Source of the DNA: Escherichia coli
GTDB taxonomy: Bacteria > Pseudomonadota > Gammaproteobacteria > Enterobacterales > Enterobacteriaceae
Length of the DNA stretch: 64,000 bases
Direction: 5' to 3' (one strand)
Assembly: GCF_029227855.1 (NCBI RefSeq)
Contig: NZ_CP074356.1
Part shown: in pieces, positions 1 through 64,000 of the stretch
How the letters are laid out: each line of letters starts with the position of its first letter
How positions within the stretch are numbered: position 1 is the stretch's first letter
Made by a program: the position numbers and the translations under genes
The notes under the pieces: model-generated
Database searches by the model: none
Seen by the model: the letters and a program-made list of their open reading frames with translations, nothing else
What the model was told of the DNA's origin: nothing

Positions 1-1
1 T

Positions 2-739
2 CGTGTGGGTATGGGGGGCTTCAGTGCTCTGCGTCAGGTGCGTGAAGGGGCGGAATATAAATACGTCACCACCGGAGATAAACAGGCCACTATTGCACTG
101 GCGACCTATGGCGAGCTGTTCAGTATCACCCGTCAGGCCATTATCAATGATGATCTGAATATGCTGACCGATGTCCCGATGAAACTGGGCCGTGCGGCGA
201 AATCCACTATTGCCGATCTGGTTTATGCCATTCTGACGTCTAACCCGAAAATCTCCACAGATAATGTAAGTCTGTTCGATAAAGCGAAACATGCAAACGT
301 ACTGGAGAGCGCTGCAATGGACGTGGCATCGCTGGATAAAGCCCGCCAGTTGATGCGCGTTCAGAAAGAGGGGGAGCGTCATCTGAATATTCGTCCTGCG
401 TTCGTACTGGTACCGACGGCGATGGAGTCTGTTGCTAACCAGGTCATTCGCTCCTCAAGTGTCAAGGGGGCTGACATTAACGCCGGTATTATTAACCCGG
501 TGAAAGATTTTGCGACCGTTATTGCAGAGCCTCGTCTTGATGATAACAGCCAGACCACCTTCTACCTGGCTGCGTCAAAAGGCTCCGATACGATTGAAGT
601 GGCTTATCTCAACGGTGTGGATACGCCATATATTGATCAGATGGAGGGCTTCAGTGTGGATGGCGTGACAACGAAAGTGCGTATTGACGCCGGTGTCGCG
701 CCAGTTGATCACCGCGGTCTGGTGAAATGTACGGCGTAA
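2..739 (+). CDS. Phage major capsid protein, 3' portion (5' end lies upstream of the window)
   Basis: Frame is open from the first base; sits immediately upstream of head-tail joining and tail genes; C-terminal sequence resembles HK97-fold capsid proteins. The ATG at 5 is probably internal. Confidence 0.65.
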   Translation, partial: RVGMGGFSALRQVREGAEYKYVTTGDKQATIALATYGELFSITRQAIINDDLNMLTDVPMKLGRAAKSTIADLVYAILTSNPKISTDNVSLFDKAKHANVLESAAMDVASLDKARQLMRVQKEGERHLNIRPAFVLVPTAMESVANQVIRSSSVKGADINAGIINPVKDFATVIAEPRLDDNSQTTFYLAASKGSDTIEVAYLNGVDTPYIDQMEGFSVDGVTTKVRIDAGVAPVDHRGLVKCTA

Positions 740-763
740 ACGTCGCAGACAACAACTCTGATG

Positions 764-782
764 GCCCGTAAGGGCTTTTTTT
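764..782 (+). terminator. Short stem-loop (GCCC-GTAA-GGGC) plus T-run just after the capsid gene; a second 7-bp stem-loop lies at 793-814
   Basis: Hairpin followed by 7 T residues directly after the capsid stop codon; weak intrinsic terminator or attenuator. Confidence 0.4.
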
Positions 783-825
783 GTACCTGAAATCAGCCCC
801 TGAACGGGGCTGTGCGGAGACAGTT

Positions 826-1149
826 ATGGCAAAGAATTTTGTAGAAGAAGGAAAAACGGTGGCGATTGTTGCCAGTGCAGCCATCAGCAGCGGAGAGCTG
901 GTGCAGGTGGGTGATGTTTTTGCGGTGGCGCTGACCGATATTCCACAGGGTGAAACAGGCGACGGCATGACCGAAGGTGTGTTTATGCTGCCTAAGCTGA
1001 AAACGGATGACATGAAAACGGGTAAGAAGGTTTATCTGAAGTCCGGAAAAGTTCAGCTGACTAACAGCGGCTCTGATCCGCTGGTCGGGGTTGTCTGGGC
1101 AGATGCCGGAACCAGTGCAGAAGAAGTGCCGGTAAAACTCAATGTCTGA
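826..1149 (+). CDS. Small phage head-associated protein
   Basis: 107-aa ORF with a GGAGA Shine-Dalgarno, between the capsid and head-tail genes; the upstream ATG at 781 falls inside a hairpin. Confidence 0.5.
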   Translation: MAKNFVEEGKTVAIVASAAISSGELVQVGDVFAVALTDIPQGETGDGMTEGVFMLPKLKTDDMKTGKKVYLKSGKVQLTNSGSDPLVGVVWADAGTSAEEVPVKLNV

Positions 1150-1417
1150 TCCCTTTTCCCGGCTGGCAGCGCGTATGGATGCGATCACGGTCAGAAAGAT
1201 GGGAAAGACAGCCTCGATTAATGATGTCGATATGACTGTGATCCCGGGAGAAACACTGGCAGAGCTGAATGCTCTGTCCGGACCTGCGGTCTCTCTGGTG
1301 GTGTTTTCTTCGGGATACCGCCCACGGCGCGGGGATCGCGTTGTTTATGACGGACAACAATGGACGGTCACACGGCATGAACGCTTTAACGGTAAGCCAA
1401 TGATCTTTATTGAGTAA
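1142..1417 (+). CDS. Phage head-tail joining/adaptor protein
   Basis: 91-aa ORF whose ATG overlaps the previous stop; position matches lambda FII-type genes. Confidence 0.5.
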   Translation: MSDPFSRLAARMDAITVRKMGKTASINDVDMTVIPGETLAELNALSGPAVSLVVFSSGYRPRRGDRVVYDGQQWTVTRHERFNGKPMIFIE

Positions 1418-1428
1418 AGAGGTGTGGG

Positions 1429-2019
1429 ATGAAGGGGCTTGAGAATGCCATCCGCAATCTGAACAGCCTTGATACCCGTATGGTGCCACAGGCCAGCGCA
1501 TGGGCGATAAACCGTGTGGCACAGAAAGCGGTCTCGGTTGCCACCCGGCAGGTTGCCGGGAATACCGTTGCGGGAGATAACCAGGTGAAAGGGATCCCCC
1601 TGAAACTGGTACGTCAGCGTGTCCGGGTGTTTAAAGCCAGTCCGTCAGGAAAAATGACGGCCAGGATCCGCGTTAACCGGGGCAATCTGCCCGCCATCAA
1701 ACTGAACACAACACGGCGGCGTGCTGGTGAAGGACTGAGAGTGGGAAAATACTTTTTCCGGGGGGCATTTGTTCAGCAACTGGCGAATGGCCGCTGGCAT
1801 GTTCTGAGGCGTCTTCCTGAAGCGCGTTTTGCAACAGGGCATGACCATCAGGGCAGGCCAAGAAAAAATCGTCTTCCTGTGGAGGTAGTGAAAATCCCGC
1901 TGTCCGGACCGCTGACACAGGCATTTGAAGATGCCCGCGACCACATCATTGCTGCGGAAATGCCGAAACAGCTGGGGTATGCACTGAAACAACAACTGAG
2001 GTTATGGCTGACCCGATGA
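1429..2019 (+). CDS. Tail completion protein (lambda gpZ-like)
   Basis: 196 aa, close to lambda Z in size and position; stop overlaps the next start in an ATGA motif. Confidence 0.7.
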   Translation: MKGLENAIRNLNSLDTRMVPQASAWAINRVAQKAVSVATRQVAGNTVAGDNQVKGIPLKLVRQRVRVFKASPSGKMTARIRVNRGNLPAIKLNTTRRRAGEGLRVGKYFFRGAFVQQLANGRWHVLRRLPEARFATGHDHQGRPRKNRLPVEVVKIPLSGPLTQAFEDARDHIIAAEMPKQLGYALKQQLRLWLTR

Positions 2020-2417
2020 ACCGACATACACAAATCCGCCAGGTCGTACTGGCACGCCTTCGGGAACAGTGTGGAGACAGCGCCACGTTTTTTGACGGGC
2101 TTCCGGCATTTATTGATGCGCAGGAACTGCCTGCCGTGGCGGTGTGGCTGAGTGATGCTCAGTACACCGGAAAAATGACGGATGAAGATGACTGGCAGGC
2201 TGTTCTGCATATTGCCGTCTTCATCCGGGCACAGGCACCGGATTCAGAGCTGGATATGTGGATGGAGAGCACCATTTTCCCGGCCCTGAATGATGTACCG
2301 GCACTTTCCGGACTCATCGACACCCTGAACCCACTCGGTTTTAACTATCAACGTGATAATGAGATGGCCACCTGGGCGATGGCGGAAATCACGTACCAGA
2401 TCACGTACACGAATTAA
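2016..2417 (+). CDS. Tail terminator protein (lambda gpU-like)
   Basis: Shares recalled lambda U motifs (ATFFDG, PAVAVWL, PDSELDMWMES, PAL) and ends ITYQITY. Confidence 0.85.
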   Translation: MNRHTQIRQVVLARLREQCGDSATFFDGLPAFIDAQELPAVAVWLSDAQYTGKMTDEDDWQAVLHIAVFIRAQAPDSELDMWMESTIFPALNDVPALSGLIDTLNPLGFNYQRDNEMATWAMAEITYQITYTN

Positions 2418-2427
2418 GGAGGTGGTA

Positions 2428-3171
2428 ATGACCACACCAAATCCACTGGCAAAGACGAAAGGTGCGGGGACGACGTTCTGGATGTATACCGGCAACGGCG
2501 ATGCGTTTGCGAACCCTTTGTCGGACACTGACTGGCTGCGTCTTGCGATGGTGAAGGATCTGCAACCTGGCGAAATGACCGCTGATGCAGAAGATGACAC
2601 TTATCTCGATGATGAAGATGCAGACTGGAAAACGACAACCCAGGGGCAGAAATCCGTTGGTGATACTTCGGCGACGCTGGCCTGGCGTCCGGGTGACAGC
2701 GGGCAGAAAAAACTGGTTCAGTTGTTCGACTCCGGTGAAGTCTGCGCGTTTCGTATCAAATATCCCAACGGCACTGTTGATGTTTTCCGTGGCTGGCTGA
2801 GCTCACTGGGTAAAACCATTGCCTCAAAAGACGTGATGACCCGCACTGTGAAAATCAGCGGTGTGGGGCGTCCGTATCTGGCAGAGGAAGGCACTGAAAC
2901 CGTGAGCGTTACCGGGCTGACAGTATCACCGGCGTCTGCCAGTGTAAAAGTGGGAGCAACCACCACGCTGACCTTTACAGTAAAACCTGACGGAGCCAGT
3001 GACAAAGCGATCAGTGTGCATTCGTCAGATCCACAGACTGCCACGGTTACCCTGAACGGACTTGTGGCCACGGTAAAAGGCGTGAAGCAGGGCAGTGTCA
3101 GCATTGTGGGCATGACCGCTGACGGGAATTTTGTGGCTGTGGCTGCGGTGACTGTCAGCGCCGCAGGTTAA
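2428..3171 (+). CDS. Major tail protein (lambda gpV-like) with C-terminal Ig-like (Big_2) domain
   Basis: ATG at 2428 follows an AAGGAGGTGG Shine-Dalgarno; 247 aa; C-terminus is a Thr/Val-rich beta domain typical of V. Confidence 0.9.
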   Translation: MTTPNPLAKTKGAGTTFWMYTGNGDAFANPLSDTDWLRLAMVKDLQPGEMTADAEDDTYLDDEDADWKTTTQGQKSVGDTSATLAWRPGDSGQKKLVQLFDSGEVCAFRIKYPNGTVDVFRGWLSSLGKTIASKDVMTRTVKISGVGRPYLAEEGTETVSVTGLTVSPASASVKVGATTTLTFTVKPDGASDKAISVHSSDPQTATVTLNGLVATVKGVKQGSVSIVGMTADGNFVAVAAVTVSAAG

Positions 3172-3191
3172 CAGGACGATACTCATCATTT

Positions 3192-3219
3192 GCCCCGGTT
3201 ATCCGGGGCTTTTTTGCAG
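3192..3219 (+). terminator. Intrinsic terminator-like hairpin between V and G
   Basis: GCCCCGG-TTAT-CCGGGGC stem followed by TTTTTT. Confidence 0.55.
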
Positions 3220-3228
3220 GTGGAGAAC

Positions 3229-3618
3229 ATGATGTTTCTGAAACAGGGCACGTTTAATTATGAAAAACAGTCCGTGGTGCTCAGTGAGCTGTCCGGGCTG
3301 CAGAGAATTGAATATCTGGCGTTTGTTCAGCAGCGAACGGCAAAGTTTGATGCCGGTGAGGGAGAACTGCCGGAGGCTGAACGACAGATTGCTTTTCTGC
3401 GGATGGGGATGGATATCAATGCCTGGCTGGTTTCCCGCTCACTGTGGAATGCGGATCAGTCTAAGGATGTAGAGACGCTTTGCGCATCCGTTATTACAAC
3501 ATGGTCGTATGATGCCCTGGGTGCGGGGGCGGAGATGGTTCTGTCGCTGAGCGGTATGGGGGCCATTGATAATGCCGGGGATGATGAGCATGAGGCGCTG
3601 ACGCCGGAAAAGTCCTGA
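3229..3618 (+). CDS. Tail assembly chaperone (lambda gpG-like)
   Basis: 129-aa ORF; GGTGGAG Shine-Dalgarno before ATG 3229; sits before the tape measure gene. Confidence 0.85.
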   Translation: MMFLKQGTFNYEKQSVVLSELSGLQRIEYLAFVQQRTAKFDAGEGELPEAERQIAFLRMGMDINAWLVSRSLWNADQSKDVETLCASVITTWSYDALGAGAEMVLSLSGMGAIDNAGDDEHEALTPEKS

Positions 3619-3956
3619 CGCGGGAAATGCAGTTTGTCATGCGGCTTGCCCGGGAGTTCCGACGGGCAGACTGGCGGCGGATGCTGTCGGAAATGTCGGC
3701 CACTGAGCTTGGTGAGTGGGGCGATTATTTCCGGATGCAGAGCTTCAGTGATGTGTGGATGGATGCGCAGTTTGCCTCGCTGAAGGCATTGATCGTGAGA
3801 ATGGTGTCCGGCAGCAGTGATGCTGCGGTGGCTGATTTCAGCCTTTTACCGGAAGAGAACGGGATACCGGAGCGAACGGACGAAGAACTGATGCATCTTG
3901 GGGAAGGTATTTCCGGAGGTGTGCGTTATGGACCAGATAGCCAACCTGGTCATTGA
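3594..3956 (+). CDS. T-frame extension of the G-T fusion chaperone (reached by -1 frameshift from G)
   Basis: The -1 frame is open from 3594 and overlaps the last 8 codons of G; candidate slip site GGAAAAG at 3606-3612. Confidence 0.65.
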   Translation, partial: GADAGKVLTREMQFVMRLAREFRRADWRRMLSEMSATELGEWGDYFRMQSFSDVWMDAQFASLKALIVRMVSGSSDAAVADFSLLPEENGIPERTDEELMHLGEGISGGVRYGPDSQPGH

Positions 3957-6900
3957 TTTGGGGATTGATGCGGCAGAGTTTAAAAATGAAATCCCCCGTA
4001 TCAAAAACCTTCTGAATGGTGCAGCCAGCGATGCAGAACGGTCTTCTGCCCGTATGCAGCGTTTTATGGAGCGTCAGACTCAGGCCGCCCGGCAGACAAC
4101 GCAGGCGGCGTCTTCGGCTGCAACAGCCGCATCCGTCCATGCGCAGACAGTGGAGAAGAACGCACAGGCTCATGAACGCATGGCCCGCGAGGTGGAGAAA
4201 ACCCGCCAGCGCATGGAGGCGCTGAGCCAGAAAATGCGCGAGGAACAGGCGCAGGCCATGGCTCTGGCGGAGGCTCAGGATAAAGCGGCTGCTGCGTTTT
4301 ATCGTCAGATTGACAGTGTGAAACAGGCCAGTGCGGGGCTGCAGGAATTACAGCGTATTCAGCAGCAGATCCGACAGGCCAGAAACAGTGGCGGGATTGG
4401 TCAGCAGGATTATCTGGCGCTGATTTCTGAGGTTACGGCGAAAACCCGTGTTCTTACACAGGCTGAGGAAGAGGCTACCCGACAGAAAGTGGCGTTTATC
4501 CGTCAGCTTAAAGAGCAGGCAACCCGCCAGAATCTTTCTTCTTCTGAGTTGCTTCGTGCTAAGGCTGCCCAGCTGGGGGTAAGCAGTGCTGCAGAAGTGT
4601 ATATCCGCAAAATGGAGCAGGCAGGAAAAGCCACGCATTCGCTGGGTCTGAAAAGTGCAGCGGCCCGTCAGGAGATAGGCGTTCTGATAGGTGAACTGGC
4701 CCGCGGAAATTTAGGTGCGCTGAGGGGATCCGGAATAACGCTGGCTAACCGTGCCGGGTGGATAGACACATTGATGTCACCGAAAGGCATGATGCTTGGC
4801 GGGGTTATTGGCGGTATTGCCGCGGCTGTCTATGGTCTGGGTAAAGCCTGGTATGACGGTCAGAAGGAGGGGGAAGAATTTAACCGCCAGCTGTCGCTGA
4901 CGGGGCATTATGCCGGAGTCACTGCCGGGCAGCTGTGGACGCTCAGTCGTGCTATTTCCGGGAATGGTATCACGCAACATGCTGCAGCCGGTGCGCTGGC
5001 TCAGGTGGTGGGTAGTGGTGCATTTCGTGGAAACGATATCGGTATGGTGGCGAGAGCTGCCGCACAGATGGAGCGATCGGTTGGCCAGTCGATCAGCGAT
5101 ACCATAAATCAGTTTAAGCGGCTGAAGGATGATCCTGTAAATGCCGCGAAGGCTCTGGACAATGAGCTGCATTTTCTTACTGCCACTCAGCTTGAGCAGA
5201 TACGTGTCCTTGGGGATCAGGGACGGTCCAGTGATGCTGCACGGATAGCCATGTCTGCACTGGCAGAGGAAACCGGTCGGCGTACTGCGGATATTGATAA
5301 TAACCTCAATGCGCTTGGTAGTACGCTGAAGTATCTGTCTGATTTGTGGAGTCGTTTCTGGGATGCGGCCATGAATATTGGTCGTGAAGACTCGCTGGAT
5401 GAACAAATTGCCGCTTTACAGGAGAAAGTGTCGCGGGCGAAAAGACTCCCCTGGACGGCATCATCTTCTCAGGTTGAATACGATCAGCAGCGTCTTAACG
5501 ATCTTCAGGAGAAAAAACGCCAGAAGGATTTGCAGGATGCAAAAGAGCAGGCAGAGCGGAATTATCAGGAGCAACAGAAACGCCGTAATGCTGAAAATGC
5601 TGCACTGAACCGGATGAATGAAACTGAAGCAGCACGGCATCAGCGTGAAATTGCGCGTATTAATGCCATGCAGTACGCCGATCAGGCTGTCAGGGATGCG
5701 GCGATACAACGTGAAAATGAACGTTACGAGAAAGCCCTGGCATCCGGTAAGAAAAAAACACGCGAAACCCGTAATGATGAGGCCACCCGGTTATTGCTGC
5801 AGTACAGTCAGCAACAGGCACAGGTGGAAGGGCAGATTGCTGCTGCAAGACAGTCAGCAGGCATTGCCACTGACAGGATGACAGAAGCGCATAAACAGCT
5901 TCTGGCTCTGCAGCAGCGCATCAGCGACCTGGACGGGAAAAAACTGACGGCAGATGAAAAGAGTGTGCTTGCCCGTAAAGATGAACTGATTCAGGCATTG
6001 ACGCTGCTGGATGTAAAACAGCAGGAGCTTCAGAAACAGACGGCACTCAACGAGCTGAAGAAAAAAACAATTCAGCTGACCAGTCAACTGGCTGAAGAAG
6101 AGCGCGCTCAGCGTCAGCAACATGACCTGGATATCGCCACGGTGGGTATGGGTGATCAGCAGCGGCAGCGATATCAGGTACAACTGAGTCTTCGCCAGAA
6201 ATACCAGCAACAGCTGGAGCAGTTGAGGCGGGATAGTGAGCGGAAAGGGACATATAACACGGATGACTACAGAAAGGCCGAGCAGGCGCTGACGGAGAGC
6301 CTGAACCGACAACTGAGTGAGAATCGCCGTTACTGGCAACAGCTTGAAATTGCTCAGGGTGACTGGAAAAACGGAGTCCTGCGTGCACTCCAGAATGTCA
6401 CTGAGAATGCGGATAACACAGCCGGGACAGTGGAACAGTTGTTCACGTCTGCGTTCAGTAGCATGAGTGACTGGCTGGCGACATTCTGTACTACAGGCAA
6501 ACTCAATTTCAAATCCTTCACCTCTTCTGTGCTGTCAGATATGTCCAGAATCATGGCTCAGATAGCTTTAATGAAAGCGGTAAAAGGCATTGCTTCCGCG
6601 CTGCCTTTTGATTTTGTAGCTAATGCTGATGGCGGTGTTTATCAGTCGGCTGATTTGAGTCGCTACAGTGGCACGGTGGTTAACCGTCCGACGTTTTTTG
6701 CTTTTGCAAAAGGCGCGGGTGTGATGGGGGAAGCTGGGCCTGAAGCCATTCTGCCACTGCGTCGTGGTGCTGACGGTAAGCTGGGGGTTGTGGCGGATAT
6801 TGGTGGTTCAGGTATGGCGATGTTTGCCCCGCAGTACAACATCGAGATCAATAACGATGGCACGAACGGGCAGATAGGTCCGGCTGCCCTGAAGGTGGTT

Positions 6901-6984
6901 TATGACCTTGGGAAAAAAGCGGCAGCGGACTTTATGCAACAGCAGGCCCGTGATGGTGGTCGGTTAAGTGGAGCATATCGGTAA
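3928..6984 (+). CDS. Tail tape measure protein (lambda gpH-like)
   Basis: 1018 aa, coiled-coil rich; N-terminus (MDQIANLVIDLGIDAA) and C-terminus (NNDGTNGQIGPAALKVVYD) match recalled lambda H; GGAGGTG Shine-Dalgarno before 3928. Confidence 0.9.
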   Translation: MDQIANLVIDLGIDAAEFKNEIPRIKNLLNGAASDAERSSARMQRFMERQTQAARQTTQAASSAATAASVHAQTVEKNAQAHERMAREVEKTRQRMEALSQKMREEQAQAMALAEAQDKAAAAFYRQIDSVKQASAGLQELQRIQQQIRQARNSGGIGQQDYLALISEVTAKTRVLTQAEEEATRQKVAFIRQLKEQATRQNLSSSELLRAKAAQLGVSSAAEVYIRKMEQAGKATHSLGLKSAAARQEIGVLIGELARGNLGALRGSGITLANRAGWIDTLMSPKGMMLGGVIGGIAAAVYGLGKAWYDGQKEGEEFNRQLSLTGHYAGVTAGQLWTLSRAISGNGITQHAAAGALAQVVGSGAFRGNDIGMVARAAAQMERSVGQSISDTINQFKRLKDDPVNAAKALDNELHFLTATQLEQIRVLGDQGRSSDAARIAMSALAEETGRRTADIDNNLNALGSTLKYLSDLWSRFWDAAMNIGREDSLDEQIAALQEKVSRAKRLPWTASSSQVEYDQQRLNDLQEKKRQKDLQDAKEQAERNYQEQQKRRNAENAALNRMNETEAARHQREIARINAMQYADQAVRDAAIQRENERYEKALASGKKKTRETRNDEATRLLLQYSQQQAQVEGQIAAARQSAGIATDRMTEAHKQLLALQQRISDLDGKKLTADEKSVLARKDELIQALTLLDVKQQELQKQTALNELKKKTIQLTSQLAEEERAQRQQHDLDIATVGMGDQQRQRYQVQLSLRQKYQQQLEQLRRDSERKGTYNTDDYRKAEQALTESLNRQLSENRRYWQQLEIAQGDWKNGVLRALQNVTENADNTAGTVEQLFTSAFSSMSDWLATFCTTGKLNFKSFTSSVLSDMSRIMAQIALMKAVKGIASALPFDFVANADGGVYQSADLSRYSGTVVNRPTFFAFAKGAGVMGEAGPEAILPLRRGADGKLGVVADIGGSGMAMFAPQYNIEINNDGTNGQIGPAALKVVYDLGKKAAADFMQQQARDGGRLSGAYR

Positions 6985-7313
6985 TGGAGACGTTTCACTG
7001 GAAAGTGCGCCCGGATATGAATGTGGTATCAGAGCCGAAAGTGGTGACAGTGAAGCTGGGCGATGGTTATGAACAGCGTCGTGCGGCGGGACTGAATAAC
7101 CAGTTGTCGACTTACAGCGTGACGATACGTGTTCGTAAATGTGAACACCCATCTTTAAAAGCCTTTCTGGAACGGCACGGTGGCGTCCGCGCATTTCAGT
7201 GGACGCCACCTTATGACTGGAAGCCGATCAGGGTGGTTTGTCGTAAATGGTCGGCAAGCGTGGGGGCGCTGTGGGTAACCATAACGGCAGATTTTGAACA
7301 GGTCGTGGCATAG
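6984..7313 (+). CDS. Minor tail protein (lambda gpM-like)
   Basis: 109 aa, same length as lambda M; start overlaps the H stop. Confidence 0.9.
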   Translation: METFHWKVRPDMNVVSEPKVVTVKLGDGYEQRRAAGLNNQLSTYSVTIRVRKCEHPSLKAFLERHGGVRAFQWTPPYDWKPIRVVCRKWSASVGALWVTITADFEQVVA

Positions 7314-7322
7314 GAGGCCCTG

Positions 7323-8021
7323 ATGCAGGATATTCCACAGGAAACACATCATGAGACGACACGCCTTACTCAGTCAGCCCAGGTGGTGCTCTGGGAAATC
7401 GATCTGACAGAGGTCGGTGGTGAACGTTATTTTTTCTGTAATGAGCAGAACGAAAAAGGTGAGCCGGTCACCTGGCAGGGGCGGCAGTATCAGGTATACC
7501 CTATTCAGGGGACGGGATTTGAACTGAACGGTAAGGGTAGTGCTGCCCGTCCGACACTGACGGTCTCTAACCTGCACGGCATGGTCACCGGGATGGTGGA
7601 AGACCTGCAGAGTCTGGTCGGCGGAACGGTGGTCAGGCGTAAGGTTTACGCCCGTTTTCTGGATGCGGTGAACTTCGTCAACGGAAACAGCGACGCCGAT
7701 CCGGAGCAGGAGGTGATCAGCCGCTGGCGCATCGAGCAGTGCAGCGAACTGAGTGCGGTCAGTGCCTCCTTTGTGCTCTCCACACCGACGGAAACGGATG
7801 GTGCTGTTTTTCCGGGGCGCATCATGCTGGCCAACACCTGCACCTGGACCTATCGCGGTGATGAGTGCGGTTATCATGGTCCGGCTGTCGCGGATGAATA
7901 TGACCAGCCGACGTCCGATATCACGAAGGATAAATGCAGCAAATGCCTGAGCGGCTGTAAGTTTCGCAATAACGTCGGCAACTTTGGCGGCTTCCTTTCC
8001 ATTAACAAACTTTCGCAGTAA
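7323..8021 (+). CDS. Minor tail protein (lambda gpL-like)
   Basis: 232 aa, same length as lambda L; Cys-rich C-terminus. Confidence 0.9.
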   Translation: MQDIPQETHHETTRLTQSAQVVLWEIDLTEVGGERYFFCNEQNEKGEPVTWQGRQYQVYPIQGTGFELNGKGSAARPTLTVSNLHGMVTGMVEDLQSLVGGTVVRRKVYARFLDAVNFVNGNSDADPEQEVISRWRIEQCSELSAVSASFVLSTPTETDGAVFPGRIMLANTCTWTYRGDECGYHGPAVADEYDQPTSDITKDKCSKCLSGCKFRNNVGNFGGFLSINKLSQ

Positions 8022-8025
8022 TCCC

Positions 8026-8769
8026 ATGACACAGACAGAATCAGCGATTCTGGCGCACGCCCGGCGATGTGCGCCAGCGGAGTCGTGCGGCTTCGTGGTG
8101 AGAACGCCGGAGGGGGAAAGATATTTTCCCTGCGTGAATATCTCCGGTGAGCCGGAGGATTATTTCCGGATGTCGCCGGAGGACTGGCTGCAGGCAGAGA
8201 TGCAGGGTGAGATTGTGGCGCTGGTCCACAGTCATCCCGGTGGTCTGCCCTGGCTGAGTGAGGCTGACCGGTGGCTGCAGGTGCAGAGTGATTTGCCGTG
8301 GTGGCTGGTCTGCCGGGGGGCGATTCACAAGTTCCGCTGTGTGCCGCATCTCACCGGGCGGCGCTTTGAGCACGGGGTGACGGACTGTTACACGCTGTTC
8401 CGGGACGCTTACCATCTGGCGGGGATTGAGATGCCGGATTTTACGCGGGAGGATGACTGGTGGCGTCACGGTCAGAATCTCTATCTGGATAATCTGGAGG
8501 CCACAGGGCTGTATCAGGTGCCGTTGTCAGCGGCGCAGCCGGGCGATGTGCTGCTGTGCTGTTTTGGTTCATCGGTGCCGAATCACGCCGCAATTTACTG
8601 CGGCGACGGCGAGCTGCTGCACCATATTCCTGAACAACTGAGCAAACGAGAGAGGTATACCGACAAATGGCAGCGACGCACACACTCCCTCTGGCGTCAC
8701 CGGGCATGGCGCGCATCTGCCTTTACGGGGATTTACAACGATTTGGTCGCCGCATCGACCTTCGTGTGA
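8026..8769 (+). CDS. Tail tip assembly protein (lambda gpK-like; MPN/JAB and NlpC/P60-type domains)
   Basis: HSHPGG motif typical of JAB/MPN; placed between L and I; 247 aa, longer than lambda K, overlapping I by about 100 nt. Confidence 0.8.
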   Translation: MTQTESAILAHARRCAPAESCGFVVRTPEGERYFPCVNISGEPEDYFRMSPEDWLQAEMQGEIVALVHSHPGGLPWLSEADRWLQVQSDLPWWLVCRGAIHKFRCVPHLTGRRFEHGVTDCYTLFRDAYHLAGIEMPDFTREDDWWRHGQNLYLDNLEATGLYQVPLSAAQPGDVLLCCFGSSVPNHAAIYCGDGELLHHIPEQLSKRERYTDKWQRRTHSLWRHRAWRASAFTGIYNDLVAASTFV

Positions 8770-9308
8770 AAACGGGGGCTGAAGCCATCCGGGCGCTGGC
8801 CACACAGCTCCCGGCGTTTCGTCAGAAACTGAGCGACGGCTGGTATCAGGTACGGATTGCCGGGCGTGATACAGGTGAAACGGAATTATCAGCCCGTCTT
8901 AATGAACCGCTGGCAAATGGTGCTGTGATCCATATCGTGCCGCGTCTGGCAGGAGCCAAAAGTGGCGGTGTGTTTCAGGCTGTGCTGGGGGCGGCTGTTA
9001 TGGCGGTTGCTATATGGATGCCGGGGGTAGGAATTATGGCGAGTAATCTGCTGTTTTCTCTCGGTGCCAGTATGACGCTTGGCGGTGTTGCACAGATGCT
9101 GGCCCCTAAACCCAAAACCCCCCGCACACAGACAACGGATAACGGCAAACAGAACACCTATTTTTCTTCACTGGATAATATGGTTGCCCAGGGCAATGTT
9201 CTGCCCGTTCTGTACGGTGAAATGCGCGTGGGATCACGTGTGGTATCTCAGGAGATCAGCACAGCAGATGAAGGTGATGGTGGTCAGGTTGTGGTGATTG
9301 GTCGCTGA
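8667..9308 (+). CDS. Tail assembly protein (lambda gpI-like)
   Basis: 213 aa; N-terminal ubiquitin-like region, hydrophobic Gly/Ala-rich middle, C-terminus ISTADEGDGGQVVVIGR. Confidence 0.85.
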   Translation: MAATHTLPLASPGMARICLYGDLQRFGRRIDLRVKTGAEAIRALATQLPAFRQKLSDGWYQVRIAGRDTGETELSARLNEPLANGAVIHIVPRLAGAKSGGVFQAVLGAAVMAVAIWMPGVGIMASNLLFSLGASMTLGGVAQMLAPKPKTPRTQTTDNGKQNTYFSSLDNMVAQGNVLPVLYGEMRVGSRVVSQEISTADEGDGGQVVVIGR

Positions 9309-9368
9309 TGAAAAACGTTTTATGTGAAACCGCCTCCGGGCGGTTTTATCGTTTATGGAGCATGACGA

Positions 9369-12300
9369 ATGGGTAAAGGCAGCAGTAAGGGGCATACCCC
9401 GCGCGAAGCGAAGGACAACCTGAAGTCCACGCAGCTGCTGAGTGTGATCGATGCCATCAGCGAAGGGCCGGTTGAAGGTCCGGTGGATGGATTAAAAAGC
9501 GTGCTGCTGAACAGTACGCCGGTGCTGGACAGTGAGGGGAATACCAATATATCCGGCGTCACGGTGGTGTTCCGGGCCGGTGAGCAGGAGCAGACTCCGC
9601 CGGAGGGATTTGAATCCTCCGGTTCCGAGACGGTGCTGGGTACGGAAGTGAAATATGACACGCCGATCACCCGCACCATCACGTCGGCAAACATCGACCG
9701 TCTGCGCTTTACCTTCGGTGTGCAGGCACTGGTGGAAACCACCTCAAAGGGGGACAGGAATCCATCGGAAGTCCGCCTGCTGGTTCAGATACAACGTAAC
9801 GGTGGCTGGGTGACGGAAAAAGACATCACCATTAAGGGTAAAACCACCTCGCAGTATCTGGCCTCAGTGGTGGTGGATAACCTGCCGCCGCGCCCGTTTA
9901 ATATCCGGATGCGCAGGATGACGCCGGACAGCACCACAGACCAGCTGCAGAACAAAACGCTCTGGTCGTCATACACCGAAATCATCGATGTGAAACAGTG
10001 CTACCCGAACACGGCACTGGTCGGCGTGCAGGTGGACTCGGAGCAGTTCGGCAGCCAGCAGGTGAGCCGTAATTATCATCTGCGAGGGCGTATTCTGCAG
10101 GTGCCGTCGAACTATAACCCGCAGACGCGGCAATACAGCGGTATCTGGGACGGGACGTTTAAACCGGCATACAGCAACAACATGGCCTGGTGTCTGTGGG
10201 ATATGCTGACCCATCCGCGCTACGGCATGGGGAAGCGTCTCGGTGCGGCGGATGTGGACAAATGGGCGCTGTATGTCATCGGCCAGAATTGCGACCAGTC
10301 GGTGCCGGATGGCTTTGGTGGCACGGAGCCGCGCATCACCTGTAATGCCTGGCTGACCACGCAGCGCAAGGCGTGGGATGTGCTCAGTGATTTCTGCTCG
10401 GCGATGCGCTGTATGCCGGTATGGAACGGGCAGACGCTGACGTTCGTGCAGGACCGGCCATCGGATAAGGTGTGGACCTATAACCGCAGTAATGTGGTGA
10501 TGCCGGATGATGGCGCGCCGTTCCGCTACAGCTTCAGCGCCCTGAAGGACCGTCATAATGCCGTTGAGGTGAACTGGATTGACCCGAATAACGGCTGGGA
10601 GACGGCGACAGAGCTTGTGGAGGACACGCAGGCCATTGCCCGTTACGGTCGTAACGTCACGAAGATGGATGCCTTTGGCTGTACCAGCCGGGGGCAGGCA
10701 CACCGCGCCGGGCTGTGGCTGATTAAAACAGAACTGCTGGAAACGCAGACCGTGGATTTCAGCGTCGGCGCAGAAGGGCTTCGCCATGTACCGGGCGATG
10801 TTATTGAAATCTGTGATGATGACTATGCCGGTATCAGCACCGGTGGTCGTGTGCTGGCGGTGAACAGCCAGACCCGGACGCTGACGCTCGACCGTGAAAT
10901 CACGCTGCCATCCTCCGGTACCACGCTGATAAGCCTGGTTGACGGAAGTGGCAATCCGGTCAGCGTGGAGGTTCAGTCCGTCACCGACGGCGTGAAGGTA
11001 AAAGTGAGCCGTGTTCCTGACGGTGTTGCTGAATACAGCGTATGGGGGCTGAAGCTGCCGACGCTGCGCCAGCGACTGTTCCGCTGCGTGAGTATCCGTG
11101 AGAACGACGACGGCACGTATGCCATCACCGCCGTGCAGCATGTGCCGGAAAAAGAGGCCATCGTGGATAACGGGGCGCACTTTGACGGCGAACAGAGTGG
11201 CACGGTGAATGGTGTCACGCCGCCAGCGGTGCAGCACCTGACCGCAGAAGTCACTGCAGACAGCGGGGAATATCAGGTGCTGGCGCGCTGGGATACGCCG
11301 AAGGTGGTGAAGGGTGTGAGCTTTATGCTTCGCCTGACCGTGGCAGCGGATGACGGCAGTGAGCGGCTGGTCAGCACGGCCCGGACGACGGAAACCACAT
11401 ACCGCTTCAGGCAGCTGGCGCTGGGAAGCTACAGGCTGACAGTCCGGGCGGCAAATGCCTGGGGGCAGCAGGGCGATCCTGCATCGGTATCGTTCCGGAT
11501 TGCCGCACCGGCAGCGCCGTCGCGGATTGAGCTGACGCCGGGCTATTTTCAGATAACCGCCACGCCCCATCTTGCCGTTTATGATCCGACGGTACAGTTT
11601 GAGTTCTGGTTCTCGGAAAAGCGGATTGCGGATATCAGGCAGGTTGAAACTACAGCCCGCTATCTTGGCACGGCGCTGTACTGGATAGCTGCCAGTATCA
11701 ATATCAAACCGGGCCATGATTATTATTTTTACATCCGCAGTGTGAACACCGTTGGCAAATCGGCATTTGTGGAGGCTGTTGGCCAGCCGAGTGATGATGC
11801 ATCCGGCTATCTGGATTTTTTCAAAGGCGAGATAGGGAAAAGCCATCTGGCTCAGGAGCTGTGGACGCAGATTGATAACGGTCAGCTTGCGCCTGACCTG
11901 GCTGAAATCAGGACGTCCATTACGGATGTCAGCAATGAAATCACGCAGACCGTCAATAAGAAACTGGAAGACCAGAGTGCGGCAATCCAGCAGATACAGA
12001 AGGTTCAGGTTGATACAAATAATAACCTGAACAGCATGTGGGCTGTGAAGCTGCAGCAGATGCAGGACGGACGCCTTTATATCGCGGGTATTGGTGCCGG
12101 TATTGAGAATACCCCTGACGGTATGCAGAGTCAGGTGCTGCTGGCGGCGGACAGGATTGCGATGATTAATCCTGCGAATGGCAACACAAAACCGATGTTT
12201 GTTGGTCAGGGCGATCAGATATTCATGAACGAAGTGTTCCTGAAATATCTGACGGCTCCCACCATTACCAGCGGCGGTAATCCTCCGGCATTTTCCCTGA

Positions 12301-12848
12301 CACCGGACGGGCGGCTGACGGCGAAAAATGCCGATATTAGCGGTAACGTGAATGCGAACTCCGGGACGCTCAACAACGTCACGATTAACGAGAACTGCCG
12401 GGTTCTGGGAAAACTGTCCGCGAACCAGATTGAAGGCGATCTCGTTAAAACAGTGGGCAAAGCTTTCCCCCGGGACTCCCGTGCACCGGAACGGTGGCCA
12501 TCAGGGACCATTACCGTCAGGGTTTATGACGATCAGCCGTTTGACCGGCAGATTGTTATTCCGGCGGTGGCATTCAGCGGCGCTAAACATGAGAGAGAGC
12601 ATACTGATATTTACTCCTCATGCCGTCTGATAGTGCGGAAAAACGGTGCTGAAATTTATAACCGTACCGCGCTGGATAATACGCTGATTTACAGTGGCGT
12701 TATTGATATGCCTGCCGGTCACGGTCACATGACGCTGGAGTTTTCGGTGTCAGCATGGCTGGTAAATGACTGGTATCCCACAGCAAGTATCAGCGATCTG
12801 CTGGTTGTGGTGATGAAGAAAGCCACCGCAGGCATCAGTATCAGCTGA
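9369..12848 (+). CDS. Host specificity / central tail fibre protein (lambda gpJ-like)
   Basis: 1159 aa; the first ~800 aa match recalled lambda J closely; the C-terminal ~300 aa differ. Confidence 0.95.
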
Positions 12849-12867
12849 ATTTTATAACCCATATACG

Positions 12868-12892
12868 GGCGCCAGAAATGGCGCCTTTTTTA
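12868..12892 (+). terminator. Intrinsic terminator after J
   Basis: GGCGCC-AGAAAT-GGCGCC hairpin followed by TTTTTTT. Confidence 0.6.
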
Positions 12893-12915
12893 TTGCAGAA
12901 AAGCGAGAGGTAATT

Positions 12916-13515
12916 ATGCGTAAAGTTTGTGCCGCCATTTTTTCCGCAGCCATTTGTCTGGCCGTATCCGGTGCGCCTGCATGGGCATCTGAACATCAGT
13001 CCACGCTGAGCGCGGGGTATCTTCATGCCTCGACGAACGTTCCCGGCAGCGATGATCTGAACGGGATTAACGTGAAATACCGTTATGAGTTTACGGACAC
13101 ACTGGGGATGGTGACGTCATTCAGCTATGCAGGAGACAAGAATCGCCAGCTTACCCGTTACAGCGATACCCGCTGGCATGAAGATTCCGTGCGTAACCGC
13201 TGGTTCAGCGTGATGGTGGGGCCGTCTGTGCGCGTGAATGAATGGTTCAGCGCGTATGCGATGGCGGGTATGGCTTACAGCCGTGTTTCGACTTTCTCCG
13301 GAGATTATATCCGCGTAACTGACAACAAGGGGAAAACGCACGATGTGCTGACCGGAAGTGATGACGGTCGCCACAGCGACACGTCTCTGGCATGGGGGGC
13401 TGGCGTGCAGTTTAACCCGACCGAATCCGTGGCCATTGATATTGCTTATGAAGGTTCCGGCAGTGGCGACTGGCGCACTGACGGTTTCATCGTTGGTGTC
13501 GGTTATAAATTCTGA
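12916..13515 (+). CDS. lom: Lom-like outer membrane beta-barrel protein (Ail/PagC/OmpX family)
   Basis: 199 aa with signal peptide, alternating aromatic beta strands and terminal Phe; sits after J as in lambda. Confidence 0.9.
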
Positions 13516-13541
13516 TTAGCCAGGTAACACAGTGTTATGAC

Positions 13542-13569
13542 AGCCCGCCGGTTCAGGCGGGCTTTTTTG
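13542..13569 (+). terminator. Intrinsic terminator after lom
   Basis: AGCCCGCC-GGTTCAG-GCGGGCT hairpin followed by TTTTTT. Confidence 0.6.
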
Positions 13570-14272
13570 TGCACAGAAAACCCCCAGCTAGGCTGGGGGT
13601 TCCGGAAAGCTTTCAGCTTTGAGCCAGTTATTAAAACCCCTTTTGATTTGTTAAAACACTTTGCGGTCTGGCAACTGCAAGTGTCAAACAAGAAATCAAA
13701 AGGGGGTCCCAATGGGGAACGAAAAGAGCTTAGCGCACACCCGATGGAACTGTAAATATCACATAGTTTTTGCGCCAAAATACCGAAGACAGGTGTTCTA
13801 CAGAGAGAAGCGTAGAGCAATAGGCAGTATTTTGAGAAAGCTGTGTGAGTGGAAAAGCGTACGGATTCTGGAAGCTGAATGCTGTGCAGATCATATCCAT
13901 ATGCTTGTGGAGATCCCGCCCAAAATGAGCGTATCCGGGTTTATGGGATATCTGAAAGGGAAAAGCAGTCTGATGCTTTACGAGCAGTTTGGTGATTTGA
14001 AATTCAAATACAGGAACAGGGAGTTCTGGTGCAGAGGGTACTACGTCGATACAGTGGGTAAGAACACGGCGAAGATACAGGATTACATAAAGCACCAGCT
14101 TGAAGAGGATAAAATGGGAGAGCAGTTATCGATTCCCTATCCGGGCAGCCCGTTTACGGGCCGTAAGTAACGAAGTTGGATGCAAATGTCAGATCGTGTG
14201 CGCCTGTTAGGGCGCGGCTGGTAAGAGAGCCTTATAGGCGCATTTGAAAAACCTCCGGCTATGCCGGAGGAT
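13568..14272 (+). mobile_element. IS200-type insertion sequence (IS200/IS605 family); boundaries approximate
   Basis: About 0.7 kb, a single Y1 transposase gene, left-end hairpin AAAACCCCCAGC-TAG-GCTGGGGGTT and a second stem-loop over the tnpA ribosome binding site. Confidence 0.65.
13712..14170 (+). CDS. tnpA: IS200-type transposase TnpA (HuH Y1 transposase)
   Basis: 152 aa with an HxH-type motif (HIHMLVEI) and the usual IS200 TnpA length. Confidence 0.85.
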   Translation: MGNEKSLAHTRWNCKYHIVFAPKYRRQVFYREKRRAIGSILRKLCEWKSVRILEAECCADHIHMLVEIPPKMSVSGFMGYLKGKSSLMLYEQFGDLKFKYRNREFWCRGYYVDTVGKNTAKIQDYIKHQLEEDKMGEQLSIPYPGSPFTGRK

Positions 14273-14290
14273 ATTTATTGTGGAGTGGAT

Positions 14291-16696
14291 ATGGCAGCAG
14301 TAAAAATCTCAGGTGTGCTGAAAGATGGTGCGGGAAAACCAATACAGAACTGCACTATTCAACTGAAGGCAAAGCGTAACAGCACCACGGTACTGGTGAA
14401 CACGGTGGCTTCTGAAAATCCGGATGAAGCCGGACGTTACAGCATGGATGTTGAGTATGGCCAGTACAGCGTCACCCTGCTGGTTGAAGGTTTTCCGCCT
14501 TCACATGCCGGGACCATTACCGTCTATGAAGGCTCCAGACCAGGTACGCTGAATGATTTTCTCGGTGCCATGACGGAAGATGATGTCATGCCGGAGGCAT
14601 TGCGTCGTTTTGAGGCAATGGTGGAAGAAGTGGCACGCAACGCCGAAGCCGCCTCTCAGAGCGCAGCGGCGGCAAAGAAATCCGAAACTGCAGCGGCATC
14701 ATCAAAGAACGCGGCGAAAACCTCAGAAACGAATGCAGCTAATAGTGCACAGGCGGCAGCGACCTCAAAGACTGCATCGGCAAACTCCGCGACAGCAGCC
14801 AAAAAATCAGAAACCAACGCGAAAAATAGCGAGACAGCCGCAAAGACGAGCGAAACCAACGCAAAGTCCAGCCAGACGGCAGCGAAAACCAGCGAAACGA
14901 ATGCCAAAGCCAGTGAAACTGCGGCAAAAAACAGCCAGGTTGCAGCAGCCCAAAGCGAGAGCGCGGCAGCCGGTTCTGCGACTTCAGCAGCTGGATCAGC
15001 AACTGCTGCGGCTAACAGCCAGAAAGCTGCGAAGACGAGTGAAACTAACGCAAAGTCCAGCCAGACGGCAGCGAAGACCAGCGAAACGAATGCCAAAGCC
15101 AGTGAAACTGCGGCGAAAAGCAGTCAGGATGCAGCGGCCCAAAGCGAGAGTGCCGCAGCCAGTTCTGCAAGCGCGGCGGCTGCTTCTGCCACTGCATCAG
15201 CCAACAGTCAAAAAGCAGCAAAAACCAGTGAAACCAACGCAAAGGCGAGCGAGACTGCGGCGGCGAACTCGGCGCAAGCATCGGCAGCAAGCCAGACAGC
15301 AGCTAAAGCAAGTGAAGACGCAGCCAGAGAGTATGCAAGCCAGGCAGCGGAGCCGTATAAATATGTCTTACAGCCACTGCCTGATGTGTGGATACCGTTT
15401 AACGATTCACTGGATATGATTACGGGCTTTTCGCCATCATATAAAAAAATTGTTATTGGCGACGATGAAATAACAATGCCTGGCGACAAGATTGTAAAGT
15501 TTAAACGCGCATCGAAAGCAACTTACATTAATAAATCTGGTGTGCTGACAGAGGCTGCCATTGACGAGCCACGATTTGAACGTGATGGCCTGCTTATTGA
15601 GGGGCAAAGAACTAACCTGCTAATCAATTCAACAAATCCGACTAAATGGAACAAGTCGTCAAATATGATCTTAAGTGCATCAGGTGTAGATGATTTCGGA
15701 TTCCAGTACGCAAAATTTACATTAAAACCAGAAATGGTAGGGCAAATTTCAGCGATTAACATAGTAACCGTTTCCGGCAGTAAAGGTTTTGATGTAACAG
15801 GCGGAGAAAAGTATGTAACCATATCATGCAGGGTGCAAAGTGGCACTCCAAATTTAAGATGCCGATTACGATTTGAAAACTATGATGGTTCTACCTACAC
15901 ATTCTTAGGTGACGCTTACTTAAATACGACAGATTTATCTATTGATAAGACGGGTGGTGCCGCTAATCGCATTACTGCAAGGGCTGTTAAAGATGAAGCA
16001 AGCAAATGGATCTTTTTTGAGGCGACAATTAAGGCACTTGATACAGAAAATATGATAGGTGGAATGGTTCAGTATGCCCCGGCAAAAGGAGTGGGCACTG
16101 GCGCGGATGATTATATTTATATTGCGACCCCTCAAGTTGAAGGTGGGGCGTGCGCTTCATCGTTTATTATAACAGGCGCATCCCCTGTAACACGCGCCAG
16201 CGATATTGTAACGGTCCCCATTTCTCTAAATTGGTGCAATCCCGCTATTAGTTCATTAGCAGAAGTTAATACCAATTGGGATGAATCGCCAAACAAAGAA
16301 GGTAGCGCACGTATTCTTAATATTTCCACTACGGGAGATACAACTGAAATTGCAGATGAAAGTTATATGTATTTGGGGTATACATCTTTGGGAGCACGCG
16401 CAATCATTACAAATGGTAAAGGCACTAAAATAGAATATAAAAGCGTTATAGAACGACCAGAGAGAAAAAGCATTATCGGCTTTAGATTCACAGAAAGTCG
16501 AGAATTGTGTGTTGTGGTTAACGGTAATATTGGTGCTAAGGTGGTTTCTCCTTATAAAAAACACAAATATACAGGAGGCTTCATTAATATTGGTGGTCAA
16601 TCATCATCCGGCAACCGTCACCTATTTGGACACGTTCGAAATCTGCGTATTTGGCACAAGGCATTGACTGATGCTCAGATGGGGGAGTCAATCTAA
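14291..16696 (+). CDS. stf: Side tail fibre protein: lambda Stf-like N-terminus, Ala/Ser/Thr-rich repeats, divergent C-terminus with LamG/concanavalin-like domain
   Basis: The first ~130 aa match recalled lambda Stf (MAVKISGVLKDG..QNCTIQLKAKRNSTT); the C-terminal region is AT-rich and ends in a LamG-type motif (NLRIWHKALTDAQM). Confidence 0.9.
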   Translation: MAAVKISGVLKDGAGKPIQNCTIQLKAKRNSTTVLVNTVASENPDEAGRYSMDVEYGQYSVTLLVEGFPPSHAGTITVYEGSRPGTLNDFLGAMTEDDVMPEALRRFEAMVEEVARNAEAASQSAAAAKKSETAAASSKNAAKTSETNAANSAQAAATSKTASANSATAAKKSETNAKNSETAAKTSETNAKSSQTAAKTSETNAKASETAAKNSQVAAAQSESAAAGSATSAAGSATAAANSQKAAKTSETNAKSSQTAAKTSETNAKASETAAKSSQDAAAQSESAAASSASAAAASATASANSQKAAKTSETNAKASETAAANSAQASAASQTAAKASEDAAREYASQAAEPYKYVLQPLPDVWIPFNDSLDMITGFSPSYKKIVIGDDEITMPGDKIVKFKRASKATYINKSGVLTEAAIDEPRFERDGLLIEGQRTNLLINSTNPTKWNKSSNMILSASGVDDFGFQYAKFTLKPEMVGQISAINIVTVSGSKGFDVTGGEKYVTISCRVQSGTPNLRCRLRFENYDGSTYTFLGDAYLNTTDLSIDKTGGAANRITARAVKDEASKWIFFEATIKALDTENMIGGMVQYAPAKGVGTGADDYIYIATPQVEGGACASSFIITGASPVTRASDIVTVPISLNWCNPAISSLAEVNTNWDESPNKEGSARILNISTTGDTTEIADESYMYLGYTSLGARAIITNGKGTKIEYKSVIERPERKSIIGFRFTESRELCVVVNGNIGAKVVSPYKKHKYTGGFINIGGQSSSGNRHLFGHVRNLRIWHKALTDAQMGESI
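14837..15214 (+). repeat. In-frame tandem duplication, 2 x 189 bp (63 aa each), inside stf
   Basis: Two near-identical 63-aa units (AAKTSETNAKSSQTAAKTSETNAKASETAAK...ANSQK) within a wider 9-aa periodic region. Confidence 0.8.
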
Positions 16697-16977
16697 TGAA
16701 AGATTTAACACTCAAATTTGCCGACAGGGCCGATTTTTCGGCCTTTATGGGAAGTATTGGCTATTATAATGACGAGTCGATGCAGGATGATATTCTGATT
16801 GATGTGATAGGTAACGTGTACAAAGAAACCGGAGAGCTGACTGAAGATGGCGAACCGGTATGTGTTAAGGAAGATGGATATTTTGTAAACGTGCGCATCA
16901 TTAAGGATACGCAAATATCGTCATTATTCGATGAATACGCGGTTGCTGTTGAGCATCAACTTCGTGGCTGGATGTGA
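16696..16977 (+). CDS. Hypothetical small acidic protein, translationally coupled to stf
   Basis: 93-aa ORF whose ATG overlaps the stf stop (TAATG); AT-rich; no family recognised. Confidence 0.5.
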   Translation: MKDLTLKFADRADFSAFMGSIGYYNDESMQDDILIDVIGNVYKETGELTEDGEPVCVKEDGYFVNVRIIKDTQISSLFDEYAVAVEHQLRGWM

Positions 16978-16986
16978 GGTAGAGAA

Positions 16987-17691
16987 ATGGCTACATCAAC
17001 AGTAATTCCGGGAGACATCACCACGCTGAAGGGAGATGTTAGTAAAGCAAAGGAAGATATTTCCTCTATTAACGGAAAAGTATCAACGCTTCAGACTGAT
17101 ATGGCCAGTGCAAAGCAGGATATCAGCACCAGATACACAAAAACTGAAGTTGATAATAAGCTGAAAAACAAAGTGGAAGTGAACGATCTGGAAAGTGGTC
17201 GTTATGGCGGAGATTTTTACCCGCTGACTGGCCGTGAAGCGTTTTATTTATGGGGATTGGGCACAACTACAGCGGCGGCAAATCTTTATCTTAATCCTGA
17301 CCCTGCAATTTCGTCTGTGCTGCGGTCAACATCGTCTATCCGCTATAAACATTCAGTAGAGACGATAGATTCAGAGCACGCCGATCTCATTTTCAGGATG
17401 CGCCCTGTGTGGTACAGGTCGCAATGCGAAAATGACAGGCGTGACTGGGGATTCTATGGATTGATTGCCGAGGAAGTTGGAGAAATTGCCCCTCAGTTTG
17501 TTCACTGGCGACCAGCCAACGAAGATGATGCACCGGAAACCATTTCCAGCAATGGCCTTGTTGCCGAAGGTGTAATGTACGAACGTCTGGTTGTTCCACT
17601 GATTCACCATATCCAGAAGCTGACTGAAAGAGTTGATGAACTTGAGTCAGAATTAAAGTTGTTATCCGTTTCCCGAAGCGATATCGGATAA
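16987..17691 (+). CDS. Short fibre-like protein: N-terminal coiled coil plus C-terminal intramolecular-chaperone (Peptidase S74-like) domain
   Basis: 234 aa; heptad-like N-terminus; C-terminal region has S-x-x-R-x-K (SSIRYKH), RPVWYR and GLIAEEV motifs resembling endosialidase chaperone domains. Confidence 0.55.
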   Translation: MATSTVIPGDITTLKGDVSKAKEDISSINGKVSTLQTDMASAKQDISTRYTKTEVDNKLKNKVEVNDLESGRYGGDFYPLTGREAFYLWGLGTTTAAANLYLNPDPAISSVLRSTSSIRYKHSVETIDSEHADLIFRMRPVWYRSQCENDRRDWGFYGLIAEEVGEIAPQFVHWRPANEDDAPETISSNGLVAEGVMYERLVVPLIHHIQKLTERVDELESELKLLSVSRSDIG

Positions 17692-17701
17692 AGGAGGCGT
17701 A

Positions 17702-17995
17702 ATGGATATAACACCTTTCCTTCATGCACTTTGTGCTGTGGCTGCGCAGGTACTGGTTGGTCTTTTTACCGGAAACTGGGCTTACGGGGCGATAGCTGGT
17801 TGTACGTTCTTCATTGCGCGTGAACATACCCAGGCAGAATATCGCTGGATTGAAATGTTCGGGCATGGCAAGCGTATGAATATGCCGTGGTGGGGCGGTT
17901 TTGATCCGCGTGCGTGGGATGTGGCAAGCCTGATGGATTTTGCTGTGCCGGTGGTGGCGTGTCTGCTGGTCTGGCTGTTGGTTAATCGTGGGTGA
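17702..17995 (+). CDS. Hypothetical small membrane protein (2-3 predicted TM segments)
   Basis: 97-aa ORF with hydrophobic stretches; GGAGG Shine-Dalgarno upstream. Confidence 0.45.
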   Translation: MDITPFLHALCAVAAQVLVGLFTGNWAYGAIAGCTFFIAREHTQAEYRWIEMFGHGKRMNMPWWGGFDPRAWDVASLMDFAVPVVACLLVWLLVNRG

Positions 17996-18005
17996 AAAAA
18001 GGTGA

Positions 18006-18125
18006 GCTGTATATGCAACGGAGGAAGAAACCTCGTTGCGGGAAGCCTTGAAGAAGTATCGGGTGTTGCTGAACCGTGTTGATACGTCAACTGCACAGGA
18101 TATTGAATGGCCAGCACTGCCGTAG
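18006..18125 (+). pseudogene. tfa: Tail fibre assembly (Tfa) gene remnant: only the conserved C-terminal ~39 codons
   Basis: Translation [29 protein letters not shown] matches the conserved Tfa C-terminus; the frame closes at a stop just upstream at 18003-18005. Confidence 0.55.
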
Positions 18126-18222
18126 GGTAAAACATATAAATTCTATAATTAGATGTATCTTTCCATTTACGGCAAGGAAGGGGGCTTGGAAGACGTAAGG
18201 CATCTCACACCGAGATTATTTT

Positions 18223-18813
18223 TTATATGTCAGGTGTCTGAAGTTTTGCTTTGGCTCTTAAAATGGTTTGCCGCGAGGTTTTGAATTCCCGGGCAATGGC
18301 ACTTATACTTACACCTGACTTAATCCGTTCGAATACCACCTGTTTCTGTTCTTCATTTAACACAGGTGGTCGACCAAAACGTTTCCCTGCGCCCCGGGCT
18401 CTTACTATCCCGGAATGAGTGCGTTCAAGTAAAAGGTCTCGTTCAAATTCAGCGACTGCTGAAATTACTTGCATCATCATTTTTCCTGTTGGACTGGTCA
18501 GGTCAATGCCCCCCAATGCTAAGCAATGCACTCTGATACCTGTTTCGGTCAGTTGTTCCACTGTTTTCCTGATATCCATTGCATTACAACCAAGGCGATC
18601 CAGTTTTGTCACAATCAATTGATCACCACATTTCAGGCGAGCAAGCAACCGGTTAAAACCAGGACGCTCACTGGTTGCTGCTGAGCCGCTAATGTGTTCT
18701 TCGATTATTTGCTGAGGTTTGATTTTAAAACCTGCACTTTCGATTTCCCGGCGTTGATTTTCGGTGGTCTGATCCAGCGTTGATATCCGACAGTAAGCAA
18801 AAATTCGAGACAT
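18223..18813 (-). CDS. pinQ: Serine recombinase / DNA invertase (PinQ/PinR-like)
   Basis: 196 aa; N-terminal catalytic region (YCRISTLDQ) and C-terminal helix-turn-helix; convergent with the tfa remnant, next to ydfK. Confidence 0.85.
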
Positions 18814-19129
18814 AGTGAGACTCTATACGAAATTGGTGTTCATATCATAATGCATCTCAGAAAATAATTTTGATTATTTTTTTGCATGTTTGTATGTACA
18901 CGTTCGAAAATAAACGAATGCGTATGCAACCCCGTAATTTTGGTGAGACCCAAAATCGATTTTGTGAAAAATGGCTTTAACTCGGTTTGTTTTTCGAGTT
19001 CCGGGCGGACTCAAGGAAGAAGAATAGTGTTGCGTGTTATTTTAACCAGATTTCAAGTTGTTTGGTCGTGGAAAAGTGGAGCAAAATGTTGTTAAAGTGG
19101 AAAAATGATAAAAAAGTAAGTTTATTATA

Positions 19130-19363
19130 TTACATTTTACCATTTAAATTTTGGTTGTCTTTAAGAACTGATATCGCTGTTTGTAATAATTCTTTGTTAT
19201 CCAGCCATGATTTGTTCTTTATGTTTCCTTCAATGTAATCAAGCAATGTTCTGGTATTGATAGGTCTTCCCTGTTTTGCTACTTCCACTACAGCATCCCC
19301 TAGGATAATTCTGACTTCAGGAAGCTGCGCAGGGAACCACTTTAGGGTGTCTTTTGATTTCAT
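19130..19363 (-). CDS. ydfK: Small prophage protein YdfK/YnaE-like
   Basis: 77 aa from the internal Met (MKSKDTLKWF...), matching the recalled YdfK length and its position next to pin. Confidence 0.55.
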   Translation of the reverse strand: MKSKDTLKWFPAQLPEVRIILGDAVVEVAKQGRPINTRTLLDYIEGNIKNKSWLDNKELLQTAISVLKDNQNLNGKM

Positions 19364-20147
19364 GAATATATTCCTTAAAATATTATTGATTTTCATTGCG
19401 ATATTGTATGTCTGATTCAGGATATGTTGACTTATACATCGGTTTTGTCTGGGTTATTGGATATGCCAATCCCTAATTTTATTAGAGCATGACTAAAAAT
19501 GCTGAATATGATAAGGAGCGAAGTGATTATCAGTATGCTGTTCATATAGCCTCGAATTAGTAATGTGTTATATATGATATAGTTGACAATTTTTATCCTG
19601 GGTGTTCTTAAAGTTCGTAGATAAACATTGTCGTTTCAGGTATACAGGAATGCTAACAGATGGCGGCAAAAATCAGGCGGTTTATGGCGCAAGCTGAAGT
19701 GGCAACTGCAAACTATCTTATGCAGAGACTCTACACGGATTGGGTTTAAAAGTATACATAGATAACAGTTTTTATCTGAAGAAGAAAAATATCAAGGTGA
19801 TATAGCCTATATGCCTTTGATGCGGAGGAATGAATGTGATGGGAGTGATGTATCTGAATAGTTGAAAAACCGCAGACACGCCTTATGCAAGAACGTGCTG
19901 CGGTTGGCTGGTAAATTTTTCGATAGTGCGAGTATTGAATGATTTCCAGCCGTTATTGATTTTACGCGTAACTCCATGAAAAAACTACTTATCTGTTGAG
20001 GAGTTTTTTGGGGCATATATGGGACAGAAATAGGCCCCAGATAGACACTGAGATCGAACTTAGGATGCTTTTTAAAAAATGCAACTATCTGAAAAAACCT
20101 AGAAAACGCCAAGGAAACCACAGGATGGGAAAAAACACCTGTGAATT

Positions 20148-21431
20148 ATGGATTTCCAGTTATATTCGCTCGGCGCAGCGTTAGTGTTTCATGAAATATT
20201 TTTTCCTGAATCATCAACGGCAATGGCGTTAATTCTGGCAATGGGAACCTACGGTGCAGGTTATGTGGCGCGTATTGTCGGAGCATTTATTTTCGGCAAA
20301 ATGGGCGACAGAATCGGGCGTAAAAAAGTGCTCTTTATTACCATCACCATGATGGGGATCTGTACCACCTTAATTGGTGTGCTGCCGACCTATGCACAAA
20401 TTGGTGTGTTTGCGCCAATTTTGCTGGTGACGCTGCGTATTATTCAGGGGCTGGGGGCAGGCGCGGAAATTTCCGGTGCCGGCACGATGCTGGCGGAATA
20501 TGCACCAAAAGGTAAGCGCGGAATTATCTCCTCATTTGTTGCTATGGGGACTAACTGCGGAACCTTGAGCGCAACGGCAATCTGGGCCTTTATGTTCTTC
20601 ATTCTCAGTAAAGAGGAACTGCTGGCGTGGGGATGGCGTATACCGTTCCTGGCGAGCGTTGTCGTGATGGTCTTTGCTATCTGGTTGCGTATGAATCTGA
20701 AAGAAAGCCCGGTCTTTGAGAAGGTTAACGACAGCAACCAACCGACAGCAAAACCTGCACCTGCTGGTAGCATGTTCCAGAGCAAATCCTTCTGGCTGGC
20801 AACAGGGCTGCGTTTTGGTCAGGCTGGTAACTCCGGTTTAATTCAGACTTTCCTTGCAGGCTATTTAGTGCAGACGTTATTGTTTAACAAAGCAATTCCA
20901 ACAGATGCATTGATGATCAGTTCGATTCTCGGCTTTATGACCATTCCGTTCCTTGGTTGGTTATCCGATAAAATTGGTCGCCGGATCCCGTATATTATTA
21001 TGAATACCTCTGCGATTGTGCTGGCGTGGCCAATGCTTTCTATCATCGTAGATAAAAGCTATGCCCCGAGCACCATTATGGTTGCACTGATTGTGATTCA
21101 TAACTGTGCGGTGCTGGGATTATTTGCTCTGGAAAACATTACCATGGCAGAAATGTTCGGCTGTAAAAACCGCTTTACCCGGATGGCTATTTCTAAAGAA
21201 ATTGGTGGTCTTATCGCTTCCGGTTTTGGTCCTATCCTGGCGGGTATTTTCTGCACCATGACGGAATCCTGGTATCCGATCGCCATTATGATCATGGCAT
21301 ATTCAGTGATTGGTTTAATCTCTGCGCTGAAAATGCCAGAAGTGAAAGACCGTGATTTAAGTGCGCTGGAAGACGCTGCGGAAGATCAACCGCGTGTTGT
21401 CAGAGCTGCGCAACCTTCCAGAAGTCTTTAA
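20148..21431 (+). CDS. ydfJ: MFS metabolite:H+ symporter YdfJ, N-terminally truncated at the prophage junction
   Basis: Frame opens right after a TGA at 20142-20144 and starts within the first transmembrane region, so about 20-30 N-terminal residues are missing. Confidence 0.8.
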   Translation: MDFQLYSLGAALVFHEIFFPESSTAMALILAMGTYGAGYVARIVGAFIFGKMGDRIGRKKVLFITITMMGICTTLIGVLPTYAQIGVFAPILLVTLRIIQGLGAGAEISGAGTMLAEYAPKGKRGIISSFVAMGTNCGTLSATAIWAFMFFILSKEELLAWGWRIPFLASVVVMVFAIWLRMNLKESPVFEKVNDSNQPTAKPAPAGSMFQSKSFWLATGLRFGQAGNSGLIQTFLAGYLVQTLLFNKAIPTDALMISSILGFMTIPFLGWLSDKIGRRIPYIIMNTSAIVLAWPMLSIIVDKSYAPSTIMVALIVIHNCAVLGLFALENITMAEMFGCKNRFTRMAISKEIGGLIASGFGPILAGIFCTMTESWYPIAIMIMAYSVIGLISALKMPEVKDRDLSALEDAAEDQPRVVRAAQPSRSL

Positions 21432-21519
21432 ATCCTCAATCCCTTCTCTTACCGGAGAGGGGATTTTTATTCATATAACAAAACATGTAGCTTGCCATAT
21501 TTATGTTTAAGGAATTGTT

Positions 21520-22980
21520 ATGGGAAATAATTTGTTATCAGCAAAAGCGACACTCCCTGTTTATGATCGTAATAACCTGGCCCCAAGAATTGTTCATTTA
21601 GGCTTTGGTGCATTTCACCGTGCGCATCAGGGCGTGTATGCCGATATTCTTGCTACAAAACATTTCAGTGATTGGGGATATTATGAGGTCAACTTAATCG
21701 GCGGCGAACAGCAAATTGCCGATTTACAACAGCAAGATAATCTTTATACCGTTGCGGAAATGTCGGCCGATGCGTGGACGGCTCGCGTCGTTGGCGTCGT
21801 TAAAAAAGCCTTGCACATACAAATAGATGGCTTAGAAACCGTGCTGGCTGCGATGTGTGAACCGCAAATCGCGATTGTCTCTCTGACAATCACCGAAAAA
21901 GGGTATTTCCACTCTCCGGCGACCGGACAGTTAATGCTCGATCACCCGATGGTCGTTGCCGACGTACAAAATCCCCACCAGCCGAAAACTGCAACAGGGG
22001 TGATTGTCGAGGCGCTGGCTCGCCGTAAAGCGGCAGGACTTCCCGCATTTACCGTCATGTCATGTGACAACATGCCAGAAAACGGTCATGTTATGCGTGA
22101 CGTTGTCACTTCCTACGCGCAAGCTGTTGATGTAAAACTGGCACAATGGATCGAAGAAAACGTGACTTTCCCATCAACAATGGTGGACCGTATTGTGCCC
22201 GCAGTGACAGAGGATACGCTGGCGAAAATCGAACAACTTACCGGTGTGCGCGATCCTGCTGGCGTTGCCTGTGAACCTTTCCGCCAGTGGGTAATAGAAG
22301 ATAACTTTGTTGCCGGACGTCCGGAATGGGAAAAAGCGGGAGCCGAACTGGTTAGTGATGTGCTGCCTTATGAAGAGATGAAGTTGCGCATGCTCAACGG
22401 CAGTCATTCATTCCTGGCGTATCTGGGGTATCTTGCCGGATATCAGCACATTAATGACTGTATGGAAGATGAACATTATCGTCATGCAGCGTATGCCTTG
22501 ATGTTGCAGGAACAAGCGCCGACGTTGAAAGTGCAGGGCGTTGATTTGCAAGATTACGCTAACCGATTAATTGAACGCTATAGCAACCCGGCGCTACGTC
22601 ATCGAACCTGGCAGATTGCGATGGATGGCAGCCAGAAATTGCCACAGCGGATGTTGGATTCTGTTCGCTGGCATCTGGCGCATGACAGCAAGTTCGATCT
22701 GCTGGCGCTGGGCGTCGCAGGTTGGATGCGTTATGTCGGTGGTGTTGATGAACAGGGAAATCCGATAGAAATCAGTGACCCACTGTTACCTGTTATTCAG
22801 AAGGCTGTACAAAGTAGTGCCGAAGGGAAAGCGCGCGTCCAGTCATTGCTGGCGATTAAGGCGATCTTTGGTGATGATTTGCCAGACAATAGCTTGTTTA
22901 CTGCAAAAGTGACGGAAGCGTACTTGTCTTTATTAGCGCATGGTGCGAAAGCGACCGTGGCGAAATATTCCGTGAAGTAA
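21520..22980 (+). CDS. ydfI: Mannitol dehydrogenase-family oxidoreductase YdfI
   Basis: 486 aa with an N-terminal Rossmann fold ([14 protein letters not shown]). Confidence 0.9.
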
Positions 22981-23010
22981 AAAAGCAATGCCGCCATCGG
23001 CGGCATTCAC
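22981..23010. terminator. Bidirectional terminator hairpin between ydfI and ydfZ
   Basis: AATGCCGCC-ATC-GGCGGCATT palindrome flanked by A- and T-rich runs. Confidence 0.6.
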
Positions 23011-23014
23011 ACGC

Positions 23015-23218
23015 TTAGTTCATGCCGAGACGAATCAGGTCCAGAGGTGCCAGTTTCTCTTCACAACCTTCAACAACTACGGTTTTTCCGCGGCGGATTT
23101 GCTCAGCGGTCAGACCTTCAGTATCAATCGACAGGATCTTGCCAGTGTGACCGGTGCCGCTAACCATAACACGGCTGCCAGTGGTGATTGCGTTACGGTT
23201 ACGATCGTAGGTCGTCAT
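23015..23218 (-). CDS. ydfZ: Selenium-binding protein YdfZ
   Basis: 67-aa ORF matching recalled YdfZ ([28 protein letters not shown]). Confidence 0.85.
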
Positions 23219-23394
23219 AGGTGTTTTCTCCTTTCTGATTTACAGTCGAAGCCCACGTAACGGGCGCAATATAAATACTCCTGTCGAGTGAAATATTTTT
23301 TGTTTTTGATCAAGCTCACATCTTTTTTGATGCATGCATGAGCCATAAGGCGGGGGGAAAGACTCTCACCCCGGATGGGATGAGAGGAAATGAA

Positions 23395-24081
23395 TTACTC
23401 TTCGCTAAACCAGTCGCTGTTTTCCTGGCGGATCTGGCGCACGGATTCGCTGATTTCCTGCAAATGTTGCGTCATTGCACGTTCTACCGCATCGCCATCA
23501 CGTTTTTGCAGGGCAGAGAAAATATCAAGATGCTGGCGTAACAGCATTTCTGGTGGAGAAACGTGGTCGAAACTCATATAGCGCACGCGATCAACGGTCG
23601 CTTTCAGGTTCTCAATGGTATCCCACGCCAGTTGACAGTCGGCAATCTGGGTCAGGAGTTGATGGAAGTTGTCATCAAGTTCAAAAAAATCATCCAGTTG
23701 CTTGCGCTCAATGGCAATGCGTTGCTGGTGAAGATTTTGTTCCAGTTGGTAGCACTGGCTTTCGGTAATCATGCTCGCCGCCCGACGCGCCACCGCGCAC
23801 TCAATGGCCTGACGGATAAAACTGCCGTTGCGCACCTGGGCCATGGAAATTTTGTTGACGTAGCTGCCACGCTGCGGACGAATTTGAATCAGGCCGTTTT
23901 CCGCCAGTTTAATAAAGGCTTCACGAACCGGCTGGCGTGACACATTGAAACGAACAGAAACTTCTTTTTCCGACAACGGTGTGCCTGGTGCAATCAGGCA
24001 ATGGACAATGTCGCGACGAAGAATACGATAAATCTGCTGATTGACAGGCTGTGTGGGATTAAGTTGCGTTTCGACGGTCAT
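23395..24081 (-). CDS. ydfH: GntR/FadR-family transcriptional regulator YdfH (RspR)
   Basis: 228 aa with an N-terminal GntR helix-turn-helix and FCD-type C-terminal domain. Confidence 0.9.
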
Positions 24082-24169
24082 TCGTTCTTGCTTGTGAGTG
24101 AGTTAACTGCATGAGTCTACCACTTTTTTGTGACAAGCAATAACCCGGCAGTTACGCCGGGTATAAAAA

Positions 24170-24916
24170 TTACTGACGGTGGACATTCAGTCCGGCATAG
24201 CTTTGGGTAACCGGCATCATTTCCAGGGTATTGATATTGACGTGAGCAGGCAGCGTTGACACCCACCAGACGGCTTCGCTGACATCTTCTGGCGTCAATG
24301 CAACGGTATTTTGATAGGTTTTTTCCGCTTTACCGTCATCGCCTTTAAAGCGGACATTGGAAAACTCGGTGCCACCCACCAGACCCGGCTCGATGTCGGT
24401 GACGCGCACCGCCGTACCATGCAGGTCCGTACGCAGATTCAGGCTAAACTGACGAACAAACGCTTTCGTCGCACCGTAAACGTTACCACCGGCATACGGC
24501 CAGCTGCCTGCCGTTGAGCCAATGTTAATAATATGACCATGATTACGTTCAACCATACCCGGTAAGACGGCGCGCGTCATATATACCAGGCCTTTGTTGT
24601 TGGTATCAATCATCGTTTCCCAGTCTTCAACGCTGGCTTTATGCGCAGGCTCCATGCCCAACGCCAGGCCGGCATTATTTACCAGGATATCAATATTGCA
24701 CCACTCGGCAGGAAGCGATGCCAGCATCTCTTCAATAGCGGCGCGGTTGCGAACGTCCAGTTGGGCGATATAAAGATTATCTCCCAGTTCGTCTTTTAAC
24801 TCCTGCAACCGCTCCTGGCGACGGCCAGTGGCGATAACTTTATGCCCTTGTTGAATAAAACGACGAGTAATGCATTCACCAAAACCTGCCGTTGCTCCAG
24901 TTACTAAAACGATCAT
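24170..24916 (-). CDS. ydfG: NADP-dependent 3-hydroxy acid dehydrogenase YdfG (SDR family)
   Basis: 248 aa from MIVLVTGATAGFGE (TGxxxGxG motif); Shine-Dalgarno upstream of ATG 24916. Confidence 0.9.
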   Translation of the reverse strand: MIVLVTGATAGFGECITRRFIQQGHKVIATGRRQERLQELKDELGDNLYIAQLDVRNRAAIEEMLASLPAEWCNIDILVNNAGLALGMEPAHKASVEDWETMIDTNNKGLVYMTRAVLPGMVERNHGHIINIGSTAGSWPYAGGNVYGATKAFVRQFSLNLRTDLHGTAVRVTDIEPGLVGGTEFSNVRFKGDDGKAEKTYQNTVALTPEDVSEAVWWVSTLPAHVNINTLEMMPVTQSYAGLNVHRQ

Positions 24917-25052
24917 CTCACTGTTCCTCAACGCTTTTGTGTGTCAATAACATAGCACGTGATGCTTAAGAGCGGGTAATACTGGTTTGCAAGATTGCAC
25001 TCCGTTATCAGTAAGCCTACGCTATGGAACACCTCGCGTTCAGGAGAAGAAA

Positions 25053-27098
25053 ATGACAACAATGAATCCTTTCCTTGTGCAAAGCACACTGCCGTATCTG
25101 GCTCCCCATTTTGATCAAATTTCCAATCATCACTATCGCCCGGCATTCGATGAGGGAATGCTGCAAAAGCGGGCAGAAATTACTGCCATCGCGCTTAACC
25201 CGCAAACGCCTGATTTCAACAATACTATTCTGGCACTGGAACAAAGCGGAGAATTACTTACCCGCGTTACCAGCGTCTTTTTTGCGATGACTGCGGCGCA
25301 TACCAATGATGAATTACAGCGTCTTGATGAACAGTTTTCCGCTGAACTGGCGGAACTGGCTAATGATATCTATCTGAACGGTGAATTATTCGCGCGGGTA
25401 GATGCTGTCTGGCAGCGCCGAGAATCCCTGGGGCTTGATAGTGAATCCATCCGCCTGGTGGAGGTGATTCATCAACGTTTTGTCCTTGCCGGAGCCAAAC
25501 TTGCGCAAGCTGATAAAGCAAAATTAAAAGTACTGAATACAGAAGCTGCGACCCTGACCAGCCAGTTTAACCAGCGGTTACTGGCAGCAAATAAATCCGG
25601 CGGTCTGGTTGTGAACGATATCGCGCAGCTGGCAGGAATAAGTGAGCAAGAGATTGCGCTGGCGGCAGAGGCGGCTCGCGAGAAAGGTCTGGATAACAAA
25701 TGGCTGATTCCGCTGCTGAATACCACCCAACAACCGGCGCTTGCCGAAATGCGCGATCGCGCGACGCGTGAAAAACTGTTTATTGCGGGCTGGACGCGAG
25801 CGGAAAAAAATGATGCCAATGATACCCGCGCTATCATTCAACGTCTGGTGGAGATCCGTGCACAACAGGCAACATTACTTGGTTTTCCTCATTATGCCGC
25901 ATGGAAAATCGCCGATCAGATGGCAAAAACACCTGAAGCAGCACTCAACTTTATGCGGGAAATTGTTCCAGCGGCGCGTCAACGTGCGAGCGATGAATTA
26001 GCCTCCATACAGGCGGTTATTGATAAGCAGCAGGGCGGGTTTAGCGCGCAGCCGTGGGACTGGGCATTTTATGCCGAGCAGGTAAGACGTGAGAAATTCG
26101 ATCTCGATGAATCGCAGCTCAAGCCATATTTTGAATTAAACACGGTGTTGAATGAAGGTGTATTCTGGACCGCGAATCAGCTCTTCGGTATTAAGTTTGT
26201 CGAACGTTTTGATATTCCTGTCTACCATCCTGACGTTCGTGTGTGGGAAATTTTTGATCATAATGGCGTGGGGCTGGCGTTATTTTACGGTGATTTCTTC
26301 GCCCGTGATTCAAAAAGCGGCGGTGCATGGATGGGCAATTTTGTTGAGCAATCAACGCTTAATGAAACGCACCCGGTAATTTATAACGTCTGCAATTATC
26401 AGCAACCCGCCGCTGGGGAGCCTGCGTTGTTACTCTGGGATGATGTCATAACCTTATTCCATGAATTTGGTCATACGCTGCACGGCCTTTTTGCCCGCCA
26501 GCGTTATGCCACGCTTTCCGGCACCAACACGCCGCGTGATTTTGTCGAATTTCCGTCGCAAATCAACGAACACTGGGCAACGCATCCGCAGGTATTCGCT
26601 CGCTACGCCCGGCATTATCAGAGCGGGGCAGCAATGCCTGAAGAGCTGCAACAGAAAATGCGTAATGCCAGCCTGTTCAACAAAGGGTATGAGATGAGCG
26701 AACTGCTTAGCGCCGCACTTCTCGATATGCGTTGGCATTGCCTGGAAGAAAACGAAGCAATGCAGGATGTCGATGATTTTGAATTGCGGGCGCTGGTGGC
26801 GGAAAATATGGATCTTCCTGCTATACCGCCACGCTATCGCAGCAGTTATTTCGCCCATATTTTTGGTGGCGGATATGCCGCAGGTTATTACGCTTATCTG
26901 TGGACGCAAATGTTGGCCGATGATGGTTACCAGTGGTTTGTTGAGCAGGGCGGATTAACGCGTGAAAATGGGCGGCGTTTTCGCGAGGCGATTCTTTCCA
27001 GAGGTAACAGCGAAGATCTGGAACGCCTGTATCGACAATGGCGCGGTAAGGCACCTCAGATTATGCCGATGCTGCAACATCGTGGCTTGAACGTATAA
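25053..27098 (+). CDS. dcp: Dipeptidyl carboxypeptidase II (M3 family zinc peptidase)
   Basis: 681 aa starting MTTMNPF; HEFGH zinc-binding motif; AGGAGAA Shine-Dalgarno. Confidence 0.9.
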   Translation: MTTMNPFLVQSTLPYLAPHFDQISNHHYRPAFDEGMLQKRAEITAIALNPQTPDFNNTILALEQSGELLTRVTSVFFAMTAAHTNDELQRLDEQFSAELAELANDIYLNGELFARVDAVWQRRESLGLDSESIRLVEVIHQRFVLAGAKLAQADKAKLKVLNTEAATLTSQFNQRLLAANKSGGLVVNDIAQLAGISEQEIALAAEAAREKGLDNKWLIPLLNTTQQPALAEMRDRATREKLFIAGWTRAEKNDANDTRAIIQRLVEIRAQQATLLGFPHYAAWKIADQMAKTPEAALNFMREIVPAARQRASDELASIQAVIDKQQGGFSAQPWDWAFYAEQVRREKFDLDESQLKPYFELNTVLNEGVFWTANQLFGIKFVERFDIPVYHPDVRVWEIFDHNGVGLALFYGDFFARDSKSGGAWMGNFVEQSTLNETHPVIYNVCNYQQPAAGEPALLLWDDVITLFHEFGHTLHGLFARQRYATLSGTNTPRDFVEFPSQINEHWATHPQVFARYARHYQSGAAMPEELQQKMRNASLFNKGYEMSELLSAALLDMRWHCLEENEAMQDVDDFELRALVAENMDLPAIPPRYRSSYFAHIFGGGYAAGYYAYLWTQMLADDGYQWFVEQGGLTRENGRRFREAILSRGNSEDLERLYRQWRGKAPQIMPMLQHRGLNV

Positions 27099-27107
27099 AC
27101 ACCACCA

Positions 27108-27140
27108 ATGGCTGGCCTGGAGAAATCGCCAGGCCAGCCT
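27108..27140 (+). terminator. Hairpin terminator after dcp
   Basis: GGCTGGCCTGG-AGAAATCG-CCAGGCCAGCC stem-loop. Confidence 0.5.
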
Positions 27141-27461
27141 GGTTATAGCAGTAATTGCAGCAGCTGGGCGAGGGCAAACTTCACCGCTAATGCGAATGCC
27201 GTTTCGCAGTCGCCAGCAAAATTACTTTTTTTGTATACCCTTCCGTTATAATAATTTTCAAATTTATAAATCTGATTGTTCTGAAATATGTTTAAGTCTC
27301 TTTAATCTTCTTCTTACTTTAGTGAGTAAAATTCTCTGAATATTTGACAGCTAGTTGCCTGATTTTAAATGCCTTATAACAATTGCAGTATTCTTATTTG
27401 TCAATTATAAAAATAGCAACCAGACTTAATAAGTCAAACCAAACGCAATTAAGGAGTCAGT

Positions 27462-27854
27462 ATGAAATTTCAGGCCATTGTATTAGCAAGTTTTCTTGTC
27501 ATGCCTTATGCGTTGGCAGATGACCAGGGCGGATTAAAACAGGATGCAGCGCCACCGCCGCCTCATGCAATAGAAGATGGCTATCGCGGAACCGATGATG
27601 CAAAAAAAATGACCGTTGATTTCGCAAAAACCATGCATGATGGCGCTTCGGTTTCACTACGCGGTAATTTGATTTCTCACAAAGGAGAGGACCGTTACGT
27701 TTTTCGCGATAAGAGCGGTGAAATTAATGTTGTTATTCCTGCGGCAGTCTTTGATGGGCGAGAAGTTCAGCCGGACCAGATGATCAACATTAGCGGTAGT
27801 CTGGATAAGAAAAGCGCTCCGGCCGTCGTTCGGGTCACTCATTTGCAGAAATAA
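27462..27854 (+). CDS. ydeI: Periplasmic OB-fold protein YdeI (YgiW/BOF family)
   Basis: 130 aa with signal peptide. Confidence 0.85.
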
Positions 27855-28108
27855 AAATAAATTAGCCTGATGGCCTGAACTACTGGGCCATTAGGTTATT
27901 GGGTTATGCTATTTGTCATCCTTTTAATTGCGATAATGCAGGCTTAATTTACAGAATTAAACACTTTTTTATCCGCTGATTTTGTTTTAAATCACAATGT
28001 TATCTCAGAGATGACTCATAACTTCGGATTTCTATGAAAATATTGACGTAATTTTGCTTTTCTCTCGTTAGAATAGCGCGCACAAGGAACTGTGAAAAAG
28101 GAGTGGCA

Positions 28109-28999
28109 ATGATCAAGAAGACAACGGAAATTGATGCCATCTTGTTAAATCTCAATAAGGCTATCGATGCCCACTACCAGTGGCTGGTAAGTATGTTTCA
28201 CAGCGTAGTCGCGAGAGATGCCAGTAAGCCAGAAATAACGGATAACCATTCTTATGGACTGTGCCAGTTTGGTCGGTGGATTGATCATCTGGGACCACTC
28301 GATAACGATGAATTACCTTATGTTCGGCTAATGGATTCTGCCCATCAACATATGCATAACTGTGGTCGGGAATTAATGCTGGCTATTGTTGAAAATCACT
28401 GGCAGGACGCGCATTTCGACGCCTTTCAGGAAGGGTTGCTTTCTTTTACTGCGGCATTAACCGATTACAAAATTTATTTGCTGACTATCCGTAGCAATAT
28501 GGATGTTTTGACGGGATTGCCGGGTCGTCGGGTTCTTGATGAATCCTTTGATCATCAGTTACGCAACGCTGAGCCTCTGAATCTTTATTTAATGTTGTTG
28601 GATATTGACCGATTTAAATTGGTTAATGATACCTACGGGCATTTAAACGGCGATGTAGTATTACGCACCCTGGCAACTTACTTAGCCAGTTGGACGCGCG
28701 ATTACGAAACGGTTTATCGCTACGGTGGCGAAGAATTTATCATTATTGTCAAAGCGGCTAATGATGAAGAAGCATGTCGTGCAGGTATCAGAATTTGCCA
28801 GTTAGTCGATAACCATGCCATCACACATTCTGAAGGGCATATCAACATTACCGTGACAGCAGGTGTCAGTCGCGCATTTCCTGAAGAGCCTCTGGATGTG
28901 GTCATTGGAAGAGCGGACCGGGCAATGTATGAGGGTAAGCAAACCGGAAGAAATCGCTGTATGTTTATTGACGAACAAAACGTGATTAACCGAGTTTAA
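28109..28999 (+). CDS. dgcZ: Zinc-sensing diguanylate cyclase DgcZ (YdeH)
   Basis: 296 aa from MIKKTTEIDAILLNL; GGEEF motif (YRYGGEEFIIIV). Confidence 0.9.
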   Translation: MIKKTTEIDAILLNLNKAIDAHYQWLVSMFHSVVARDASKPEITDNHSYGLCQFGRWIDHLGPLDNDELPYVRLMDSAHQHMHNCGRELMLAIVENHWQDAHFDAFQEGLLSFTAALTDYKIYLLTIRSNMDVLTGLPGRRVLDESFDHQLRNAEPLNLYLMLLDIDRFKLVNDTYGHLNGDVVLRTLATYLASWTRDYETVYRYGGEEFIIIVKAANDEEACRAGIRICQLVDNHAITHSEGHINITVTAGVSRAFPEEPLDVVIGRADRAMYEGKQTGRNRCMFIDEQNVINRV

Positions 29000-29039
29000 G
29001 CTCCGTTTAACATTCATTGAGAAAACTGATGCTACTGTG

Positions 29040-29147
29040 TCAACGATCCGTTATCAGTGCAGGAAAATGCCTGTTAGCGTAAAAGCAAAACACAAATCTA
29101 TCCATGCAAGCATTCACCGCCGGTTTACTGGCGGTTTTTTTTTGCCG
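29040..29147 (+). ncRNA. mgrR: Candidate MgrR-type small RNA; 5' end uncertain
   Basis: Strong intrinsic terminator (CACCGCCGG-TTTACT-GGCGG plus 9 T) about 120 nt after the dgcZ stop, in the dgcZ-mgtS gap where mgrR is expected. Confidence 0.3.
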
Positions 29148-29217
29148 TCATAAAAATCAGGCCCCTTGTACACAACTGTAACAAGGGGCCGGTTAGGTGA
29201 GGGATTATCTCCGTTCA

Positions 29218-29313
29218 TTAGTCATCCCATTTGTGGCTGAAATACGCGGCCAGAAAACCAGAAAATAAAATTATTCCCAGTACGGCCATAAAAACATTCA
29301 TATTACCCAGCAT
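29218..29313 (-). CDS. mgtS: Small membrane protein MgtS (YneM), 31 aa
   Basis: Hand translation gives MLGNMNVFMAVLGIILFSGFLAAYFSHKWDD with a GGAGG Shine-Dalgarno upstream and a hairpin terminator downstream; not in the supplied ORF track. Confidence 0.8.
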   Translation of the reverse strand: MLGNMNVFMAVLGIILFSGFLAAYFSHKWDD

Positions 29314-29439
29314 TATTTGCCTCCGTTTATGGTGTGGTGTGTTTCCTCGCTTACCTTAATTTTCATCTCAATGAGAAAGATATTAGCAGAGATAACCTAA
29401 ACGAAGGCTGAATTAAATTTTTATTGTGTTCGACTTAAA

Positions 29440-30627
29440 TCAACAAAGCGCGGGCTGCCCCCACGGTCTTGCACGAATTCCTTTTAACATCAGCACCCAC
29501 GCAGCAATAATCACCAACGTTAAGATGATAAACAGCGAGGAAGGCGGCAGGTTGGTTAGCACTACGCCACTCACTAATGGGTTAATCGCGGCACCAAGCC
29601 AGCCTAAAGACTGGGCGGAAAAATAGCTGGCTTTCATTCCTGGCGGCGCAATATGGTCAATCAACATATACTCGCCCGGCGCATAAATGATTTCACCGAC
29701 AGTAAATACCGCAGCTGACATACCCCACAATAGCAGGCTGTTGCCGGAAAAAATAAAACCAACCAGACCGATGACGAAACAGAGGGTGCCTGCTGTCATC
29801 AGCGCGCGGATGTTAGCCGGGTTAAGGCGGCGGCCCACGGAATATTGCAACGTAACTACCATGGCAGCATTCACCGGAAGAACAACCGCAACCACCTTTT
29901 CGGCAAAATCCCCATCAGCAATCACCATCACATATTGTGAAATGCATGAAGCAAATGCGCCGCTAACAAAGGAAGCCAGAAAACCAGAGCAGGTAAACCA
30001 CAACAGTGCTTTATCTTGTAATAAAACTTTCGGCGACCAGGCACTGCCTGTTTCCGTGGCGATGATTTTCTCGCTGCGCTTTACCCAAATTTGAATGAAA
30101 AGCATGGGAAACGCGGAACAGATAGCAGCCAGCCAAAAGGGCAGATTGATGCTCTGCATCACCAACAGCGTGCCGAGCGGCGGACCGATGGTCCAGCCAA
30201 TGTTGAGCATGGTGTAGTTGATTGAGAAGATTTTCGTTTTGCTGGTGGAGGAAAGATTGTCGGCAAACCAGGCTTTCAACACGGTAGCAAAAACGGAATA
30301 GGCGCAGTTAATAAGGGCAAAAAAGAGCACCACCAGCGTCACGTTATTCACTAAAGGAATGGCAATAAAACCGCTGGCGAAGGCGGTAATTGCCAGTAAC
30401 ATATAGCGTTTCTTGTCGAACTTATCCGCCAGGATACCAAAACCGAGACTAAAAACGACGCCAATAGTGAGCGCAATTGTCATCGCATAACCGATTAGAT
30501 CGACACTCAGGTTGTACTGGCGACTCAAGTAAATGGTCATAAACGGCAGCGTAGCGCCGCGTCCGATGGTTAATAACAACGACGAGGCAAGAAGGGCGCT
30601 GGTAGAGCGTCGGAGGGATAAGTTCAT
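29440..30627 (-). CDS. ydeE: MFS transporter YdeE
   Basis: 395-aa, 12-TM major facilitator protein in the expected position. Confidence 0.9.
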   Translation of the reverse strand: MNLSLRRSTSALLASSLLLTIGRGATLPFMTIYLSRQYNLSVDLIGYAMTIALTIGVVFSLGFGILADKFDKKRYMLLAITAFASGFIAIPLVNNVTLVVLFFALINCAYSVFATVLKAWFADNLSSTSKTKIFSINYTMLNIGWTIGPPLGTLLVMQSINLPFWLAAICSAFPMLFIQIWVKRSEKIIATETGSAWSPKVLLQDKALLWFTCSGFLASFVSGAFASCISQYVMVIADGDFAEKVVAVVLPVNAAMVVTLQYSVGRRLNPANIRALMTAGTLCFVIGLVGFIFSGNSLLLWGMSAAVFTVGEIIYAPGEYMLIDHIAPPGMKASYFSAQSLGWLGAAINPLVSGVVLTNLPPSSLFIILTLVIIAAWVLMLKGIRARPWGQPALC

Positions 30628-30821
30628 TTGTCTGTCCGGCAGTGCGTTTCGTTATGTTTTGTTTTAGAGATGTAAAGAAATAGCATGGCAAAAATCCGAA
30701 GTATAGCGACTTATTTGCGCATTAATGCCGTCGTAATCGGCGACTAACGAATCAACTGTTAAAGAAAAGTAAATTCAGCTAAGTTGATTGCTTACAAAAG
30801 ATGAAATTCAGAGGCGGTAGA

Positions 30822-31721
30822 ATGTCGCGAAAAGATGGGGTGTTGGCGCTACTGGTAGTGGTCGTATGGGGGCTGAATTTTGTGGTCATCAAAGTGGGGC
30901 TTCATAACATGCCACCGCTGATGCTGGCCGGTTTGCGCTTTATGCTGGTCGCTTTTCCGGCTATCTTTTTTGTCGCACGACCGAAAGTACCGCTGAATTT
31001 GCTGCTGGGGTATGGATTAACCATCAGTTTTGCGCAGTTTGCTTTTCTTTTTTGTGCCATTAACTTCGGTATGCCTGCTGGACTGGCTTCGCTGGTGTTA
31101 CAGGCACAGGCGTTTTTTACTATCGTACTTGGCGCATTTACTTTCGGTGAGCGGCTGCATGGCAAACAATTGGCGGGGATTGCCTTAGCGATTTTTGGCG
31201 TACTGGTGTTAATCGAAGATAGTCTGAACGGTCAGCATGTGGCGATGCTCGGCTTTATGTTGACCCTGGCGGCAGCATTTAGTTGGGCGTGTGGCAACAT
31301 CTTCAATAAAAAGATCATGTCGCACTCAACGCGCCCGGCGGTGATGTCGCTGGTAATCTGGAGCGCATTAATCCCAATCATTCCCTTCTTTGTTGCCTCG
31401 CTGATTCTCGATGGTTCCGCAACCATGATTCACAGTCTGGTCACTATCGATATGACCACCATCTTGTCTCTGATGTATCTGGCGTTTGTGGCGACAATTG
31501 TTGGTTATGGGATCTGGGGGACGTTACTGGGACGCTATGAAACCTGGCGGGTTGCACCGTTATCGTTACTGGTGCCCGTAGTAGGACTGGCAAGTGCGGC
31601 ACTATTGTTGGATGAACGCTTAACGGGTCTACAATTTTTCGGTGCGGTGCTCATTATGACCGGGCTGTATATCAATGTATTTGGCTTGCGGTGGCGTAAA
31701 GCGGTAAAGGTTAGAGGCTAA
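30822..31721 (+). CDS. eamA: Cysteine/O-acetylserine exporter EamA (YdeD)
   Basis: 299 aa from MSRKDGVLALLVV; drug/metabolite transporter family. Confidence 0.9.
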   Translation: MSRKDGVLALLVVVVWGLNFVVIKVGLHNMPPLMLAGLRFMLVAFPAIFFVARPKVPLNLLLGYGLTISFAQFAFLFCAINFGMPAGLASLVLQAQAFFTIVLGAFTFGERLHGKQLAGIALAIFGVLVLIEDSLNGQHVAMLGFMLTLAAAFSWACGNIFNKKIMSHSTRPAVMSLVIWSALIPIIPFFVASLILDGSATMIHSLVTIDMTTILSLMYLAFVATIVGYGIWGTLLGRYETWRVAPLSLLVPVVGLASAALLLDERLTGLQFFGAVLIMTGLYINVFGLRWRKAVKVRG

Positions 31722-31725
31722 ACCA

Positions 31726-31765
31726 TACGCACAGAATGTGATGCCAGCACTCTGTGCGTATGCTT
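31726..31765. terminator. Bidirectional terminator between eamA and the GntR regulator
   Basis: Perfect 12-bp stem (CATACGCACAGA...TCTGTGCGTATG) with a flanking T-run. Confidence 0.65.
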
Positions 31766-32464
31766 TTATCGCGGGAAAAAGTACTTTACCTGGAACTCGA
31801 AAATATTGCTGTAAAGTAACGAATAATCCAGCGGAATAGAGTTACTGTCCACAGCCTGGGTCTGAATTTTAAGTATGGGATCCCGTGGGCTGATCCGTAA
31901 AATACTGGCGATTTCTGGGGTAGGAAAAGTAGGGGAGAAAGTTTCAAAGGTGCCAATGATTTTGATCCCGCATTCGTTCTCAATATACGAAAATTTGGAT
32001 TTTTGCATATGTGCTACGGTTAAATCAGGAAAACGTGCCACTGACATCCACGTTTCTTCTAATTGTGCTGCATTATCCTCAATGAATCGCAGTCTCTTTA
32101 TGTAATAAACCTGCTCACCAGTCACTAAATTCAGCTCAGTCGCAATAGGGGGAGAAGCATCCTGCACTTCAAATTTCATAATCTGACTTCCTGCCTCCTT
32201 GCCGCTTTTATGCGCAATTTCACTGAAGCTGTTCATGTGATCAATGTGTGCAACAAAATTCTTTTTTTGAATATATGTTCCTGAACCATGCTTTCTATGA
32301 ATAATTCCTTCGCCTTCCAGCAAGGATAATGCCTTACGCAGGGTATTACGCGAAACATTATAACGAACAGCGAGTTCAGCTTCTGACGGCAACAAATCAC
32401 CAACATGCCATGAATAGCCATTGATCTCGGATTTAAGTAAGCGGGCAATCTTTTGAAAAATCAC
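31766..32464 (-). CDS. GntR-family regulator (HutC subfamily, UTRA effector domain)
   Basis: 232 aa; N-terminal winged helix-turn-helix (LPSEAELAVRYNVSRNTLRKAL); divergent from the PTS genes; AT-rich. Confidence 0.85.
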   Translation of the reverse strand: MIFQKIARLLKSEINGYSWHVGDLLPSEAELAVRYNVSRNTLRKALSLLEGEGIIHRKHGSGTYIQKKNFVAHIDHMNSFSEIAHKSGKEAGSQIMKFEVQDASPPIATELNLVTGEQVYYIKRLRFIEDNAAQLEETWMSVARFPDLTVAHMQKSKFSYIENECGIKIIGTFETFSPTFPTPEIASILRISPRDPILKIQTQAVDSNSIPLDYSLLYSNIFEFQVKYFFPR

Positions 32465-32662
32465 TTTTGCACCTTTTAAGAGCCATTGAAAACAAGGAGT
32501 TGAGTCCTGATTGGTTTATCGTATGGCCGAGTCGTTTAATTATTACCCTGATGTTGAACAACTTTATTGCTGTATTACTGTGATCAATGTACCAGGACGT
32601 ATAGCTACTGCGGGATATGATATTTACACAATGTAATCTGTTATATACCAGTAAGGGAAAAT

Positions 32663-32974
32663 ATGAAAAAGATATTGTTAGTTTGCGCTGCGGGCATGTC
32701 AACCAGTATGCTGGTTAAACGTATGATTGATCATGCTAACGCTATTTCACTTGAAGTTAATATTTCCGCATTGGCGATTGCAGAGGCTAAAGGGAAAATT
32801 AAAAATAACGAAGTTGACGTTGTTTTACTTGGCCCGCAAGTTCGCTTTCAGAAACCAGAGATTGAAGCTGTTGCACAGGGGAAAATGCCTGTAGCTGTTA
32901 TCGAGATGAAAGACTATGGCACCATGAACGGACAGGCAGTTCTTGAATTTGCGATGAAACTACTGCAAGAGTAA
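32663..32974 (+). CDS. PTS lactose/cellobiose-family EIIB
   Basis: 103 aa; N-terminal MKKILLVCAAGMSTS with phospho-accepting Cys. Confidence 0.85.
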   Translation: MKKILLVCAAGMSTSMLVKRMIDHANAISLEVNISALAIAEAKGKIKNNEVDVVLLGPQVRFQKPEIEAVAQGKMPVAVIEMKDYGTMNGQAVLEFAMKLLQE

Positions 32975-33088
32975 GAATCTAATATTATTAAACTATTACC
33001 TGAACTAACTTTTCACACATCATAAAATGGATATGGCATACATGCTTTATTGGGATGTATAAATATCCAGAACAACAGGTATAAAAAA

Positions 33089-34411
33089 ATGGGATTAATG
33101 ACCTCATTCGAACGTGGAATGGAACGTTTTCTTGTTCCAGTTGCTATCAAGTTAAACTCACAAAAACATGTTGCAGCGGTGAGAGATGGATTCGTTTTTA
33201 CGTTTCCAATTATCATGGCAAGCTCATTAATTATATTAATAAACTTTGCCATATTATCGCCAGACGGCTTTATTGCCGGACTGCTGCATCTGAACAGCGT
33301 TTTTCCCAACCTTGAAAAAGCACAAGCTATTTTTACTCCGGTAATGAATGGCTCTGTAAATATCATGTCAATTATGATTGCTTTCCTGGTCGCCAGAAAT
33401 ATGGCGATTAGCTATGAGCAAGATGATCTTTTATGCGGATTAACGGCAATAGGAGCATTTTTTATTGTTTATACGCCATATCAGATGATAGATGGGCAAG
33501 CATTCCTGACGACCAAATATCTCGGCGCACAGGGGTTGTTTGTTGCTGTTATCGTTGCATTAATCACCAGTGAAATATTTTGTCGCTTAGCTCGAAACCC
33601 AAAAATCACCATAACGATGCCGGCAGCTGTACCTCCTGCGGTATCGCGTTCATTTAAAGTTTTATTGCCAATATTTTTTGTCATGGTGTTCTTTTCCGCA
33701 CTTAATTATTGCCTGACACTGATATCCCCGGCAGGATTAAACGATCTCATTTACACATTAATCCAGACGCCGCTCAAACATATGGGAACGAATATCTTTG
33801 CGGTAATTATCCTGGGGGCTGTGGGTAATTTCCTGTGGGTGCTGGGGATCCACGGACCTAATACCACCTCGGCAATTCGAGAAACTGTTTTTTCTGAGGC
33901 TAATCTGGAGAATCTCTCCTGGGCCGCTCAACACGGCACTACCTGGGGCGCGCCATATCCGATTACCTGGACTTCTATTAATGATGCATTCGCCAACTGC
34001 GGCGGTTCAGGTATGACGTTGGGGTTATTGTTGGCTATTTTTATCGCGTCTAAGCGTGCGGAATACCGTGATCTGGCAAAAATGTCGTTTATCCCCGGTA
34101 TTTTCAATATCAATGAACCGATAATGTTCGGCCTTCCTATTGTACTTAACCCCATCATGATGGTGCCGTTTATTCTGGTTCCCATTGTTAACTGTGCCAT
34201 TGGTTACTTCTTTGTTTCGATGGAAATTATTCCACCGGTTGCTTATGCCGTGCCCTGGACTACGCCCGGACCTTTAATTGCTTTCCTCGGAACCGGGGGA
34301 AACTGGCTGGCGTTACTGGTGGGTTTTTTATGTTTAGGTGTGGCGACAATGATCTATTTACCTTTTGTTATTGCCGCCAACAAGGTCAATAACTTAACAA
34401 CTAACGGATAA
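33089..34411 (+). CDS. PTS lactose/cellobiose-family EIIC permease
   Basis: About 440-aa polytopic membrane protein; start chosen at an internal Met and could shift by a few codons. Confidence 0.8.
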   Translation: MGLMTSFERGMERFLVPVAIKLNSQKHVAAVRDGFVFTFPIIMASSLIILINFAILSPDGFIAGLLHLNSVFPNLEKAQAIFTPVMNGSVNIMSIMIAFLVARNMAISYEQDDLLCGLTAIGAFFIVYTPYQMIDGQAFLTTKYLGAQGLFVAVIVALITSEIFCRLARNPKITITMPAAVPPAVSRSFKVLLPIFFVMVFFSALNYCLTLISPAGLNDLIYTLIQTPLKHMGTNIFAVIILGAVGNFLWVLGIHGPNTTSAIRETVFSEANLENLSWAAQHGTTWGAPYPITWTSINDAFANCGGSGMTLGLLLAIFIASKRAEYRDLAKMSFIPGIFNINEPIMFGLPIVLNPIMMVPFILVPIVNCAIGYFFVSMEIIPPVAYAVPWTTPGPLIAFLGTGGNWLALLVGFLCLGVATMIYLPFVIAANKVNNLTTNG

Positions 34412-34438
34412 TCCCATTTACACAGGAAGGAGATGTTG

Positions 34439-34750
34439 ATGTTTGCAGATGAAGAACTTGTTATGGAGTTACTGATCAACGCGGGACAGGCACGTTCTGA
34501 TGCGATGGAAGCCATACGTTGTGCCGGGCAAAAAGACTGGCAGGGCGCAACTCAGCTAATGGCCAGTTCGGAATTAGCCTGTCTTCAGGCACATAAAATT
34601 CAGACCGCGTTAATTAGTCAGGATGAAGGTTGTGGCAAAATAGTAGTTAATTTAATTCTGGTTCATGCACAGGATCATTTGATGAATGCAATATTATGCC
34701 AGGATTTAGCCAGGGAAATTATTTCATTAAGAAAAGAGCTCCATGCCTGA
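34439..34750 (+). CDS. PTS lactose/cellobiose-family EIIA
   Basis: About 103 aa, helical; GGAAGGAG Shine-Dalgarno before ATG 34439. Confidence 0.85.
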   Translation: MFADEELVMELLINAGQARSDAMEAIRCAGQKDWQGATQLMASSELACLQAHKIQTALISQDEGCGKIVVNLILVHAQDHLMNAILCQDLAREIISLRKELHA

Positions 34751-34802
34751 TTTTTTCCTCCAGTGCGATAGCTGGAGGAAATTATTACACTCTTAAGGAT
34801 AA

Positions 34803-36473
<1,671 letters not shown>

Positions 36474-36479
36474 TGGTAA

Positions 36480-37943
<1,464 letters not shown>

Positions 37944-37960
37944 GACTTCAGGAAGATATT

Positions 37961-37990
37961 ACGGAGATATCAGGCTCTGTGATCAGAGCC
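37961..37990. terminator. Bidirectional terminator between the glucosidase gene and marB
   Basis: Perfect CAGGCTCTG-TGAT-CAGAGCCTG hairpin. Confidence 0.6.
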
Positions 37991-37999
37991 TGACAATAA

Positions 38000-38218
38000 C
38001 TACATAGCGTGTTGATTATAATAGGGCACGCCGAGCGCATCCGACTTATCACTGCCAGTACCCATGTGATTTAAATCAAACGGTGGTTGTTCCTGCGATG
38101 GGGGAACAACCACGACATTGGCACAGGAAGTAACAACCGGCTGCGTGGTTTGTTCCGCAATGCCCTGCGTGGAAAAGAGAATAAACGCAGCTGCTATTGC
38201 GGATAAAAGTGGTTTCAT
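38000..38218 (-). CDS. marB: Periplasmic protein MarB
   Basis: 72 aa, matches recalled MarB (MKPL.SAIAAA..LFS.QG.AEQTTQPVVTSCANVVVVPP). Confidence 0.85.
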   Translation of the reverse strand: MKPLLSAIAAAFILFSTQGIAEQTTQPVVTSCANVVVVPPSQEQPPFDLNHMGTGSDKSDALGVPYYNQHAM

Positions 38219-38249
38219 GATTGCCTCAGTGACGTTGTCACGTTATCAA

Positions 38250-38633
38250 CTAGCTGTTGTAATGATTTAATGGATGTAAAAAGCGCGATTCGCCCTGCAT
38301 ATTGGTCATCCGGTATTTATGTGGCGGAACATCAAAGTAATTTTTGAAGGTTCGGGTCAGAGTTTGTTGCGACTCGAAGCCATATCGTTCTGCCAGATAG
38401 AGTATCGGCTCGTTACTTTCCTTCAGCTTTTGCGCGATTTCCGTCATCTTACGGCTGCGGATGTATTGGCCTAATGAATGACCGGTTTCTTTTTTAAACA
38501 TCCGTTGCAGGTGCCATTTAGAGTAACCCGAACGCTCTGACACTTTCTCCAGTGACAGTGGCGATTCCAGGTTGTCCTCGATCCAGTCCAAAATGCTATG
38601 AATGGTAATAGCGTCAGTATTGCGTCTGGACAT
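38250..38633 (-). CDS. marA: AraC-family activator MarA
   Basis: 127 aa from [21 protein letters not shown]; two helix-turn-helix motifs. Confidence 0.9.
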
Positions 38634-38653
38634 CGTCATACCTCTTTTTTTGT

Positions 38654-39088
38654 TTACGGCAGGACTTTCTTAAGCAAATGCTCAAGTGTTGCCACTTCGT
38701 CCGCCGTCAGGTTTTTTGTTAATTCTTGATGCAGGTCCTGGCCAACTAATTGATGGCATTGTTCACATATTGCCGCGCCGCTGGTGGTAAGTTTTACCAG
38801 TACGCCGCGCTTGTCATTCGGGTTCGGCAACCTTTCCACCCAGCCTTTACAGACCAGGCGATCCAGCATACGGGTCAGCGCCCCCAGGTCGACCGATAAC
38901 ACTTTTTTCAGTTCAACCGGAGTAATACACGCCGCGCAGCGAATAGAGCAGAGCACCTTAAACTGTGCCGCGGTAATATCCAGCGGAGACAGATACTCGT
39001 TAAGCAGGCGATCTTTCTTCTGATTAACCATATGGATTAAGCGACCCAATGGAATAATTTCATTGAACAGATCGCTGGTACTTTTCAC
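38654..39088 (-). CDS. marR: Multiple antibiotic resistance repressor MarR
   Basis: 144 aa winged-helix repressor directly upstream of marA. Confidence 0.9.
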
Positions 39089-39299
39089 ATTAGTTGCCCT
39101 GGCAAGTAATTAGTTGCAGGGGATAATATTGCCCAGGCAAGTATAAGTCAAATGAATGAATTGACCGATGCCACGTTTTGCTAAATCGGTTCAAATTTTG
39201 GTCAGTGCGATGCAAGGCTAGCTAAAGAGTGACACTTTATCGTTGTTTACCCCTTATACTTTTCGCTGATAACCCAGATACACAGGATAACAACCACCA
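39089..39299. promoter_or_regulatory. marO divergent promoter/operator region with two MarR-type palindromes
   Basis: TTGCCCTGGCAA at 39094-39105 and TTGCCCAGGCAA at 39129-39140, about 35 bp apart, just upstream of the marR start. Confidence 0.7.
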
Positions 39300-39965
39300 A
39301 TGTTAGATTTATTTAAAGCAATTGGCCTGGGGCTGGTGGTGTTACTACCGTTAGCTAACCCATTAACAACTGTCGCGTTATTTCTTGGCCTGGCAGGCAA
39401 CATGAACAGTGCCGAACGTAATCGTCAGTCGTTGATGGCCTCGGTGTACGTCTTTGCCATCATGATGGTGGCGTATTACGCCGGGCAACTGGTGATGGAT
39501 ACATTTGGCATTTCGATTCCCGGTCTGCGAATTGCAGGCGGCTTAATCGTCGCGTTTATCGGTTTTCGGATGCTCTTTCCGCAACAGAAAGCAATTGATT
39601 CACCGGAAGCGAAAAGCAAGTCGGAAGAGCTGGAAGATGAACCCAGCGCCAATATTGCTTTTGTACCACTGGCAATGCCAAGTACCGCCGGTCCGGGAAC
39701 CATAGCGATGATTATTAGCTCGGCGTCCACAGTGCGTCAGAGTTCAACCTTTGCTGATTGGGTACTGATGGTTGCGCCGCCGCTGATCTTTTTCCTGGTG
39801 GCGGTTATTTTGTGGGGAAGTCTACGCAGCTCTGGCGCAATTATGCGGCTGGTGGGTAAGGGGGGCATTGAAGCGATCTCCCGTCTGATGGGATTCCTGC
39901 TGGTATGTATGGGGGTGCAGTTTATTATTAACGGCATCCTGGAAATCATTAAAACGTACCACTAA
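39300..39965 (+). CDS. marC: Inner membrane protein MarC (UPF0056 family)
   Basis: 221-aa polytopic membrane protein divergent from marRAB. Confidence 0.9.
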
Positions 39966-39989
39966 AAAAGGCCCGAATGGGCCTTTCAA

Positions 39990-41180
39990 CTATTGCGTCT
40001 GTTCTTCGAGTGTCACTGGCCAGCGGCGAAATATAATGATTGACCATATTAACGCGGCAAAAGCAGGCACCGCGCCCACATAACCAATCATCGACATTGA
40101 CCAGTGCAGACTCACCTGATTACCTACCAACGCACCCGCCCCGATTCCAATATTAAATATCCCGGAGAATAGCGCCATCGCGACGTCGGTGGCATCTGGT
40201 GCCAGCGCCAGCACTTTAACCTGCATACCAAGCCCGATGATCATCATCGCGATCCCCCAGAAAATACTTAGCACCCCGAGGTGTATTTCACTGTTCGCCG
40301 CAGGTAGCAGCAGTGCGAGGCACACCAGCAACAACGCAATCGCCGTACTCACCAACGCAGACGCATACTGATTACCCAGTTTACCGAAAATCACGCTGCC
40401 AATAATGCCCGCACCACCGAGTAATAACAGTAATGCCGTGGCAAAGTTGGCGCTGAATCCCGCAATGTTTTGCACAAAAGGCTCGATATAGCTGTATGCC
40501 GTGTAATGGGCGGTGACAACCACCACAGTTAACAAATAAATGCTCATTAATGCCGGGCGGCGGAACAATAGCGGGAGGCTTTTCAATGAACCGGAATGCT
40601 CACTGGGCAGCAAGGGAAGTAACTTAATCAGGCACAAAAGGGTAATAAACGCCCCGATACCAATCGCGAAGAAGGTCATTCGCCAGCCAAAATACTGCCC
40701 CACAATGCGCCCGAGAGGTAAACCTAATACCATCGCCAGTGCAGTACCGGTGGCAATTAAACTCAATGCCTGTGCTCGCTTCCCGGCCGGAGCCATACGG
40801 ATCGCCAGAGACGCCGTAATCGACCAGAAAATCGCATGTGCAAAAGCCACACCAATGCGACTGATCACCAGAACGGTAAAACTCCACGATAAAAACGACA
40901 GTACGTGGCTGGCAATAAACACCACAAACAGGCAGATCAGTAATTTGCGCCGTTCAACCTGGCTGGTCATTAACATAAAAGGCAATGACATTAGCGCTAC
41001 TACCCATGCGTAAATGGTCAACATAATGCCGACCTGAGCGGTTTGCATGTGAAAACTTTGCGCAATGTCAGAGAGCAGGCCAACTGGGACAAATTCGGTG
41101 GTGTTGAAGATGAAGGCGGCGACTGCCAGCGTAACGACCCGTAGCCACGCCACTTTGCGGGAAACAGTGTTTGTTGTCAT
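39990..41180 (-). CDS. sotB: MFS sugar efflux transporter SotB (YdeA)
   Basis: 396 aa, 12 TM segments. Confidence 0.9.
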
Positions 41181-41329
41181 AACAGATTATCGGGTGAGTT
41201 GCGAAAAAGTGATGAAATGATCTTAAAACGGTTAATGATGTGAATACAATGCATTTGTGATCTGGATCGCGTTTTCCGTTTCTCTGACGCTGATTCTTTC
41301 ACGCGTCAGAGAGTCGGTCACATCACGGT

Positions 41330-42445
41330 TTAATAACGTTCAGGGAGGTCTGGCGTTTTGGAGGTTGCGGGTATAGGTGGTCTGACAGGGGAGCGAGGCC
41401 TGTTTTTCACCAGGTCTTCATGAGTAACTTTTGGCGGCGTTTCATTTTTTACAAAAAGTTTGAGGGTCTTGCACGCCATATGTTTGATAATTTTATCATC
41501 ACTTAATGATGCTGGCATCAACACGTCAATCAAATCACTTTCATTGGGATTCATAAATTGGTGATAGTGCAATAACATATTGGCGAAAAATAAAAATAAG
41601 TCCTGAAAATGTGGAAAATCTTGTTCTGCTAAAATGGATAAAAAGCAGATGCAGACTTCGGGTAGTACATGTTTGTTAGAACCTAGTGAATCCATCAGAC
41701 TTTGCAATAAATCCTCTTTTAATTCGCTGTCCGTTATGTCGAGAATAGCGGTGAGCAAGTTAGGTTCTTTATTCCCGAACCATCTGTGAACCTCAGAGTT
41801 ATTCCATAATCGGGGGAGTATGACAAAATTACCGCGAGAGATAAAATTCAGGACAAGCAAATCAAACTGGCGTAAGTAATCTGCAGCGGTATGGTGATCC
41901 GGATGCAGGGGTTCAATATGTGGCGTATGCGCTCTTTTGATAGGAACGCCAGGGTTGATCATTGGAAATTGTTCAATAAAATCATTCAGAAACAGAAAGA
42001 GTACACGCTCGACGCCGGTCTGAAATACGCGCCCCATAGTGACAGGCTTTGGGTTGGGAGCGCAAAAAATATTAATTTCCCCATCATGGCGGAAATTATC
42101 TAAATAAATAGGGCTTAAATTTATTACTACCTGAAATTCAATATTTTCTTTGTGTCTTCCATTCCTGGCAGGATAAGTGAGTTTAAATTGAACTTTTTCA
42201 TTGTATAGCGTGTCGTTACCCCGGAAAGAGGTTCTCTGAATATATGATAAGTTATCAAGGTTATTAAATATCTTTTTTGTGGCTGAGCTGATGTTTAAAG
42301 ACGTACGCCACTCTTCATCACATATTATTGTACTTAGCGCATCAATAAAATCCTTTAAAACTTCTTTTACCTGAGGTGCAATATTACGAACGGGAAAATC
42401 ATCAGGAAGAGATATGTAATTGCTGATGCTTACTGGCGTAACCAT
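41330..42445 (-). CDS. yneK: Uncharacterised protein YneK
   Basis: 371-aa AT-rich ORF between sotB and yneJ. Confidence 0.75.
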   Translation of the reverse strand: MVTPVSISNYISLPDDFPVRNIAPQVKEVLKDFIDALSTIICDEEWRTSLNISSATKKIFNNLDNLSYIQRTSFRGNDTLYNEKVQFKLTYPARNGRHKENIEFQVVINLSPIYLDNFRHDGEINIFCAPNPKPVTMGRVFQTGVERVLFLFLNDFIEQFPMINPGVPIKRAHTPHIEPLHPDHHTAADYLRQFDLLVLNFISRGNFVILPRLWNNSEVHRWFGNKEPNLLTAILDITDSELKEDLLQSLMDSLGSNKHVLPEVCICFLSILAEQDFPHFQDLFLFFANMLLHYHQFMNPNESDLIDVLMPASLSDDKIIKHMACKTLKLFVKNETPPKVTHEDLVKNRPRSPVRPPIPATSKTPDLPERY

Positions 42446-42528
42446 ATTTGCCCCATATAGTCATAAGTCATCGGAGCATCACTATATAGAGCATATTAGC
42501 CGCAAGAACTATCAAAAATAGCTCATTG

Positions 42529-43404
42529 CTAACTCTGTTTTGCCGAGTCAGACACATCCAGTAGTTGAATAAATGCCTCAAGCGGACGCGTTTTTGCACC
42601 GCGACGCCAGACCAGCCATGTTGTTAACCAACGCCATTGCTCAGCTAACGGCCACGCCTCAACCTGGTGATGCCCCGGCATACTTTCCAGCATAGAGCGT
42701 GGAATAAGCGCAATGCCTGCTCCTGCGACCACACAGGCCAACATCCCGTGATACGACTCCATCTCGTGAATAGTTCCCGGAGCGGCACCGTCAGCATGAA
42801 ACCAGCTCTCGAAGTGGCGACGATACGAACAATTGGCGCGGAAGGCATAAATGTTACTGCCATTAACCTGACTGGCGCGGGTTACTGGCGCATGTCCTTG
42901 TGGCGTGACGATCATCAGCTCCTCGCGGTACACCGGTATCCCGTCAATGGCAGTATGGTTAATGGGCCCATCAATAAACGCTGCATTCAGTTTTCCCTCC
43001 AGCACACCTTCCAGCATAGTGCCGGAAGGGCCGGTGGAAAGTGAAAACTGAATTTTGGGATAACGACGGTTAAATTCCGCCAGCGTGGCCGGAATGCGCA
43101 CTGCAGCGGTGCTTTCCAGCGAACCAAGAGAAAATAAACCTTGCGGCTCATCGCCAGCGACAACGCTCCGCGCTTCATCCACTAACGCGAGAATTTGTTG
43201 GCTATAGCGTAAAAAGTTATGCCCGGCAGGCGAGAGACGTAAACGCTGATTCTCGCGAATAAACAGATCAACCCCCAGTTCTGTTTCCAGCTGGCGTAGA
43301 CGGGTAGTGAGATTCGACGGCACGCGATGCACTTTTGCTGCAGCCTGGGTAATGCTGCCAGCTTCGGCAACCGCGTTGAACATCTCCAGTTGGGTCAGAT
43401 CCAT
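42529..43404 (-). CDS. yneJ: LysR-family transcriptional regulator YneJ
   Basis: 291 aa; N-terminal helix-turn-helix ([40 protein letters not shown]); divergent from sad. Confidence 0.9.
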
Positions 43405-43504
43405 AATATTCTCGATTCGTGAATAAGTGGCTTAATATTATTCATTTTAAAGCAAGAGTAAATCTGCGTATCTTTTTACCATAACTCATAAAGGAGATAC
43501 CCCG

Positions 43505-44893
43505 ATGACCATTACTCCGGCAACTCATGCAATTTCGATAAATCCTGCCACCGGTGAACAACTTTCTGTGCTGCCGTGGGCTGGCGCTGATGATATCGAA
43601 AACGCACTTCAGCTGGCGGCAGCAGGCTTTCGCGACTGGCGCGAGACAAATATAGATTATCGTGCTGAAAAACTGCGCGATATCGGTAAGGCTCTGCGTG
43701 TCCGTAGCGAAGAAATGGCGCAAATGATCACCCGTGAAATGGGCAAACCAATCAACCAGGCGCGCGCTGAAGTGGCGAAATCGGCGAATTTGTGTGACTG
43801 GTATGCAGAACATGGTCCGGCAATGCTGAAGGCGGAACCTACGCTGGTGGAAAATCAGCAGGCAGTTATTGAGTATCGACCGTTGGGGACAATTCTGGCG
43901 ATTATGCCGTGGAATTTTCCGTTATGGCAGGTGATGCGTGGCGCGGTTCCCATCATTCTTGCAGGTAACGGCTACTTACTTAAACATGCGCCGAATGTGA
44001 TGGGCTGTGCACAGCTCATTGCCCAGGTGTTTAAAGATGCGGGTATCCCACAAGGCGTATATGGCTGGCTGAATGCCGACAACGACGGCGTCAGTCAGAT
44101 GATTAAAGACTCGCGCATTGCTGCTGTCACGGTGACCGGAAGTGTTCGTGCGGGAGCGGCTATTGGCGCACAGGCTGGAGCGGCACTGAAAAAATGCGTA
44201 CTGGAACTGGGCGGTTCGGATCCATTTATTGTGCTTAACGATGCCGATCTGGAACTGGCGGTTAAAGCGGCGGTAGCCGGACGTTATCAGAATACCGGAC
44301 AGGTTTGTGCAGCGGCAAAACGCTTTATCATCGAAGAGGGAATTGCTTCGGCATTTACCGAACGTTTTGTGGCAGCTGCGGCAGCCTTGAAAATGGGCGA
44401 TCCCCGTGACGAAGAGAACACTCTCGGACCAATGGCTCGTTTTGATTTACGTGATGAGCTGCATCATCAGGTGGAGAAAACCCTGGCGCAGGGTGCGCGT
44501 TTGTTACTGGGCGGGGAAAAGATGGCTGGGGCAGGTAACTACTATCCGCCAACGGTTCTGGCGAATGTTACCCCAGAAATGACCGCGTTTCGGGAAGAAA
44601 TGTTTGGCCCCGTTGCGGCAATCACCATTGCGAAAGATGCAGAACATGCACTGGAACTGGCTAATGATAGCGAGTTCGGCCTTTCAGCGACCATTTTTAC
44701 CACTGACGAAACACAGGCCGGACAGATGGCGGCACGTCTGGAATGCGGTGGGGTGTTTATCAATGGTTATTGCGCCAGCGACGCGCGAGTGGCCTTTGGT
44801 GGCGTGAAAAAGAGTGGCTTTGGTCGTGAGCTTTCCCATTTCGGCTTACACGAATTCTGTAATATCCAGACGGTGTGGAAAGACCGGATCTGA
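43505..44893 (+). CDS. sad: NAD(P)-dependent succinate-semialdehyde dehydrogenase Sad (YneI)
   Basis: 462 aa; aldehyde dehydrogenase motifs (ELGGSDP, catalytic Cys in GQVCAAAKR). Confidence 0.9.
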
Positions 44894-44956
44894 CGCTACA
44901 TATTCAGCTCTGATATACTCGCAGGTCTTTTCAGACCTGCGGTCCAGGAGTAGAAA

Positions 44957-45883
44957 GTGGCAGTCGCCATGGATAATGCAATTTTAGAAAACATCTTGCG
45001 GCAAGTGCGGCCGCTCATTGGTCAGGGTAAAGTCGCGAATTATATTCCGGCGCTGGCTACAGTAGACGGTTCCCGATTGGGTATTGCTATCTGTACCGTT
45101 GACGGACAGCTTTTTCAGGCCGGAGACGCGCAAGAACGTTTTTCCATTCAGTCTATTTCCAAAGTGCTGAGTCTCGTTGTCGCCATGCGTCATTATTCCG
45201 AAGAGGAAATCTGGCAACGCGTCGGCAAAGATCCGTCTGGATCACCGTTCAATTCTTTAGTGCAACTGGAAATGGAGCAGGGTATTCCGCGTAATCCGTT
45301 TATTAATGCCGGTGCGCTGGTGGTCTGCGATATGTTGCAAGGGCGATTAAGCGCTCCCCGGCAACGTATGCTGGAAGTCGTGCGCGGCTTAAGCGGTGTG
45401 TCTGATATTTCATACGATACGGTGGTAGCGCGTTCCGAATTTGAACATTCCGCGCGAAATGCGGCTATCGCCTGGCTGATGAAGTCGTTTGGCAATTTCC
45501 ATCATGATGTGACAACCGTTCTGCAAAACTACTTTCATTACTGCGCTCTGAAAATGAGCTGTGTAGAGCTGGCCCGGACGTTTGTCTTTCTGGCTAATCA
45601 GGGGAAAGCTATTCATATTGATGAACCTGTGGTGACGCCAATGCAGGCGCGGCAAATTAATGCGCTGATGGCGACCAGTGGTATGTACCAGAACGCGGGG
45701 GAGTTTGCCTGGCGGGTGGGACTACCGGCGAAATCTGGCGTTGGTGGCGGTATTGTGGCGATTGTTCCGCATGAAATGGCCATCGCAGTCTGGAGTCCGG
45801 AACTGGATGATGCTGGTAACTCGCTTGCGGGCATTGCTGTCCTTGAACAATTGACGAAACAACTAGGGCGTTCGGTTTATTAA
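44957..45883 (+). CDS. glsB: Glutaminase 2 GlsB (YneH)
   Basis: 308 aa, GTG start; serine-dependent glutaminase family. Confidence 0.9.
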
Positions 45884-46242
45884 TGCAGTCTCTCGATCCA
45901 CTCTTCGCGCGTTTATCCCGTTCAAAATTTCGCTCTCGGTTTCGTTTGGGCATGAAAGAGCGTCAGTATTGTCTGGAGAAAGGCGCGCCAGTCATCGAAC
46001 AACATGCGGCGGATTTTGTCGCTAAACGTCTTGCTCCGGCATTACCGGCTAACGACGGTAAGCAAACCCCCATGCGCGGGCATCCGGTGTTTATCGCTCA
46101 GCACGCCACTGCAACCTGTTGTCGCGGTTGTCTGGCTAAGTGGCATAACATTCCGCAGGGTGTTTCGTTAAGCGAGGAACAACAACGTTATATCGTGGCG
46201 GTAATCTATCACTGGTTGATTATACAGATGAATCAGCCATGA
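45883..46242 (+). CDS. yneG: DUF4186-family protein YneG
   Basis: 119 aa; start overlaps the glsB stop. Confidence 0.8.
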   Translation: MQSLDPLFARLSRSKFRSRFRLGMKERQYCLEKGAPVIEQHAADFVAKRLAPALPANDGKQTPMRGHPVFIAQHATATCCRGCLAKWHNIPQGVSLSEEQQRYIVAVIYHWLIIQMNQP

Positions 46243-46380
46243 TAATTGCGGAAAACGATAAAATAGCATTCCCAGGATATCTTTATTTGCCGCCGCTGTC
46301 AGCGAACATGCTATCCTTTATAAGAATTTACTTATTACGTTGAGATAATTGCCACCCGCAATTGTATGGACAGATAATTA

Positions 46381-47799
46381 ATGCATGTACAGCCCATTTC
46401 AACTTTCCGTTTGTTCCAGGAAGGTCATCTGCTACGTAATAGCATCGCTATTTTTGCGCTAACCACGCTGTTCTATTTTATTGGTGCAGAGTTACGGCTG
46501 GTTCACGAACTTTCTCTTTTCTGGCCGCTGAATGGCGTAATGGCGGGGGTGTTTGCCCGCTATGTCTGGCTTAATCGACTGCATTACTATGCGATCAGTT
46601 ATGTGGCAATGCTGGTTTATGATGCCATAACCACCGAATGGGGGCTGGTTTCACTGGCTATCAATTTCTCCAATATGATGTTTATTGTTACCGTCGCCTT
46701 ACTGGTCGCGCGGGATAAGCGTCTGGGGAAAAATAAGTACGAGCCAGTAAGTGCCTTACGGCTATTTAATTACTGTCTGATTGCCGCATTATTATGCGCT
46801 ATTGTCGGGGCGATTGGTTCGGTCAGTATTGATAGTCTGGATTTCTGGCCTTTGCTTGCCGACTGGTTCAGTGAGCAATTCTCAACGGGCGTGTTGATAG
46901 TGCCTTGTATGCTGACGTTGGCAATTCCTGGAGTGCTGCCGCGCTTTAAAGCAGAACAGATGATGCCCGCTATCGCGCTTATTGTGTCGGTTATTGCCTC
47001 GGTAGTCATTGGCGGAGCGGGGAGTCTGGCGTTCCCGCTGCCTGCATTAATCTGGTGTGCAGTGCGCTATACGCCGCAGGTAACATGTCTGTTGACCTTT
47101 GTCACCGGTGCGGTGGAAATCGTACTGGTGGCAAATTCGGTGATTGATATCTCGGTCGGTTCGCCATTCTCCATTCCAGAAATGTTCTCCGCACGTCTCG
47201 GTATTGCCACGATGGCGATATGCCCAATTATGGTTTCTTTTAGCGTGGCAGCGATCAATTCGCTAATGAAGCAAGTTGCGCTGCGAGCCGACTTTGATTT
47301 TCTGACTCAGGTTTACTCACGGTCCGGTCTTTATGAGGCGCTGAAAAGTCCATCGCTGAAACAGACACAACATCTGACTGTCATGCTGCTTGATATCGAC
47401 TATTTCAAAAGTATTAACGATAACTATGGACATGAATGTGGCGATAAAGTGTTAAGCGTGTTTGCAAGGCATATTCAGAAGATTGTCGGTGATAAGGGGC
47501 TGGTGGCACGAATGGGCGGCGAAGAATTTGCTGTTGCAGTGCCGTCGGTGAATCCTGTCGATGGTCTGCTAATGGCGGAAAAAATCCGTAAAGGCGTTGA
47601 ACTGCAACCGTTCACCTGGCAACAAAAAACGCTTTATCTCACGGTAAGTATTGGCGTCGGTAGTGGTCGCGCATCGTACCGAACGCTGACCGATGACTTT
47701 AATAAATTGATGGTCGAAGCCGATACGTGTCTGTATCGCTCGAAGAAAGATGGGCGCAACCGTACCAGCACTATGTGTTACGGTGAGGAAGTTGTCTGA
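46381..47799 (+). CDS. dgcF: Membrane-anchored diguanylate cyclase DgcF (YneF)
   Basis: 472 aa; N-terminal polytopic membrane domain plus C-terminal GGDEF domain (ARMGGEEFAV). Confidence 0.85.
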   Translation: MHVQPISTFRLFQEGHLLRNSIAIFALTTLFYFIGAELRLVHELSLFWPLNGVMAGVFARYVWLNRLHYYAISYVAMLVYDAITTEWGLVSLAINFSNMMFIVTVALLVARDKRLGKNKYEPVSALRLFNYCLIAALLCAIVGAIGSVSIDSLDFWPLLADWFSEQFSTGVLIVPCMLTLAIPGVLPRFKAEQMMPAIALIVSVIASVVIGGAGSLAFPLPALIWCAVRYTPQVTCLLTFVTGAVEIVLVANSVIDISVGSPFSIPEMFSARLGIATMAICPIMVSFSVAAINSLMKQVALRADFDFLTQVYSRSGLYEALKSPSLKQTQHLTVMLLDIDYFKSINDNYGHECGDKVLSVFARHIQKIVGDKGLVARMGGEEFAVAVPSVNPVDGLLMAEKIRKGVELQPFTWQQKTLYLTVSIGVGSGRASYRTLTDDFNKLMVEADTCLYRSKKDGRNRTSTMCYGEEVV

Positions 47800-48025
47800 C
47801 ATCTTTATTCATTCAGAGCGATTTAAATGCAATGTGTTCTACCACTTTATGATCCAAGAAAAGGCGTTTTTCCTCGATTAAACCATGATCCGCGCCACAC
47901 TTTTCTCATAAAACTGCTCATTAATCATCAGGAGTTGATCAAAACAGGGGTTCGGCGTATTAAAGTTTGCTAACCTGTCGTACCAATTCAAACAGGTTGT
48001 ATGACTAATCAGAAGGGAACCCATT

Positions 48026-49477
48026 GTGAAAACACTAAATCGTCGCGATTTTCCCGGTGCACAGTATCCAGAACGTATCATTCAGTTTGGTGAAGGTAAC
48101 TTCCTGCGCGCCTTTGTTGACTGGCAAATCGATCTCCTGAATGAGCACACCGATCTGAATTCTGGCGTGGTCGTTGTTCGTCCGATTGAAACTTCATTCC
48201 CGCCGTCACTGAGCACGCAGGATGGTCTGTATACCACCATTATCCGTGGCCTGAATGAGAAGGGTGAAGCGGTCAGCGACGCGCGTCTGATTCGCTCGGT
48301 TAATCGTGAAATCAGCGTCTACAGTGAATACGATGAATTCCTGAAACTGGCGCATAACCCGGAAATGCGCTTTGTTTTCTCTAACACCACCGAAGCGGGT
48401 ATCAGCTACCATGCGGGCGATAAATTCGATGACGCGCCAGCGGTAAGTTATCCGGCAAAACTGACCCGTCTGCTGTTCGAACGTTTTAGCCATTTCAACG
48501 GTGCGCTGGATAAAGGTTGGATCATCATCCCGTGTGAGTTGATCGACTACAATGGCGACGCGTTGCGTGAACTGGTGCTGCGCTATGCGCAAGAGTGGGC
48601 ACTACCAGAAGCATTTATTCAATGGCTGGATCAGGCTAACAGCTTCTGTTCTACGCTGGTGGACCGTATCGTTACCGGCTATCCGCGTGATGAAGTGGCT
48701 AAACTGGAAGAAGAACTGGGTTATCACGATGGTTTCCTCGACACCGCTGAACACTTTTACCTGTTTGTGATTCAGGGGCCGAAATCCTTAGCGACTGAGC
48801 TGTGCCTGGACAAATATCCACTCAACGTGCTGATTGTTGACGATATTAAACCGTACAAAGAACGCAAAGTGGCAATCCTCAACGGTGCGCACACCGCGCT
48901 GGTGCCGGTGGCGTTCCAGGCAGGGCTGGATACCGTAGGTGAAGCGATGAACGATGCTGAAATTTGCGCATTCGTTGAAAAAGCCATCTACGAAGAAATT
49001 ATTCCGGTACTGGATTTGCCACGCGATGAACTGGAATCTTTCGCTAGTGCAGTCACCGGACGTTTCCGTAACCCGTACATCAAACATCAGTTGCTGTCTA
49101 TCGCCCTCAACGGTATGACCAAGTTCCGCACCCGCATCCTGCCGCAACTGCTGGCAGGGCAGAAGGCAAACGGCACACTTCCGGCGCGCCTGACTTTCGC
49201 ATTAGCGGCATTGATTGCGTTTTATCGCGGTGAGCGTAATGGAGAAACATATCCGGTACAGGACGATGCACACTGGCTGGAACGTTATCAGCAACTCTGG
49301 AGCCAGCATCGTGACCGTGTTATCGGCACCCAGGAACTGGTAGCGATTGTTTTGGCAGAAAAAGACCACTGGGAGCAGGACCTGACGCAAGTGCCTGGTC
49401 TGGTCGAGCAGGTGGCTAATGACCTGGATGCGATTCTCGAAAAAGGAATGCGCGAAGCTGTACGTCCGTTGTGCTAA
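48026..49477 (+). CDS. uxaB: Altronate (tagaturonate) oxidoreductase UxaB
   Basis: 483 aa, GTG start; mannitol dehydrogenase family. Confidence 0.9.
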
Positions 49478-49481
49478 TACT

Positions 49482-49511
49482 CTGAACCCGGTTTCGACCG
49501 GGTTTCTTATT
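49482..49511 (+). terminator. Intrinsic terminator after uxaB
   Basis: AACCCGGT-TTCG-ACCGGGTT hairpin followed by a T-run. Confidence 0.6.
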
Positions 49512-49673
49512 TTACTATATTAGTTACAACATCCTATGTGCCTTTATCATTAACGGGTGCCATATGCCACACCTGTAAATGTTGTAAACTTGTAGGTAAT
49601 TTGTACGTAGCGTCTTGAGAATGTGATCGTAATCACGTTTAATAGGGCGACTTTTCCACGCCTGAAGATAACC

Positions 49674-50588
49674 ATGATTGTTCGTCCACAACAACACTGG
49701 CTGCGCCGTATTTTTGTCTGGCACGGCTCAGTATTATCCAAGATATCCTCGCGCTTACTACTCAATTTTCTCTTTTCTATCGCTGTTATTTTCATGCTGC
49801 CCTGGTACACGCATTTGGGCATCAAATTCACCCTCGCACCGTTCAGCATTCTCGGTGTTGCCATCGCCATTTTTCTTGGTTTTCGTAATAATGCCGGGTA
49901 CGCCCGTTACGTTGAAGCGCGAAAACTTTGGGGGCAGTTGATGATTGCCTCACGGTCGTTACTGCGAGAGGTAAAAACGACATTGCCGGATTCGGCAAGT
50001 GTAAGGGAGTTTGCCCGGCTGCAAATTGCCTTCGCCCATTGTTTACGCATGACATTACGCAAACAGCCACAGGCGGAAGTGCTGGCACATTATCTCAAGA
50101 CTGAAGATCTTCAGCGTGTACTGGCTTCGAACTCTCCAGCTAACCGTATCTTGTTAATAATGGGAGAATGGTTGGCGGTTCAGCGCCGCAATGGACAACT
50201 TTCAGATATCCTGTTTATTAGCCTCAACGATCGGCTTAACGATATTTCAGCGGTTCTGGCAGGCTGCGAGCGCATTGCCTATACGCCAATTCCCTTTGCC
50301 TACACCCTGATTTTGCATCGTACCGTTTATCTGTTTTGTATCATGCTGCCGTTCGCGCTGGTCGTGGACCTGCATTACATGACGCCTTTTATCTCTGTGC
50401 TGATTTCCTACACTTTTATTTCGCTGGATTGTCTGGCGGAAGAACTGGAAGATCCGTTCGGTACTGAAAACAATGATTTACCGCTGGATGCCATCTGCAA
50501 CGCTATTGAAATTGACCTGTTACAGATGAACGATGAAACAGAAATTCCAGCAAAAATTCTTCCCGATCGTCATTACCAGCTGACGTAA
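49674..50588 (+). CDS. yneE: Bestrophin-family membrane protein YneE
   Basis: 304 aa from MIVRPQQHWLRRIF. Confidence 0.85.
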   Translation: MIVRPQQHWLRRIFVWHGSVLSKISSRLLLNFLFSIAVIFMLPWYTHLGIKFTLAPFSILGVAIAIFLGFRNNAGYARYVEARKLWGQLMIASRSLLREVKTTLPDSASVREFARLQIAFAHCLRMTLRKQPQAEVLAHYLKTEDLQRVLASNSPANRILLIMGEWLAVQRRNGQLSDILFISLNDRLNDISAVLAGCERIAYTPIPFAYTLILHRTVYLFCIMLPFALVVDLHYMTPFISVLISYTFISLDCLAEELEDPFGTENNDLPLDAICNAIEIDLLQMNDETEIPAKILPDRHYQLT

Positions 50589-50591
50589 TAT

Positions 50592-51350
50592 TTACTCCGT
50601 ACGCCGGGCAACAATAAACAGACGCGGAAATGCCAGCAGTATCTCTCCGTTCTCTTGCAGTGGATACTGCTCTTCCAGCATCTGATGGTAGCGCGTAAGA
50701 AAATGCTGCTGTTCGCTCTCGGTCAGATCCTGTAACCACGGACGTAATCCAGTGGCGGCCACCCAATCGATAATCGCCTGGTGCGACGGCATCTGGTGAT
50801 AGTAGGTGGTTCGCCAGATATCGACCTCACATCCGGCTTCGCTCAGAATATCGTAGTAAGCATGAACGCCAGCCAGCGGCTCACGCCCGCGATCCGGATA
50901 ATTTTGTTCCCAGGCGACTTCGCGCATGAGCACATGGGTTGGCTCTAGCCAGTTATCTGGCATCTGTACTGCCAACACACCATGCGAATTAAGTAAAGAA
51001 ACCAGATGAGGGAACAATTCGTAGTGGTCGGGCAGCCATTGCAGTGAGGCATTAGCGAAAATCAGATCCAGTGCCTGTTCCGGTTGCCAGTTGCGGATGT
51101 CTGCTTCCACGAACTGGCAGTCTGGCAAAGCACTGCGCGCTTCAGCAATCATCGCCGGAGACGAGTCGATGCCTGTTATCCTGGCCGCAGGCCAACGTTG
51201 ATGCAGCAGGGCGGTGCTGTTACCTGGGCCACAGCCAAGATCGGCAACGTATTTGATATTCTCCAGCGGCACTCTGGCAAGCAGCTCCACCGCCGGACGC
51301 GATCGTTCAGCGGCAAAGTGCAGATATAAAGAGGGGTTCCAGTCAGACAT
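50592..51350 (-). CDS. tam: Trans-aconitate 2-methyltransferase Tam
   Basis: 252 aa; SAM-binding motif [10 protein letters not shown]. Confidence 0.9.
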
Positions 51351-51405
51351 TTTTTACTCCCGTCAGCGCGTTACCCCAATTGTAGATAAAATTGATAAAT
51401 TCGCC

Positions 51406-51696
51406 TCACGGCATCAACCCATTGAACAGACGTTTTTTACGCGGCCCGGTCATTAAAGATTCCAGTTTCGCGACACAGGTTTTGTAGTGGGGCGTGGTTT
51501 TATGGAATGCCACTGCGTCTTCATCTTTATAGGCTTCGTAGATATAAAAGCGCGAATTCACTTCCGGGTCCTGTAAGACATCGAAGCGCAAATTGCCTTC
51601 TTCCTGTACAGAGCCCAGGTGGTTCTGGCGAAAAACTTCGATAAACTCGTCAACCTTGTCTTCATGAACGTTAATTTCAACCAGTGTGACGTGCAT
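51406..51696 (-). CDS. lsrG: Autoinducer-2 processing protein LsrG
   Basis: 96 aa, antibiotic-biosynthesis-monooxygenase fold, last gene of the lsr operon. Confidence 0.9.
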
Positions 51697-51719
51697 AATT
51701 CTTCTCCTTAAATCCGCAG

Positions 51720-52595
51720 TTACTGTTTTTCACTCAGATAGAGTTCATATGCCCGATCAGCCGTTTCGTTATGGTGAACCACCGCCTGTACGGCTTTCAT
51801 CATCGCCACCGGATGGTCAGACTGGAAAATATTACGCCCCATATCCACACCAGAAGCGCCCTGATCGATAGCCTGCCAGCACATTTCCAGCGCCTCGCGC
51901 TCCGGTAGTTTTTTACCGCCAGCAATAACAATGGGTACCGGACATCCGGCAACAATCCGTTCAAAACCTTTTTCGACATAATAAGTTTTGATAATCTGCG
52001 CCCCCATTTCAGCGGCGATTCGAGTCGCGAGCGAGAAATAACGCTGATCGCGCACCATATCTTTGCCCACGCCAGTCACGGCCATGGTCGGCATTCCCAC
52101 TTTCATTCCGGCATCGACCAGCTGAATAATATTTTTGATCGACTGATGTTCATATTCGCTGCCGATATAAACCTGCGCCGCCACCGCGCAACTGTTCAGG
52201 CGCACGGCATCATCCATCGATAACGCCACGGCTTCATTACTTAATTCCGCCAGAATAGAGTTCGCACCAGACGCCCGCAGTACCACCGGCTTATTGGTCG
52301 CCGGGGGGACTACGCTGCGCAAAATGCCGCGCGTACACATTAATACATCGGCATGTTCAAACAGCGGGGCGATATTTATATCAATGCGTTCAAGTCCGGT
52401 AGTCGGCCCCTGAAAATAACCATGATCAAAGGCCAGCATCACGGTTTTACCCGTTTTCGGATTAAATATCCGCGATAAGCGTGACTGCATTCCCCAATCC
52501 AGTGCACCGCAACCTTTCAGGGTAAAAGGGATATTTTGTTGCGGTTGATCGGTACGAAAATCTTTACCATCTTTAATATCGTCTAAATCTGCCAT
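51720..52595 (-). CDS. lsrF: Phospho-AI-2 thiolase/aldolase LsrF
   Basis: 291 aa, DeoC/FbaB aldolase family. Confidence 0.9.
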
Positions 52596-52621
52596 AACGT
52601 ACTCCGGTTAAGTAATGCACA

Positions 52622-53644
52622 TCAGAAATCGTATTTGCCGATATTCTCTTTGTTGAATATCACGCGCTCCGGTAACAGTACGATGCCATTACCATCCGCT
52701 TCGTAGTCATAGCCCTGAACGCTGTTTGGCGAGACTTCCACCTGACCTACGCCCTGAATATCCAGCTTGTCGCCCGTTTTCATTGATCCTTTTTTCAATA
52801 ATTCATCCACGACATAAACTGAAATTTTGCCTTGCTGAACCACATCCCACAGGCCAAATTCTTTCACCGTGCCGCGTTCCACATATGGACGCATCACGTT
52901 TGGCGTACTGAATCCGACAATCGCAACTTTTTCATTTTTCAGGTTTTCTGCGGCTTGTGCGGCAGCGGGCAGGGCATTGGCATCGGGGGCGATAATGGCG
53001 TCGAGATCGCTATACGCTTTTAATATTCCTTCTGCGGTTTGTAACGATTTAGTGGCATCGTTATAGCCAAACTGCGTAGTGACAATTTCCCAGCCTGGAT
53101 GCTCTTTGGCGATTTTCGCTTTCGCCTCTTTCACCCACTGGTTTTGGTCCGTAACGGTGGGGCTTGAGTAGAAAAACGCGACTTTGGCTTTGTCTTTATT
53201 CACCTGACGCGCCGCCATATCCACCAACATACCTCCCAACTGGGCGGGCGTTCCCTGATTAATGTAGTAAGAGCGGCACTCCGGTTTAGTATCAGAGTCC
53301 CAGGTCAGCACTCTCACACCACGTTGCATGGCGCGTTTCAGTGCCGGACACAAGCCATCAGGCGAAACCGCAGAAACGATAATGGCGTTATAGCCCTGAT
53401 TGACGAAGTTATTAATCAACTGTACCTGACCAGAAACACTGGGTTCTGTCGGCCCGTCGTAGGTCACATCAACGCCCAGCTCTTTACCCGCTTGTTGTGC
53501 GCCGTTGCCACCGCTGGTAAAAAATCCCACGCCAACCAGTTTGGGAATAAATGCAATACGCTCTGCGGCCTGCACATTCATAGAGATTGCGGCAATGCCA
53601 AGCGCGCTAAGTAAGGCGATTTTCTTAAAGCGATGAAGTGTCAT
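52622..53644 (-). CDS. lsrB: AI-2 periplasmic binding protein LsrB
   Basis: 340 aa with signal peptide. Confidence 0.9.
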
Positions 53645-53655
53645 GAAGATATCCT

Positions 53656-54648
53656 TTATGGCAATGGGTTATTGGCCCGACGCGCCAGCCACTCTTTAAT
53701 TTGCTGGCGATGCAGGCTAACGGAACGACCTACGACAACGACGATAAGTAGCGCACCGGAAAGGGCGCTGGACACCTGATTTGGCACTCCTGCCATTTGC
53801 AAACCTTGTTGCAAATATCCCACTAATAAAACCGCAATGGCGGTGCCGATAATGGAACCGGAACCACCATAAATATTGGCACCGCCAAGCACCACGGCGG
53901 TGATGGCGGGCATCAGAAACGACGCACCGAGATCGGAACGTGCTGAACCAAAATACGATACCAGCAGCACAGCGGCGACTGCAGACGCCAGCCCCGTCAT
54001 GGCATAGAGCGCACAAAAGGTGCGGTTAACTGGAATCGCGCTATAAAGCGCCACGCGCGGGCTTTGCCCAATCAAAAACACGTTACGTCCGGCATGGGTT
54101 TTATGCAGCCAGAGCCAGAAAACGAGGAGACATATCAGAAAGATAATCAGCGGAACGGGGAGTCCCAGCACATCCAGGTTAGCGAAATCTGTAAACGCCA
54201 TCGGGAATCCACCAATACCTTCGTACCCCGTCGCTCCGGCCATCCCGGAAAGCAGCAGGGCACTTCCGGCAAACAGATACAGCGTGCCAAGCGTAATCAC
54301 CAGCGGGTTAACTTTGGTATAGATAATTAATCCGGCGTTGATCAGCCCGCACAATGCGCCGAGCAGTAAGGTCAGGAGAATCGCCAGCGGCATCGGCACA
54401 CCACTTTGAAACAGTACGCCCAATGCAATGGCGCAGAGGCCGATAGTCGAACCAAACGAAATATCGATCCCGCCACTGACAATCACCATCGTCAGCGGTA
54501 GGGCGACAATGCCAATGCAGATAAAGTCACTGGTGCTGAACAGCAACATATTGAGATCTAACATCCGCGGGTTAATTGCACCAAATGCGACAATCTCAAT
54601 AACGAGCAGTGCGGCAAGAGCCAGTTCCCAACCGTAGCGAATACGCAT
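53656..54648 (-). CDS. lsrD: AI-2 ABC transporter permease LsrD
   Basis: 330-aa polytopic permease. Confidence 0.9.
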
Positions 54649-55676
54649 TATGCGGCCTCCCGTTTTTTACCTGACGAAGCGGGTTTAACGGATGGCGGTG
54701 GCATCATAAAGCGGGCATATTTTTGCCGCCGCAGATTACGTTCCAGCGCACAACGCAGGCGTCCATCAAACACCAGCACCGCCAGCAGAACCAGGCCCGC
54801 GATAAAATCATTCCACCATGCCGGAATGCGCAACAGCACCAGTACACTATCGATCTGCGTCAGGAACCATGCGCCGAGTACCGCACCGATGATCGCGCCG
54901 GAACCGCCGATCAAACTAATGCCGCCCAGCACGCAGGCTGCAATTGCTTTCATCTCCAGCCCGGTACCGGTCTGGTTGGGGATAAAACCAATCTGCGAAG
55001 CAAACACAATCCCCGCCAGTGCCGCCATGCAGCCGTTCAACGAAAATGCCACAATGCGAATGGCTTCCGTACGAACGCCCAGTTGACGAGCGCCCTGTAA
55101 ATTATCGCCCGTGGCATAAAAACTGCGTCCAAACGCCGTCTTCGCCAGCAGCCAGGCCATAAATGCCACCAGAATTATCGTCAACCAACCAATCGCGGAA
55201 ACGCCAAACAGCAGCGGGGCGGAGAGTTGTTTCAGTTCGGCGGGTAATCCCTCAATCCATTTACCGCCAGTCCACAGCAACATGATGCCTCTGTACAACC
55301 CTAACGTGCCAAGGGTGGCAACAATGGCAGGGATCTTTAGCCACGCGACCAGGACACCGTTGAAAAATCCCGCGAGCAAACCAAGCAGTAAAGTCGCGAC
55401 ACAAGCAACAGGTAGTGAATACCCCGCGTTCAGTAACATCCCCAACAGCACCGCGCACATTCCGGTAATCGAACCCACTGAAACATCAATATTGCGCGTA
55501 AGCATTACCAGCGTCGCGCCCATTGCCAGCAGGATCAGGATTTGCGCGCTGCTATATACCATGGTCAGCGTTTGCACACTTAAATACTGGCGGTCGAGAA
55601 AACCGGGTAATACAAACAGCAGCACCACCGCCAGCAGTGCCGTGATTTCACGGTTGTTCTGAATAAATTTCAGCAT
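54648..55676 (-). CDS. lsrC: AI-2 ABC transporter permease LsrC
   Basis: 342-aa permease overlapping the lsrD start. Confidence 0.9.

Positions 55677-64000: not shown

Follow-up and report, generated by a model that had tools for sequence, protein, structure and literature searches.

The window analyzed is a stretch of 64,000 nucleotides of Escherichia coli DNA, and its positions 1-20156 very probably form the right-hand, late arm of a Qin/mEp460-family prophage, a temperate lambdoid siphovirus. The genes follow one another as the capsid 3' end, head-tail genes, Z to J, lom, stf, pin, and ydfK, all on the plus strand except pin and ydfK, and every reading frame of the late arm is open, with no internal stops. 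Each gene that the preliminary description had listed for this region was found, and in the order given there. The window begins within the capsid gene and so does not include the upstream half of the element.

The capsid gene is represented by the last 245 codons (2-739, plus strand) of a ClpP-like prohead protease/major capsid protein fusion that continues past the left edge. This fragment matches phrog_133/4523 (head protease/major head) and is 100% identical in amino acids to the C terminus of the "major head protein" of the phage mEp460_ev081; in the genome CFSAN061763, the capsid gene is annotated as a protease-MCP fusion. Downstream on the same strand are a 107-amino-acid head decoration, or cement, protein of the DUF2190 type (826-1149; phrog_122 over its full length; PF09956, Phage_cement_2), which is 98% identical to that of mEp460_ev081, and a 91-amino-acid head closure/head-tail joining protein (1142-1417; phrog_153), which is 100% identical to the mEp460_ev081 "Hc1 head closure protein." These head genes are not of the lambda type, and there is no separate C/Nu3/D/E/FI/FII set.

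The tail genes, all on the plus strand, begin with a Z-like tail completion or neck protein of 196 amino acids (1429-2019; phrog_27) that aligns with lambda Z over its full length (40% identity; E value, 2e-37). Next come the tail terminator U (133 amino acids; 2016-2417; 53% identical to lambda U and 98% to mEp460_ev081; phrog_37 over its full length) and the major tail tube protein V (247 amino acids; 2428-3171; 55% identical to lambda V over 246 amino acids; phrog_41 over its full length). The tail assembly chaperone genes are G (3232-3618; 33% identical to lambda G; phrog_42) and T (3627-3956; 38% identical to lambda T; phrog_39). T lies in the -1 frame with respect to G, and its frame stays open past the G stop; at 3606-3612, the slippery-like G GAA AAG is similar to, though not the same as, the canonical lambda G GGA AAG. 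The T protein matches its mEp460_ev081 counterpart at 100%, including the codons upstream of the T ATG, and the G/T sequence context is kept in that viable phage. G and GT chaperones would probably be made via a -1 frameshift.

The tape measure gene H (3928-6984) encodes 1018 amino acids with no internal stop and belongs to phrog_24. Its product is 96% identical over its full length to that of mEp460_ev081 and 25% identical to lambda H (E value, 1e-48), which at 853 amino acids is 165 residues shorter. The tail tip genes M (6984-7313), L (7323-8021), K (8026-8769), and I (8706-9308) are 56%, 93%, 98%, and 80% identical to their lambda namesakes, are full length relative to mEp460_ev081, and fall in phrog_14/18/30/32. 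In BLASTP comparisons, the Z-to-J proteins and those of lambda gave reciprocal one-to-one matches in order, with E values from 2.6e-15 (G) to 0 (J), and every tail gene matched its expected PHROG across its entire length. The order is identical to that of the lambda tail module (Z, U, V, G, T, H, M, L, K, I, J, lom, stf, tfa), with one-to-one homology for each gene, and identity to lambda is a mosaic, with L, K, and I at 80 to 98%. A near-complete lambda tail module, as first proposed, therefore holds for gene content and order, with the essential Z-J set complete, but not for sequence, since Z, U, V, G, T, H, and M share just 25 to 56% identity with lambda. Relative to viable mEp460_ev081, the tail proteins are full length and collinear, at 80 to 100% amino acid identity.

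J (9369-12848, plus strand), the central tail fiber and host specificity protein, has 1159 amino acids and is 84% identical to lambda J overall. The initial statement that its N terminus was nearly that of lambda J proved accurate: residues 1 to 800 are 95 to 100% identical, after which identity falls to 21 to 76% per 100-residue block. Over its C-terminal 260 amino acids, J is 98.5% identical to VT1-Sakai J, and it aligns with the J of phage PhiR55_1 end to end and gap-free at 99%. Because the receptor-binding C terminus is unlike that of lambda, we infer that the receptor is not LamB. Downstream of J is lom (12916-13515, plus strand), a moron encoding a 199-amino-acid outer membrane beta-barrel of the Ail/Lom type that is 44% identical to lambda Lom and 96% to that of mEp460_ev081; a terminator-like hairpin (13542-13563) follows it.

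Between lom and stf is an IS200C element of 711 bp (13572-14282, plus strand; boundary ambiguous by 5 nucleotides, TTGTG), with 100% identity to the IS200C copies found in CFT073 and elsewhere. It contains an intact tnpA (13712-14170, plus strand), a single Y1 (HUH) transposase gene with an open frame of 152 amino acids, preceded by a structured 5' leader (Rfam STnc490 at 13579-13702; 144.6 bits). IS200C is missing from the otherwise 99.95% identical CFSAN061763 prophage, and relative to the empty site it is a 711-bp insertion without a true target duplication, directly 3' of the lom terminator hairpin. Size, transposase, leader, and insertion mode are those of IS200C in the IS200/IS605 family. 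The element lies 9 bp before the start codon of stf and disturbs neither a coding sequence nor the stf ribosome-binding site. We infer that late transcription, when antiterminated by Q, would continue through the IS200 terminators.

The side tail fiber gene stf (14291-16696, plus strand) encodes 801 amino acids with no internal stop and matches phrog_1419 over its full length (1 to 793 of 793). The protein combines a lambda Stf-like N terminus (residues 3 to 273, 61% identical to lambda orf-401), a middle portion encoded by Ala/Ser/Thr-rich 21-nucleotide repeats, and a non-lambda C terminus; residues 435 to 636 form a GTA_spike_fiber domain. It is 62% identical to PhiR55_1 Stf end to end, and no sequence identical to the exact 801-amino-acid protein is on record. 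By analogy with lambda, Stf is presumably dispensable in any case. Three small genes follow on the plus strand: one of 93 amino acids (16696-16977; phrog_1361); one of 234 amino acids (16987-17691) with a short, coiled-coil-like N terminus and a Peptidase_S74 chaperone domain (PF13884, residues 116 to 172; phrog_3299 in its C-terminal part); and one of 97 amino acids (17702-17995; phrog_1443). These accessory genes, like the Stf C terminus, set the module apart from that of lambda. The stf gene and this trio also occur together in the isolated phages PhiR55_1, HannyBb, Tritos, and IdasGreatGrand. The trio had been missed in the preliminary description, as had IS200C, the tfa stub described below, and the non-lambda head genes.

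Inactivating lesions in the tail genes, which would have pointed to a defective element, were looked for as stops or truncations in all eleven tail genes (Z, U, V, G, T, H, M, L, K, I, and J), lom, and stf, and there were none. The tail genes, judged from their sequences, may still make tails. Missense changes, promoter defects, or IS200 polarity could still impair function despite the open reading frames.

At the right end of the phage DNA, the last 36 codons of tfa (18015-18125, plus strand) match lambda Tfa residues 156 to 191 at 86% and the end of mEp460_ev081 Tfa at 92%; in relatives, this stub is annotated as an N-terminally incomplete pseudogene. On the minus strand lies an intact pinQ (18223-18813), encoding a serine DNA invertase of 196 amino acids (phrog_125; PF00239 plus PF02796) that is 100% identical in amino acids to the serine recombinase of mEp460_ev081. 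A search of 14200-18900 for an AAACC-NN-GGTTT-type (gix/pix-like) site with at most one mismatch found none. The only inverted repeats were 14 to 22 nucleotides long and 73 to 88% identical, none of them convincing, so that no invertible segment was detectable, and there were no alternative stf or tfa copies on the minus strand. pinQ is thus an orphan Pin invertase: of the Din-family switch (Pin/Gin/Cin), it has the invertase gene but not the invertible segment. Also on the minus strand are ydfK (19130-19363) and ynfT (19432-19545), 98% identical in DNA to K-12 Qin and 99 to 100% identical in amino acids to mEp460_ev081.

The prophage ends in an 11-bp attR core, TTATGGATTTC, at 20146-20156. 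As the preliminary description had proposed, the core could be located by comparison with an uninterrupted ydfJ, and the phage/chromosome boundary came to lie within 9 bp of the end originally assigned. The core is unchanged in attB (strain 144), attL (CFSAN061763), attP (mEp460_ev081), and the attR of the window, and the flanks swap partners exactly there. Of 5426 complete E. coli genomes, 2011 have an intact, empty attB with ydfJ uninterrupted. The attB rebuilt from the window is 99.8% identical to such uninterrupted alleles, and the rebuilt full-length ydfJ reads through the junction. In the window, ydfJ (20148-21431, plus strand) is 5' truncated to 427 codons and begins at its native Met28, with the ATG within the att core and an in-frame TGA (20142-20144) preceding the opening of the frame. 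K-12 has the identical truncated open reading frame. Integration very probably occurred by tyrosine-recombinase site-specific recombination at the core, which lies within codons 27 to 30 of this MFS transporter gene, and it leaves ydfJ lacking its promoter and first 27 codons. The position between rspB and ydfJ, at the ydfJ 5' end with about 27 to 28 codons removed, is that of the Qin family; Qin itself has been described at the ydfJ 5' end with 28 codons removed (PMC6379469).

K-12 Qin (MG1655 1,632,277-1,652,745; 20.5 kb) shares this integration site, and it shares with the window only the last 2.1 kb (18014-20147), comprising the tfa 3' end, pinQ, ydfK, ynfT, and attR. At 98% identity there, and with pinQ, ydfK, and ynfT adjoining attR as in the Qin family, the original Qin-type assignment stands. 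K-12 Qin had initially been described as a decayed remnant, and indeed it has no counterpart to window positions 1-18013: it lacks the stretch from nohA to the stf 3' end, with the terminase large subunit, portal, capsid, all tail genes, and lom, so that about 18 kb of the window is absent. The small overlap, with no DNA match from stfQ leftward, could also mean that the element is not really Qin but an unrelated lambdoid phage that has only the integration module and attB in common with it, through site coincidence and lambdoid mosaicism. At ydfJ, the closest chromosomal relative, JNEC-KY178, has a diverged early region along with head and tail-shaft genes of the true lambda type; these differing modules indicate that modules are freely exchanged. 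We nevertheless consider an unrelated phage quite improbable, as the near-identical CFSAN061763 prophage matches K-12 Qin at 87 to 99% and in the same order from int through exo, ydfD-dicB, ydfA, dicC, hokD-rem-ydfU, essQ, and rrrQ-rzpQ to cspI-gnsB; its early region is collinear with Qin in seven blocks beyond the 2.1-kb right end. Because these blocks match in order, K-12 Qin appears to have arisen by deletion from such a phage.

The isolated, viable lambdoid temperate phages mEp460 and mEp460_ev081 share the late-gene order and attP core with the window. Their DNA is 96 to 99% identical across most of 1-11834 and 98% identical over 18014-20156, and their proteins are mostly 96 to 100% identical (Z, 80%; I, 86%). 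They differ in the C-terminal part of J (82% overall) and in the Stf C terminus, and the full-length tfa of mEp460 is replaced in the window by a different Stf end, the three small genes, and the tfa stub; mEp460 also lacks IS200. Both lytic and lysogenic abilities have been confirmed for mEp460 (PMC9836094), and mEp460_ev081 has been described as a functional temperate phage with dicB, dicF, dicAC, and rem (PMC10448788). The late module of PhiR55_1 has identical gene lengths and the same layout of stf and three genes, but it is unrelated in its early region, its integrase, and its attachment site. Intact tail genes and a "GTA head spike fibre" domain in Stf might suggest a domesticated tail-like bacteriocin or gene transfer device kept for host use, and nothing more specific speaks for this. 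Capsid, decoration, and head closure genes run directly into the cluster, which ends at a phage att site, it is 95 to 100% identical to the late region of plaque-forming phages, and its relatives have terminase, portal, and integrase; domestication is therefore extremely unlikely.

Near-identical prophages occupy ydfJ in CFSAN061763, CFSAN061768, 2D, MLI106K1, Ec-U18, and MRSN346647, all without IS200C and all 99.9% identical to the window across its full 19.4 kb of phage DNA. Among 5426 RefSeq complete genomes, the best full-coverage match reached 97.3%. Relative to CFSAN061763, the prophage shows 9 mismatches over 19,445 bp and the adjacent chromosome 18 over 2,121 bp (Fisher p, 1e-12), making the prophage about 18-fold less diverged than the neighboring chromosome (about 0.85%, measured against CFSAN061763). 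Such low divergence suggests recent acquisition rather than long residence and decay, and it suggests recent horizontal spread of the prophage. In CFSAN061763, JNEC-KY178, and 24A16CRGN010, the elements span 46 to 47 kb from int through ydfJ', and the CFSAN061763 prophage has the dicA/dicC/dicB/dicF/rem region and a Qin-type integrase.

If the upstream half resembles that of the 99.95% identical prophages, it would supply int, xis, DicA/DicC/Rem-type immunity, replication, Q, lysis, terminase, and portal functions; with it, the element would be inducible and would build tails and probably whole virions. The opposite reading is a defective remnant, truncated or inactivated upstream or carrying silent regulatory or missense lesions, that makes neither tails nor virions and is decaying like K-12 Qin. 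The upstream half is outside the window, the K-12 element at the same site is a remnant of 20.5 kb, and an IS already sits in the late operon. Among relatives, stf is truncated in both JNEC-KY178 and 24A16CRGN010, the latter also having a tape measure frameshift, and CFSAN061763 carries ydfR and ydfB fragments; surveys have also found many mutated intQ copies and Qin-locus sizes of 11 to 97 kb (PMC6379469). Against this stand about 17 kb of structural genes without a stop or frameshift, the mere 9 differences from full-length 46-kb prophages, and the low divergence that favors recent acquisition, and we regard a remnant as unlikely. A "live Qin," meaning an active, fully functional mEp460-like temperate phage that has recently lysogenized unrelated E. 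coli lineages, in which IS200C would be tolerated through Q read-through and the trio would substitute for Tfa as a side-fiber assembly module, is a reading that we put forward tentatively, as possible but somewhat short of probable.

This type of prophage, its near-identical copies, and its free-living relative mEp460 are already known and in databases, and full-size prophages at the Qin site have been documented previously in the literature and in RefSeq annotation. The value of these results lies chiefly in correct annotation, with little significance beyond it, and in an example of an IS200 residing in a phage late operon. Full-size, apparently intact mEp460-type lambdoid prophages occupy the ydfJ Qin site of some wild E. 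coli, and they may be of use as a natural "undecayed Qin" in which to study DicA/Rem/DicB/DicF regulation in a live phage.

Window positions 1 to 20156 form a single unbroken block of phage late genes, as established by an ORF listing and by alignment to annotated genomes. All of the genes are on the plus strand except pinQ, ydfK, and ynfT, and no late-arm frame contains an internal stop. The preliminary description had named a capsid 3' end, the lambda-type tail genes, lom, stf, pin, and ydfK, ending where the ydfJ frame opens. Both this list and its end coordinate were correct by the same analyses, and the reading drawn from them, a Qin-type lambdoid prophage with a near-complete tail module, was a real observation with an essentially right interpretation. 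A minus-strand ORF of 104 codons adjoining attR (19807 to 20121) matched nothing in PHROG and is implausible in sequence; it was taken as a noncoding att arm. The head genes are not lambda-like; they encode a fusion of ClpP protease and major capsid protein, a DUF2190 decoration protein, and a Gifsy-2-type head closure protein.

Each tail gene has a lambda counterpart, and the order is that of lambda. Amino acid identity to lambda is 40% for Z, 53% for U, 55% for V, 33% for G, 38% for T, 25% for H, 56% for M, 93% for L, 98% for K, 80% for I, 84% for J, and 44% for Lom. The suggested likeness of the J N terminus to that of lambda J holds, with 95 to 100% identity per 100-residue block up to residue 800; beyond it, identity falls to 21 to 76%. 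The receptor-binding end differs from that of lambda J. The C terminus resembles that of J in both PhiR55_1 and VT1-Sakai, but these matches yielded no receptor assignment. The T frame is shifted by -1 with respect to G and stays open past the G stop, with G GAA AAG at 3606 to 3612. Although this heptamer is not lambda's, the arrangement fits the lambda G/GT strategy, with frameshifting as the presumed link. Inactivating lesions were sought across the tail genes by comparing the window frames with those of lambda and viable phages, and none were found.

The attachment site lies at the right end of the block. Homology between the window and the isolated phage mEp460_ev081 stops at 20156, and 15 bp earlier this phage begins to match the full-length prophage of E. 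coli CFSAN061763 at the left end of the latter. When attB (strain 144), attL (CFSAN061763), attP (mEp460_ev081), and attR (window) were aligned, the invariant core was TTATGGATTTC, and the flanks swapped partners exactly at this core. The YdfJ reading frame became continuous once the rspB-side fragment was fused to the window sequence from 20157 on, and 2011 of the 5426 complete E. coli genomes carried this rejoined junction (99.8% identity). The proposed insertion in ydfJ is therefore borne out by the att alignment, the restored frame, and the empty site in other genomes. The published description of Qin integration agrees with this mapping (PMC6379469). Because the core (20146 to 20156) carries the ATG of YdfJ Met28, a 427-codon ydfJ ORF survives; the region upstream of this truncated gene is phage supplied, with an in-frame TGA at 20142 to 20144.

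The best phage match was mEp460_ev081, with DNA identity of 96 to 99% over most of 1 to 11834 and 98% over 18014 to 20156, and the tail proteins of the two all align over their full lengths. Lytic and lysogenic growth of mEp460 is documented (PMC9836094), and mEp460_ev081, which has dicB, dicF, dicAC, and rem, has been described as temperate and functional (PMC10448788). The window J aligns gap free, at 99% identity, with that of the isolated phage PhiR55_1, whose late module has gene lengths equal to those in the window.

Qin of E. coli MG1655 is 20.5 kb and has in common with the window only 18014 to 20147 (98% identity), which comprises the tfa 3' end, pinQ, ydfK, ynfT, and attR. By DNA comparison, MG1655 Qin has no counterpart of 1 to 18013. 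The early half of the CFSAN061763 prophage matches Qin blockwise at 87 to 99% (int, exo, ydfD-dicB, ydfA, dicC, hokD-rem-ydfU, the lysis genes, and cspI-gnsB), and therefore K-12 Qin, taken in the preliminary description for a decayed remnant, seems to have arisen from this type of phage by deletion. Repressors of the DicA type may escape SOS cleavage.

The window itself starts within the capsid gene; judged indirectly from its relatives, the element is favored to be full-length. In the RefSeq search, the highest-ranking prophages, with 99.9% identity, are located at the ydfJ locus, and the one inspected in full, that of CFSAN061763, spans 46 kb from integrase to ydfJ'. The late arm of MRSN346647 is the same as that in the window. 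No RefSeq complete E. coli genome was 100% identical across the full 20.2 kb; of those with the IS200, the best reached 97.3%. The exact J protein was found in 63 blocks; among the contigs listed, the IS200 is absent or the contig ends within or just after lom. Decay also occurs at this locus, with a frameshifted tape measure and truncated stf in strain 24A16CRGN010 and a truncated stf in strain JNEC-KY178.

No genome other than JNEC-KY178 has a chromosome that matches window 20157 to 45000 at 100%, and this strain, too, has a full-length prophage (47 kb) at the ydfJ site. That prophage has head and tail-shaft genes of true lambda type and a diverged early region. Left of ~7.3 kb, it is unrelated to the window at the DNA level, while the window there is essentially identical to the CFSAN061763 prophage. 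This combination implies either a swap of the head/tail-shaft module or independent lysogeny in one host lineage. Compared with CFSAN061763, the phage part has 9 differences over 19,445 positions, of which 8 fall within 42 bp of the stf repeats, whereas the adjacent ydfJ-ydfI chromosome has 18 over 2,121 (Fisher p 1e-12), the first of these being 192 bp past the att core. That one phage occurs in different chromosomal backgrounds suggests that it has recently spread horizontally, for which infection would be the simplest route.

Features of the region after lom that were missed in the preliminary description are an IS200C, the reduction of tfa to its last 36 codons, and the lack of a detectable invertible segment for pinQ. 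IS200C (711 bp, 13572 to 14282) directly follows the lom terminator hairpin and precedes the ATG of stf by 9 bp. Copies elsewhere match it at 100%; tnpA is intact and the STnc490 leader RNA is present. Its insertion broke no ORF and spared both the ribosome-binding site and the ATG of stf. An IS1, first suggested by a 9-bp "target duplication," was rejected; the duplication was an alignment ambiguity with one mismatch. From lambda biology, a Q-antiterminated late transcript should continue past the IS terminators; Stf is dispensable in lambda. The lom-IS200-stf arrangement occurs in 151 complete E. coli genomes (coverage of a 1.9-kb probe, 80% or more), including in prophages at other loci, as in CFT073. 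Either the site is an IS200 hot spot, or recombination between lambdoid prophages has spread an insertion.

Stf is a full-length phrog_1419 protein, and no record of its exact sequence was found. The middle of stf (14700 to 15300) consists of 21-nt repeats, encoding 7 amino acids rich in Ala, Ser, Thr, and Lys, nested inside 189-nt repeats. At 15362 to 15403, 8 substitutions clustered in 42 bp separate the window from both CFSAN061763 and JNEC-KY178; outside this cluster, the differences up to attR number 0 and 1, respectively. The cluster looks like one gene conversion event. In the place of tfa, 16696 to 17995 encodes proteins of 93 (phrog_1361), 234 (phrog_3299), and 97 (phrog_1443) amino acids, and this trio co-occurs with the stf type in PhiR55_1, HannyBb, Tritos, and IdasGreatGrand. 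The 234-amino-acid protein has a coiled-coil-like N terminus (weak Pfam matches only) and a Peptidase_S74 intramolecular chaperone domain at residues 116 to 172, and its sequence is the C-terminal end of a 1385-amino-acid fiber in other phages. The trio is conserved in several isolated phages, where it is annotated only as hypothetical. As in mEp460, pinQ is intact but has no detectable invertible segment; a Pin-invertible segment was rejected because neither gix/pix-like sites nor meaningful inverted repeats were detected in the window.

The flanking chromosome also differs from K-12. A 6.3-kb island between eamA and marB (31711 to 37998), missing from K-12, encodes a GntR-family regulator, cellobiose-type PTS IIB/IIC/IIA, a LamB-like carbohydrate porin, and a 6-phospho-beta-glucosidase. 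At 27222 to 27225, ~477 bp of MG1655 sequence that covers most of ydeJ is missing from the window. Conversely, ~500 bp at 46315 to 46814 is missing from MG1655 and reads as added N-terminal sequence of dgcF (yneF), of which the K-12 form appears to be the shortened allele.

Prophages of 11 to 97 kb with capsid, tape measure, and host specificity genes have been surveyed at the Qin locus (PMC6379469). Genome sequences already exist for live phages of the mEp460 type, and RefSeq includes annotated near-identical prophages. Nothing in the window prophage would surprise a phage biologist; the element belongs to an already described group.

Follow-up and report, generated by a model that had tools for sequence, protein, structure and literature searches.

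A predicted intrinsic terminator between the tail genes V and G belongs to a family of late-operon hairpins in an mEp460-type Escherichia coli prophage

Results

Genes at the V-G junction

The 64,000 nucleotides of Escherichia coli DNA analyzed here (the window) open inside a capsid gene (Phage_capsid_4; stop codon at 739), which in full-length relatives is a fusion of a ClpP protease and the capsid protein. Further downstream lies the junction between the tail genes V and G, for which the PGAP gene coordinates were taken from a genome with 99.9% identity. The following features were identified:

2428-3171, plus strand: major tail tube gene V, stop codon TAA at 3169-3171 (Phage_TTP_12, 1.2e-66, and Big_2)
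3192-3209, plus strand: predicted V-G terminator hairpin, with 5' arm GCCCCGG (3192-3198), loop TTAT (3199-3202) and 3' arm CCGGGGC (3203-3209)
3210-3215, plus strand: U-tract TTTTTT, beginning at the first base past the stem
3222-3225, plus strand: Shine-Dalgarno sequence GGAG of G, read from the sequence, 6 nt past the U-tract
3232-3618, plus strand: tail assembly chaperone gene G, start codon ATG at 3232 (Phage_TAC_2, 1.8e-39)
3606-3612, plus strand: -1 slip site G-GAA-AAG of G/T, leading into T

The V product has 247 aa. The spacer between V and G is 60 nt long, and the hairpin begins 20 nt past the TAA of V. Open reading frame T (to 3956; Phage_tail_T, 3.9e-15) lies in the -1 frame after G, and a tape measure gene encoding 1028 aa comes after G/T. 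The labels of V, G, T and the capsid gene are upheld by these domain matches. In the alignment of G homologues the G and A columns of the GGAG were invariant. The slip site reads G-GAA-AAG compared to G-GGA-AAG in lambda, and it encodes the C-terminal residues PEKS of G, which were invariant in all five aligned G proteins.

The prophage and earlier annotation of the element

Positions 2300-4000 of the window were found to be 97-99% identical to the E. coli phages mEp460, cdtI, Ayreon, Tritos, PhiR55_1, and others. The prophage resides at the Qin site in E. coli genomes, flanked by ydfJ, ydfK, pinQ, cspI, and gnsB. Its part within the window reaches to about position 19300, and it is a full-length lambdoid phage, complete where the Qin prophage of K-12 is defective. 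At least 80% of positions 1-20000 was found in one place in just 19 of 5,426 complete E. coli genomes, and the best matches to this region covered 96% of it in two pieces. Judged by homology, the V-G element belongs to the late operon of an mEp460/cdtI-type lambdoid prophage.

In the mEp460 record (JQ182728.1) a "rho-independent terminator" is annotated at 8751-8774 between the major tail gene and the G-like gene. Terminators are also annotated there after the protease/scaffold/capsid gene, along with two that flank lom. The Ayreon record (MF807953.1) has a rho-independent terminator at the V-G site (8742-8782) and another at the capsid gene site. Both phages are 97-98% identical to the prophage over this region and carry the same element in the same place, the annotations being in silico predictions. 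Because these two records annotate the V-G site, the terminator is already publicly known as a prediction. The mEp460 record places a third "terminator" inside gene T, which corresponds to GGCTG-ATTT-CAGCC plus TTTT at 3830-3843 of the window; this weak hairpin of five pairs lies within coding sequence and is probably a chance match.

Fold of the V-G hairpin and its excess over chance

A GC-rich stem followed by six T residues had been noticed between V and G, and this was borne out by the sequence, by a pattern scan and by shuffled controls. All seven pairs of the stem are G-C and enclose a loop of 4 nt, and the site ranked highest of the terminator-like sites in the pattern scan of positions 1-12000. 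Bases 3216-3219 (GCAG) fall outside the motif. The fold-energy calculation proposed for the hairpin likewise came out in its favor: a 36-nt RNA context was found to fold into exactly this hairpin and nothing else, with -16.2 kcal/mol and 88% of the ensemble. The z-score was -3.2, and an equally good fold was seen in one of 200 shuffles.

We assessed how often such hairpins arise by chance by counting, on both strands, perfect stems of at least 7 pairs with at least 6 G-C pairs and at least five T in the next six positions. In 100 dinucleotide-shuffled copies of the 64-kb window the mean was 0.06 per copy, compared to five distinct sites in the real window, i.e., an excess of about 80-fold over chance. 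All five sites are located at a gene edge or outside genes.

Read on the minus strand, the hairpin runs into AAATGATG, with no T run, so that the element is one-directional and co-oriented with the operon. Its G+C-rich stem with an adjoining U run agrees with the general build of intrinsic terminators (about 5-14 pairs and a loop of 3-8 nt), and so does its placement past a stop codon, in noncoding DNA and in the direction of transcription. The V-G element is thus a predicted factor-independent (intrinsic) terminator motif of the canonical kind.

The stem is more conserved than its surroundings

G homologues with their flanks were collected from viral contigs and from Gifsy-1, lambda, phi80, 21, mEp043, and an Stx2 phage. 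When the G alignment was used to scan representative bacterial genomes, all hits were chance pattern matches, and the deeper relatives were therefore drawn from viral contigs alone.

Eighteen distinct V-G spacers were recovered from relatives with 53-100% identity in G, and the hairpin was present in every one of them. Standard pairs were found in 99.2% of the stem cells of these relatives. Four of the seven pairs were invariant. The outer pair changed from G-C to A-U in the group with 66-67% identity and to G-U in the 64% group, while two further positions had wobble changes only; one pair was broken in one sequence. Covariation in the stem therefore appears slight, and the strong signal in the alignment is conservation. 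Over six lineages the identity was 0.92 for the stem, 0.40 for the rest of the spacer, and 0.33 for the loop. For the same lineages the coding identity was 60% in the last 300 nt of V and 70% in the first 300 nt of G. As judged from these comparisons, the V-G stem is under purifying selection.

A U-run of five to seven T was found in all E. coli-type groups (64-100% identity in G), the spacers of which were otherwise unalignable; runs were displayed for five of the six lineages of the identity comparison. In E. coli-type lineages the U-run thus also appears to be under selection. The Salmonella groups of the Fels-1 and Gifsy-1 types retain the hairpin, but have no more than TTTG, TTGG, or TTCTAT in place of the U-run. 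The hairpin is in this respect conserved independently of termination signals, as is characteristic of mRNA-stabilizing intercistronic hairpins. With the hairpin present in these phages but no usable U-run behind it, termination cannot fully account for the element, and their sequences point to a role that is at least partly centered on the hairpin, e.g., in RNA stability.

The hairpin was absent from the V-G junctions of lambda, 21, phi80, mEp043, and Stx2_95, where the gap is just 10-15 nt. As lambda, 21, phi80, mEp043, and the Stx2 phage make tails of the same kind without it, the element is dispensable for tail assembly.

In an exact-pattern scan the design GCCCCGG-N4-CCGGGGC-TTTT was found in more than 120 unrelated viral contigs among the matches listed. 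A design this generic argues against a recognition sequence specific for the V-G site. One heavily deleted prophage remnant (L052, identical to L119) was seen to have its portal gene fused, at about codon 115, to the right arm of the V-G hairpin at approximately 2440-2500. The deletion of about 7 kb ends in the hairpin loop, and what remains of G stops at residue 89, where it is joined to gene L.

Candidates considered at the V-G site

Several other identities were considered for the element and rejected. Rfam covariance models gave no match over positions 600-3400 at E up to 1. The small RNA sRNA-17, described from an mEp460-like prophage, is 193 nt long, is encoded on the other strand, and comes from an intergenic region of more than 1 kb. 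Sequestration of the Shine-Dalgarno sequence or start codon of G (CAUCAU with AUGAUG, UCAUUU with AGGUGG) adds just about 2 kcal/mol, is absent from both the centroid and the RNAalifold consensus structure, and is lost in the 64-67% and Gifsy/Fels groups. A palindrome bound by a sequence-specific protein is unlikely, as the loop is free to vary and the same design recurs in the unrelated viral contigs mentioned above (more than 120 among the matches listed).

The only Rfam matches at gathering score in the window were STnc490 and STnc560, both located away from V-G. STnc490, an Hfq-binding RNA, was matched in full length at 13579-13702 on the plus strand (144.6 bits), so that the match covers roughly the first 120 nt of the gene for the side tail fibre, directly past the lom terminator. 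A hairpin of nine pairs at its start resembles a minus-strand terminator (13600-13580, minus strand). The same fibre gene contains a perfect GC palindrome of eight pairs at 14252-14270, CCTCCGGC-TAT-GCCGGAGG, which is terminator-like on the minus strand, where it is followed by TTTTTC; this palindrome may be a module joint. STnc560 was matched in full length at 29011-29224 on the plus strand (281 bits) in host DNA, antisense to the efflux transporter gene ydeE (approximately 28731-29918, minus strand), and the region includes a terminator-like hairpin at 29116-29135.

Hairpins elsewhere in the late operon

Every intergenic gap of at least 30 nt was folded for three late operons, those of lambda, Gifsy-1, and the window prophage. 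Besides the V-G element, the following hairpins were found in the prophage:

763-782, plus strand: companion terminator-like hairpin after the capsid gene, GGCCC-GTAA-GGGCT plus a T run, 5 pairs
794-812, plus strand: second GC hairpin, CAGCCCC-TGAAC-GGGGCTG, without a U-run (-16.4 kcal/mol, z -2.5)
9327-9346, plus strand: hairpin in the I-J gap, AAACCGCC-TCCG-GGCGGTTT, found by gap folding, with a homologous hairpin in the lambda I-J gap
12868-12891, plus strand: terminator after J, GGCGCC-AGAAA-TGGCGCC plus T6 (-15.7 kcal/mol, z -3.4), annotated in mEp460
13542-13568, plus strand: terminator after lom, AGCCCGCC-GGTTCA-GGCGGGCT plus T5 (-22.9 kcal/mol, z -4.3), annotated in mEp460

The preliminary description had mentioned a weaker structure at 764-814 after the capsid gene. 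This structure is real and resolves into the two hairpins at 763-782 and 794-812, both located in the gap of 86 nt between the capsid gene and the gene for a cement (decoration) protein (826-1149; Phage_cement_2). The energy of the first is unremarkable on its own (-8.8 to -9.4 kcal/mol, z about -1 to -1.5). It is retained with an altered loop in L034 and is annotated as a terminator in mEp460 and Ayreon. The second lies 11 nt past the T run of the first and 3 nt ahead of the GGAG of the cement gene, and could serve as a 5'-end stabilizer for the downstream segment.

A stable GC hairpin was found in almost every gap surveyed, and a U-run in most. They lie after the capsid gene, V, I, J, and lom in the window prophage, after D, E, I, J, and lom in lambda, and after D, E, and V in Gifsy-1, whose head module is unrelated to that of the window. 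The hairpin in the lambda I-J gap (15445-15504 of the lambda sequence, L133) is almost identical to the one at 9327-9346, and lambda has the same terminator after lom, at 19612. The hairpin after lambda E has a UUCG loop and a poor U-run. The annotated L-K gap of lambda, 148 nt long (14128-14275), was the sole exception, and is probably coding. This stretch folds at -67.6 kcal/mol, and its counterpart in the prophage (region of 8022-8026) is coding. As K of the prophage begins right after L, the annotated start of lambda K may be too far downstream. By comparison among the three phages, the V-G hairpin is one member of a putative family of intra-operon hairpins, and the gaps in the late operon seem to exist because of the hairpins.

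Antitermination and promoters of the late operon

A Q-family antiterminator of 125 aa is encoded approximately 13.6 kb upstream of the window start, as seen in the 99.9% identical genome. It matches PF06530 (6.9e-51) and is related to Q21, with matches (E = 5e-9) to the PDB entries 6P18 and 6JNX, which are structures of Q21 bound to RNA polymerase, and the mEp460 gene mEp460_050 encodes a Q-like late regulator. Downstream of Q (sequence L004) we found a promoter-like site at 1726-1755 (9/12) and a terminator-like hairpin at 1853-1876, both as consensus matches only; their order is the one expected for a late promoter and tR'. A consensus scan of the plus strand from 3215 to 12000, which non-canonical promoters would escape, gave no sigma-70-like site except a weak one at 7404 (9/12). 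The genes from G to J are tightly packed, and no tail can be made without G, T, H, M, L, K, I, and J.

Q travels with the RNA polymerase and forms a nozzle on the RNA exit channel that keeps terminator hairpins from forming (Q21, bioRxiv 10.1101/651190; Q-lambda, PMC9388147). A strong-looking terminator can therefore be tolerated inside the operon. Since no promoter is predicted for the essential genes G to J alone and a Q antiterminator is encoded, the V-G element cannot be a full stop in lytic growth. Any step-down in transcription must accordingly be partial, or confined to polymerase without Q.

Discussion

A proposed role for the V-G element

Reduced transcription of the downstream tail genes, as the preliminary description suggested, is plausible, though it has to be squared with antitermination by Q. 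We consider it evenly balanced whether the element acts as a conditional, leaky terminator that also provides a protected 3' end, leaving more V message than downstream message. This combined role is the one we favor because the stem and, in the lineages of the window, the U-run both appear to be selected. In lytic growth the late operon would be read by polymerase carrying the Q21-family antiterminator. With the RNA exit channel narrowed by Q, most polymerases would pass the V-G site and express G, GT, H, M, L, K, I, and J. Polymerases not, or no longer, loaded with Q would stop there and leave RNAs ending after V, and a fraction of the Q-loaded polymerase may terminate as well. In RNAs ending after V, whether terminated or processed, the hairpin would resist 3'-to-5' exonucleases, and the net result would be a V message that exceeds the downstream message. 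The analysis shows the motif and its position, its excess over chance, selection on the stem and, in E. coli-type lineages, on the U-run, the lack of a predicted promoter downstream, and the presence of Q, whereas partial termination, protection of the RNA, and an effect on expression ratios are what we infer. In the literature search no transcript data were found at the V-G site for this prophage, mEp460, cdtI, Gifsy-1, or Fels-1.

The logic of placing such a hairpin ahead of low-copy products is imperfect. The capsid gene hairpins precede the gene for the cement protein, which is expected in amounts like those of the capsid protein, and the low-copy gene I is likewise followed by a hairpin. 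A rule that places hairpins between an abundant product and rarer ones downstream is therefore too simple.

Other explanations

The hairpin may act purely as an insulator that stops polymerase without Q, for example from read-through of tR' or from spurious starts inside the prophage, and thus silences the tail genes in the lysogen with no quantitative effect once Q is made. The full terminator motif within a Q-controlled operon speaks for this, such a role was explicitly proposed for sites of this kind in the phage L genome paper (bioRxiv 10.1101/2020.10.05.325894), and Q-loaded polymerase is termination-deficient (PMC9388147). Antitermination by Q might be near-complete, which would leave the element we describe above no quantitative effect in lytic growth. 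We regard insulation alone as a possible but minority explanation, since it accounts neither for the retention of the hairpin where the U-run is lost nor for a need for five hairpins along one operon, and lambda-type tails manage without a V-G hairpin. Another reading is a pure RNA element that acts after transcription, either as a barrier to 3' exonucleases or as a processing landmark, so that the V segment outlives G to J and termination is irrelevant. The conservation of the stem (0.92) next to a drifting loop and spacer is consistent with this, and so are the Fels-1/Gifsy-1-type phages, where the stem persists next to TTTG, TTGG, or TTCTAT, and the lambda hairpin after E, with its UUCG loop and no clean U-run. 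Ray and Pearson reportedly found in the 1970s that functional mRNA half-lives differ among the lambda late genes, which would fit as well. A stability hairpin would, however, not need the T5-T7 that are kept in E. coli-type groups despite diverged spacers, and in this pure form we hold the explanation to be rather improbable. A broader version, which we offer as speculation and judge unlikely, is that the stem and not the terminator is the selected part throughout, the late-operon hairpins being RNA-decay barriers that set the ratios of virion proteins through segment-specific mRNA stability while termination is switched off by Q. If this were true, the Fels-1 and Gifsy-1 types, in which the U-run is lost, would display the core function.

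The element may also be without any present function, either as what is left of an earlier insertion, namely the terminator of a moron since lost, or as a joint at which tail modules recombined. Lambdoid genomes are mosaic, the hairpin is missing at lambda-type V-G junctions, and one prophage remnant has a deletion endpoint in its hairpin loop. A relic would nevertheless not be expected to keep a stem identity of 0.92, above that of neighboring coding DNA, across lineages with 53-100% identity in G, nor single stem changes that are almost all wobble-compatible, and an extra gene at the site was found in none of the 18 spacer variants; we consider this explanation very unlikely. Six U after a stable hairpin is also the usual 3' module for Hfq, two Hfq-binding RNA families lie elsewhere in the window, and phage-encoded small RNAs are known in lambdoid late regions, all of which would suit a small regulatory RNA made from the 3' end of the V message. 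That the V-G hairpin is the Hfq-binding 3' end of such an RNA is nonetheless highly improbable: no Rfam model matched at E up to 1, no promoter-like site was found upstream within V, sRNA-17, the only small RNA reported from an mEp460-like prophage, lies elsewhere and on the opposite strand, and the hairpin design is generic, with more than 120 unrelated viral contigs among the matches listed.

Significance

The V-G site matters little by itself, as it was already annotated and belongs to a recognized class of terminator-like hairpins in lambdoid late operons. The modest value of this analysis lies in the comparative picture, i.e., a stem more conserved than coding DNA, a U-run that depends on the lineage, and a hairpin in almost every gap of at least 30 nt in three phages. 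Because their roles are called unknown in the literature, the late-operon hairpins offer a compact and testable system for studying how unequal protein yields are obtained from one Q-antiterminated transcript.

Comparison with known systems

For the hairpins of the P22-like phage L, partial termination and the stopping of polymerase without Q were named as two possible roles, with the statement that the roles "are not known" (bioRxiv 10.1101/2020.10.05.325894). In phage L as at V-G, predicted intrinsic terminators lie within a single-promoter late operon antiterminated by Q/gp23 and after a major structural gene or module, which in phage L is the procapsid. The position after V is specific to the tail module of the mEp460/cdtI/Gifsy/Fels type and is missing from lambda, 21, phi80, and mEp043.

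Leaky terminators that tune structural genes have been measured in other phages. The phiX174 terminators TJ, TF, and TG follow structural genes and block 20-40% of transcription (bioRxiv 10.1101/2020.03.05.979765), and further precedents are found in LUZ7 and T7, with most LUZ7 terminators allowing more than 50% read-through (PMC9163698). Like the V-G element, TJ, TF, TG, and TH of phiX174 are intrinsic terminators after structural genes in one flow of transcription, where they grade expression. However, the phiX174 terminators are weak by themselves and act in a phage that lacks an antiterminator, whereas the V-G motif looks strong and its leakiness would come from Q. Intercistronic hairpins that stabilize mRNA, as in the malE-malF REP, the Rhodobacter puf operon, and the pap operon, are located just 3' of the more highly expressed cistron. 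Their effects on decay have been measured, and they act without a U-run. The V-G element differs from these hairpins in that its U-run is present and is conserved in the lineage of the window.

What the first reader, a model, noticed from the sequence alone, without database searches (positions are those of the whole stretch)
3594..3626. G/GT frameshift window with a non-canonical slippery heptamer
The T frame is open from 3594 and G ends at 3618, so the -1 shift must happen in a 24-nt overlap. The only heptamer positioned like the lambda site is GGAAAAG (3606-3612), one base different from lambda GGGAAAG; its P-site codon would be GAA, not GGA.
Basis: partly seen in the sequence, partly recalled or inferred. 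Interest (0 to 1): 0.4.

Follow-up and report, generated by a model that had tools for sequence, protein, structure and literature searches.

The report
Phage tail-chaperone frameshift site, GGAAAAG variant
This is the ribosome-slippage site that lets a lambda-like prophage make a fused G-T tail-assembly chaperone; its heptamer G GAA AAG differs by one base from lambda's textbook G GGA AAG, is strictly conserved in two large phage clades, is already annotated as such in phages phi80 and LLS, but is left unannotated in about a third of E. coli genomes.

Summary
G (3232-3618, PF06894) ends at TGA 3616-3618. The -1 frame (T, PF06223) is open from 3594. The only shift-prone motif in the 25-nt overlap is in-frame G GAA AAG (3606-3612), at the exact position homologous to lambda's G GGA AAG.

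It is not a sequencing error: no E. coli genome carries a GGGAAAG version in these flanks. It is not chance either. CCG-GAA-AAG is nucleotide-invariant in 78/78 intact relatives (G identity down to 55%), and the same heptamer occurs in all phi80-like loci. Across the G family the homologous site is G GGA AAG, A AAA AAG or G GAA AAG, with A_AAG invariant.

T-frame homology runs without gaps from the residue after the slip-site Lys, and ATG 3627 is not conserved. So T is made as a G-T fusion by -1 slippage: tRNA-Lys AAG→AAA (cognate) and tRNA-Glu GAA→GGA (G·U mid-position).

The GenBank records of phi80 and LLS already annotate GGAAAAG as the -1 site, so this is a new member of a known kind. Two additions: the fusion is unannotated in every checked record of this clade, and an anti-SD-complementary core lies 10-13 nt upstream in every clade member, at dnaX-like spacing. 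That may compensate for the weaker heptamer. No downstream structure is conserved.

The parts
2425..3171 (+). Major tail tube protein gene (lambda V homologue with a C-terminal Big_2 domain), upstream neighbour of the chaperone pair
   Evidence: PF16461 at 1.2e-66 and PF02368 at 5e-13; annotated as major tail protein in mEp460, Tritos and Gifsy-1
3192..3215 (+). Intrinsic terminator-like hairpin (7 G-C pairs) plus T-run between V and G
   Evidence: Scan hit GCCCCGGTTATCCGGGGC TTTTTT; annotated as a rho-independent terminator in the mEp460 and Ayreon records
3232..3618 (+). Gene G, tail assembly chaperone (128 aa; alternative start ATG 3229), the 0-frame product
   Evidence: PF06894 at 1.8e-39 over residues 2-122; PGAP 'phage tail assembly chaperone G' in a 100% identical copy; starts MFLK like lambda G
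3592..3595 (+). SD-like GAGG, 10 nt 5' of the heptamer; candidate upstream frameshift stimulator (inferred)
   Evidence: 14/14 distinct clade-A contexts have AGG ending 10 or 13 nt upstream, against 7-8% background. In a wider sample 13/15 have AGG and 2/15 have GGAG ending 11 nt upstream. Absent in the phi80 and lambda clades
3591..3593 (+). TGA in the -1 frame; 5' boundary of the frameshift window
   Evidence: Direct reading
3606..3612 (+). Slippery heptamer G GAA AAG (P-site GAA, A-site AAG), the proposed -1 shift site
   Evidence: In frame and homologous to lambda G GGA AAG; CCG GAA AAG invariant in 78/78 intact relatives and in 32 unique G genes, where only 7 of 28 invariant-residue columns keep one codon; the same heptamer is annotated as the -1 site in phi80 and LLS
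3616..3618 (+). TGA stop of G; 3' boundary of the frameshift window
   Evidence: Direct reading
3612..3956 (+). T segment read in the -1 frame after the slip (114 aa: VLTREMQFVMRLAREF...GGVRYGPDSQPGH, stop 3954-3956); with G residues 1-127 it gives a predicted 241-aa G-T fusion
   Evidence: PF06223 at 5e-15; gap-free alignment to the lambda, phi80 and Gifsy-1 T segments starting right after the slip-site Lys
3627..3629 (+). ATG used by current annotations as the start of a stand-alone T gene; probably just an internal Met codon of G-T
   Evidence: Called as the T start in mEp460, Tritos and PGAP; aligned codon is CTG, CTT or CGT in relatives; preceded by GGGAA with only a 2-3 nt spacer
3928..6984 (+). 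Tape measure protein gene (lambda H homologue, 1018 aa), overlapping the 3' end of T by 29 nt; the client of G and G-T
   Evidence: PF06791 at 5e-49, PF09718 at 2.5e-23 and PF24622 at 1.5e-16; same start in the mEp460 and PGAP annotations

Best explanation
The site is a programmed -1 ribosomal frameshift at G GAA AAG (3606-3612), of the lambda G/G-T type. Most ribosomes read CCG GAA AAG TCC TGA and release the 128-aa chaperone G. A small fraction slip back one base while tRNA-Glu is on GAA (P site) and tRNA-Lys is on AAG (A site). tRNA-Lys re-pairs perfectly with AAA. tRNA-Glu re-pairs with GGA through G:C, G·U and A:U, which is near-cognate. Translation then continues with GTC CTG ACG... to give a 241-aa G-T fusion (...ALTPEK|VLTREMQF...). 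By analogy with lambda, the G part binds the tape measure protein H and the T part recruits the tube protein V.

Shown here: the geometry, the homology, the nucleotide-level conservation of the heptamer, the lack of a conserved T start, and the lack of a conserved downstream structure.

Inferred: that slippage occurs and at what rate, and that an SD-like core 10-13 nt upstream (GAGG 3592-3595) boosts the intrinsically weaker heptamer as in dnaX.
For: Gene order and domains are V, G, T, H.

The overlap is 25 nt and contains only this motif.

CCG GAA AAG NCN TGA is invariant in 78/78 intact IMG/VR relatives with G identity of 55-100%, while the residues just upstream vary freely.

Codon-level test: only 7 of 28 invariant-residue columns keep an invariant codon, and 3 of those 7 are the consecutive P-E-K codons (background 4/25, p about 0.004).

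Every intact phi80-like locus has G GAA AAG and every intact lambda-like locus has G GGA AAG at the same column. Across other lineages the site is G GGA AAG, A AAA AAG or G GAA AAG, with A_AAG invariant.

The phi80 record annotates this heptamer as 'slippery sequence for -1 translational frameshift' with a joined G-T CDS. The LLS record annotates 'minus-one programmed translational frameshift site GGAAAAG'. The Gifsy-1 record notes frameshifting.

T-frame homology begins immediately after the slip-site Lys, and ATG 3627 aligns with Leu or Arg.

A_AA.G is the most shift-prone tetramer in E. coli (PMC4066793). GAA→GGA re-pairing through G:U is also inferred for mycobacteriophage chaperone sites (PMC10885494).

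An SD-like core lies 10-13 nt upstream in all clade members.
Against: There is no experimental detection of a G-T fusion for this clade.

In a reconstituted E. coli system, AUG GAA AAG, used as the 'only one tRNA can slip' control, gave mainly 0-frame product at all EF-G concentrations (PMC6924986).

The A_AA.G tetramer without a stimulator is near background in vivo, about 0.15% against 0.11% (PMC4066793).

No significant or conserved downstream structure was found: z = 0.45 and a consensus of -6.3 kcal/mol with an unsupportive covariation term.

The phi80 clade has the same heptamer without an SD-like element, so that element is not generally required. Its conservation in clade A may partly reflect shared ancestry, namely a conserved Glu at codon -5 or Gln/Lys at codon -6.
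Confidence: 0.85

Rival explanations
1. T is an independent gene translated from ATG 3627, as every current annotation of this clade has it, and no frameshift is needed.
For: mEp460, Tritos and PGAP call T from this ATG. The window does have an ATG nine bases after the G stop.
Against: The aligned codon is CTG, CTT or CGT in relatives that keep the same T domain. Annotators disagree on the start: Ayreon uses a later one, while PhiR40_1 and Gifsy-1 use a CTG overlapping the G stop. There is no SD at a usable distance. The five -1-frame codons between the heptamer and the ATG are conserved as protein ([VA]L[TN]x[EQ]). Independent initiation leaves the synonymous-site invariance of CCG GAA AAG unexplained. 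From established knowledge, in lambda only gpGT is made, not free gpT (Levin, Hendrix and Casjens 1993, cited in PMC5009743).
Confidence: 0.06
2. The shift happens at the same place by single-tRNA slippage only. Either peptidyl-tRNA-Lys slips AAG→AAA in the P site while the A site (TCC) is empty, or there is an A-site-only A_AAG tetramer slip. In this reading the G at 3606 and the GAA codon contribute nothing to re-pairing.
For: A_AA.G alone can direct -1 shifting (5.6% with a strong pseudoknot) and is used as a tetramer in IS elements. Peng et al. treat G GAA AAG as a one-tRNA slip site. The protein product would be identical.
Against: The G at heptamer position 1 (third base of CCG, GCG or GTG) and GAA rather than GAG are invariant in every clade, which argues that P-site re-pairing to GGA is under selection. 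The codon after AAG varies (TCC, TCA, CCC), so there is no conserved 'hungry' A-site codon.
Confidence: 0.08
3. The fusion arises from transcriptional slippage on the A-run, or the module is a decaying prophage remnant in which G-T is no longer made.
For: The site contains AAAA, and the module is mostly found in prophages.
Against: Four A's are far below the run length associated with RNA polymerase slippage (established knowledge; A7/U7 runs are discussed in PMC4066793). Identical junctions occur in plaque-forming isolates: mEp460, Tritos, HannyBb, Ayreon and phi458. The strong purifying selection on the site is incompatible with decay.
Confidence: 0.01

Closest known systems
Bacteriophage lambda G / G-T tail assembly chaperone -1 frameshift (G GGA AAG)
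   Same: Same gene order (V-G-T-H) and the same Pfam families. The shift site is at the same alignment column, the A-site slip is the same (AAG→AAA), the T segment begins right after the slip-site Lys, and no conserved downstream structure is present.
   Different: The P-site codon is GAA instead of GGA, so re-pairing in the -1 frame is near-cognate (G·U at codon position 2) rather than cognate. The fusion carries Glu, not Gly, at the junction. G stops one codon after the heptamer rather than five. G-T identity to lambda is only about 34%. An SD-like core lies 10-13 nt upstream that lambda lacks.
phi80 / LLS / mEp043 / mEp237-type G-T sites annotated with GGAAAAG
   Same: Identical heptamer in an identical frame and at the same alignment position. 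GenBank FN582354 and PQ299149 explicitly annotate it as the -1 slippery site with joined CDSs.
   Different: It is a different clade, about 36% G-T identity. The preceding codon is GCG or GTG rather than CCG. Most have five further G codons after the site. There is no SD-like core 8-14 nt upstream.
E. coli dnaX gamma/tau -1 frameshift (A AAA AAG with an SD-like element 10 nt upstream and a downstream hairpin)
   Same: The A-site AAG→AAA slip by the single E. coli tRNA-Lys. An anti-SD-complementary core sits 10-13 nt upstream of the heptamer in this clade. The dnaX architecture is as described in PMC6924986.
   Different: There is no downstream hairpin. The P-site codon is not AAA. The SD-like core is short (GAGG) in the window itself. 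The outcome is an extension rather than a truncation of the product.
A_AA.G tetramer frameshift sites of IS1/IS3-family elements (Sharma et al. 2014)
   Same: The only perfectly re-pairing tRNA is the A-site tRNA-Lys on A_AAG, and the expected intrinsic efficiency is low.
   Different: Here the P-site tRNA can still form a near-cognate pair, and the heptamer's first three bases are conserved. IS sites normally rely on a strong downstream pseudoknot or hairpin, which is absent here.

Membership tests
Lambda-type G/G-T tail assembly chaperone with programmed -1 frameshift | Two overlapping ORFs lying between the major tail (tube) gene and the tape measure gene | tested here: met
   V 2425-3171, G 3232-3618, T frame 3594-3956, H 3928-6984
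Lambda-type G/G-T tail assembly chaperone with programmed -1 frameshift | The upstream ORF is a gpG-family chaperone and the downstream ORF a gpT-family segment | tested here: met
   PF06894 at 1.8e-39 and PF06223 at 5e-15
Lambda-type G/G-T tail assembly chaperone with programmed -1 frameshift | The downstream ORF is in the -1 frame, lacks a conserved start codon and RBS of its own, and is homologous from the shift site onward | tested here: met
   Frame by direct reading. ATG 3627 aligns with CTG, CTT or CGT. The T alignment is gap-free from the residue after the slip Lys
Lambda-type G/G-T tail assembly chaperone with programmed -1 frameshift | A conserved slippery sequence in the overlap at the position homologous to lambda's | tested here: met
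   G GAA AAG at the lambda column; invariant in 78/78 relatives plus all phi80-like loci
Lambda-type G/G-T tail assembly chaperone with programmed -1 frameshift | The G-T fusion protein is actually produced at a few percent of G and is required for tail assembly | not testable with these tools
   Needs a western blot, mass spectrometry or a reporter assay. No fusion with the PEK|VLTRE junction is deposited among 5.8 billion protein clusters
Canonical X XXY YYZ simultaneous-slippage heptamer | XXX are three identical bases, so the P-site tRNA re-pairs at its two non-wobble positions | tested here: not met
   Heptamer positions 1-3 are G, G, A. GAA→GGA leaves a G·U pair at codon position 2 (described as a second-position mismatch in PMC6924986)
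Canonical X XXY YYZ simultaneous-slippage heptamer | YYY are three identical bases, allowing A-site re-pairing (in E. coli, best with A_AA.G) | tested here: met
   A AAG at 3609-3612 in frame; hierarchy from PMC4066793
dnaX-type stimulated -1 frameshift | An internal Shine-Dalgarno-like sequence about 10-14 nt 5' of the shift site | tested here: inconclusive
   GAGG ends 10 nt upstream. An AGG or GGAG core lies 10-13 nt upstream in all 15+ distinct clade contexts, against a 7-8% background. However, the contexts are related by descent, the core is short, and the optimum spacing is recalled from Larsen et al. 1994, which was not read here
dnaX-type stimulated -1 frameshift | A stable stem-loop a few nt 3' of the shift site | tested here: not met
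   z = 0.45 for 3613-3712; consensus structure -6.28 kcal/mol, starting about 35 nt downstream, with covariation term +0.28

The most novel reading that the evidence does not exclude
A heptamer that ribosome biochemists use as a 'poorly slippery, one-tRNA' control (G GAA AAG) is in nature the preferred, and possibly ancestral, G-T shift site of most lambda-family chaperones. In the mEp460/cdtI/Gifsy clade it is paired with a dnaX-like internal Shine-Dalgarno core 10-13 nt upstream that restores lambda-like efficiency without any downstream structure. Heptamer choice (GGA, GAA or AAA) plus this SD element would then be an evolutionary dial that sets the G:G-T ratio, perhaps matched to tape-measure length (about 1020-1045 aa in the GGAAAAG clades against 853 aa in lambda).
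Probability: 0.3. Interest if true: 0.5.

Novelty: new member of a known kind. Interest (0 to 1): 0.3.

Why it matters
There are three practical consequences.

1. Annotation. This G/T module is present in 1,843 of 5,426 complete E. coli genomes and in many phage isolates. Every record checked for this clade (PGAP, mEp460, Tritos, Ayreon, PhiR40_1) calls T as a stand-alone gene with inconsistent starts, and no G-T fusion product is deposited. Frameshift finders restricted to X XXY YYZ will miss it.

2. Mechanism. It is a natural, strongly conserved case of -1 frameshifting with near-cognate (G·U mid-codon) P-site re-pairing. It has three naturally occurring alleles at one homologous site (G GGA AAG, A AAA AAG, G GAA AAG). 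That makes a ready-made series for measuring how P-site pairing and an upstream SD set frameshift efficiency and chaperone stoichiometry.

3. Scope. It does not change the known biology of tail assembly: it is the lambda mechanism with a one-base variant, already recognised by the annotators of phi80 and LLS.

Tried and rejected
Sequencing error restoring GGGAAAG. Rejected: 0 exact matches for the mutant 71-mer against 375 for the wild type, and the heptamer is invariant in all relatives.

Downstream stimulatory hairpin or pseudoknot. Rejected: the single-sequence fold gives z = 0.45. The alignment fold of 8 representatives is weak, starts about 35 nt downstream and has no supportive covariation. 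The small hairpin UCCUG-ACG-CGGGA that starts right at the heptamer's end is absent in the L076 group and is too close to act as a stimulator.

Another slip site in the overlap. None found: there is no canonical heptamer and no other in-frame Z_ZZN motif in 3594-3618.

Transcriptional slippage. The A4 run is too short.

Anti-SD duplex-energy scan. It was noisy and dominated by GGGG/GGAG motifs about 20 nt upstream, so it was replaced by an explicit motif-and-spacing test with an in-gene background.

Literature. Searches for 'GGAAAAG' plus frameshift found nothing relevant. 'G GAA AAG' found only Peng et al. 2019. Xu, Hendrix and Duda 2004 and Rotman et al. 2012 are not held, so I could not check whether they list this heptamer.

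Deposited fusion protein. The search found only four singleton deletion alleles, not frameshift products.

Tape-measure length correlation. Noted, but with only three clades it stays a speculation.

Script failure. One script ran into an unbounded loop on a truncated locus and was rerun with bounds.

Full report
**What is in the sequence.** Reading 3000-4200 and the ORF table shows a lambda-type tail module.
- A tube-protein gene at 2425-3171 (PF16461 at 1.2e-66, plus a Big_2 domain).
- A 128/129-aa ORF at 3232(3229)-3618 that is a gpG tail assembly chaperone (PF06894 at 1.8e-39).
- A -1-frame ORF open from 3594 to 3956 that carries the gpT domain (PF06223 at 5e-15).
- A 1018-aa tape measure gene from 3928 (PF06791, PF09718, PF24622).

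In G-frame codons the junction is CAT GAG GCG CTG ACG CCG GAA AAG TCC TGA. In the -1 frame it is TGA GGC GCT GAC GCC GGA AAA GTC CTG ACG CGG GAA ATG. The overlap is 25 nt counting the stop. It contains no canonical X XXY YYZ heptamer and no other in-frame Z_ZZN motif.

**Is it more than chance, or an error?** The bare string GGAAAAG is common in the window, with 20 copies against 9.3 expected, so its presence alone means little. What matters is frame, position and conservation.

The region is 98-100% identical to phages mEp460, cdtI, Tritos, HannyBb, Ayreon and phi458. It occurs in 1,843 of 5,426 complete E. coli genomes. A 71-mer centred on the site matches exactly in 375 E. coli records. The same 71-mer with A3608→G, which restores lambda's GGGAAAG, matches exactly in none. 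That excludes a sequencing error.

Among 80 IMG/VR loci encoding G relatives at 55-100% identity, all 78 with an intact G gene have CCG GAA AAG NCN TGA. The residues just upstream vary freely: DDEHEALT, NGEQVPLT, DDVKEVLT, SDTQAALT, TSDQEALT, GSEKDTTT, GNESEDMT.

In a codon alignment of 32 unique G genes (pairwise identity down to 47%), only 7 of 28 columns with an invariant, degenerate amino acid also have an invariant codon. Three of those seven are the consecutive CCG, GAA and AAG codons. With a background of 4/25, p is about 0.004. The constraint therefore acts on the nucleotides, not only on the protein.

**Family-wide comparison.** At the homologous alignment column:
- lambda, DE3 and phage 21 have GCG GGA AAG, as do all intact lambda-like IMG/VR loci;
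- phi80 and all intact phi80-like loci have G[CT]G GAA AAG;
- Gifsy-1 has CCG GAA AAG;
- further lineages show G GGA AAG (Stx2a_JNE110649, PhiR12_2), A AAA AAG (Stx2_95) and G GAA AAG (mEp043, mEp237, Eeyore, LLS, Klebsiella Kp4865-4).

The invariant element is A_AAG, and the P-site codon is GGA, AAA or GAA. G-T identity is about 50% between phi80 and lambda and about 35% between either of them and the window's clade. A single A↔G change on the lambda branch therefore explains the distribution, and with midpoint rooting G GAA AAG would be the older state. That is an inference, because no outgroup was used.

**Is T made by frameshifting or from its own ATG?** The predicted post-slip sequences align without gaps from the residue right after the slip-site Lys...PEK|VLTREMQFVMRLAREF (window)...PEK|VLNRELAFVMRLAREF (Gifsy-1)...AEK|ALASELKFVLNLAREF (phi80) and ...AGK|VFDGELSFALKLAREM (lambda).

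The Met encoded by ATG 3627 aligns with Leu in Gifsy-1, phi80 and lambda, with CTT in L076 and with CGT in L131. In L076/L077 the next Met is also missing. The ATG is preceded by GGGAA with only 2-3 nt of spacing.

Annotators disagree on the T start. mEp460, Tritos and PGAP use ATG 3627, Ayreon uses a later start, and PhiR40_1 and Gifsy-1 use a CTG overlapping the G stop. None of these records joins G and T. By contrast, the phi80 record FN582354 has a joined 'gpG-T' CDS and a misc_feature 'slippery sequence for -1 translational frameshift' exactly on GGAAAAG. The LLS record PQ299149 states 'minus-one programmed translational frameshift site GGAAAAG'.

A search of 5.8 billion protein clusters with the predicted 241-aa fusion found no entry with the PEK|VLTRE junction. 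It found only four singleton alleles in which a DNA deletion fuses G to T.

**Mechanism.** This rests on established knowledge of E. coli decoding. One tRNA-Lys (anticodon UUU family) reads AAA and AAG, and one tRNA-Glu (UUC family) reads GAA and GAG. On G GAA AAG, a -1 slip moves tRNA-Lys from AAG to AAA, which is cognate. It moves tRNA-Glu from GAA to GGA, pairing G:C, G·U and A:U, which is near-cognate.

Peng et al. 2019 used exactly this sequence (AUG GAA AAG) as their 'less slippery' mRNA. They describe the second-position mismatch and report mainly 0-frame product at all EF-G concentrations, with frameshifting rising in EF-G domain-4 mutants (PMC6924986).

Sharma et al. 2014 found A_AA.G to be by far the best tetramer in E. 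coli. It reached 5.6% with the IS3 pseudoknot but about 0.15% against 0.11% background without a stimulator. G_GG.A_AA.G was among the best heptamers (PMC4066793).

PRFect lists non-canonical motifs such as 'twofour' in tail chaperones, and notes GAA→GGA re-pairing via G:U in GGGGGAA sites (PMC10885494).

So the site is expected to be intrinsically weaker than lambda's. Only a few percent is needed, however: the lambda G:G-T ratio is about 30:1 (PMC5009743).

**Stimulators.** Downstream there is nothing convincing. The 100 nt after the heptamer fold no better than shuffled sequence (z = 0.45). A consensus fold of eight representatives is weak (-6.28 kcal/mol), begins about 35 nt downstream and has a non-supportive covariation term.

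Upstream, the window has GAGG at 3592-3595, 10 nt before the heptamer. All 14 distinct 30-nt upstream contexts in this clade have AGG whose last G lies exactly 10 or 13 nt upstream (GAGG, AAGGA, CAGGT, CAGGA, and the full AAGGAGGTG in L054/L055). The background in the same genes and codon phase is 7-8%.

A wider sample, taken by scanning for the junction string and keeping only G-like ORFs, gave 15 contexts. Thirteen have AGG at 10 or 13 nt, and two have GGAG ending 11 nt upstream. The phi80 and lambda clades lack such a core at 8-14 nt.

This spacing matches the SD-like stimulator of dnaX. The dnaX architecture is summarised in PMC6924986, but the 10-14 nt optimum is from my memory of Larsen et al. 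1994.

I treat this as a hypothesis, at roughly 0.4-0.45 probability. The contexts are related by descent, since Glu at codon -5 or Gln/Lys at codon -6 are partly conserved residues. The consistent use of G-ending codons (GAG, CAG, AAG) followed by a G-starting codon is nevertheless suggestive.

**Comparison with what is known, and novelty.** The module meets every testable defining feature of the lambda G/G-T programmed frameshift except the strict X XXY YYZ form of the heptamer. It fails the 'XXX identical' criterion and the dnaX-type downstream hairpin criterion. Production of the fusion cannot be tested here.

The very same heptamer is already annotated as the -1 site in phi80 and LLS, so the finding is a new member of a known kind rather than a new mechanism. 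Three things are new in practice:
- the demonstration that G GAA AAG is nucleotide-invariant in two large clades and more widespread in the family than lambda's canonical site;
- the fact that the fusion is unannotated in a module carried by about a third of E. coli genomes;
- the clade-specific SD-like core at dnaX-like spacing.

**Verdict.** The best explanation, at 0.85 confidence, is a -1 programmed frameshift at 3606-3612 giving a 241-aa G-T chaperone. Interest is modest at 0.3. The case is useful for annotation and as a natural allelic series for frameshift mechanics, but it is not surprising to a specialist.

Noticed in passing
window 3192-3215: A strong intrinsic terminator-like hairpin (7 G-C pairs, GCCCCGG-TTAT-CCGGGGC, then TTTTTT) sits between the tube gene V and the chaperone gene G. 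The mEp460 and Ayreon records also annotate a terminator here. It could lower expression of G, T and H relative to V.
   Followed up: partly
window 3229-3234: The G start is ambiguous (ATGATG). The mEp460 and Tritos records start at the first ATG (3229), while PGAP starts at the second (3232). Lambda, phi80 and Gifsy-1 G all begin MFL/MFS, which favours 3232.
   Followed up: partly
L067 (IMG/VR 2558860274_000012), around locus 1501-1770: In this relative, G is truncated after about 76 residues and runs into sequence that reads ...EIDLTEVGGER in another frame, which matches the start of the window's gpL-like ORF (7323-8021). This looks like a deletion of T, H and M in a defective prophage.
   Followed up: no
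proteins P0001, P0002, P0003, P0018 (relatives of window 3232-3956): Four singleton database proteins (212-233 aa) carry both the G and T domains because short DNA deletions around the junction fuse the frames. P0001, for example, reads ...IDNA-DAGKVLTRE. These are genetic G-T fusions or assembly errors, not frameshift products.
   Followed up: partly
window 3928-6984 versus L005, L008, L006: Tape measure proteins are about 1018-1045 aa in the three GGAAAAG lineages checked (window, Gifsy-1, phi80) against 853 aa in lambda/DE3 (GGGAAAG). A weaker shift site might go with a longer tail that needs more G per G-T, but this rests on only three clades and is speculative.
   Followed up: no
whole window, both strands: GGAAAAG occurs 20 times against 9.3 expected from shuffles (none of 100 shuffles reached 20), and 16 of the 20 copies are on the + strand. 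This is probably a codon-usage effect (GAA AAG / GGA AAA) of the + strand genes. The frame of the other copies was not examined.
   Followed up: no
E. coli genomes matching window 3190-3960: The G/T module is present in 1,843 of 5,426 complete E. coli genomes, with up to 6 copies per genome and 6 copies on plasmids. It is a very successful tail module shared among many prophages.
   Followed up: no
window 3928-3956: The tape measure gene starts (ATG 3928) 29 nt before the T stop (3954-3956), inside the conserved C-terminal GGVRYGP motif region of T. The same arrangement is seen in the mEp460, Gifsy-1 and lambda records, so G-T termination and H initiation overlap.
   Followed up: no

Follow-up and report, generated by a model that had tools for sequence, protein, structure and literature searches.

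Mosaic tail-tip protein J of an Escherichia coli lambdoid prophage with a probable OmpC-type rather than LamB-type receptor-binding tip

Does a prophage J protein that follows lambda J for its first 800 or so residues and then departs from it still recognise LamB, the receptor of lambda? The question was raised by a 64,000-nucleotide stretch of an Escherichia coli genome (RefSeq assembly GCF_029227855.1, contig NZ_CP074356.1; hereafter the window), for which a sequence-only reading had noted a lambda-like J that diverges from about residue 810 and had proposed that the prophage probably targets a different receptor. Window J was compared with lambda J (NP_040600, from NC_001416; 1132 aa), and its last 400 residues were aligned with the J proteins of phages 434, 21, VT1-Sakai, Stx2 phage 1717 and PhiR55_1 and with the PDB-derived sequence of A8. 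The coordinates of the features discussed are collected in Table 1.

Table 1. Features of the J locus, with positions in the window
Feature	Position	Strand	Description and basis
Gene J, intact ORF	9369..12848	+	1159 aa; tail tip attachment / central tail fibre protein (translation, Pfam)
Lambda-like part of J	9369..11798	+	Residues 1-810; hub domains, FNIII-1 and FNIII-2 (lambda J alignment)
Divergent block 1, long-shaft allele	11799..12173	+	Alpha-helical shaft plus top of the central straight fibre, residues 811-935 (alignment; domain names from PMC11101478)
Span holding 28 extra residues	11874..11966	+	Residues 836-856 and 860-866 (857-859 align with lambda); putatively helical shaft (alignment gaps)
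Conserved hinge	12174..12398	+	Residues 936-1010; lower beta-prism fibre (alignment)
Divergent block 2, receptor-binding domain	12399..12845	+	Residues 1011-1159; assigned to the VT1-Sakai / '1A2' allele (Pfam, alignment, AF2)
Codon R1076	12594..12596	+	Lambda position 1048 in the alignment; VT1-Sakai and 1A2 have K here
Codon D1134	12768..12770	+	Opposite D1107 of lambda in the alignment; VT1-Sakai and 1A2 have N here
lom	12916..13515	+	Ail/Lom outer-membrane protein (Pfam Ail_Lom, E 6.6e-120)

The gene carries the full gpJ domain set in order, each domain matching its Pfam model above the cut-off: FNIII-A_GpJ (residues 86-207), Phage-tail_3 (330-498), Ig_J (610-714), Ig_J_second (716-818), Phage_Tail_Tip (872-1000) and, closing the protein, the receptor-binding Ig domain Ig_GpJ_C (1029-1159; 'C-terminal receptor binding domain'), at 128 bits against a cut-off of 26.2. 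The gene is preceded in the tail operon by L, K and I and followed by lom and the gene for the side tail fibre (stf), as read from the ORF order of the window, the annotation of near-identical loci and the gene order of lambda, where I likewise lies upstream and lom and stf downstream. As in lambda, lom directly follows J on its 3' side and is also annotated in related genomes, and stf lies 3' of lom. The six gpJ-specific domains, together with the downstream lom and stf, identify the gene as J of a lambdoid prophage, the trimeric tail-tip/central-fibre protein, with a body of lambda type. By homology to lambda, the product would be a homotrimer that seals the tail tube until receptor binding opens it.

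The prophage occupies the ydfJ site, which is the place of the cryptic prophage Qin in K-12. The side tail fibre gene is annotated as a pseudogene in two close relatives, and an IS200-family element lies directly upstream of stf. An invertible tail-fibre segment was sought beside pinQ, and no convincing inverted repeats were found there. Positions 340-13571 of the window differ from the MRSN346647 chromosome by one base.

The ydfJ site, the stf annotation and the insertion element lend something to the view that the prophage is defective and its J gene a relic whose tip specificity no longer serves a function, but we regard this as improbable: the ORF is intact with all of its domains, the tail operon from the tape measure gene to lom is intact in the annotation of relatives, the exact 1159-residue protein recurs in NCBI on 58 contigs (API47368.1 and others), and lambda devoid of side fibres is fully infective (PMC12617516). 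The prophage is probably able to make particles.

Residues 1-810 of window J aligned with lambda J free of gaps and with 791/810 residues identical (97.7%; 96.2% for nucleotides 1-2430 of the gene), and the break began at residue 811, that is, at nucleotide 11799, against 11800 in the sequence-only reading; both the near-identity and the point of departure that it gave were thus borne out. Past residue 811, identity to lambda in successive 30-residue windows was 15/30, 4/30 and 10/30. It returned to 22/30, 29/30 and 20/30 in the windows over 931-1020 (29/30 being the window 961-990) and dropped beyond 1020 to about 40% up to the C-terminus. High identity to the C-terminal part of lambda J was not seen, the final 349 residues having 176/349 positions in common with it (about 50%). 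At the nucleotide level, blastn against lambda returned 93% identity over 7894-11865, then a gap, then 75% over 12035-12385; beyond 12385 within J it detected no lambda homology. The divergence is not uniform: two divergent blocks, residues 811-935 and 1011-1159, stand on either side of a conserved hinge at 936-1010.

These boundaries can be set against the structure of the lambda protein. The rigid, resolved part of J in lambda virions comprises residues 1-807 (PMC12617516), and FNIII-2 is followed by an alpha-helical shaft (809-861), a beta-sheet prism forming the central straight fibre, and an Ig-like receptor-binding domain (PMC11101478). Four bottom loops of this Ig-like domain insert into LamB, and it is the sole part of the protein to contact LamB (PMC11101478). 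On the lambda domain map, the first break of window J falls at the boundary between FNIII-2 and the shaft, and the domain order (hub, FNIII-1, FNIII-2, shaft, beta-prism fibre, Ig-like domain) is the same in the two proteins. The earlier statement that the divergent region is the one that binds LamB in lambda holds for the last 150 or so residues, the receptor-binding domain, and fails for the 349 residues as a whole, the remainder being shaft, fibre and hinge.

In block 1, identity was 38% with lambda and 39% with 434; the corresponding values were 98% for Stx2 phage 1717, 97% for phage 21, 96% for VT1-Sakai and 98% for PhiR55_1 (A8 is lambda-derived in this block, and the comparison does not apply to it). 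Lambda and 434 J have gaps of 21 and 7 residues opposite 836-856 and 860-866, and window J is in this block 28 residues longer than lambda. The inserted residues are presumed to be helical solely by homology to the lambda shaft; an AF2 monomer model of residues 791-1000, covering shaft and fibre, reached a pLDDT of 35 and was discarded. The long-shaft module might alter the way in which receptor binding is relayed to the opening of the tube.

The hinge was 87% identical to lambda, 84% to 434, 89% to A8, 81% to Stx2 phage 1717, 96% to phage 21, and 100% to both VT1-Sakai and PhiR55_1. Lambda residue 964, which lies inside it, is the fusion point of functional gpJ chimeras and was chosen as the 'last stretch of amino acid identity' (Eligo Bioscience; PMC11338833). 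The hinge is a probable recombination joint.

The pattern of divergence in J is far beyond chance. Both divergent blocks have counterparts with 96-100% identity in the J proteins of other lambdoid phages, and this agreement points, at the level of sequence, to modular recombination rather than drift as the way in which distal J was built. Phage 21 (mEp460; OL657228) has a long shaft (97%) and a hinge (96%) in common with window J and carries a different block 2 (64%), which shows that the modules on the two sides of the hinge, shaft and tip, are exchanged independently of each other. Window J would on this account be a lambda-type body to which two widely circulating modules, a long shaft at 811-935 and a VT1-Sakai/'1A2' tip at 1011-1159, have been joined via the conserved hinge.

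The choice of receptor would be made in block 2. Its identity was 42% to lambda (63/150), 41% to 434 (64/158), 58% to A8 (90/154), 60% to Stx2 phage 1717, 64% to phage 21, 98% to VT1-Sakai (146/149) and 99% to PhiR55_1 (148/149). High identity to lambda residues of about 985-1132, receptor loops included, as would be expected of a LamB-type tip, was absent; the tip also differed from the 434 allele and, in the lengths of its loops, from the A8 allele, and it agreed with that of 1A2 and VT1-Sakai. The solved relatives of the distal part were gpJ proteins: a PDB sequence search with residues 801-1159 returned 'A8 gpJ 713' (9wca, 9wcb) at E 2e-126 and lambda gpJ (8xcj, 8xck, 8iyk) at E about 1e-105, and a PDB search with K-12 OmpC showed that 9wcb also holds three OmpC chains.

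A monomer model of residues 991-1159, predicted with AF2 from a 21-sequence alignment, was all-beta with a mean pLDDT of 80.5. Foldseek against the PDB matched it to 9wca, 9wcb, 8xck and 8xcj at E values of 1e-17 to 1e-18 and query-normalised TM scores of 0.72-0.75, and to no other structure near those four. The matched entries are the A8 fibre, closed (9wca) and open with OmpC G17 of EDL933 (9wcb), and the lambda fibre, closed (8xck) and open with LamB (8xcj). The predicted fold of the tip is thus that of the solved gpJ receptor-binding domains, of both the OmpC-bound and the LamB-bound kind.

Assignment to the 1A2 allele required a reconstruction of the 1A2 sequence, which is given in the Supplementary Information of PMC11338833 as recoded DNA and was available as a machine-read PDF with single-base losses and frameshifts. 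Protein motifs and words of window DNA searched in this supplement gave no match, the sequences being recoded and damaged by machine reading. Plain tblastn split the alignment across frames, and protein was aligned to DNA with a custom frameshift-tolerant dynamic programme. Over the last 168 residues, 1A2 agreed with VT1-Sakai J at 155/160 readable codons and with window J at 152/160. The five mismatches between 1A2 and VT1-Sakai adjoin text-recognition errors, and one of them is an impossible in-frame stop. The true differences between the window and 1A2 are R1076K, D1134N and S1157T, the same three as between the window and VT1-Sakai. By this alignment, the window tip is the 1A2/VT1-Sakai allele with three conservative substitutions.

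The same tip allele, Ig-like fold and position at the end of J are found in 1A2 (Brödel et al., Nature 2024, PMC11338833) and in VT1-Sakai (Stx1 prophage of E. coli O157:H7, AP000400). The shaft of 1A2 is the short one of lambda, and that of window J is the long module; a mutation splits J in VT1-Sakai, whereas window J is intact.

The receptor of this allele has been established in engineered lambda particles. Chimeras of gpJ were made from 'naturally occurring gpJ variants', among which A8 accepts the OmpC of both MG1655 and EDL933 (PMC11338833), whereas 1A2, of the two OmpC proteins, is efficient only via that of EDL933 (PMC11338833). Placed on lambda J, the 1A2 tip uses EDL933 OmpC and many other OmpC variants, and neither K-12 OmpC nor LamB (PMC11338833); of a panel of 23 OmpC variants, 21 were served by A8 and/or 1A2 (PMC11338833). 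In the source data of that study, 1A2 gave 98.7% GFP-positive cells in K-12 with EDL933 OmpC (MOI 233) and 5.2% in wild-type MG1655, which has LamB and K-12 OmpC (MOI 50), and wild-type lambda gave 97.7% in MG1655 (MOI 174) (PMC11338833).

The sequence-only reading's expectation of a different receptor is upheld by these data together with the tip identities, the allele matched at 98% using EDL933 OmpC and not LamB (PMC11338833) and lambda standing at 42%. It is highly probable that window J is a mosaic with a 1A2-type tip that docks on OmpC rather than LamB. The bottom loops of the receptor-binding domain would most likely dock on the trimeric porin OmpC, and, if the lambda model applies by homology (PMC11101478), docking on the porin trimer would widen the bottom of the domain, twist the fibre and flip the shaft, and the tube would open. 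The gene for the proposed receptor, ompC, is absent from the window.

That the tip instead uses LamB despite its divergence, or a receptor that is neither LamB nor OmpC (OmpF or FhuA, for example), is very improbable. Its fold equals that of the LamB-binding domain of lambda, and fold alone cannot tell which receptor is chosen; but sequence identity to that domain is low, and the near-identical 1A2 delivers poorly into LamB-positive MG1655 when compared with lambda and needs OmpC of EDL933 type.

Other OmpC-using J proteins are less close. A8 also has a natural OmpC-binding tip of the same fold and is the best match in both sequence and structure among PDB entries, but its loop lengths are other than those of the window and it takes K-12 OmpC, which 1A2 does not. 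The J of 434 (OL657227), a classical OmpC-using lambdoid phage (OmpC per PMC11101478), belongs to the same family and has the same architecture, but with a short, lambda-type shaft and a tip of a separate allele family; since that tip is only 41% identical, OmpC use by window J cannot be argued from the relationship to 434. Gifsy-1 J, which uses OmpC in Salmonella (PMC12312913), was considered as a comparator and dropped because no allele of it was comparable to the window tip.

Whether the three substitutions matter is a separate question. PhiR55_1, a plaque-forming phage propagated on E. coli C, has a J with 97.7% nucleotide identity over the gene and carries R, D and S at the three variable sites, as does the window. 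PhiR55_1 shows that the R/D/S variant is functional, and it does not indicate the receptor. In the literature, nothing was found on the outer-membrane receptor of PhiR55_1, PhiR5_1 or 2G7b, the sole mention (bioRxiv 10.1101/2025.11.03.685801) concerning ManYZ and tape-measure clades. By analogy, the window variant would be expected to act like 1A2 in spite of its three differences.

Two of these differences nevertheless fall at sites of known interest. In the natural 'specificity region' of lambda J (960-1132), four hot spots of indels and variation have been described, at 1012, 1048-49, 1077-78 and 1107 (Maddamsetti et al. 2018, PMC6646904), and lambda 1107 is required for the shift to OmpF (PMC6646904). 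The alignments of R1076 and D1134 in Table 1 place both at such hot spots, which are also known as host-range sites, and make them likely receptor-contact positions, so that the spectrum of OmpC variants, or even the receptor, could differ from that of 1A2. A tip that binds OmpC with another variant spectrum, for example with K-12-type OmpC included or EDL933-type excluded, owing to R1076 and D1134 in receptor-contacting loops, is accordingly a possible but not the favoured reading. It gains from the hot-spot positions, from the difference between 1A2 and A8 themselves in the OmpC variants that they accept (PMC11338833) and from the record of PhiR55_1 on E. coli C; it loses by the small number and conservative nature of the changes (3/149; R/K, D/N, S/T). 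For the 1A2-type tip of window J, we consider the receptor very probably still to be OmpC, and the set of accepted OmpC variants may differ from that of 1A2. A broader proposal, that R1076 and D1134 shift the OmpC-variant set and/or that the long shaft alters the signal to tube opening, is speculative and rather unlikely; if true, such J proteins would form a natural series of alleles in which to study how porin recognition is finely tuned.

The tip is widespread. Among 5,426 complete E. coli genomes, 3,958 had a match to a 509-nucleotide segment encoding it; in 3,363 the match covered 80% or more of the segment, and the best match was at least 99% identical in 673 records. Among sequenced phages, 53 records had the tip domain at 95% identity or more, mostly long-tailed Stx1/Stx2 phages and O157 prophages, and clustering at 90% places the whole protein in a group of 34,633, whose members go under the names 'phage attachment tail tip protein J' or 'host specificity protein J'.

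The divergence of the J tip is real and was correctly interpreted in the sequence-only reading, but it is an instance of a known phenomenon, and among the commonest forms of it. Variation in the J specificity region, with its indel hot spots and recombination, has been described from about 1,200 homologs (PMC6646904), and the tip allele has already been exploited as an OmpC-targeting module in engineered lambda particles (PMC11338833; bioRxiv 10.1101/2025.02.28.640725). The analysis also makes clear that, in E. coli prophages, J does not usually carry the LamB tip allele of lambda. The practical gain is a better label, an OmpC-type rather than a LamB-type J tip, with little importance beyond annotation; that label predicts a host range set by the OmpC variant of the cell and indifferent to the maltose regulation of LamB.

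DNA homology to phage lambda was assessed over lambda positions 14000-24000, spanning the end of L followed by K, I, J, lom and stf. Homology begins at window position 7894 and stops within the tail-tip gene J (7894-11865). The near-identical locus of strain MRSN346647 has head genes whose annotation, a ClpP-like protease/major capsid fusion, differs from the lambda head type, and the tape measure ORF of the window prophage comprises 1028 aa versus 853 in lambda. Within the bounds of the lambda segment compared, the prophage is a mosaic and the tail tip is its only lambda-like part. The 625-aa antisense ORF (see table), across whose span the GC content of J is 0.56-0.63, most likely arises from GC-rich codon usage in J and does not represent a gene.

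Features of the prophage tail region and right end (window coordinates)
Feature	Position	Strand	Details
Antisense ORF	9969-11846	-	625 aa; wholly inside J
IS200-family element	13572-14273		tnpA ORF 13661-14170; Pfam Y1_Tnp
stf start codon	14291		ATG
Tail fibre domain protein	16987-17691		Peptidase_S74 chaperone motif
Prophage right end	~18200-21431		pinQ, ydfK, ynfT

The chromosomal flank (window 17500-30000) matches the clinical strain JNEC-KY178 (Japan) at 100% identity, whereas the prophage tail region reaches only 97.3% identity to that strain and is essentially identical to the clinical strain MRSN346647 (USA). Among complete genomes, the prophage and its flank thus have different closest relatives.

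The IS200-family element is inserted exactly after the terminator hairpin of the outer-membrane protein gene lom (GCCCGCC...GGCGGGC, then a T run) and before the Shine-Dalgarno sequence and ATG of the side tail fibre gene stf. MRSN346647 and JNEC-KY178 carry the same lom-stf site without the element, and the order lom-IS200C-stf is also found in the annotation of CFT073 and many other strains. The element could exert a polar effect on stf expression. The interior of stf (window 14825-15262) contains direct repeats, with 249-nt stretches 83% identical at an offset of 189 nt. The repeats coincide with a marked excess of A over T, the AT skew rising to 0.57 within 14600-15400, and probably encode the repetitive, Ala-rich shaft of Stf. 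In two related genomes, stf is annotated as a pseudogene.

Across window 15500-18900, fragments of tail-fibre genes adjoin the pinQ invertase gene, and the tail-fibre gene tfa is truncated in relatives. A search for inverted repeats bounding an invertible segment beside pinQ yielded no convincing pair, the best being 22 nt at 73% identity. The right end of the prophage is bordered by ydfJ lacking its N-terminus, a junction that is the position of the cryptic prophage Qin in K-12. The window prophage thus seems to occupy the Qin site in a far more complete form.

Follow-up and report, generated by a model that had tools for sequence, protein, structure and literature searches.

A complete IS200C element inserted precisely behind the lom terminator of an Escherichia coli prophage

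We found a complete 711-bp IS200C element on the + strand of the window (the whole 64-kb stretch of Escherichia coli DNA analysed here), where it occupies positions 13569..14279 between the lom terminator and the ribosome-binding site of the side tail fibre gene stf. Our best explanation as a whole, to which we assign a probability of about 90%, is that an intact IS200C inserted recently and precisely behind the lom terminator and that stf is little affected. We are nearly certain that the feature is an intact, tnpA-only member of the IS200 group in the IS200/IS605 family and, jointly with this identity, that its insertion was both precise and recent. That stf suffers little polarity is a probable reading of the sequence. 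Neither the element nor its type is new, and the insertion itself is routine and ordinary.

The window reads ...GGGCTTTTTT/GTGCACAG...GGATATTTATT/GTGGAGTGGATATG across the two junctions (slashes), with the element starting as GTGCACAG at 13569 and finishing as GGATATTTATT at 14279. All of its 711 nucleotides are identical to a CFT073 copy annotated as 'IS200/IS605-like element IS200C family transposase' (711/711 nt, using a 736-nt query that included 9 + 16 nt of flank). Among 5,426 complete E. coli genomes, 3,097 contain the same element, which occupies 10,889 places in total and up to 35 per genome, far beyond what chance would give. The copies are dispersed among unrelated flanks and relatives have precise empty sites, as is characteristic of a mobile element. 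No second IS200 copy is present within the 64-kb window.

Comparison of the filled with the empty site showed exactly 711 added bases, with neither flanking direct repeats nor a target-site duplication at the element, and a repeat search of the element itself found no terminal inverted repeats. The bases TTGTG are common to both junctions, and the limits are thus formally ambiguous by up to 5 nt (13569-14279 or 13572-14282). We settled the ends by a search for exact matches to the left-end hairpin in a single genome of each species, which gave ~120 IS200/IS1541 copies in hosts including Yersinia pestis (IS1541), Edwardsiella, Pluralibacter, Brenneria, Vibrio and several metagenome-assembled genomes. 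Regardless of their flanks, nearly all full-length copies start with GTGC(A/C)CAGA and finish with GGATATTTATT, and head-to-tail IS dimers in Y. pestis join as ...TTTATT/GTGC.... The copies with unrelated flanks and the IS-IS dimers fix the limits at 13569-14279, and we rejected 13572-14282. The shared TTGTG does not represent a target duplication, because GTGC is the conserved IS start in the ~120 copies with unrelated flanks. A sequence-only reading of this DNA had proposed an IS200-type element between lom and stf with limits at 13568-14272. The discrete element is indeed there, as borne out by Y1 transposase profiles, the STnc490 match and IS200-type ends that agree with those of the ~120 copies, but the proposed start is 1 nt early and the proposed end, which stops at the right-end hairpin, is 7 nt short.

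The sole ORF of the element, tnpA (13712..14170, + strand), encodes a Y1 HUH transposase of 152 aa, in line with the single Y1 transposase in a ~0.7 kb element that had been read from the sequence. This assignment comes from profile and structure homology. TnpA matches NCBIfam transpos_IS200 (E=1.9e-43, 147.7 bits, cutoff 55) and Pfam Y1_Tnp (E=5e-38), and its homologues in the PDB are a Sulfolobus TnpA (2ec2, E=4e-23), IS608 TnpA (2a6m, E=4e-19) and ISDra2 TnpA (2xm3, E=2e-16). The HUH motif (HIH) is formed by residues 61-63, and the catalytic tyrosine is residue 125; the Y125F mutant of the Salmonella IS200 transposase is catalytically dead (PMC4513863).

Both ends of the element contain a subterminal hairpin on the same strand. 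The left-end hairpin, which the sequence-only reading had correctly spotted, maps to 13579..13601 (+ strand, element nt 11-33) and consists of a perfect 10-bp inverted repeat, AACCCCCAGC-TAG-GCTGGGGGTT, with a stable predicted fold (-11.7 kcal/mol, z=-3.7). In Salmonella IS200, the hairpin at nt 12-34 is a rho-independent terminator that works in both directions and stops impinging transcription (PMC4513863), and by conservation the left-end hairpin of IS200C is a putative terminator. The right end (14252..14279, + strand) is built from the hairpin CCTCCGGC-TAT-GCCGGAGG (14252-14270) followed by the terminal ATATTTATT; this hairpin folds with -10.0 kcal/mol (z=-4.7) and is terminator-like on both strands. 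The two hairpin regions form a direct repeat with 78% identity, with an A-run located 5' of each. Subterminal hairpins on one strand at both ends, together with the missing terminal inverted repeats, represent the architecture of the IS200/IS605 family, in which recognition of the two ends takes place on a single strand (PMC3333891, PMC5027513). In its transposase, ends and insertion site, the present copy has the defining features of this family and of the IS200 group.

Upstream of tnpA, a second structured segment at 13637..13705 (+ strand, element nt 69-137) combines an inverted repeat with an RNA fold of -41.3 kcal/mol (z=-3.7), in which the Shine-Dalgarno sequence AAGGGGGU pairs with ACCCCUUUU. 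We assign to this 5'UTR stem-loop a putative role in sequestering the Shine-Dalgarno sequence, following the map of Salmonella IS200, where the left-end terminator spans nt 12-34 and the sequestering stem-loop nt 69-138 (PMC4513863). The same map and sequence conservation suggest a minus-strand feature over the 5' region of tnpA, at approximately 13631..13720 (- strand). The Rfam family RF01405 (STnc490) matches 13579..13702 (+ strand), covering the left-end hairpin and the tnpA 5'UTR stem-loop from end to end (144.6 bits, E=8e-31, gathering score 56). The Rfam STnc490 model fits the sense (+) strand, whereas the published art200 RNA is antisense.

The upstream neighbour of the element is lom (12916..13515, + strand), an ORF of 199 aa for an outer-membrane beta-barrel protein of the Ail/Lom type; it is annotated as Ail/Lom family in CFSAN061763 and CFT073, and its matches to NCBIfam Ail/OmpX-type models are below cutoff. 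The lom intrinsic terminator, which served as the insertion target, is located at 13542..13568 (+ strand) and contains a GC-rich hairpin, AGCCCGCC-GGTTCA-GGCGGGCT, followed by six T that end at 13568 (DNA fold of -10.4 kcal/mol, z=-3.9). A terminator scan likewise scored it as a terminator-like site. It is unchanged in empty sites, the annotations of phages Ayreon and mEp460 place a terminator between lom and stf, and phage lambda is arranged in the same way, with small differences in the hairpin and the ribosome-binding site. An Rfam Trp_leader match at 13488-13570 (27.3 bits, gathering score 41) is sub-threshold and merely reflects the terminator hairpin, and an ST7-AS1_2 match is likewise sub-threshold. 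IS200C sits exactly 3' of the lom T-tract, and 2 nt separate its end from the Shine-Dalgarno sequence of stf. Directly 3' of the element, GTGGAGTGGATATG represents the start of the stf region, with the ribosome-binding site followed by the ATG. The stf feature (14282..16696, + strand) comprises this site (GGAG, 14282-14285), the ATG at 14291 and an intact ORF of 801 codons, with a CDS as long as that in the empty-site genome (2,406 nt). Its N-terminus is homologous to lambda orf-401. The orientation of tnpA is that of lom, stf and the phage late operon.

We compared the window with a near-isogenic prophage in CFSAN061763, which occupies the Qin/ydfJ locus. There, the empty site reads ...GGGCTTTTTT/GTGGAGTGGATATG, beginning with GTGGAG after the junction, and in a longer reading, common to CFSAN061763 and phage 2G7b, ...GGCGGGCTTTTTT GTGGAGTGGATATG. 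To the left of the element, we found a single mismatch in 13,571 nt (99.99% identity); to the right, identity is 99.06% over 31 kb. In the 3.2 kb 3' of the element, there are 8 substitutions, all of which map to stf. IS200C represents the only structural difference between the two prophages over 45 kb. A query with joined flanks located contiguous lom and stf flanks in thousands of E. coli prophages and in ~160 phage records. All five of the closest complete genomes have the empty site, and the exact configuration of the window was found in none of the complete E. coli genomes searched. Together, the empty sites in the nearest relatives and the missing counterpart among complete genomes point to a recent and private event.

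We analysed the left flanks of other copies to define the target. Of 118 unique non-IS flanks of IS200/IS1541 from many species, 92 (78%) are terminator-like by a strict rule that asks for a stem of at least 5 bp (3 or more of them GC pairs), a loop of 3-8 nt and a tail rich in T that ends at the IS. Random positions drawn from the same loci obey this rule in 1.9% of cases, and generic TTT[TAG]TT sites in 10.8%. Most of the remaining flanks are visibly imperfect hairpins with T-runs. Over the six bases next to the IS, the flank consensus is TTT(T/A/G)TT; of the 118 flanks, 113 have T at position -5, 116 at -2 and 105 at -1. The element's own end shows this same motif (TTTATT), and insertion occurs 3' of this short target in a fixed orientation. 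The association with terminators is not new, as the strongest signal in a 2025-26 preprint already comes from terminator-like sequences that lie upstream of IS200/IS605 elements. The upstream hairpin at these targets could reflect recognition by TnpA, or it could merely reflect the survival of harmless intergenic insertions.

The junction between lom and IS200 is present in 150 of the 5,426 complete E. coli genomes, among them ST73 and ST131 reference strains and CFT073. The CFT073-type copy is located in a different prophage that adjoins ssrA, with an identical IS and flanks that are 96% identical (4% diverged). In strain 24A16CRGN010, an IS200 variant that is 4% diverged follows the fifth T of the tract instead of the sixth (a 1-nt offset). 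These sequences indicate that the lom terminator has been struck more than once by IS200 in different prophages.

On the + strand of the window, GC skew is positive across the chromosomal part, and the Qin/ydfJ region is presumably part of the left replichore according to the K-12 map, although replichore assignment is uncertain near the terminus. The active top strand would then lie on the lagging-strand template, which is consistent with the rule predicted for the family, in what is a single instance near the terminus and inside a prophage. Members of the IS200/IS605 family transpose via a single-stranded circle by 'peel and paste' (PMC5027513, PMC2806898). By analogy with IS608 and ISDra2, the top strand of IS200C would be excised at another location as a single-stranded circle by a TnpA dimer, and the circle would then be inserted 3' of a T-rich cleavage site, in single-stranded DNA of the lagging-strand template. 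The choice of a hairpin followed by TTTNTT may be based on its resemblance to the element's own right end, a hairpin followed by ATATTTATT. The A-runs 5' of both IS hairpins could pair with the T-rich cleavage sites, as the guide bases do in IS608. In the lysogen, tnpA would be kept silent, with the lom terminator and the left-end hairpin blocking outside transcription, and with translation prevented by the stem-loop of the 5'UTR together with art200, an antisense RNA. During lytic growth, a Q-modified RNA polymerase that already reads through the lom terminator should pass the IS hairpins too. The right end recreates a hairpin and T-rich context in front of the intact stf ribosome-binding site and ORF, and stf expression is thus probably little affected.

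It had been suggested from the sequence that the element may cut stf off from upstream late transcription, which we consider doubtful. Even without the insertion, stf lies behind a strong terminator, in every empty site as well as in lambda, and since the lom terminator directly precedes stf in all empty sites, the gene must normally be reached by terminator-resistant transcription. The late transcript of lambda is Q-modified, and late transcription is presumably Q-antiterminated in the present prophage as well: its near-isogenic counterpart in CFSAN061763, which carries a few pseudogenes, contains a gene for a Q-family antiterminator upstream of the holin, lysozyme, terminase and tail genes. 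In the phage records Lambda_ev058 and PhiR63_2, an IS200 in the same orientation is found right after a hairpin and TTTTTATT, between ren and ninB and upstream of Q. We take this site to lie inside the N-antiterminated pR operon and the terminator to be lambda tR2, an assignment without such an annotation in the lambda record.

A strong polar block, with the left-end terminator (alone or together with the right-end hairpin) stopping late transcription, stf and the downstream tail-fibre genes silent and particles without fibres, is set against several observations, and we regard it as unlikely. It draws support from the right-end hairpin, which looks like a terminator in both directions, from the published function of the IS200 left-end hairpin as a terminator against impinging transcription, and from the discovery of IS200 as a polar insertion in hisD (PMC4513863). 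However, the terminator in front of stf in empty sites and lambda, the Q antiterminator encoded in the near-isogenic prophage and the tolerance of IS200 upstream of Q in the two phage records all argue against such a block. The insertion also persists in 150 genomes, including the ST73/ST131 lineages, although prophage genes may escape selection. The two extra hairpins and 711 bp could partially attenuate stf, even with Q. A search of 12800-14500 found no sigma-70-like promoter, and thus nothing to suggest that stf is driven by an outward promoter.

We also considered other origins and roles for this copy. The element may have been imported by homologous recombination, as a short gene-conversion patch from a lambdoid prophage with IS200C at its lom terminator, such as the CFT073-type prophage. 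Lambdoid prophages are mosaic, the 150 genomes with this junction are potential donors, and the IS with its immediate flanks is 100% identical to CFT073, the closest mismatches flanking the element at distances of 74 nt (left) and 130 nt (right). Import would, however, require two crossovers within these 74- and 130-nt tracts, and the identity of the IS is uninformative in this respect, because all IS200C copies are near-identical. The site obeys the general target rule of the element, and the other IS200 variant located 1 nt away in another genome shows independent transposition into the lom terminator. We thus find import improbable and favour transposition of IS200C into its present site. 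A rather different proposal, that the importance of this copy is mainly that of an RNA gene, would have an essentially immobile IS contributing 5'tnpA and art200 as host regulatory sRNAs, and thus an added dose of them. The full-length STnc490 match, the intact 5'UTR structure and the regulatory role of the 5'tnpA sRNA in Salmonella speak for it; according to two reports, this sRNA regulates invasion and other regulons (10.1101/2024.06.26.600842; PMC5435999). We consider this very unlikely as the main role, as the recent and precise insertion indicates that the element is mobile here, and tnpA is intact with its catalytic residues. A regulatory function could go together with the best explanation and does not compete with it. 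Finally, the same position in 150 E. coli genomes might suggest a conserved, non-mobile phage accessory gene (moron) that resembles a Y1 transposase, a possibility that the sequence-only reading had raised against itself. We can practically dismiss such a gene, which is refuted by the near-isogenic and the many other related prophages and phages that precisely lack the element; moreover, thousands of unrelated loci contain the identical sequence, and the end structures of IS200 are complete.

We compared IS200C to other members of the family. The copy in CFT073 is the same element with the same 152-aa TnpA and the same lom and stf junctions, and it differs in its host prophage only, which is adjacent to ssrA in CFT073 and occupies the Qin/ydfJ site here. 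The IS200 of Salmonella enterica (707-710 bp) is ~91.5% identical in nucleotide sequence (Salmonella houtenae copy) and shares the layout of IS200C, with a left-end terminator hairpin, a stem-loop sequestering the Shine-Dalgarno sequence, the art200/STnc490 region and a 152-aa TnpA with Tyr125. At 711 bp, the present IS200C is a few nucleotides longer, and the regulatory functions are known from the Salmonella element alone. In IS1541 of Y. pestis and Y. pseudotuberculosis, the 25-nt left-end hairpin is identical to that of IS200C, as is the hairpin of the right end with ATATTTATT; the left end of IS1541 reads GTGCCCAGA compared with GTGCACAGA in our IS200C. IS1541 likewise inserts next to terminators; in Y. 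pestis, a different host, it reaches a higher copy number and forms tandem IS-IS dimers. The more distant IS608 (Helicobacter pylori) and ISDra2 (Deinococcus radiodurans) encode homologous Y1 HUH TnpA proteins. They resemble IS200C in their subterminal hairpins in direct orientation and likewise have no inverted repeats, produce no target duplication and insert 3' of a short specific sequence. Their top strand is active when located on the template of the lagging strand, with which the placement of the present copy is consistent. Unlike the tnpA-only IS200C, both also carry tnpB, and they target TTAC or TTGAT, whereas the target of IS200C is T-rich (TTTNTT) and usually located behind a hairpin. 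The cleavage sites and guide sequences of IS200C are predicted by analogy with these elements.

Because insertion takes place 3' of a terminator hairpin and T-tract, IS200 copies seldom do harm, and this target rule accounts for the site described here, where lom, its terminator and the translation signals of stf are all undisturbed. The near-isogenic empty site documents a recent and precise transposition of an element that is widely described as essentially immobile. The value for annotation is routine, as IS200C is curated and the junctions of lom, IS200C and stf are already annotated in 150 complete E. coli genomes; the recurrence of IS200 at antiterminated phage terminators adds a small extra beyond a routine insertion. 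A broader idea, to which we give a rather slim chance, is that IS200-group elements use intrinsic terminators as targets, repeatedly including antiterminated lambdoid ones, and that read-through upon induction couples tnpA expression and movement to the lytic cycle. With N or Q as the antiterminator, such targets would include the lom terminator, struck in several prophage lineages, and the terminator between ren and ninB, struck in two phage genomes. If this were true, the insulating left-end terminator would be read through at induction, when phage replication supplies abundant single-stranded DNA, and a dormant IS would gain the phage as a vehicle between hosts. If antitermination drives transcription through the element, it would offer a testable route to IS200 activation.

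We compared the IS200C element of the window with other IS200 copies located behind terminator hairpins. In E. coli 24A16CRGN010 (NZ_CM148325.1), an IS200 variant, which is ~4% diverged and whose TnpA accession differs from that of the window copy, occupies the lom terminator (locus L004, 3291-4055). It is inserted behind the fifth T of the terminator, versus the sixth T in the window. Because the variant is diverged and its insertion point is offset by one T, the sequence comparison suggests that 24A16CRGN010 acquired its element by an independent insertion into the lom terminator also used in the window. A second terminator-like hairpin followed by TTTTTATT is located between J and lom (12867-12894), and lom is therefore flanked by intrinsic terminators on both sides within the late operon. 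No IS element is present at this J-lom hairpin in the window.

Two lambdoid phage records, Lambda_ev058 (LR597651.1, locus L126, 2501-3211) and PhiR63_2 (PV340574.1, locus L127, 2501-3211), contain IS200 copies that share 99.7% and 98.6% identity, respectively, with the window element. In both, IS200 is found between ren and ninB, directly behind a hairpin and TTTTTATT, which we take to be the position of lambda tR2. Here, the element is oriented in the direction of the pR operon, with Q located downstream.

At 13579-13702 of the window, the match to Rfam STnc490 is on the sense (+) strand and covers the hairpin of the left-end terminator. The art200/STnc490 sRNA described in the literature runs antisense to the 5'UTR of tnpA (PMC4513863). 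The Rfam family and the published RNA appear to disagree in strand and extent.

The exact 25-nt left-end hairpin of enterobacterial IS200 is also found in metagenome-assembled genomes assigned to distant phyla (loci L005-L065), labeled Oxalobacter, Bacillota, Mailhella, Desulfovibrio, Peptococcaceae, Saccharibacteria and Elusimicrobiaceae. Near-identical IS200 ends could have spread horizontally over a very wide range of hosts, or the matches could instead represent binning or contamination artefacts; the hairpins are mostly located ~90-130 nt from a contig end, and in some assemblies down to 13 nt.

Within stf, a long repetitive stretch rich in Ala, Ser, Thr and Lys (14650-15420) contains units such as KTSETNAKSSQTAAK. 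The window and its isogenic relative differ by 8 substitutions in the 3.2 kb compared, clustered at 15362-15403, and the CFT073 annotation splits the stf equivalent into several fragments. A Pin-type recombinase, named pinQ in the isogenic genome, is encoded 3' of the tail-fibre genes (~17700-19000; ORF 18223-18813, - strand). It adjoins a truncated tail-fibre-assembly gene, and together the two look like what is left of a tail-fibre segment that was once invertible. The Qin site, with a truncated ydfJ, is where the prophage is located.

Yersinia pestis NCTC5923 harbors head-to-tail tandem dimers of IS1541 (loci L070 and L072) and left ends located behind the right end of another copy (loci L069 and L116). 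The spacing in these dimers is ~710 bp, with the left end directly abutting the right end of its neighbor. This arrangement is consistent with the IS1541 right end, a hairpin followed by TTTATT, itself serving as an insertion target.

Follow-up and report, generated by a model that had tools for sequence, protein, structure and literature searches.

A predicted lambda-type side tail fibre rod of nested heptad repeats carrying an old 63-residue tandem duplication in Escherichia coli

The Escherichia coli DNA considered here (the window, a stretch of 64,000 nucleotides from contig NZ_CP074356.1 of assembly GCF_029227855.1) contains a side tail fibre gene, stf, whose predicted rod consists of 33 uninterrupted heptads, and within this rod a block of nine heptads (63 residues, 189 bp) is present twice in tandem. 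It is considered quite probable that the region encodes the coiled-coil rod of a lambdoid Stf, in which an old 63-residue duplication was produced by out-of-register pairing and one unit has occasionally been lost again. The 189-bp tandem duplication itself had been noticed in the initial annotation, and both Tandem Repeats Finder (TRF) and alignment recover it, in frame. The main features are the following (evidence in parentheses):

14291..16696, + strand: stf, the side tail fibre gene (ORF list, homologue starts, PF08400 match)
14297..14686, + strand: N-terminal collar domain, predicted to attach to the tail (PF08400; ORF residues 13-142)
14648..15340, + strand: heptad-repeat rod, 33 uninterrupted heptads (heptad layout, autocorrelation; ORF residues 130-360)
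14837..15025, + strand: unit 1 of the duplication, 189 bp = 63 aa = 9 heptads (TRF, alignment)
15026..15214, + strand: unit 2, with 84.7% nucleotide and 88.9% amino acid identity to unit 1 (TRF, alignment)
15215..15262, + strand: partial third copy, AAKTSETNAKASET... (the TRF array reaches 15262)

Judged from its sequence, the gene is a lambda-type side tail fibre gene with the repeat region as its rod, since a PF08400 N-terminal domain, a match to PDB 9e7m, and the gene order J-lom-stf are found together. The PF08400 profile ("prophage tail fibre N-terminal") is matched with E = 5.6e-67 and a score of 224 bits, the cut-off being 26.6, and the match extends into the first heptads. Residues 2-94 of lambda Stf, taken from the Ur-lambda tail structure (PDB 9e7m), match the N-terminus of stf with E = 8.7e-49 and approximately 90% identity, which indicates a homologous collar; in Ur-lambda, Stf residues 1-94 form a collar around gpV/gpM (PMC12617516). 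The lom gene (PF06316) is located upstream of stf at 12916-13515, and the window is syntenic with the gpJ-lom-(IS200)-stf loci of annotated E. coli prophages, gpJ being placed by this synteny. As in lambda and Ur-lambda, the gene follows J and lom, and an Ala/Ser-rich helical rod comes directly after the collar and linker. The identity of the region as an Stf shaft, proposed in the initial annotation, is thus upheld by the profile match, the structural match, and the correspondence with the Ur-lambda rod.

On the other hand, several properties distinguish this protein from lambda Stf. The rod, measured from the ARNA motif to the first Pro, has 240 aa here and 267 aa in lambda (NC_001416), its heptads are far more regular than those of lambda, and the lambda rod is without the 63-aa duplication. 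The C-terminal half is unrelated to the gp37-like distal domain of lambda Stf; a Pfam search of this half gave no gp37-like match, and it matches instead a "phage head spike fiber domain" module that is also present in T1-like and T5-like phages. A predicted distal module different from that of lambda is therefore carried on the same proximal scaffold. Downstream of stf, where lambda has a Tfa assembly chaperone, no such gene was recognized; the ORFs there encode 93 aa and 234 aa, the latter with a Peptidase_S74 chaperone domain.

The basic period of the rod is seven residues (21 bp), unbroken over 231 residues, with the consensus [A/N]-A-[K/A]-x-S-[E/Q/A]-[T/S]. Of the 33 heptads, 30 have Ala at position 2 and 32 have Ser at position 5. 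The amino-acid autocorrelation is approximately 0.5 at lag 7 and its multiples, 0.66 at lag 63, and 0.09-0.21 at other lags. The shaft had previously been described as built from 9-residue repeats; a period of nine is at background level in the autocorrelation of the rod (0.148 at lag 9), and the nine heptads of each unit were probably confused with nine residues. Repetition occurs at three levels, i.e., the heptad, a 14-residue repeat (AAKTSETNAKxSxT), and the 63-aa block of nine heptads that is present twice. The first 28 residues of each unit are formed by two 14-residue repeats (AAKTSETNAKSSQT and AAKTSETNAKASET). At 15215, directly behind unit 2, AAKTSETNAK recurs at a distance of 189 bp from a unit start, and this downstream repeat is able to pair out of register.

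In the TRF output, an array with a period of 189 bp spans 14828-15262 (2.3 copies with 83% matches and without indels), and periods of 21 and 42 bp are nested in the same region. Both units are in phase with the stf reading frame, and they are identical at 160 of 189 nucleotides (84.7%) and 56 of 63 amino acids. In-register 189-bp blocks at other offsets of the shaft show 49 ± 4% identity, with a maximum of 60%; the similarity of the two units thus far exceeds what the heptads alone provide, and the duplication is real. The units had been called nearly identical at the DNA level, a description that does not fit the 29 nucleotide differences, which fall in 18 synonymous and 7 non-synonymous codons and correspond to a dS of 0.80 and a dN of 0.05. 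Identity is uneven along the unit, being 94% over the first 84 bp and 77% over the last 105 bp (Fisher p = 0.002), with dS values of 0.33 and 1.54, respectively. The longest in-register exact run common to both units is 38 bp.

The two-copy form is widespread. An 861-bp query across the rod was run against 5426 complete E. coli genomes and matched 2444 of them; in 968 genomes, a single place covered at least 80% of the query. Among rows sampled at even intervals through the ranking, the 23 listed with this coverage are all of precisely the query's length and 93-99% identical to it. In three independent two-copy alleles (those of the window, L002, and L004), unit 1 and unit 2 show fixed differences at 24 sites, and the orthologous units of these alleles are 96-100% identical, from which it follows that the duplication predates their divergence. 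Taken together, the 84.7% nucleotide identity, the dS of 0.80 and dN of 0.05, the fixed diagnostic sites, and the occurrence in approximately 970 complete genomes indicate, on sequence grounds, an old duplication that purifying selection maintains and that represents the usual state in this allele family. These data contradict the earlier proposal that the duplication is recent.

Length variants were surveyed in the sampled genome rows and in the best 120 database protein clusters per search. Among the best 120 clusters, the rod (from ARNA to the first Pro) has 240 aa in 45 and 229 aa in 58; all of the 229-aa rods have a different distal junction, and in most of them the second unit is one heptad shorter and has a unit-1-like end. 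A rod of 177 aa, exactly one unit fewer, was found in 6 of these clusters, and single clusters differ by −7, −14, and −28 aa. In L007, for example, 28 aa are absent between two AA(K/A)NSQ heptads. Some differences are not multiples of seven: P0044, with 8 member sequences and 7 contigs, is shorter by 4 aa, and one cluster each shows −5, −12, −30, and −41 aa; either the heptad register is not strictly preserved, or some of these represent sequencing errors. P0117 is a frameshift into the open +1 frame. No rod longer than 240 aa was present among 149 clusters. With regard to three-copy alleles, a synthetic unit1-hybrid-unit2 DNA query against complete E. coli genomes gave only two-copy sequences at the top ranks, as did the top-ranked matches of a three-copy protein query against a collection of 5.8 billion sequences; three-copy alleles of lower identity may stand deeper in the rankings. 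A literature search on heptad duplication or length variation in tail fibres found nothing relevant.

One-copy and partial-unit alleles exist and are rare, and the 23 sampled full-coverage rows from complete genomes are all of two-copy length. One-copy rods are found in Escherichia phage IdasGreatGrand (PP925829; L001), an isolated phage, and in E. coli CB209 (L006). Both share with the window the N-terminal domain, the heptads, and the junction between the rod and the C-terminal domain (EPYKYVLQP), with approximately 94% nucleotide identity on either side of the unit; they differ in having one 63-aa unit and a rod of 177 aa. Their single unit is a chimera that resembles unit 1 over its first 21 nt and unit 2 from nt 51. 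Of the 24 diagnostic sites, sites 3, 6, 15, and 21 are of the unit-1 type in L006, and the other 20, which start at nt 51, are without exception of the unit-2 type; L001 shows the same switch with minor exceptions. Had a single ancestral unit been retained, the four unit-1 states would occupy precisely the first four sites with a chance of 1 in 10,626. The pattern is consistent with an unequal crossover within the segment of identity at unit nt 22-50. In P0120, the one-copy unit retains the unit-1-type NSQV and switches to the unit-2 type later, which points to at least two independent losses of a unit. One-copy rods are joined to several different C-terminal domains.

The duplication would most likely have arisen by out-of-register homologous pairing of the AAKTSETNAK-coding repeats, which lie 189 bp apart. 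The same pairing would occasionally remove one unit and yield a one-copy allele with the 5′ end of unit 1 and the 3′ end of unit 2, and smaller whole-heptad blocks would be lost in the same way. The chimera patterns suggest that the change in copy number has been loss rather than gain of a unit. It is also conceivable, if unlikely, that the one-copy form is ancestral and that the two-copy form was made once by unequal crossover between diverged one-copy alleles, so that the units already differed by approximately 15% when the duplication arose. The contrast in dS along the unit (0.33 against 1.54), which is hard to obtain by uniform decay of identical copies, would be accounted for in this manner; L001 and L006 are plausible as the second parental allele ("allele B"), and a one-copy rod works in the isolated phage IdasGreatGrand. 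However, the 149 clusters contain no one-copy allele with a 3′ half of the unit-1 type (GSATSAAGSATAAANSQK), and the different crossover of P0120 is explained most simply as a second deletion from a two-copy parent. Under either origin, the two-copy form is old and widespread.

Loss of units from an old duplication is also to be weighed against the picture given in the initial annotation, namely a recent, near-identical duplication acting as an active slippage hot spot that short-read assemblies tend to collapse. In favour of this picture, the period-189 array exists, length variants occur, and many database homologues are "partial" proteins from short contigs. This explanation is nevertheless very unlikely, as the units have diverged to 84.7% identity and a dS of 0.8, with differences fixed across the three two-copy alleles; every sampled full-coverage match (23 of 23) has the same length, and no three-copy allele was found in the searches described above. 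Assembly collapse in particular is improbable, since the units have no exact run longer than 38 bp in common, and many draft contigs of 2-3 kb hold both copies intact, including contigs down to approximately 2.5 kb whose breaks lie downstream of the rod. What can be retained from that picture is variation of rod length by recombination or slippage, for which the chimeric one-copy alleles and the variants shorter by 7, 14, and 28 residues are evidence. The comparison of repeat number across relatives, which had been suggested as a check, gave a divided outcome: one-copy and shorter alleles were found, but length was constant, at two copies, in the sampled full-coverage matches.

As to the structure of the rod, the uninterrupted heptads with conserved positions spaced three and four residues apart have the pattern of a coiled coil. 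Ala (position 2) and Ser (position 5) would occupy the a and d positions, and their spacing fits an a/d core. Coiled coils rarely have a core as small as one of Ala and Ser. An alpha-helix rises by approximately 0.15 nm per residue, and each unit of 63 residues would on this basis lengthen the rod by approximately 9 nm. The AlphaFold2 monomer model, made from the single sequence, places the entire repeat region in helix (ORF residues 106-239 and 247-362), with pLDDT values of 84-93 over most of the first half. The single break coincides with the heptads of unit 1 that contain Gly, and the monomer folds back on itself at this point. Fold-back models of full-length Stf were also obtained in the Ur-lambda study and were judged inconsistent with tomograms (PMC12617516). 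In Ur-lambda, Stf residues 102-393 constitute the proximal coiled-coil domain of the trimeric fibre, and the rod was modelled as a trimeric bundle from cryo-EM and cryo-ET (PMC12617516). The product of 14648-15340 is thus predicted to be a proximal trimeric coiled-coil rod, the trimer being suggested by analogy with Ur-lambda; three chains would wind into a coiled coil and keep the C-terminal domain, which binds the receptor, at a distance from the tail tip.

The Klebsiella phage RAD2 depolymerase DpK2 (PDB 7LZJ) has in its N-terminal part a short heptad stretch of the KTSE-NAKSS-NAAKNSE type (KTSEDNAKSSENAAKNSE), matched weakly (E = 0.0017 over 43 residues). In cryo-EM at low resolution, this part has the form of an extended triple-helical bundle, for which no atomic model was built (PMC8552709), whereas the remainder of DpK2 is a beta-helix depolymerase. 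A disordered low-complexity linker or a beta-structured fibre shaft could also be imagined for an Ala/Ser/Thr-rich stretch, given its low-complexity composition, its atypical Ala/Ser "core", and the end of the modelled part of 9e7m at residue 94. Such a linker or shaft is highly improbable in view of the strict seven-residue phase over all 231 residues, the confident helix prediction, the trimeric bundle modelled for the Ur-lambda rod, and the triple-helical bundle of DpK2.

The presence of long ORFs in other frames of the repeat region, noted in the initial annotation as spurious, was borne out by the ORF list:

14580..15419, + strand: spurious ORF of 279 aa that reads the rod in the +1 frame (ORF list, synonymous shuffles, no Pfam match)
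14656..15096, − strand: spurious 146-aa antisense ORF, the counterpart of lambda orf206b (ORF list, shuffles, no Pfam match)
15045-15290, − strand: other-frame ORF (ORF list)
15208-15489, − strand: other-frame ORF (ORF list)

These ORFs are by-products of composition. The +1 frame was free of stop codons in 1000 of 1000 synonymous-codon shuffles, and in the frame of the 146-aa antisense ORF, 63% of the shuffles had as few stops or fewer. There is next to no likelihood that the 279-aa or the 146-aa ORF is a real overlapping gene, even though both are long and comparable ORFs have been annotated, such as lambda orf206b, which is positioned over the rod of orf-401, and a minus-strand hypothetical protein in L007. 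The plus-strand ORF is open in every shuffle and the minus-strand ORF is typical of shuffles, a Pfam search of the other-frame ORFs gave no matches, and the predicted products are repeats rich in Arg, Gln, Pro, and Lys. As genes, the other-frame ORFs were rejected on the shuffle test and the absence of Pfam matches.

The type of structure has already been described for lambda, the allele is present in hundreds of sequenced genomes, and no new mechanism is involved; the importance of the region beyond housekeeping is small. The locus shows how a tail-fibre rod is built of nested repeats, the length of which changes in whole-heptad steps by unequal recombination. It is a rather doubtful suggestion that rod length is selected and quantised in nine-heptad blocks of approximately 9 nm, whose gain or loss by unequal recombination would tune the reach of the receptor-binding domain across capsule or O-antigen layers that differ in thickness, and that the heptad DNA is maintained partly as an in-register recombination linker for swaps of distal receptor-binding modules between prophages. 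For the engineering of chimeric Stf proteins, it is of use that both one and two units, and a wide range of distal domains, are accommodated by the rod. For annotation, pipelines split intact stf ORFs of this family or call them pseudogenes, and they also call the spurious ORFs in other frames.

The start of stf deserves a separate comment, as the program-called ORF that encloses the repeat region (14261-16696, + strand, 811 aa) begins within the right end of an IS200-family element. The ATG at 14291, preceded by GGAG, is most likely the true start, because stf homologues open with MAAVKISG and because of the sequence of uninterrupted loci. In the uninterrupted locus L004, the lom terminator is followed by tggagtggatATG without a gap, and uninterrupted loci read ...gggcttttttgtggagtggatATG across the junction. 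The inserted features are:

13572..14273, + strand: IS200-family element, inserted after the lom terminator and before the stf ribosome-binding site
13661-14170: tnpA of the IS200-family element (Y1_Tnp match)

The insertion is seen from an alignment gap relative to L001, L004, and L006 and from the junction sequences. It is part of the genomic context and separate from the repeat, and a match to the Rfam family STnc490 is located within the element at 13579-13702.

The nucleotide similarity between stf, the lambda-type side tail fibre gene, and the stf genes of other prophages ends at a few recurring points, which are located as follows (query positions in brackets):

Window 14643 (query ~383): similarity breakpoint at the boundary between the N-terminal domain and the rod
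Window about 14870, 15181, and 15249 (query 606-612, 921, and 989): similarity breakpoints within the rod
Window 15580-15616 (query 1320-1356): similarity breakpoint shortly past the junction of the rod and the C-terminal domain

Since similarity is lost at such recurring points, the sequence comparison suggests that the rod, the heptad-repeat region of Stf, serves as a recombination linker for the exchange of distal modules. The first part of the C-terminal domain (window about 15337-16220) has 85-87% nucleotide identity to genes that encode tail fibres in T1-like phages (tuinn, tunus, and XY3) and T5-like phages (VSe12 and BUCT632), and is a putative receptor-binding module common to unrelated phage groups. 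In lambda, stf is followed by tfa, whereas two other ORFs occupy the place of tfa in the window:

Window 16696-16977: conserved 93-aa ORF after stf (phrog_1361)
Window 16987-17691: separate 234-aa ORF, after the 93-aa ORF, with a Peptidase_S74 intramolecular-chaperone domain

The Peptidase_S74 domain is usually found at the C-terminus of a fibre protein, not as a gene on its own.

Several rod-length variants among the Stf homologues are not multiples of seven, differing by -4, -12, -5, -30, and -41 aa (protein clusters P0044, P0046, P0052, P0058, and P0087); the -4 variant, P0044, with a rod of 236 aa, is present on 7 contigs. These variants would interrupt the heptad register with stutter-like breaks; alternatively, some of them may be sequencing errors.

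With regard to annotation, RefSeq/PGAP describes the stf genes of E. coli 24A16CRGN010 (locus L002, 6032-8437) and EFF60 (locus L007, 2199-4406) as incomplete pseudogenes or split fragments. One unbroken ORF, of 798 and 732 aa, respectively, extends through each of them, and these calls look like an annotation artefact of a repeat-rich mosaic gene, not real decay. Most of the listed database homologues of Stf are 'partial' proteins (470-630 aa) cut off by a contig edge beyond the rod, so breaks in draft assemblies tend to fall within the C-terminal half of stf. These breaks are probably caused by parts of the gene common to several prophages within one genome, with a median of 2 and a maximum of 13 matching places per genome.

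Upstream, the lom terminator hairpin and the stf ribosome-binding site have an insertion element exactly between them:

Window 13572-14273, + strand: IS200-family element (tnpA, 13661-14170; Rfam STnc490 match, 13579-13702)

The same insertion was found in 24A16CRGN010 and EFF60, and was absent from phage IdasGreatGrand, E. coli CB209, and locus L004 in the locus comparison. The stf ATG is located 17 bp downstream of the element, which could have a polar effect on stf expression and creates a false N-terminal extension of 10 codons in the stf ORF.
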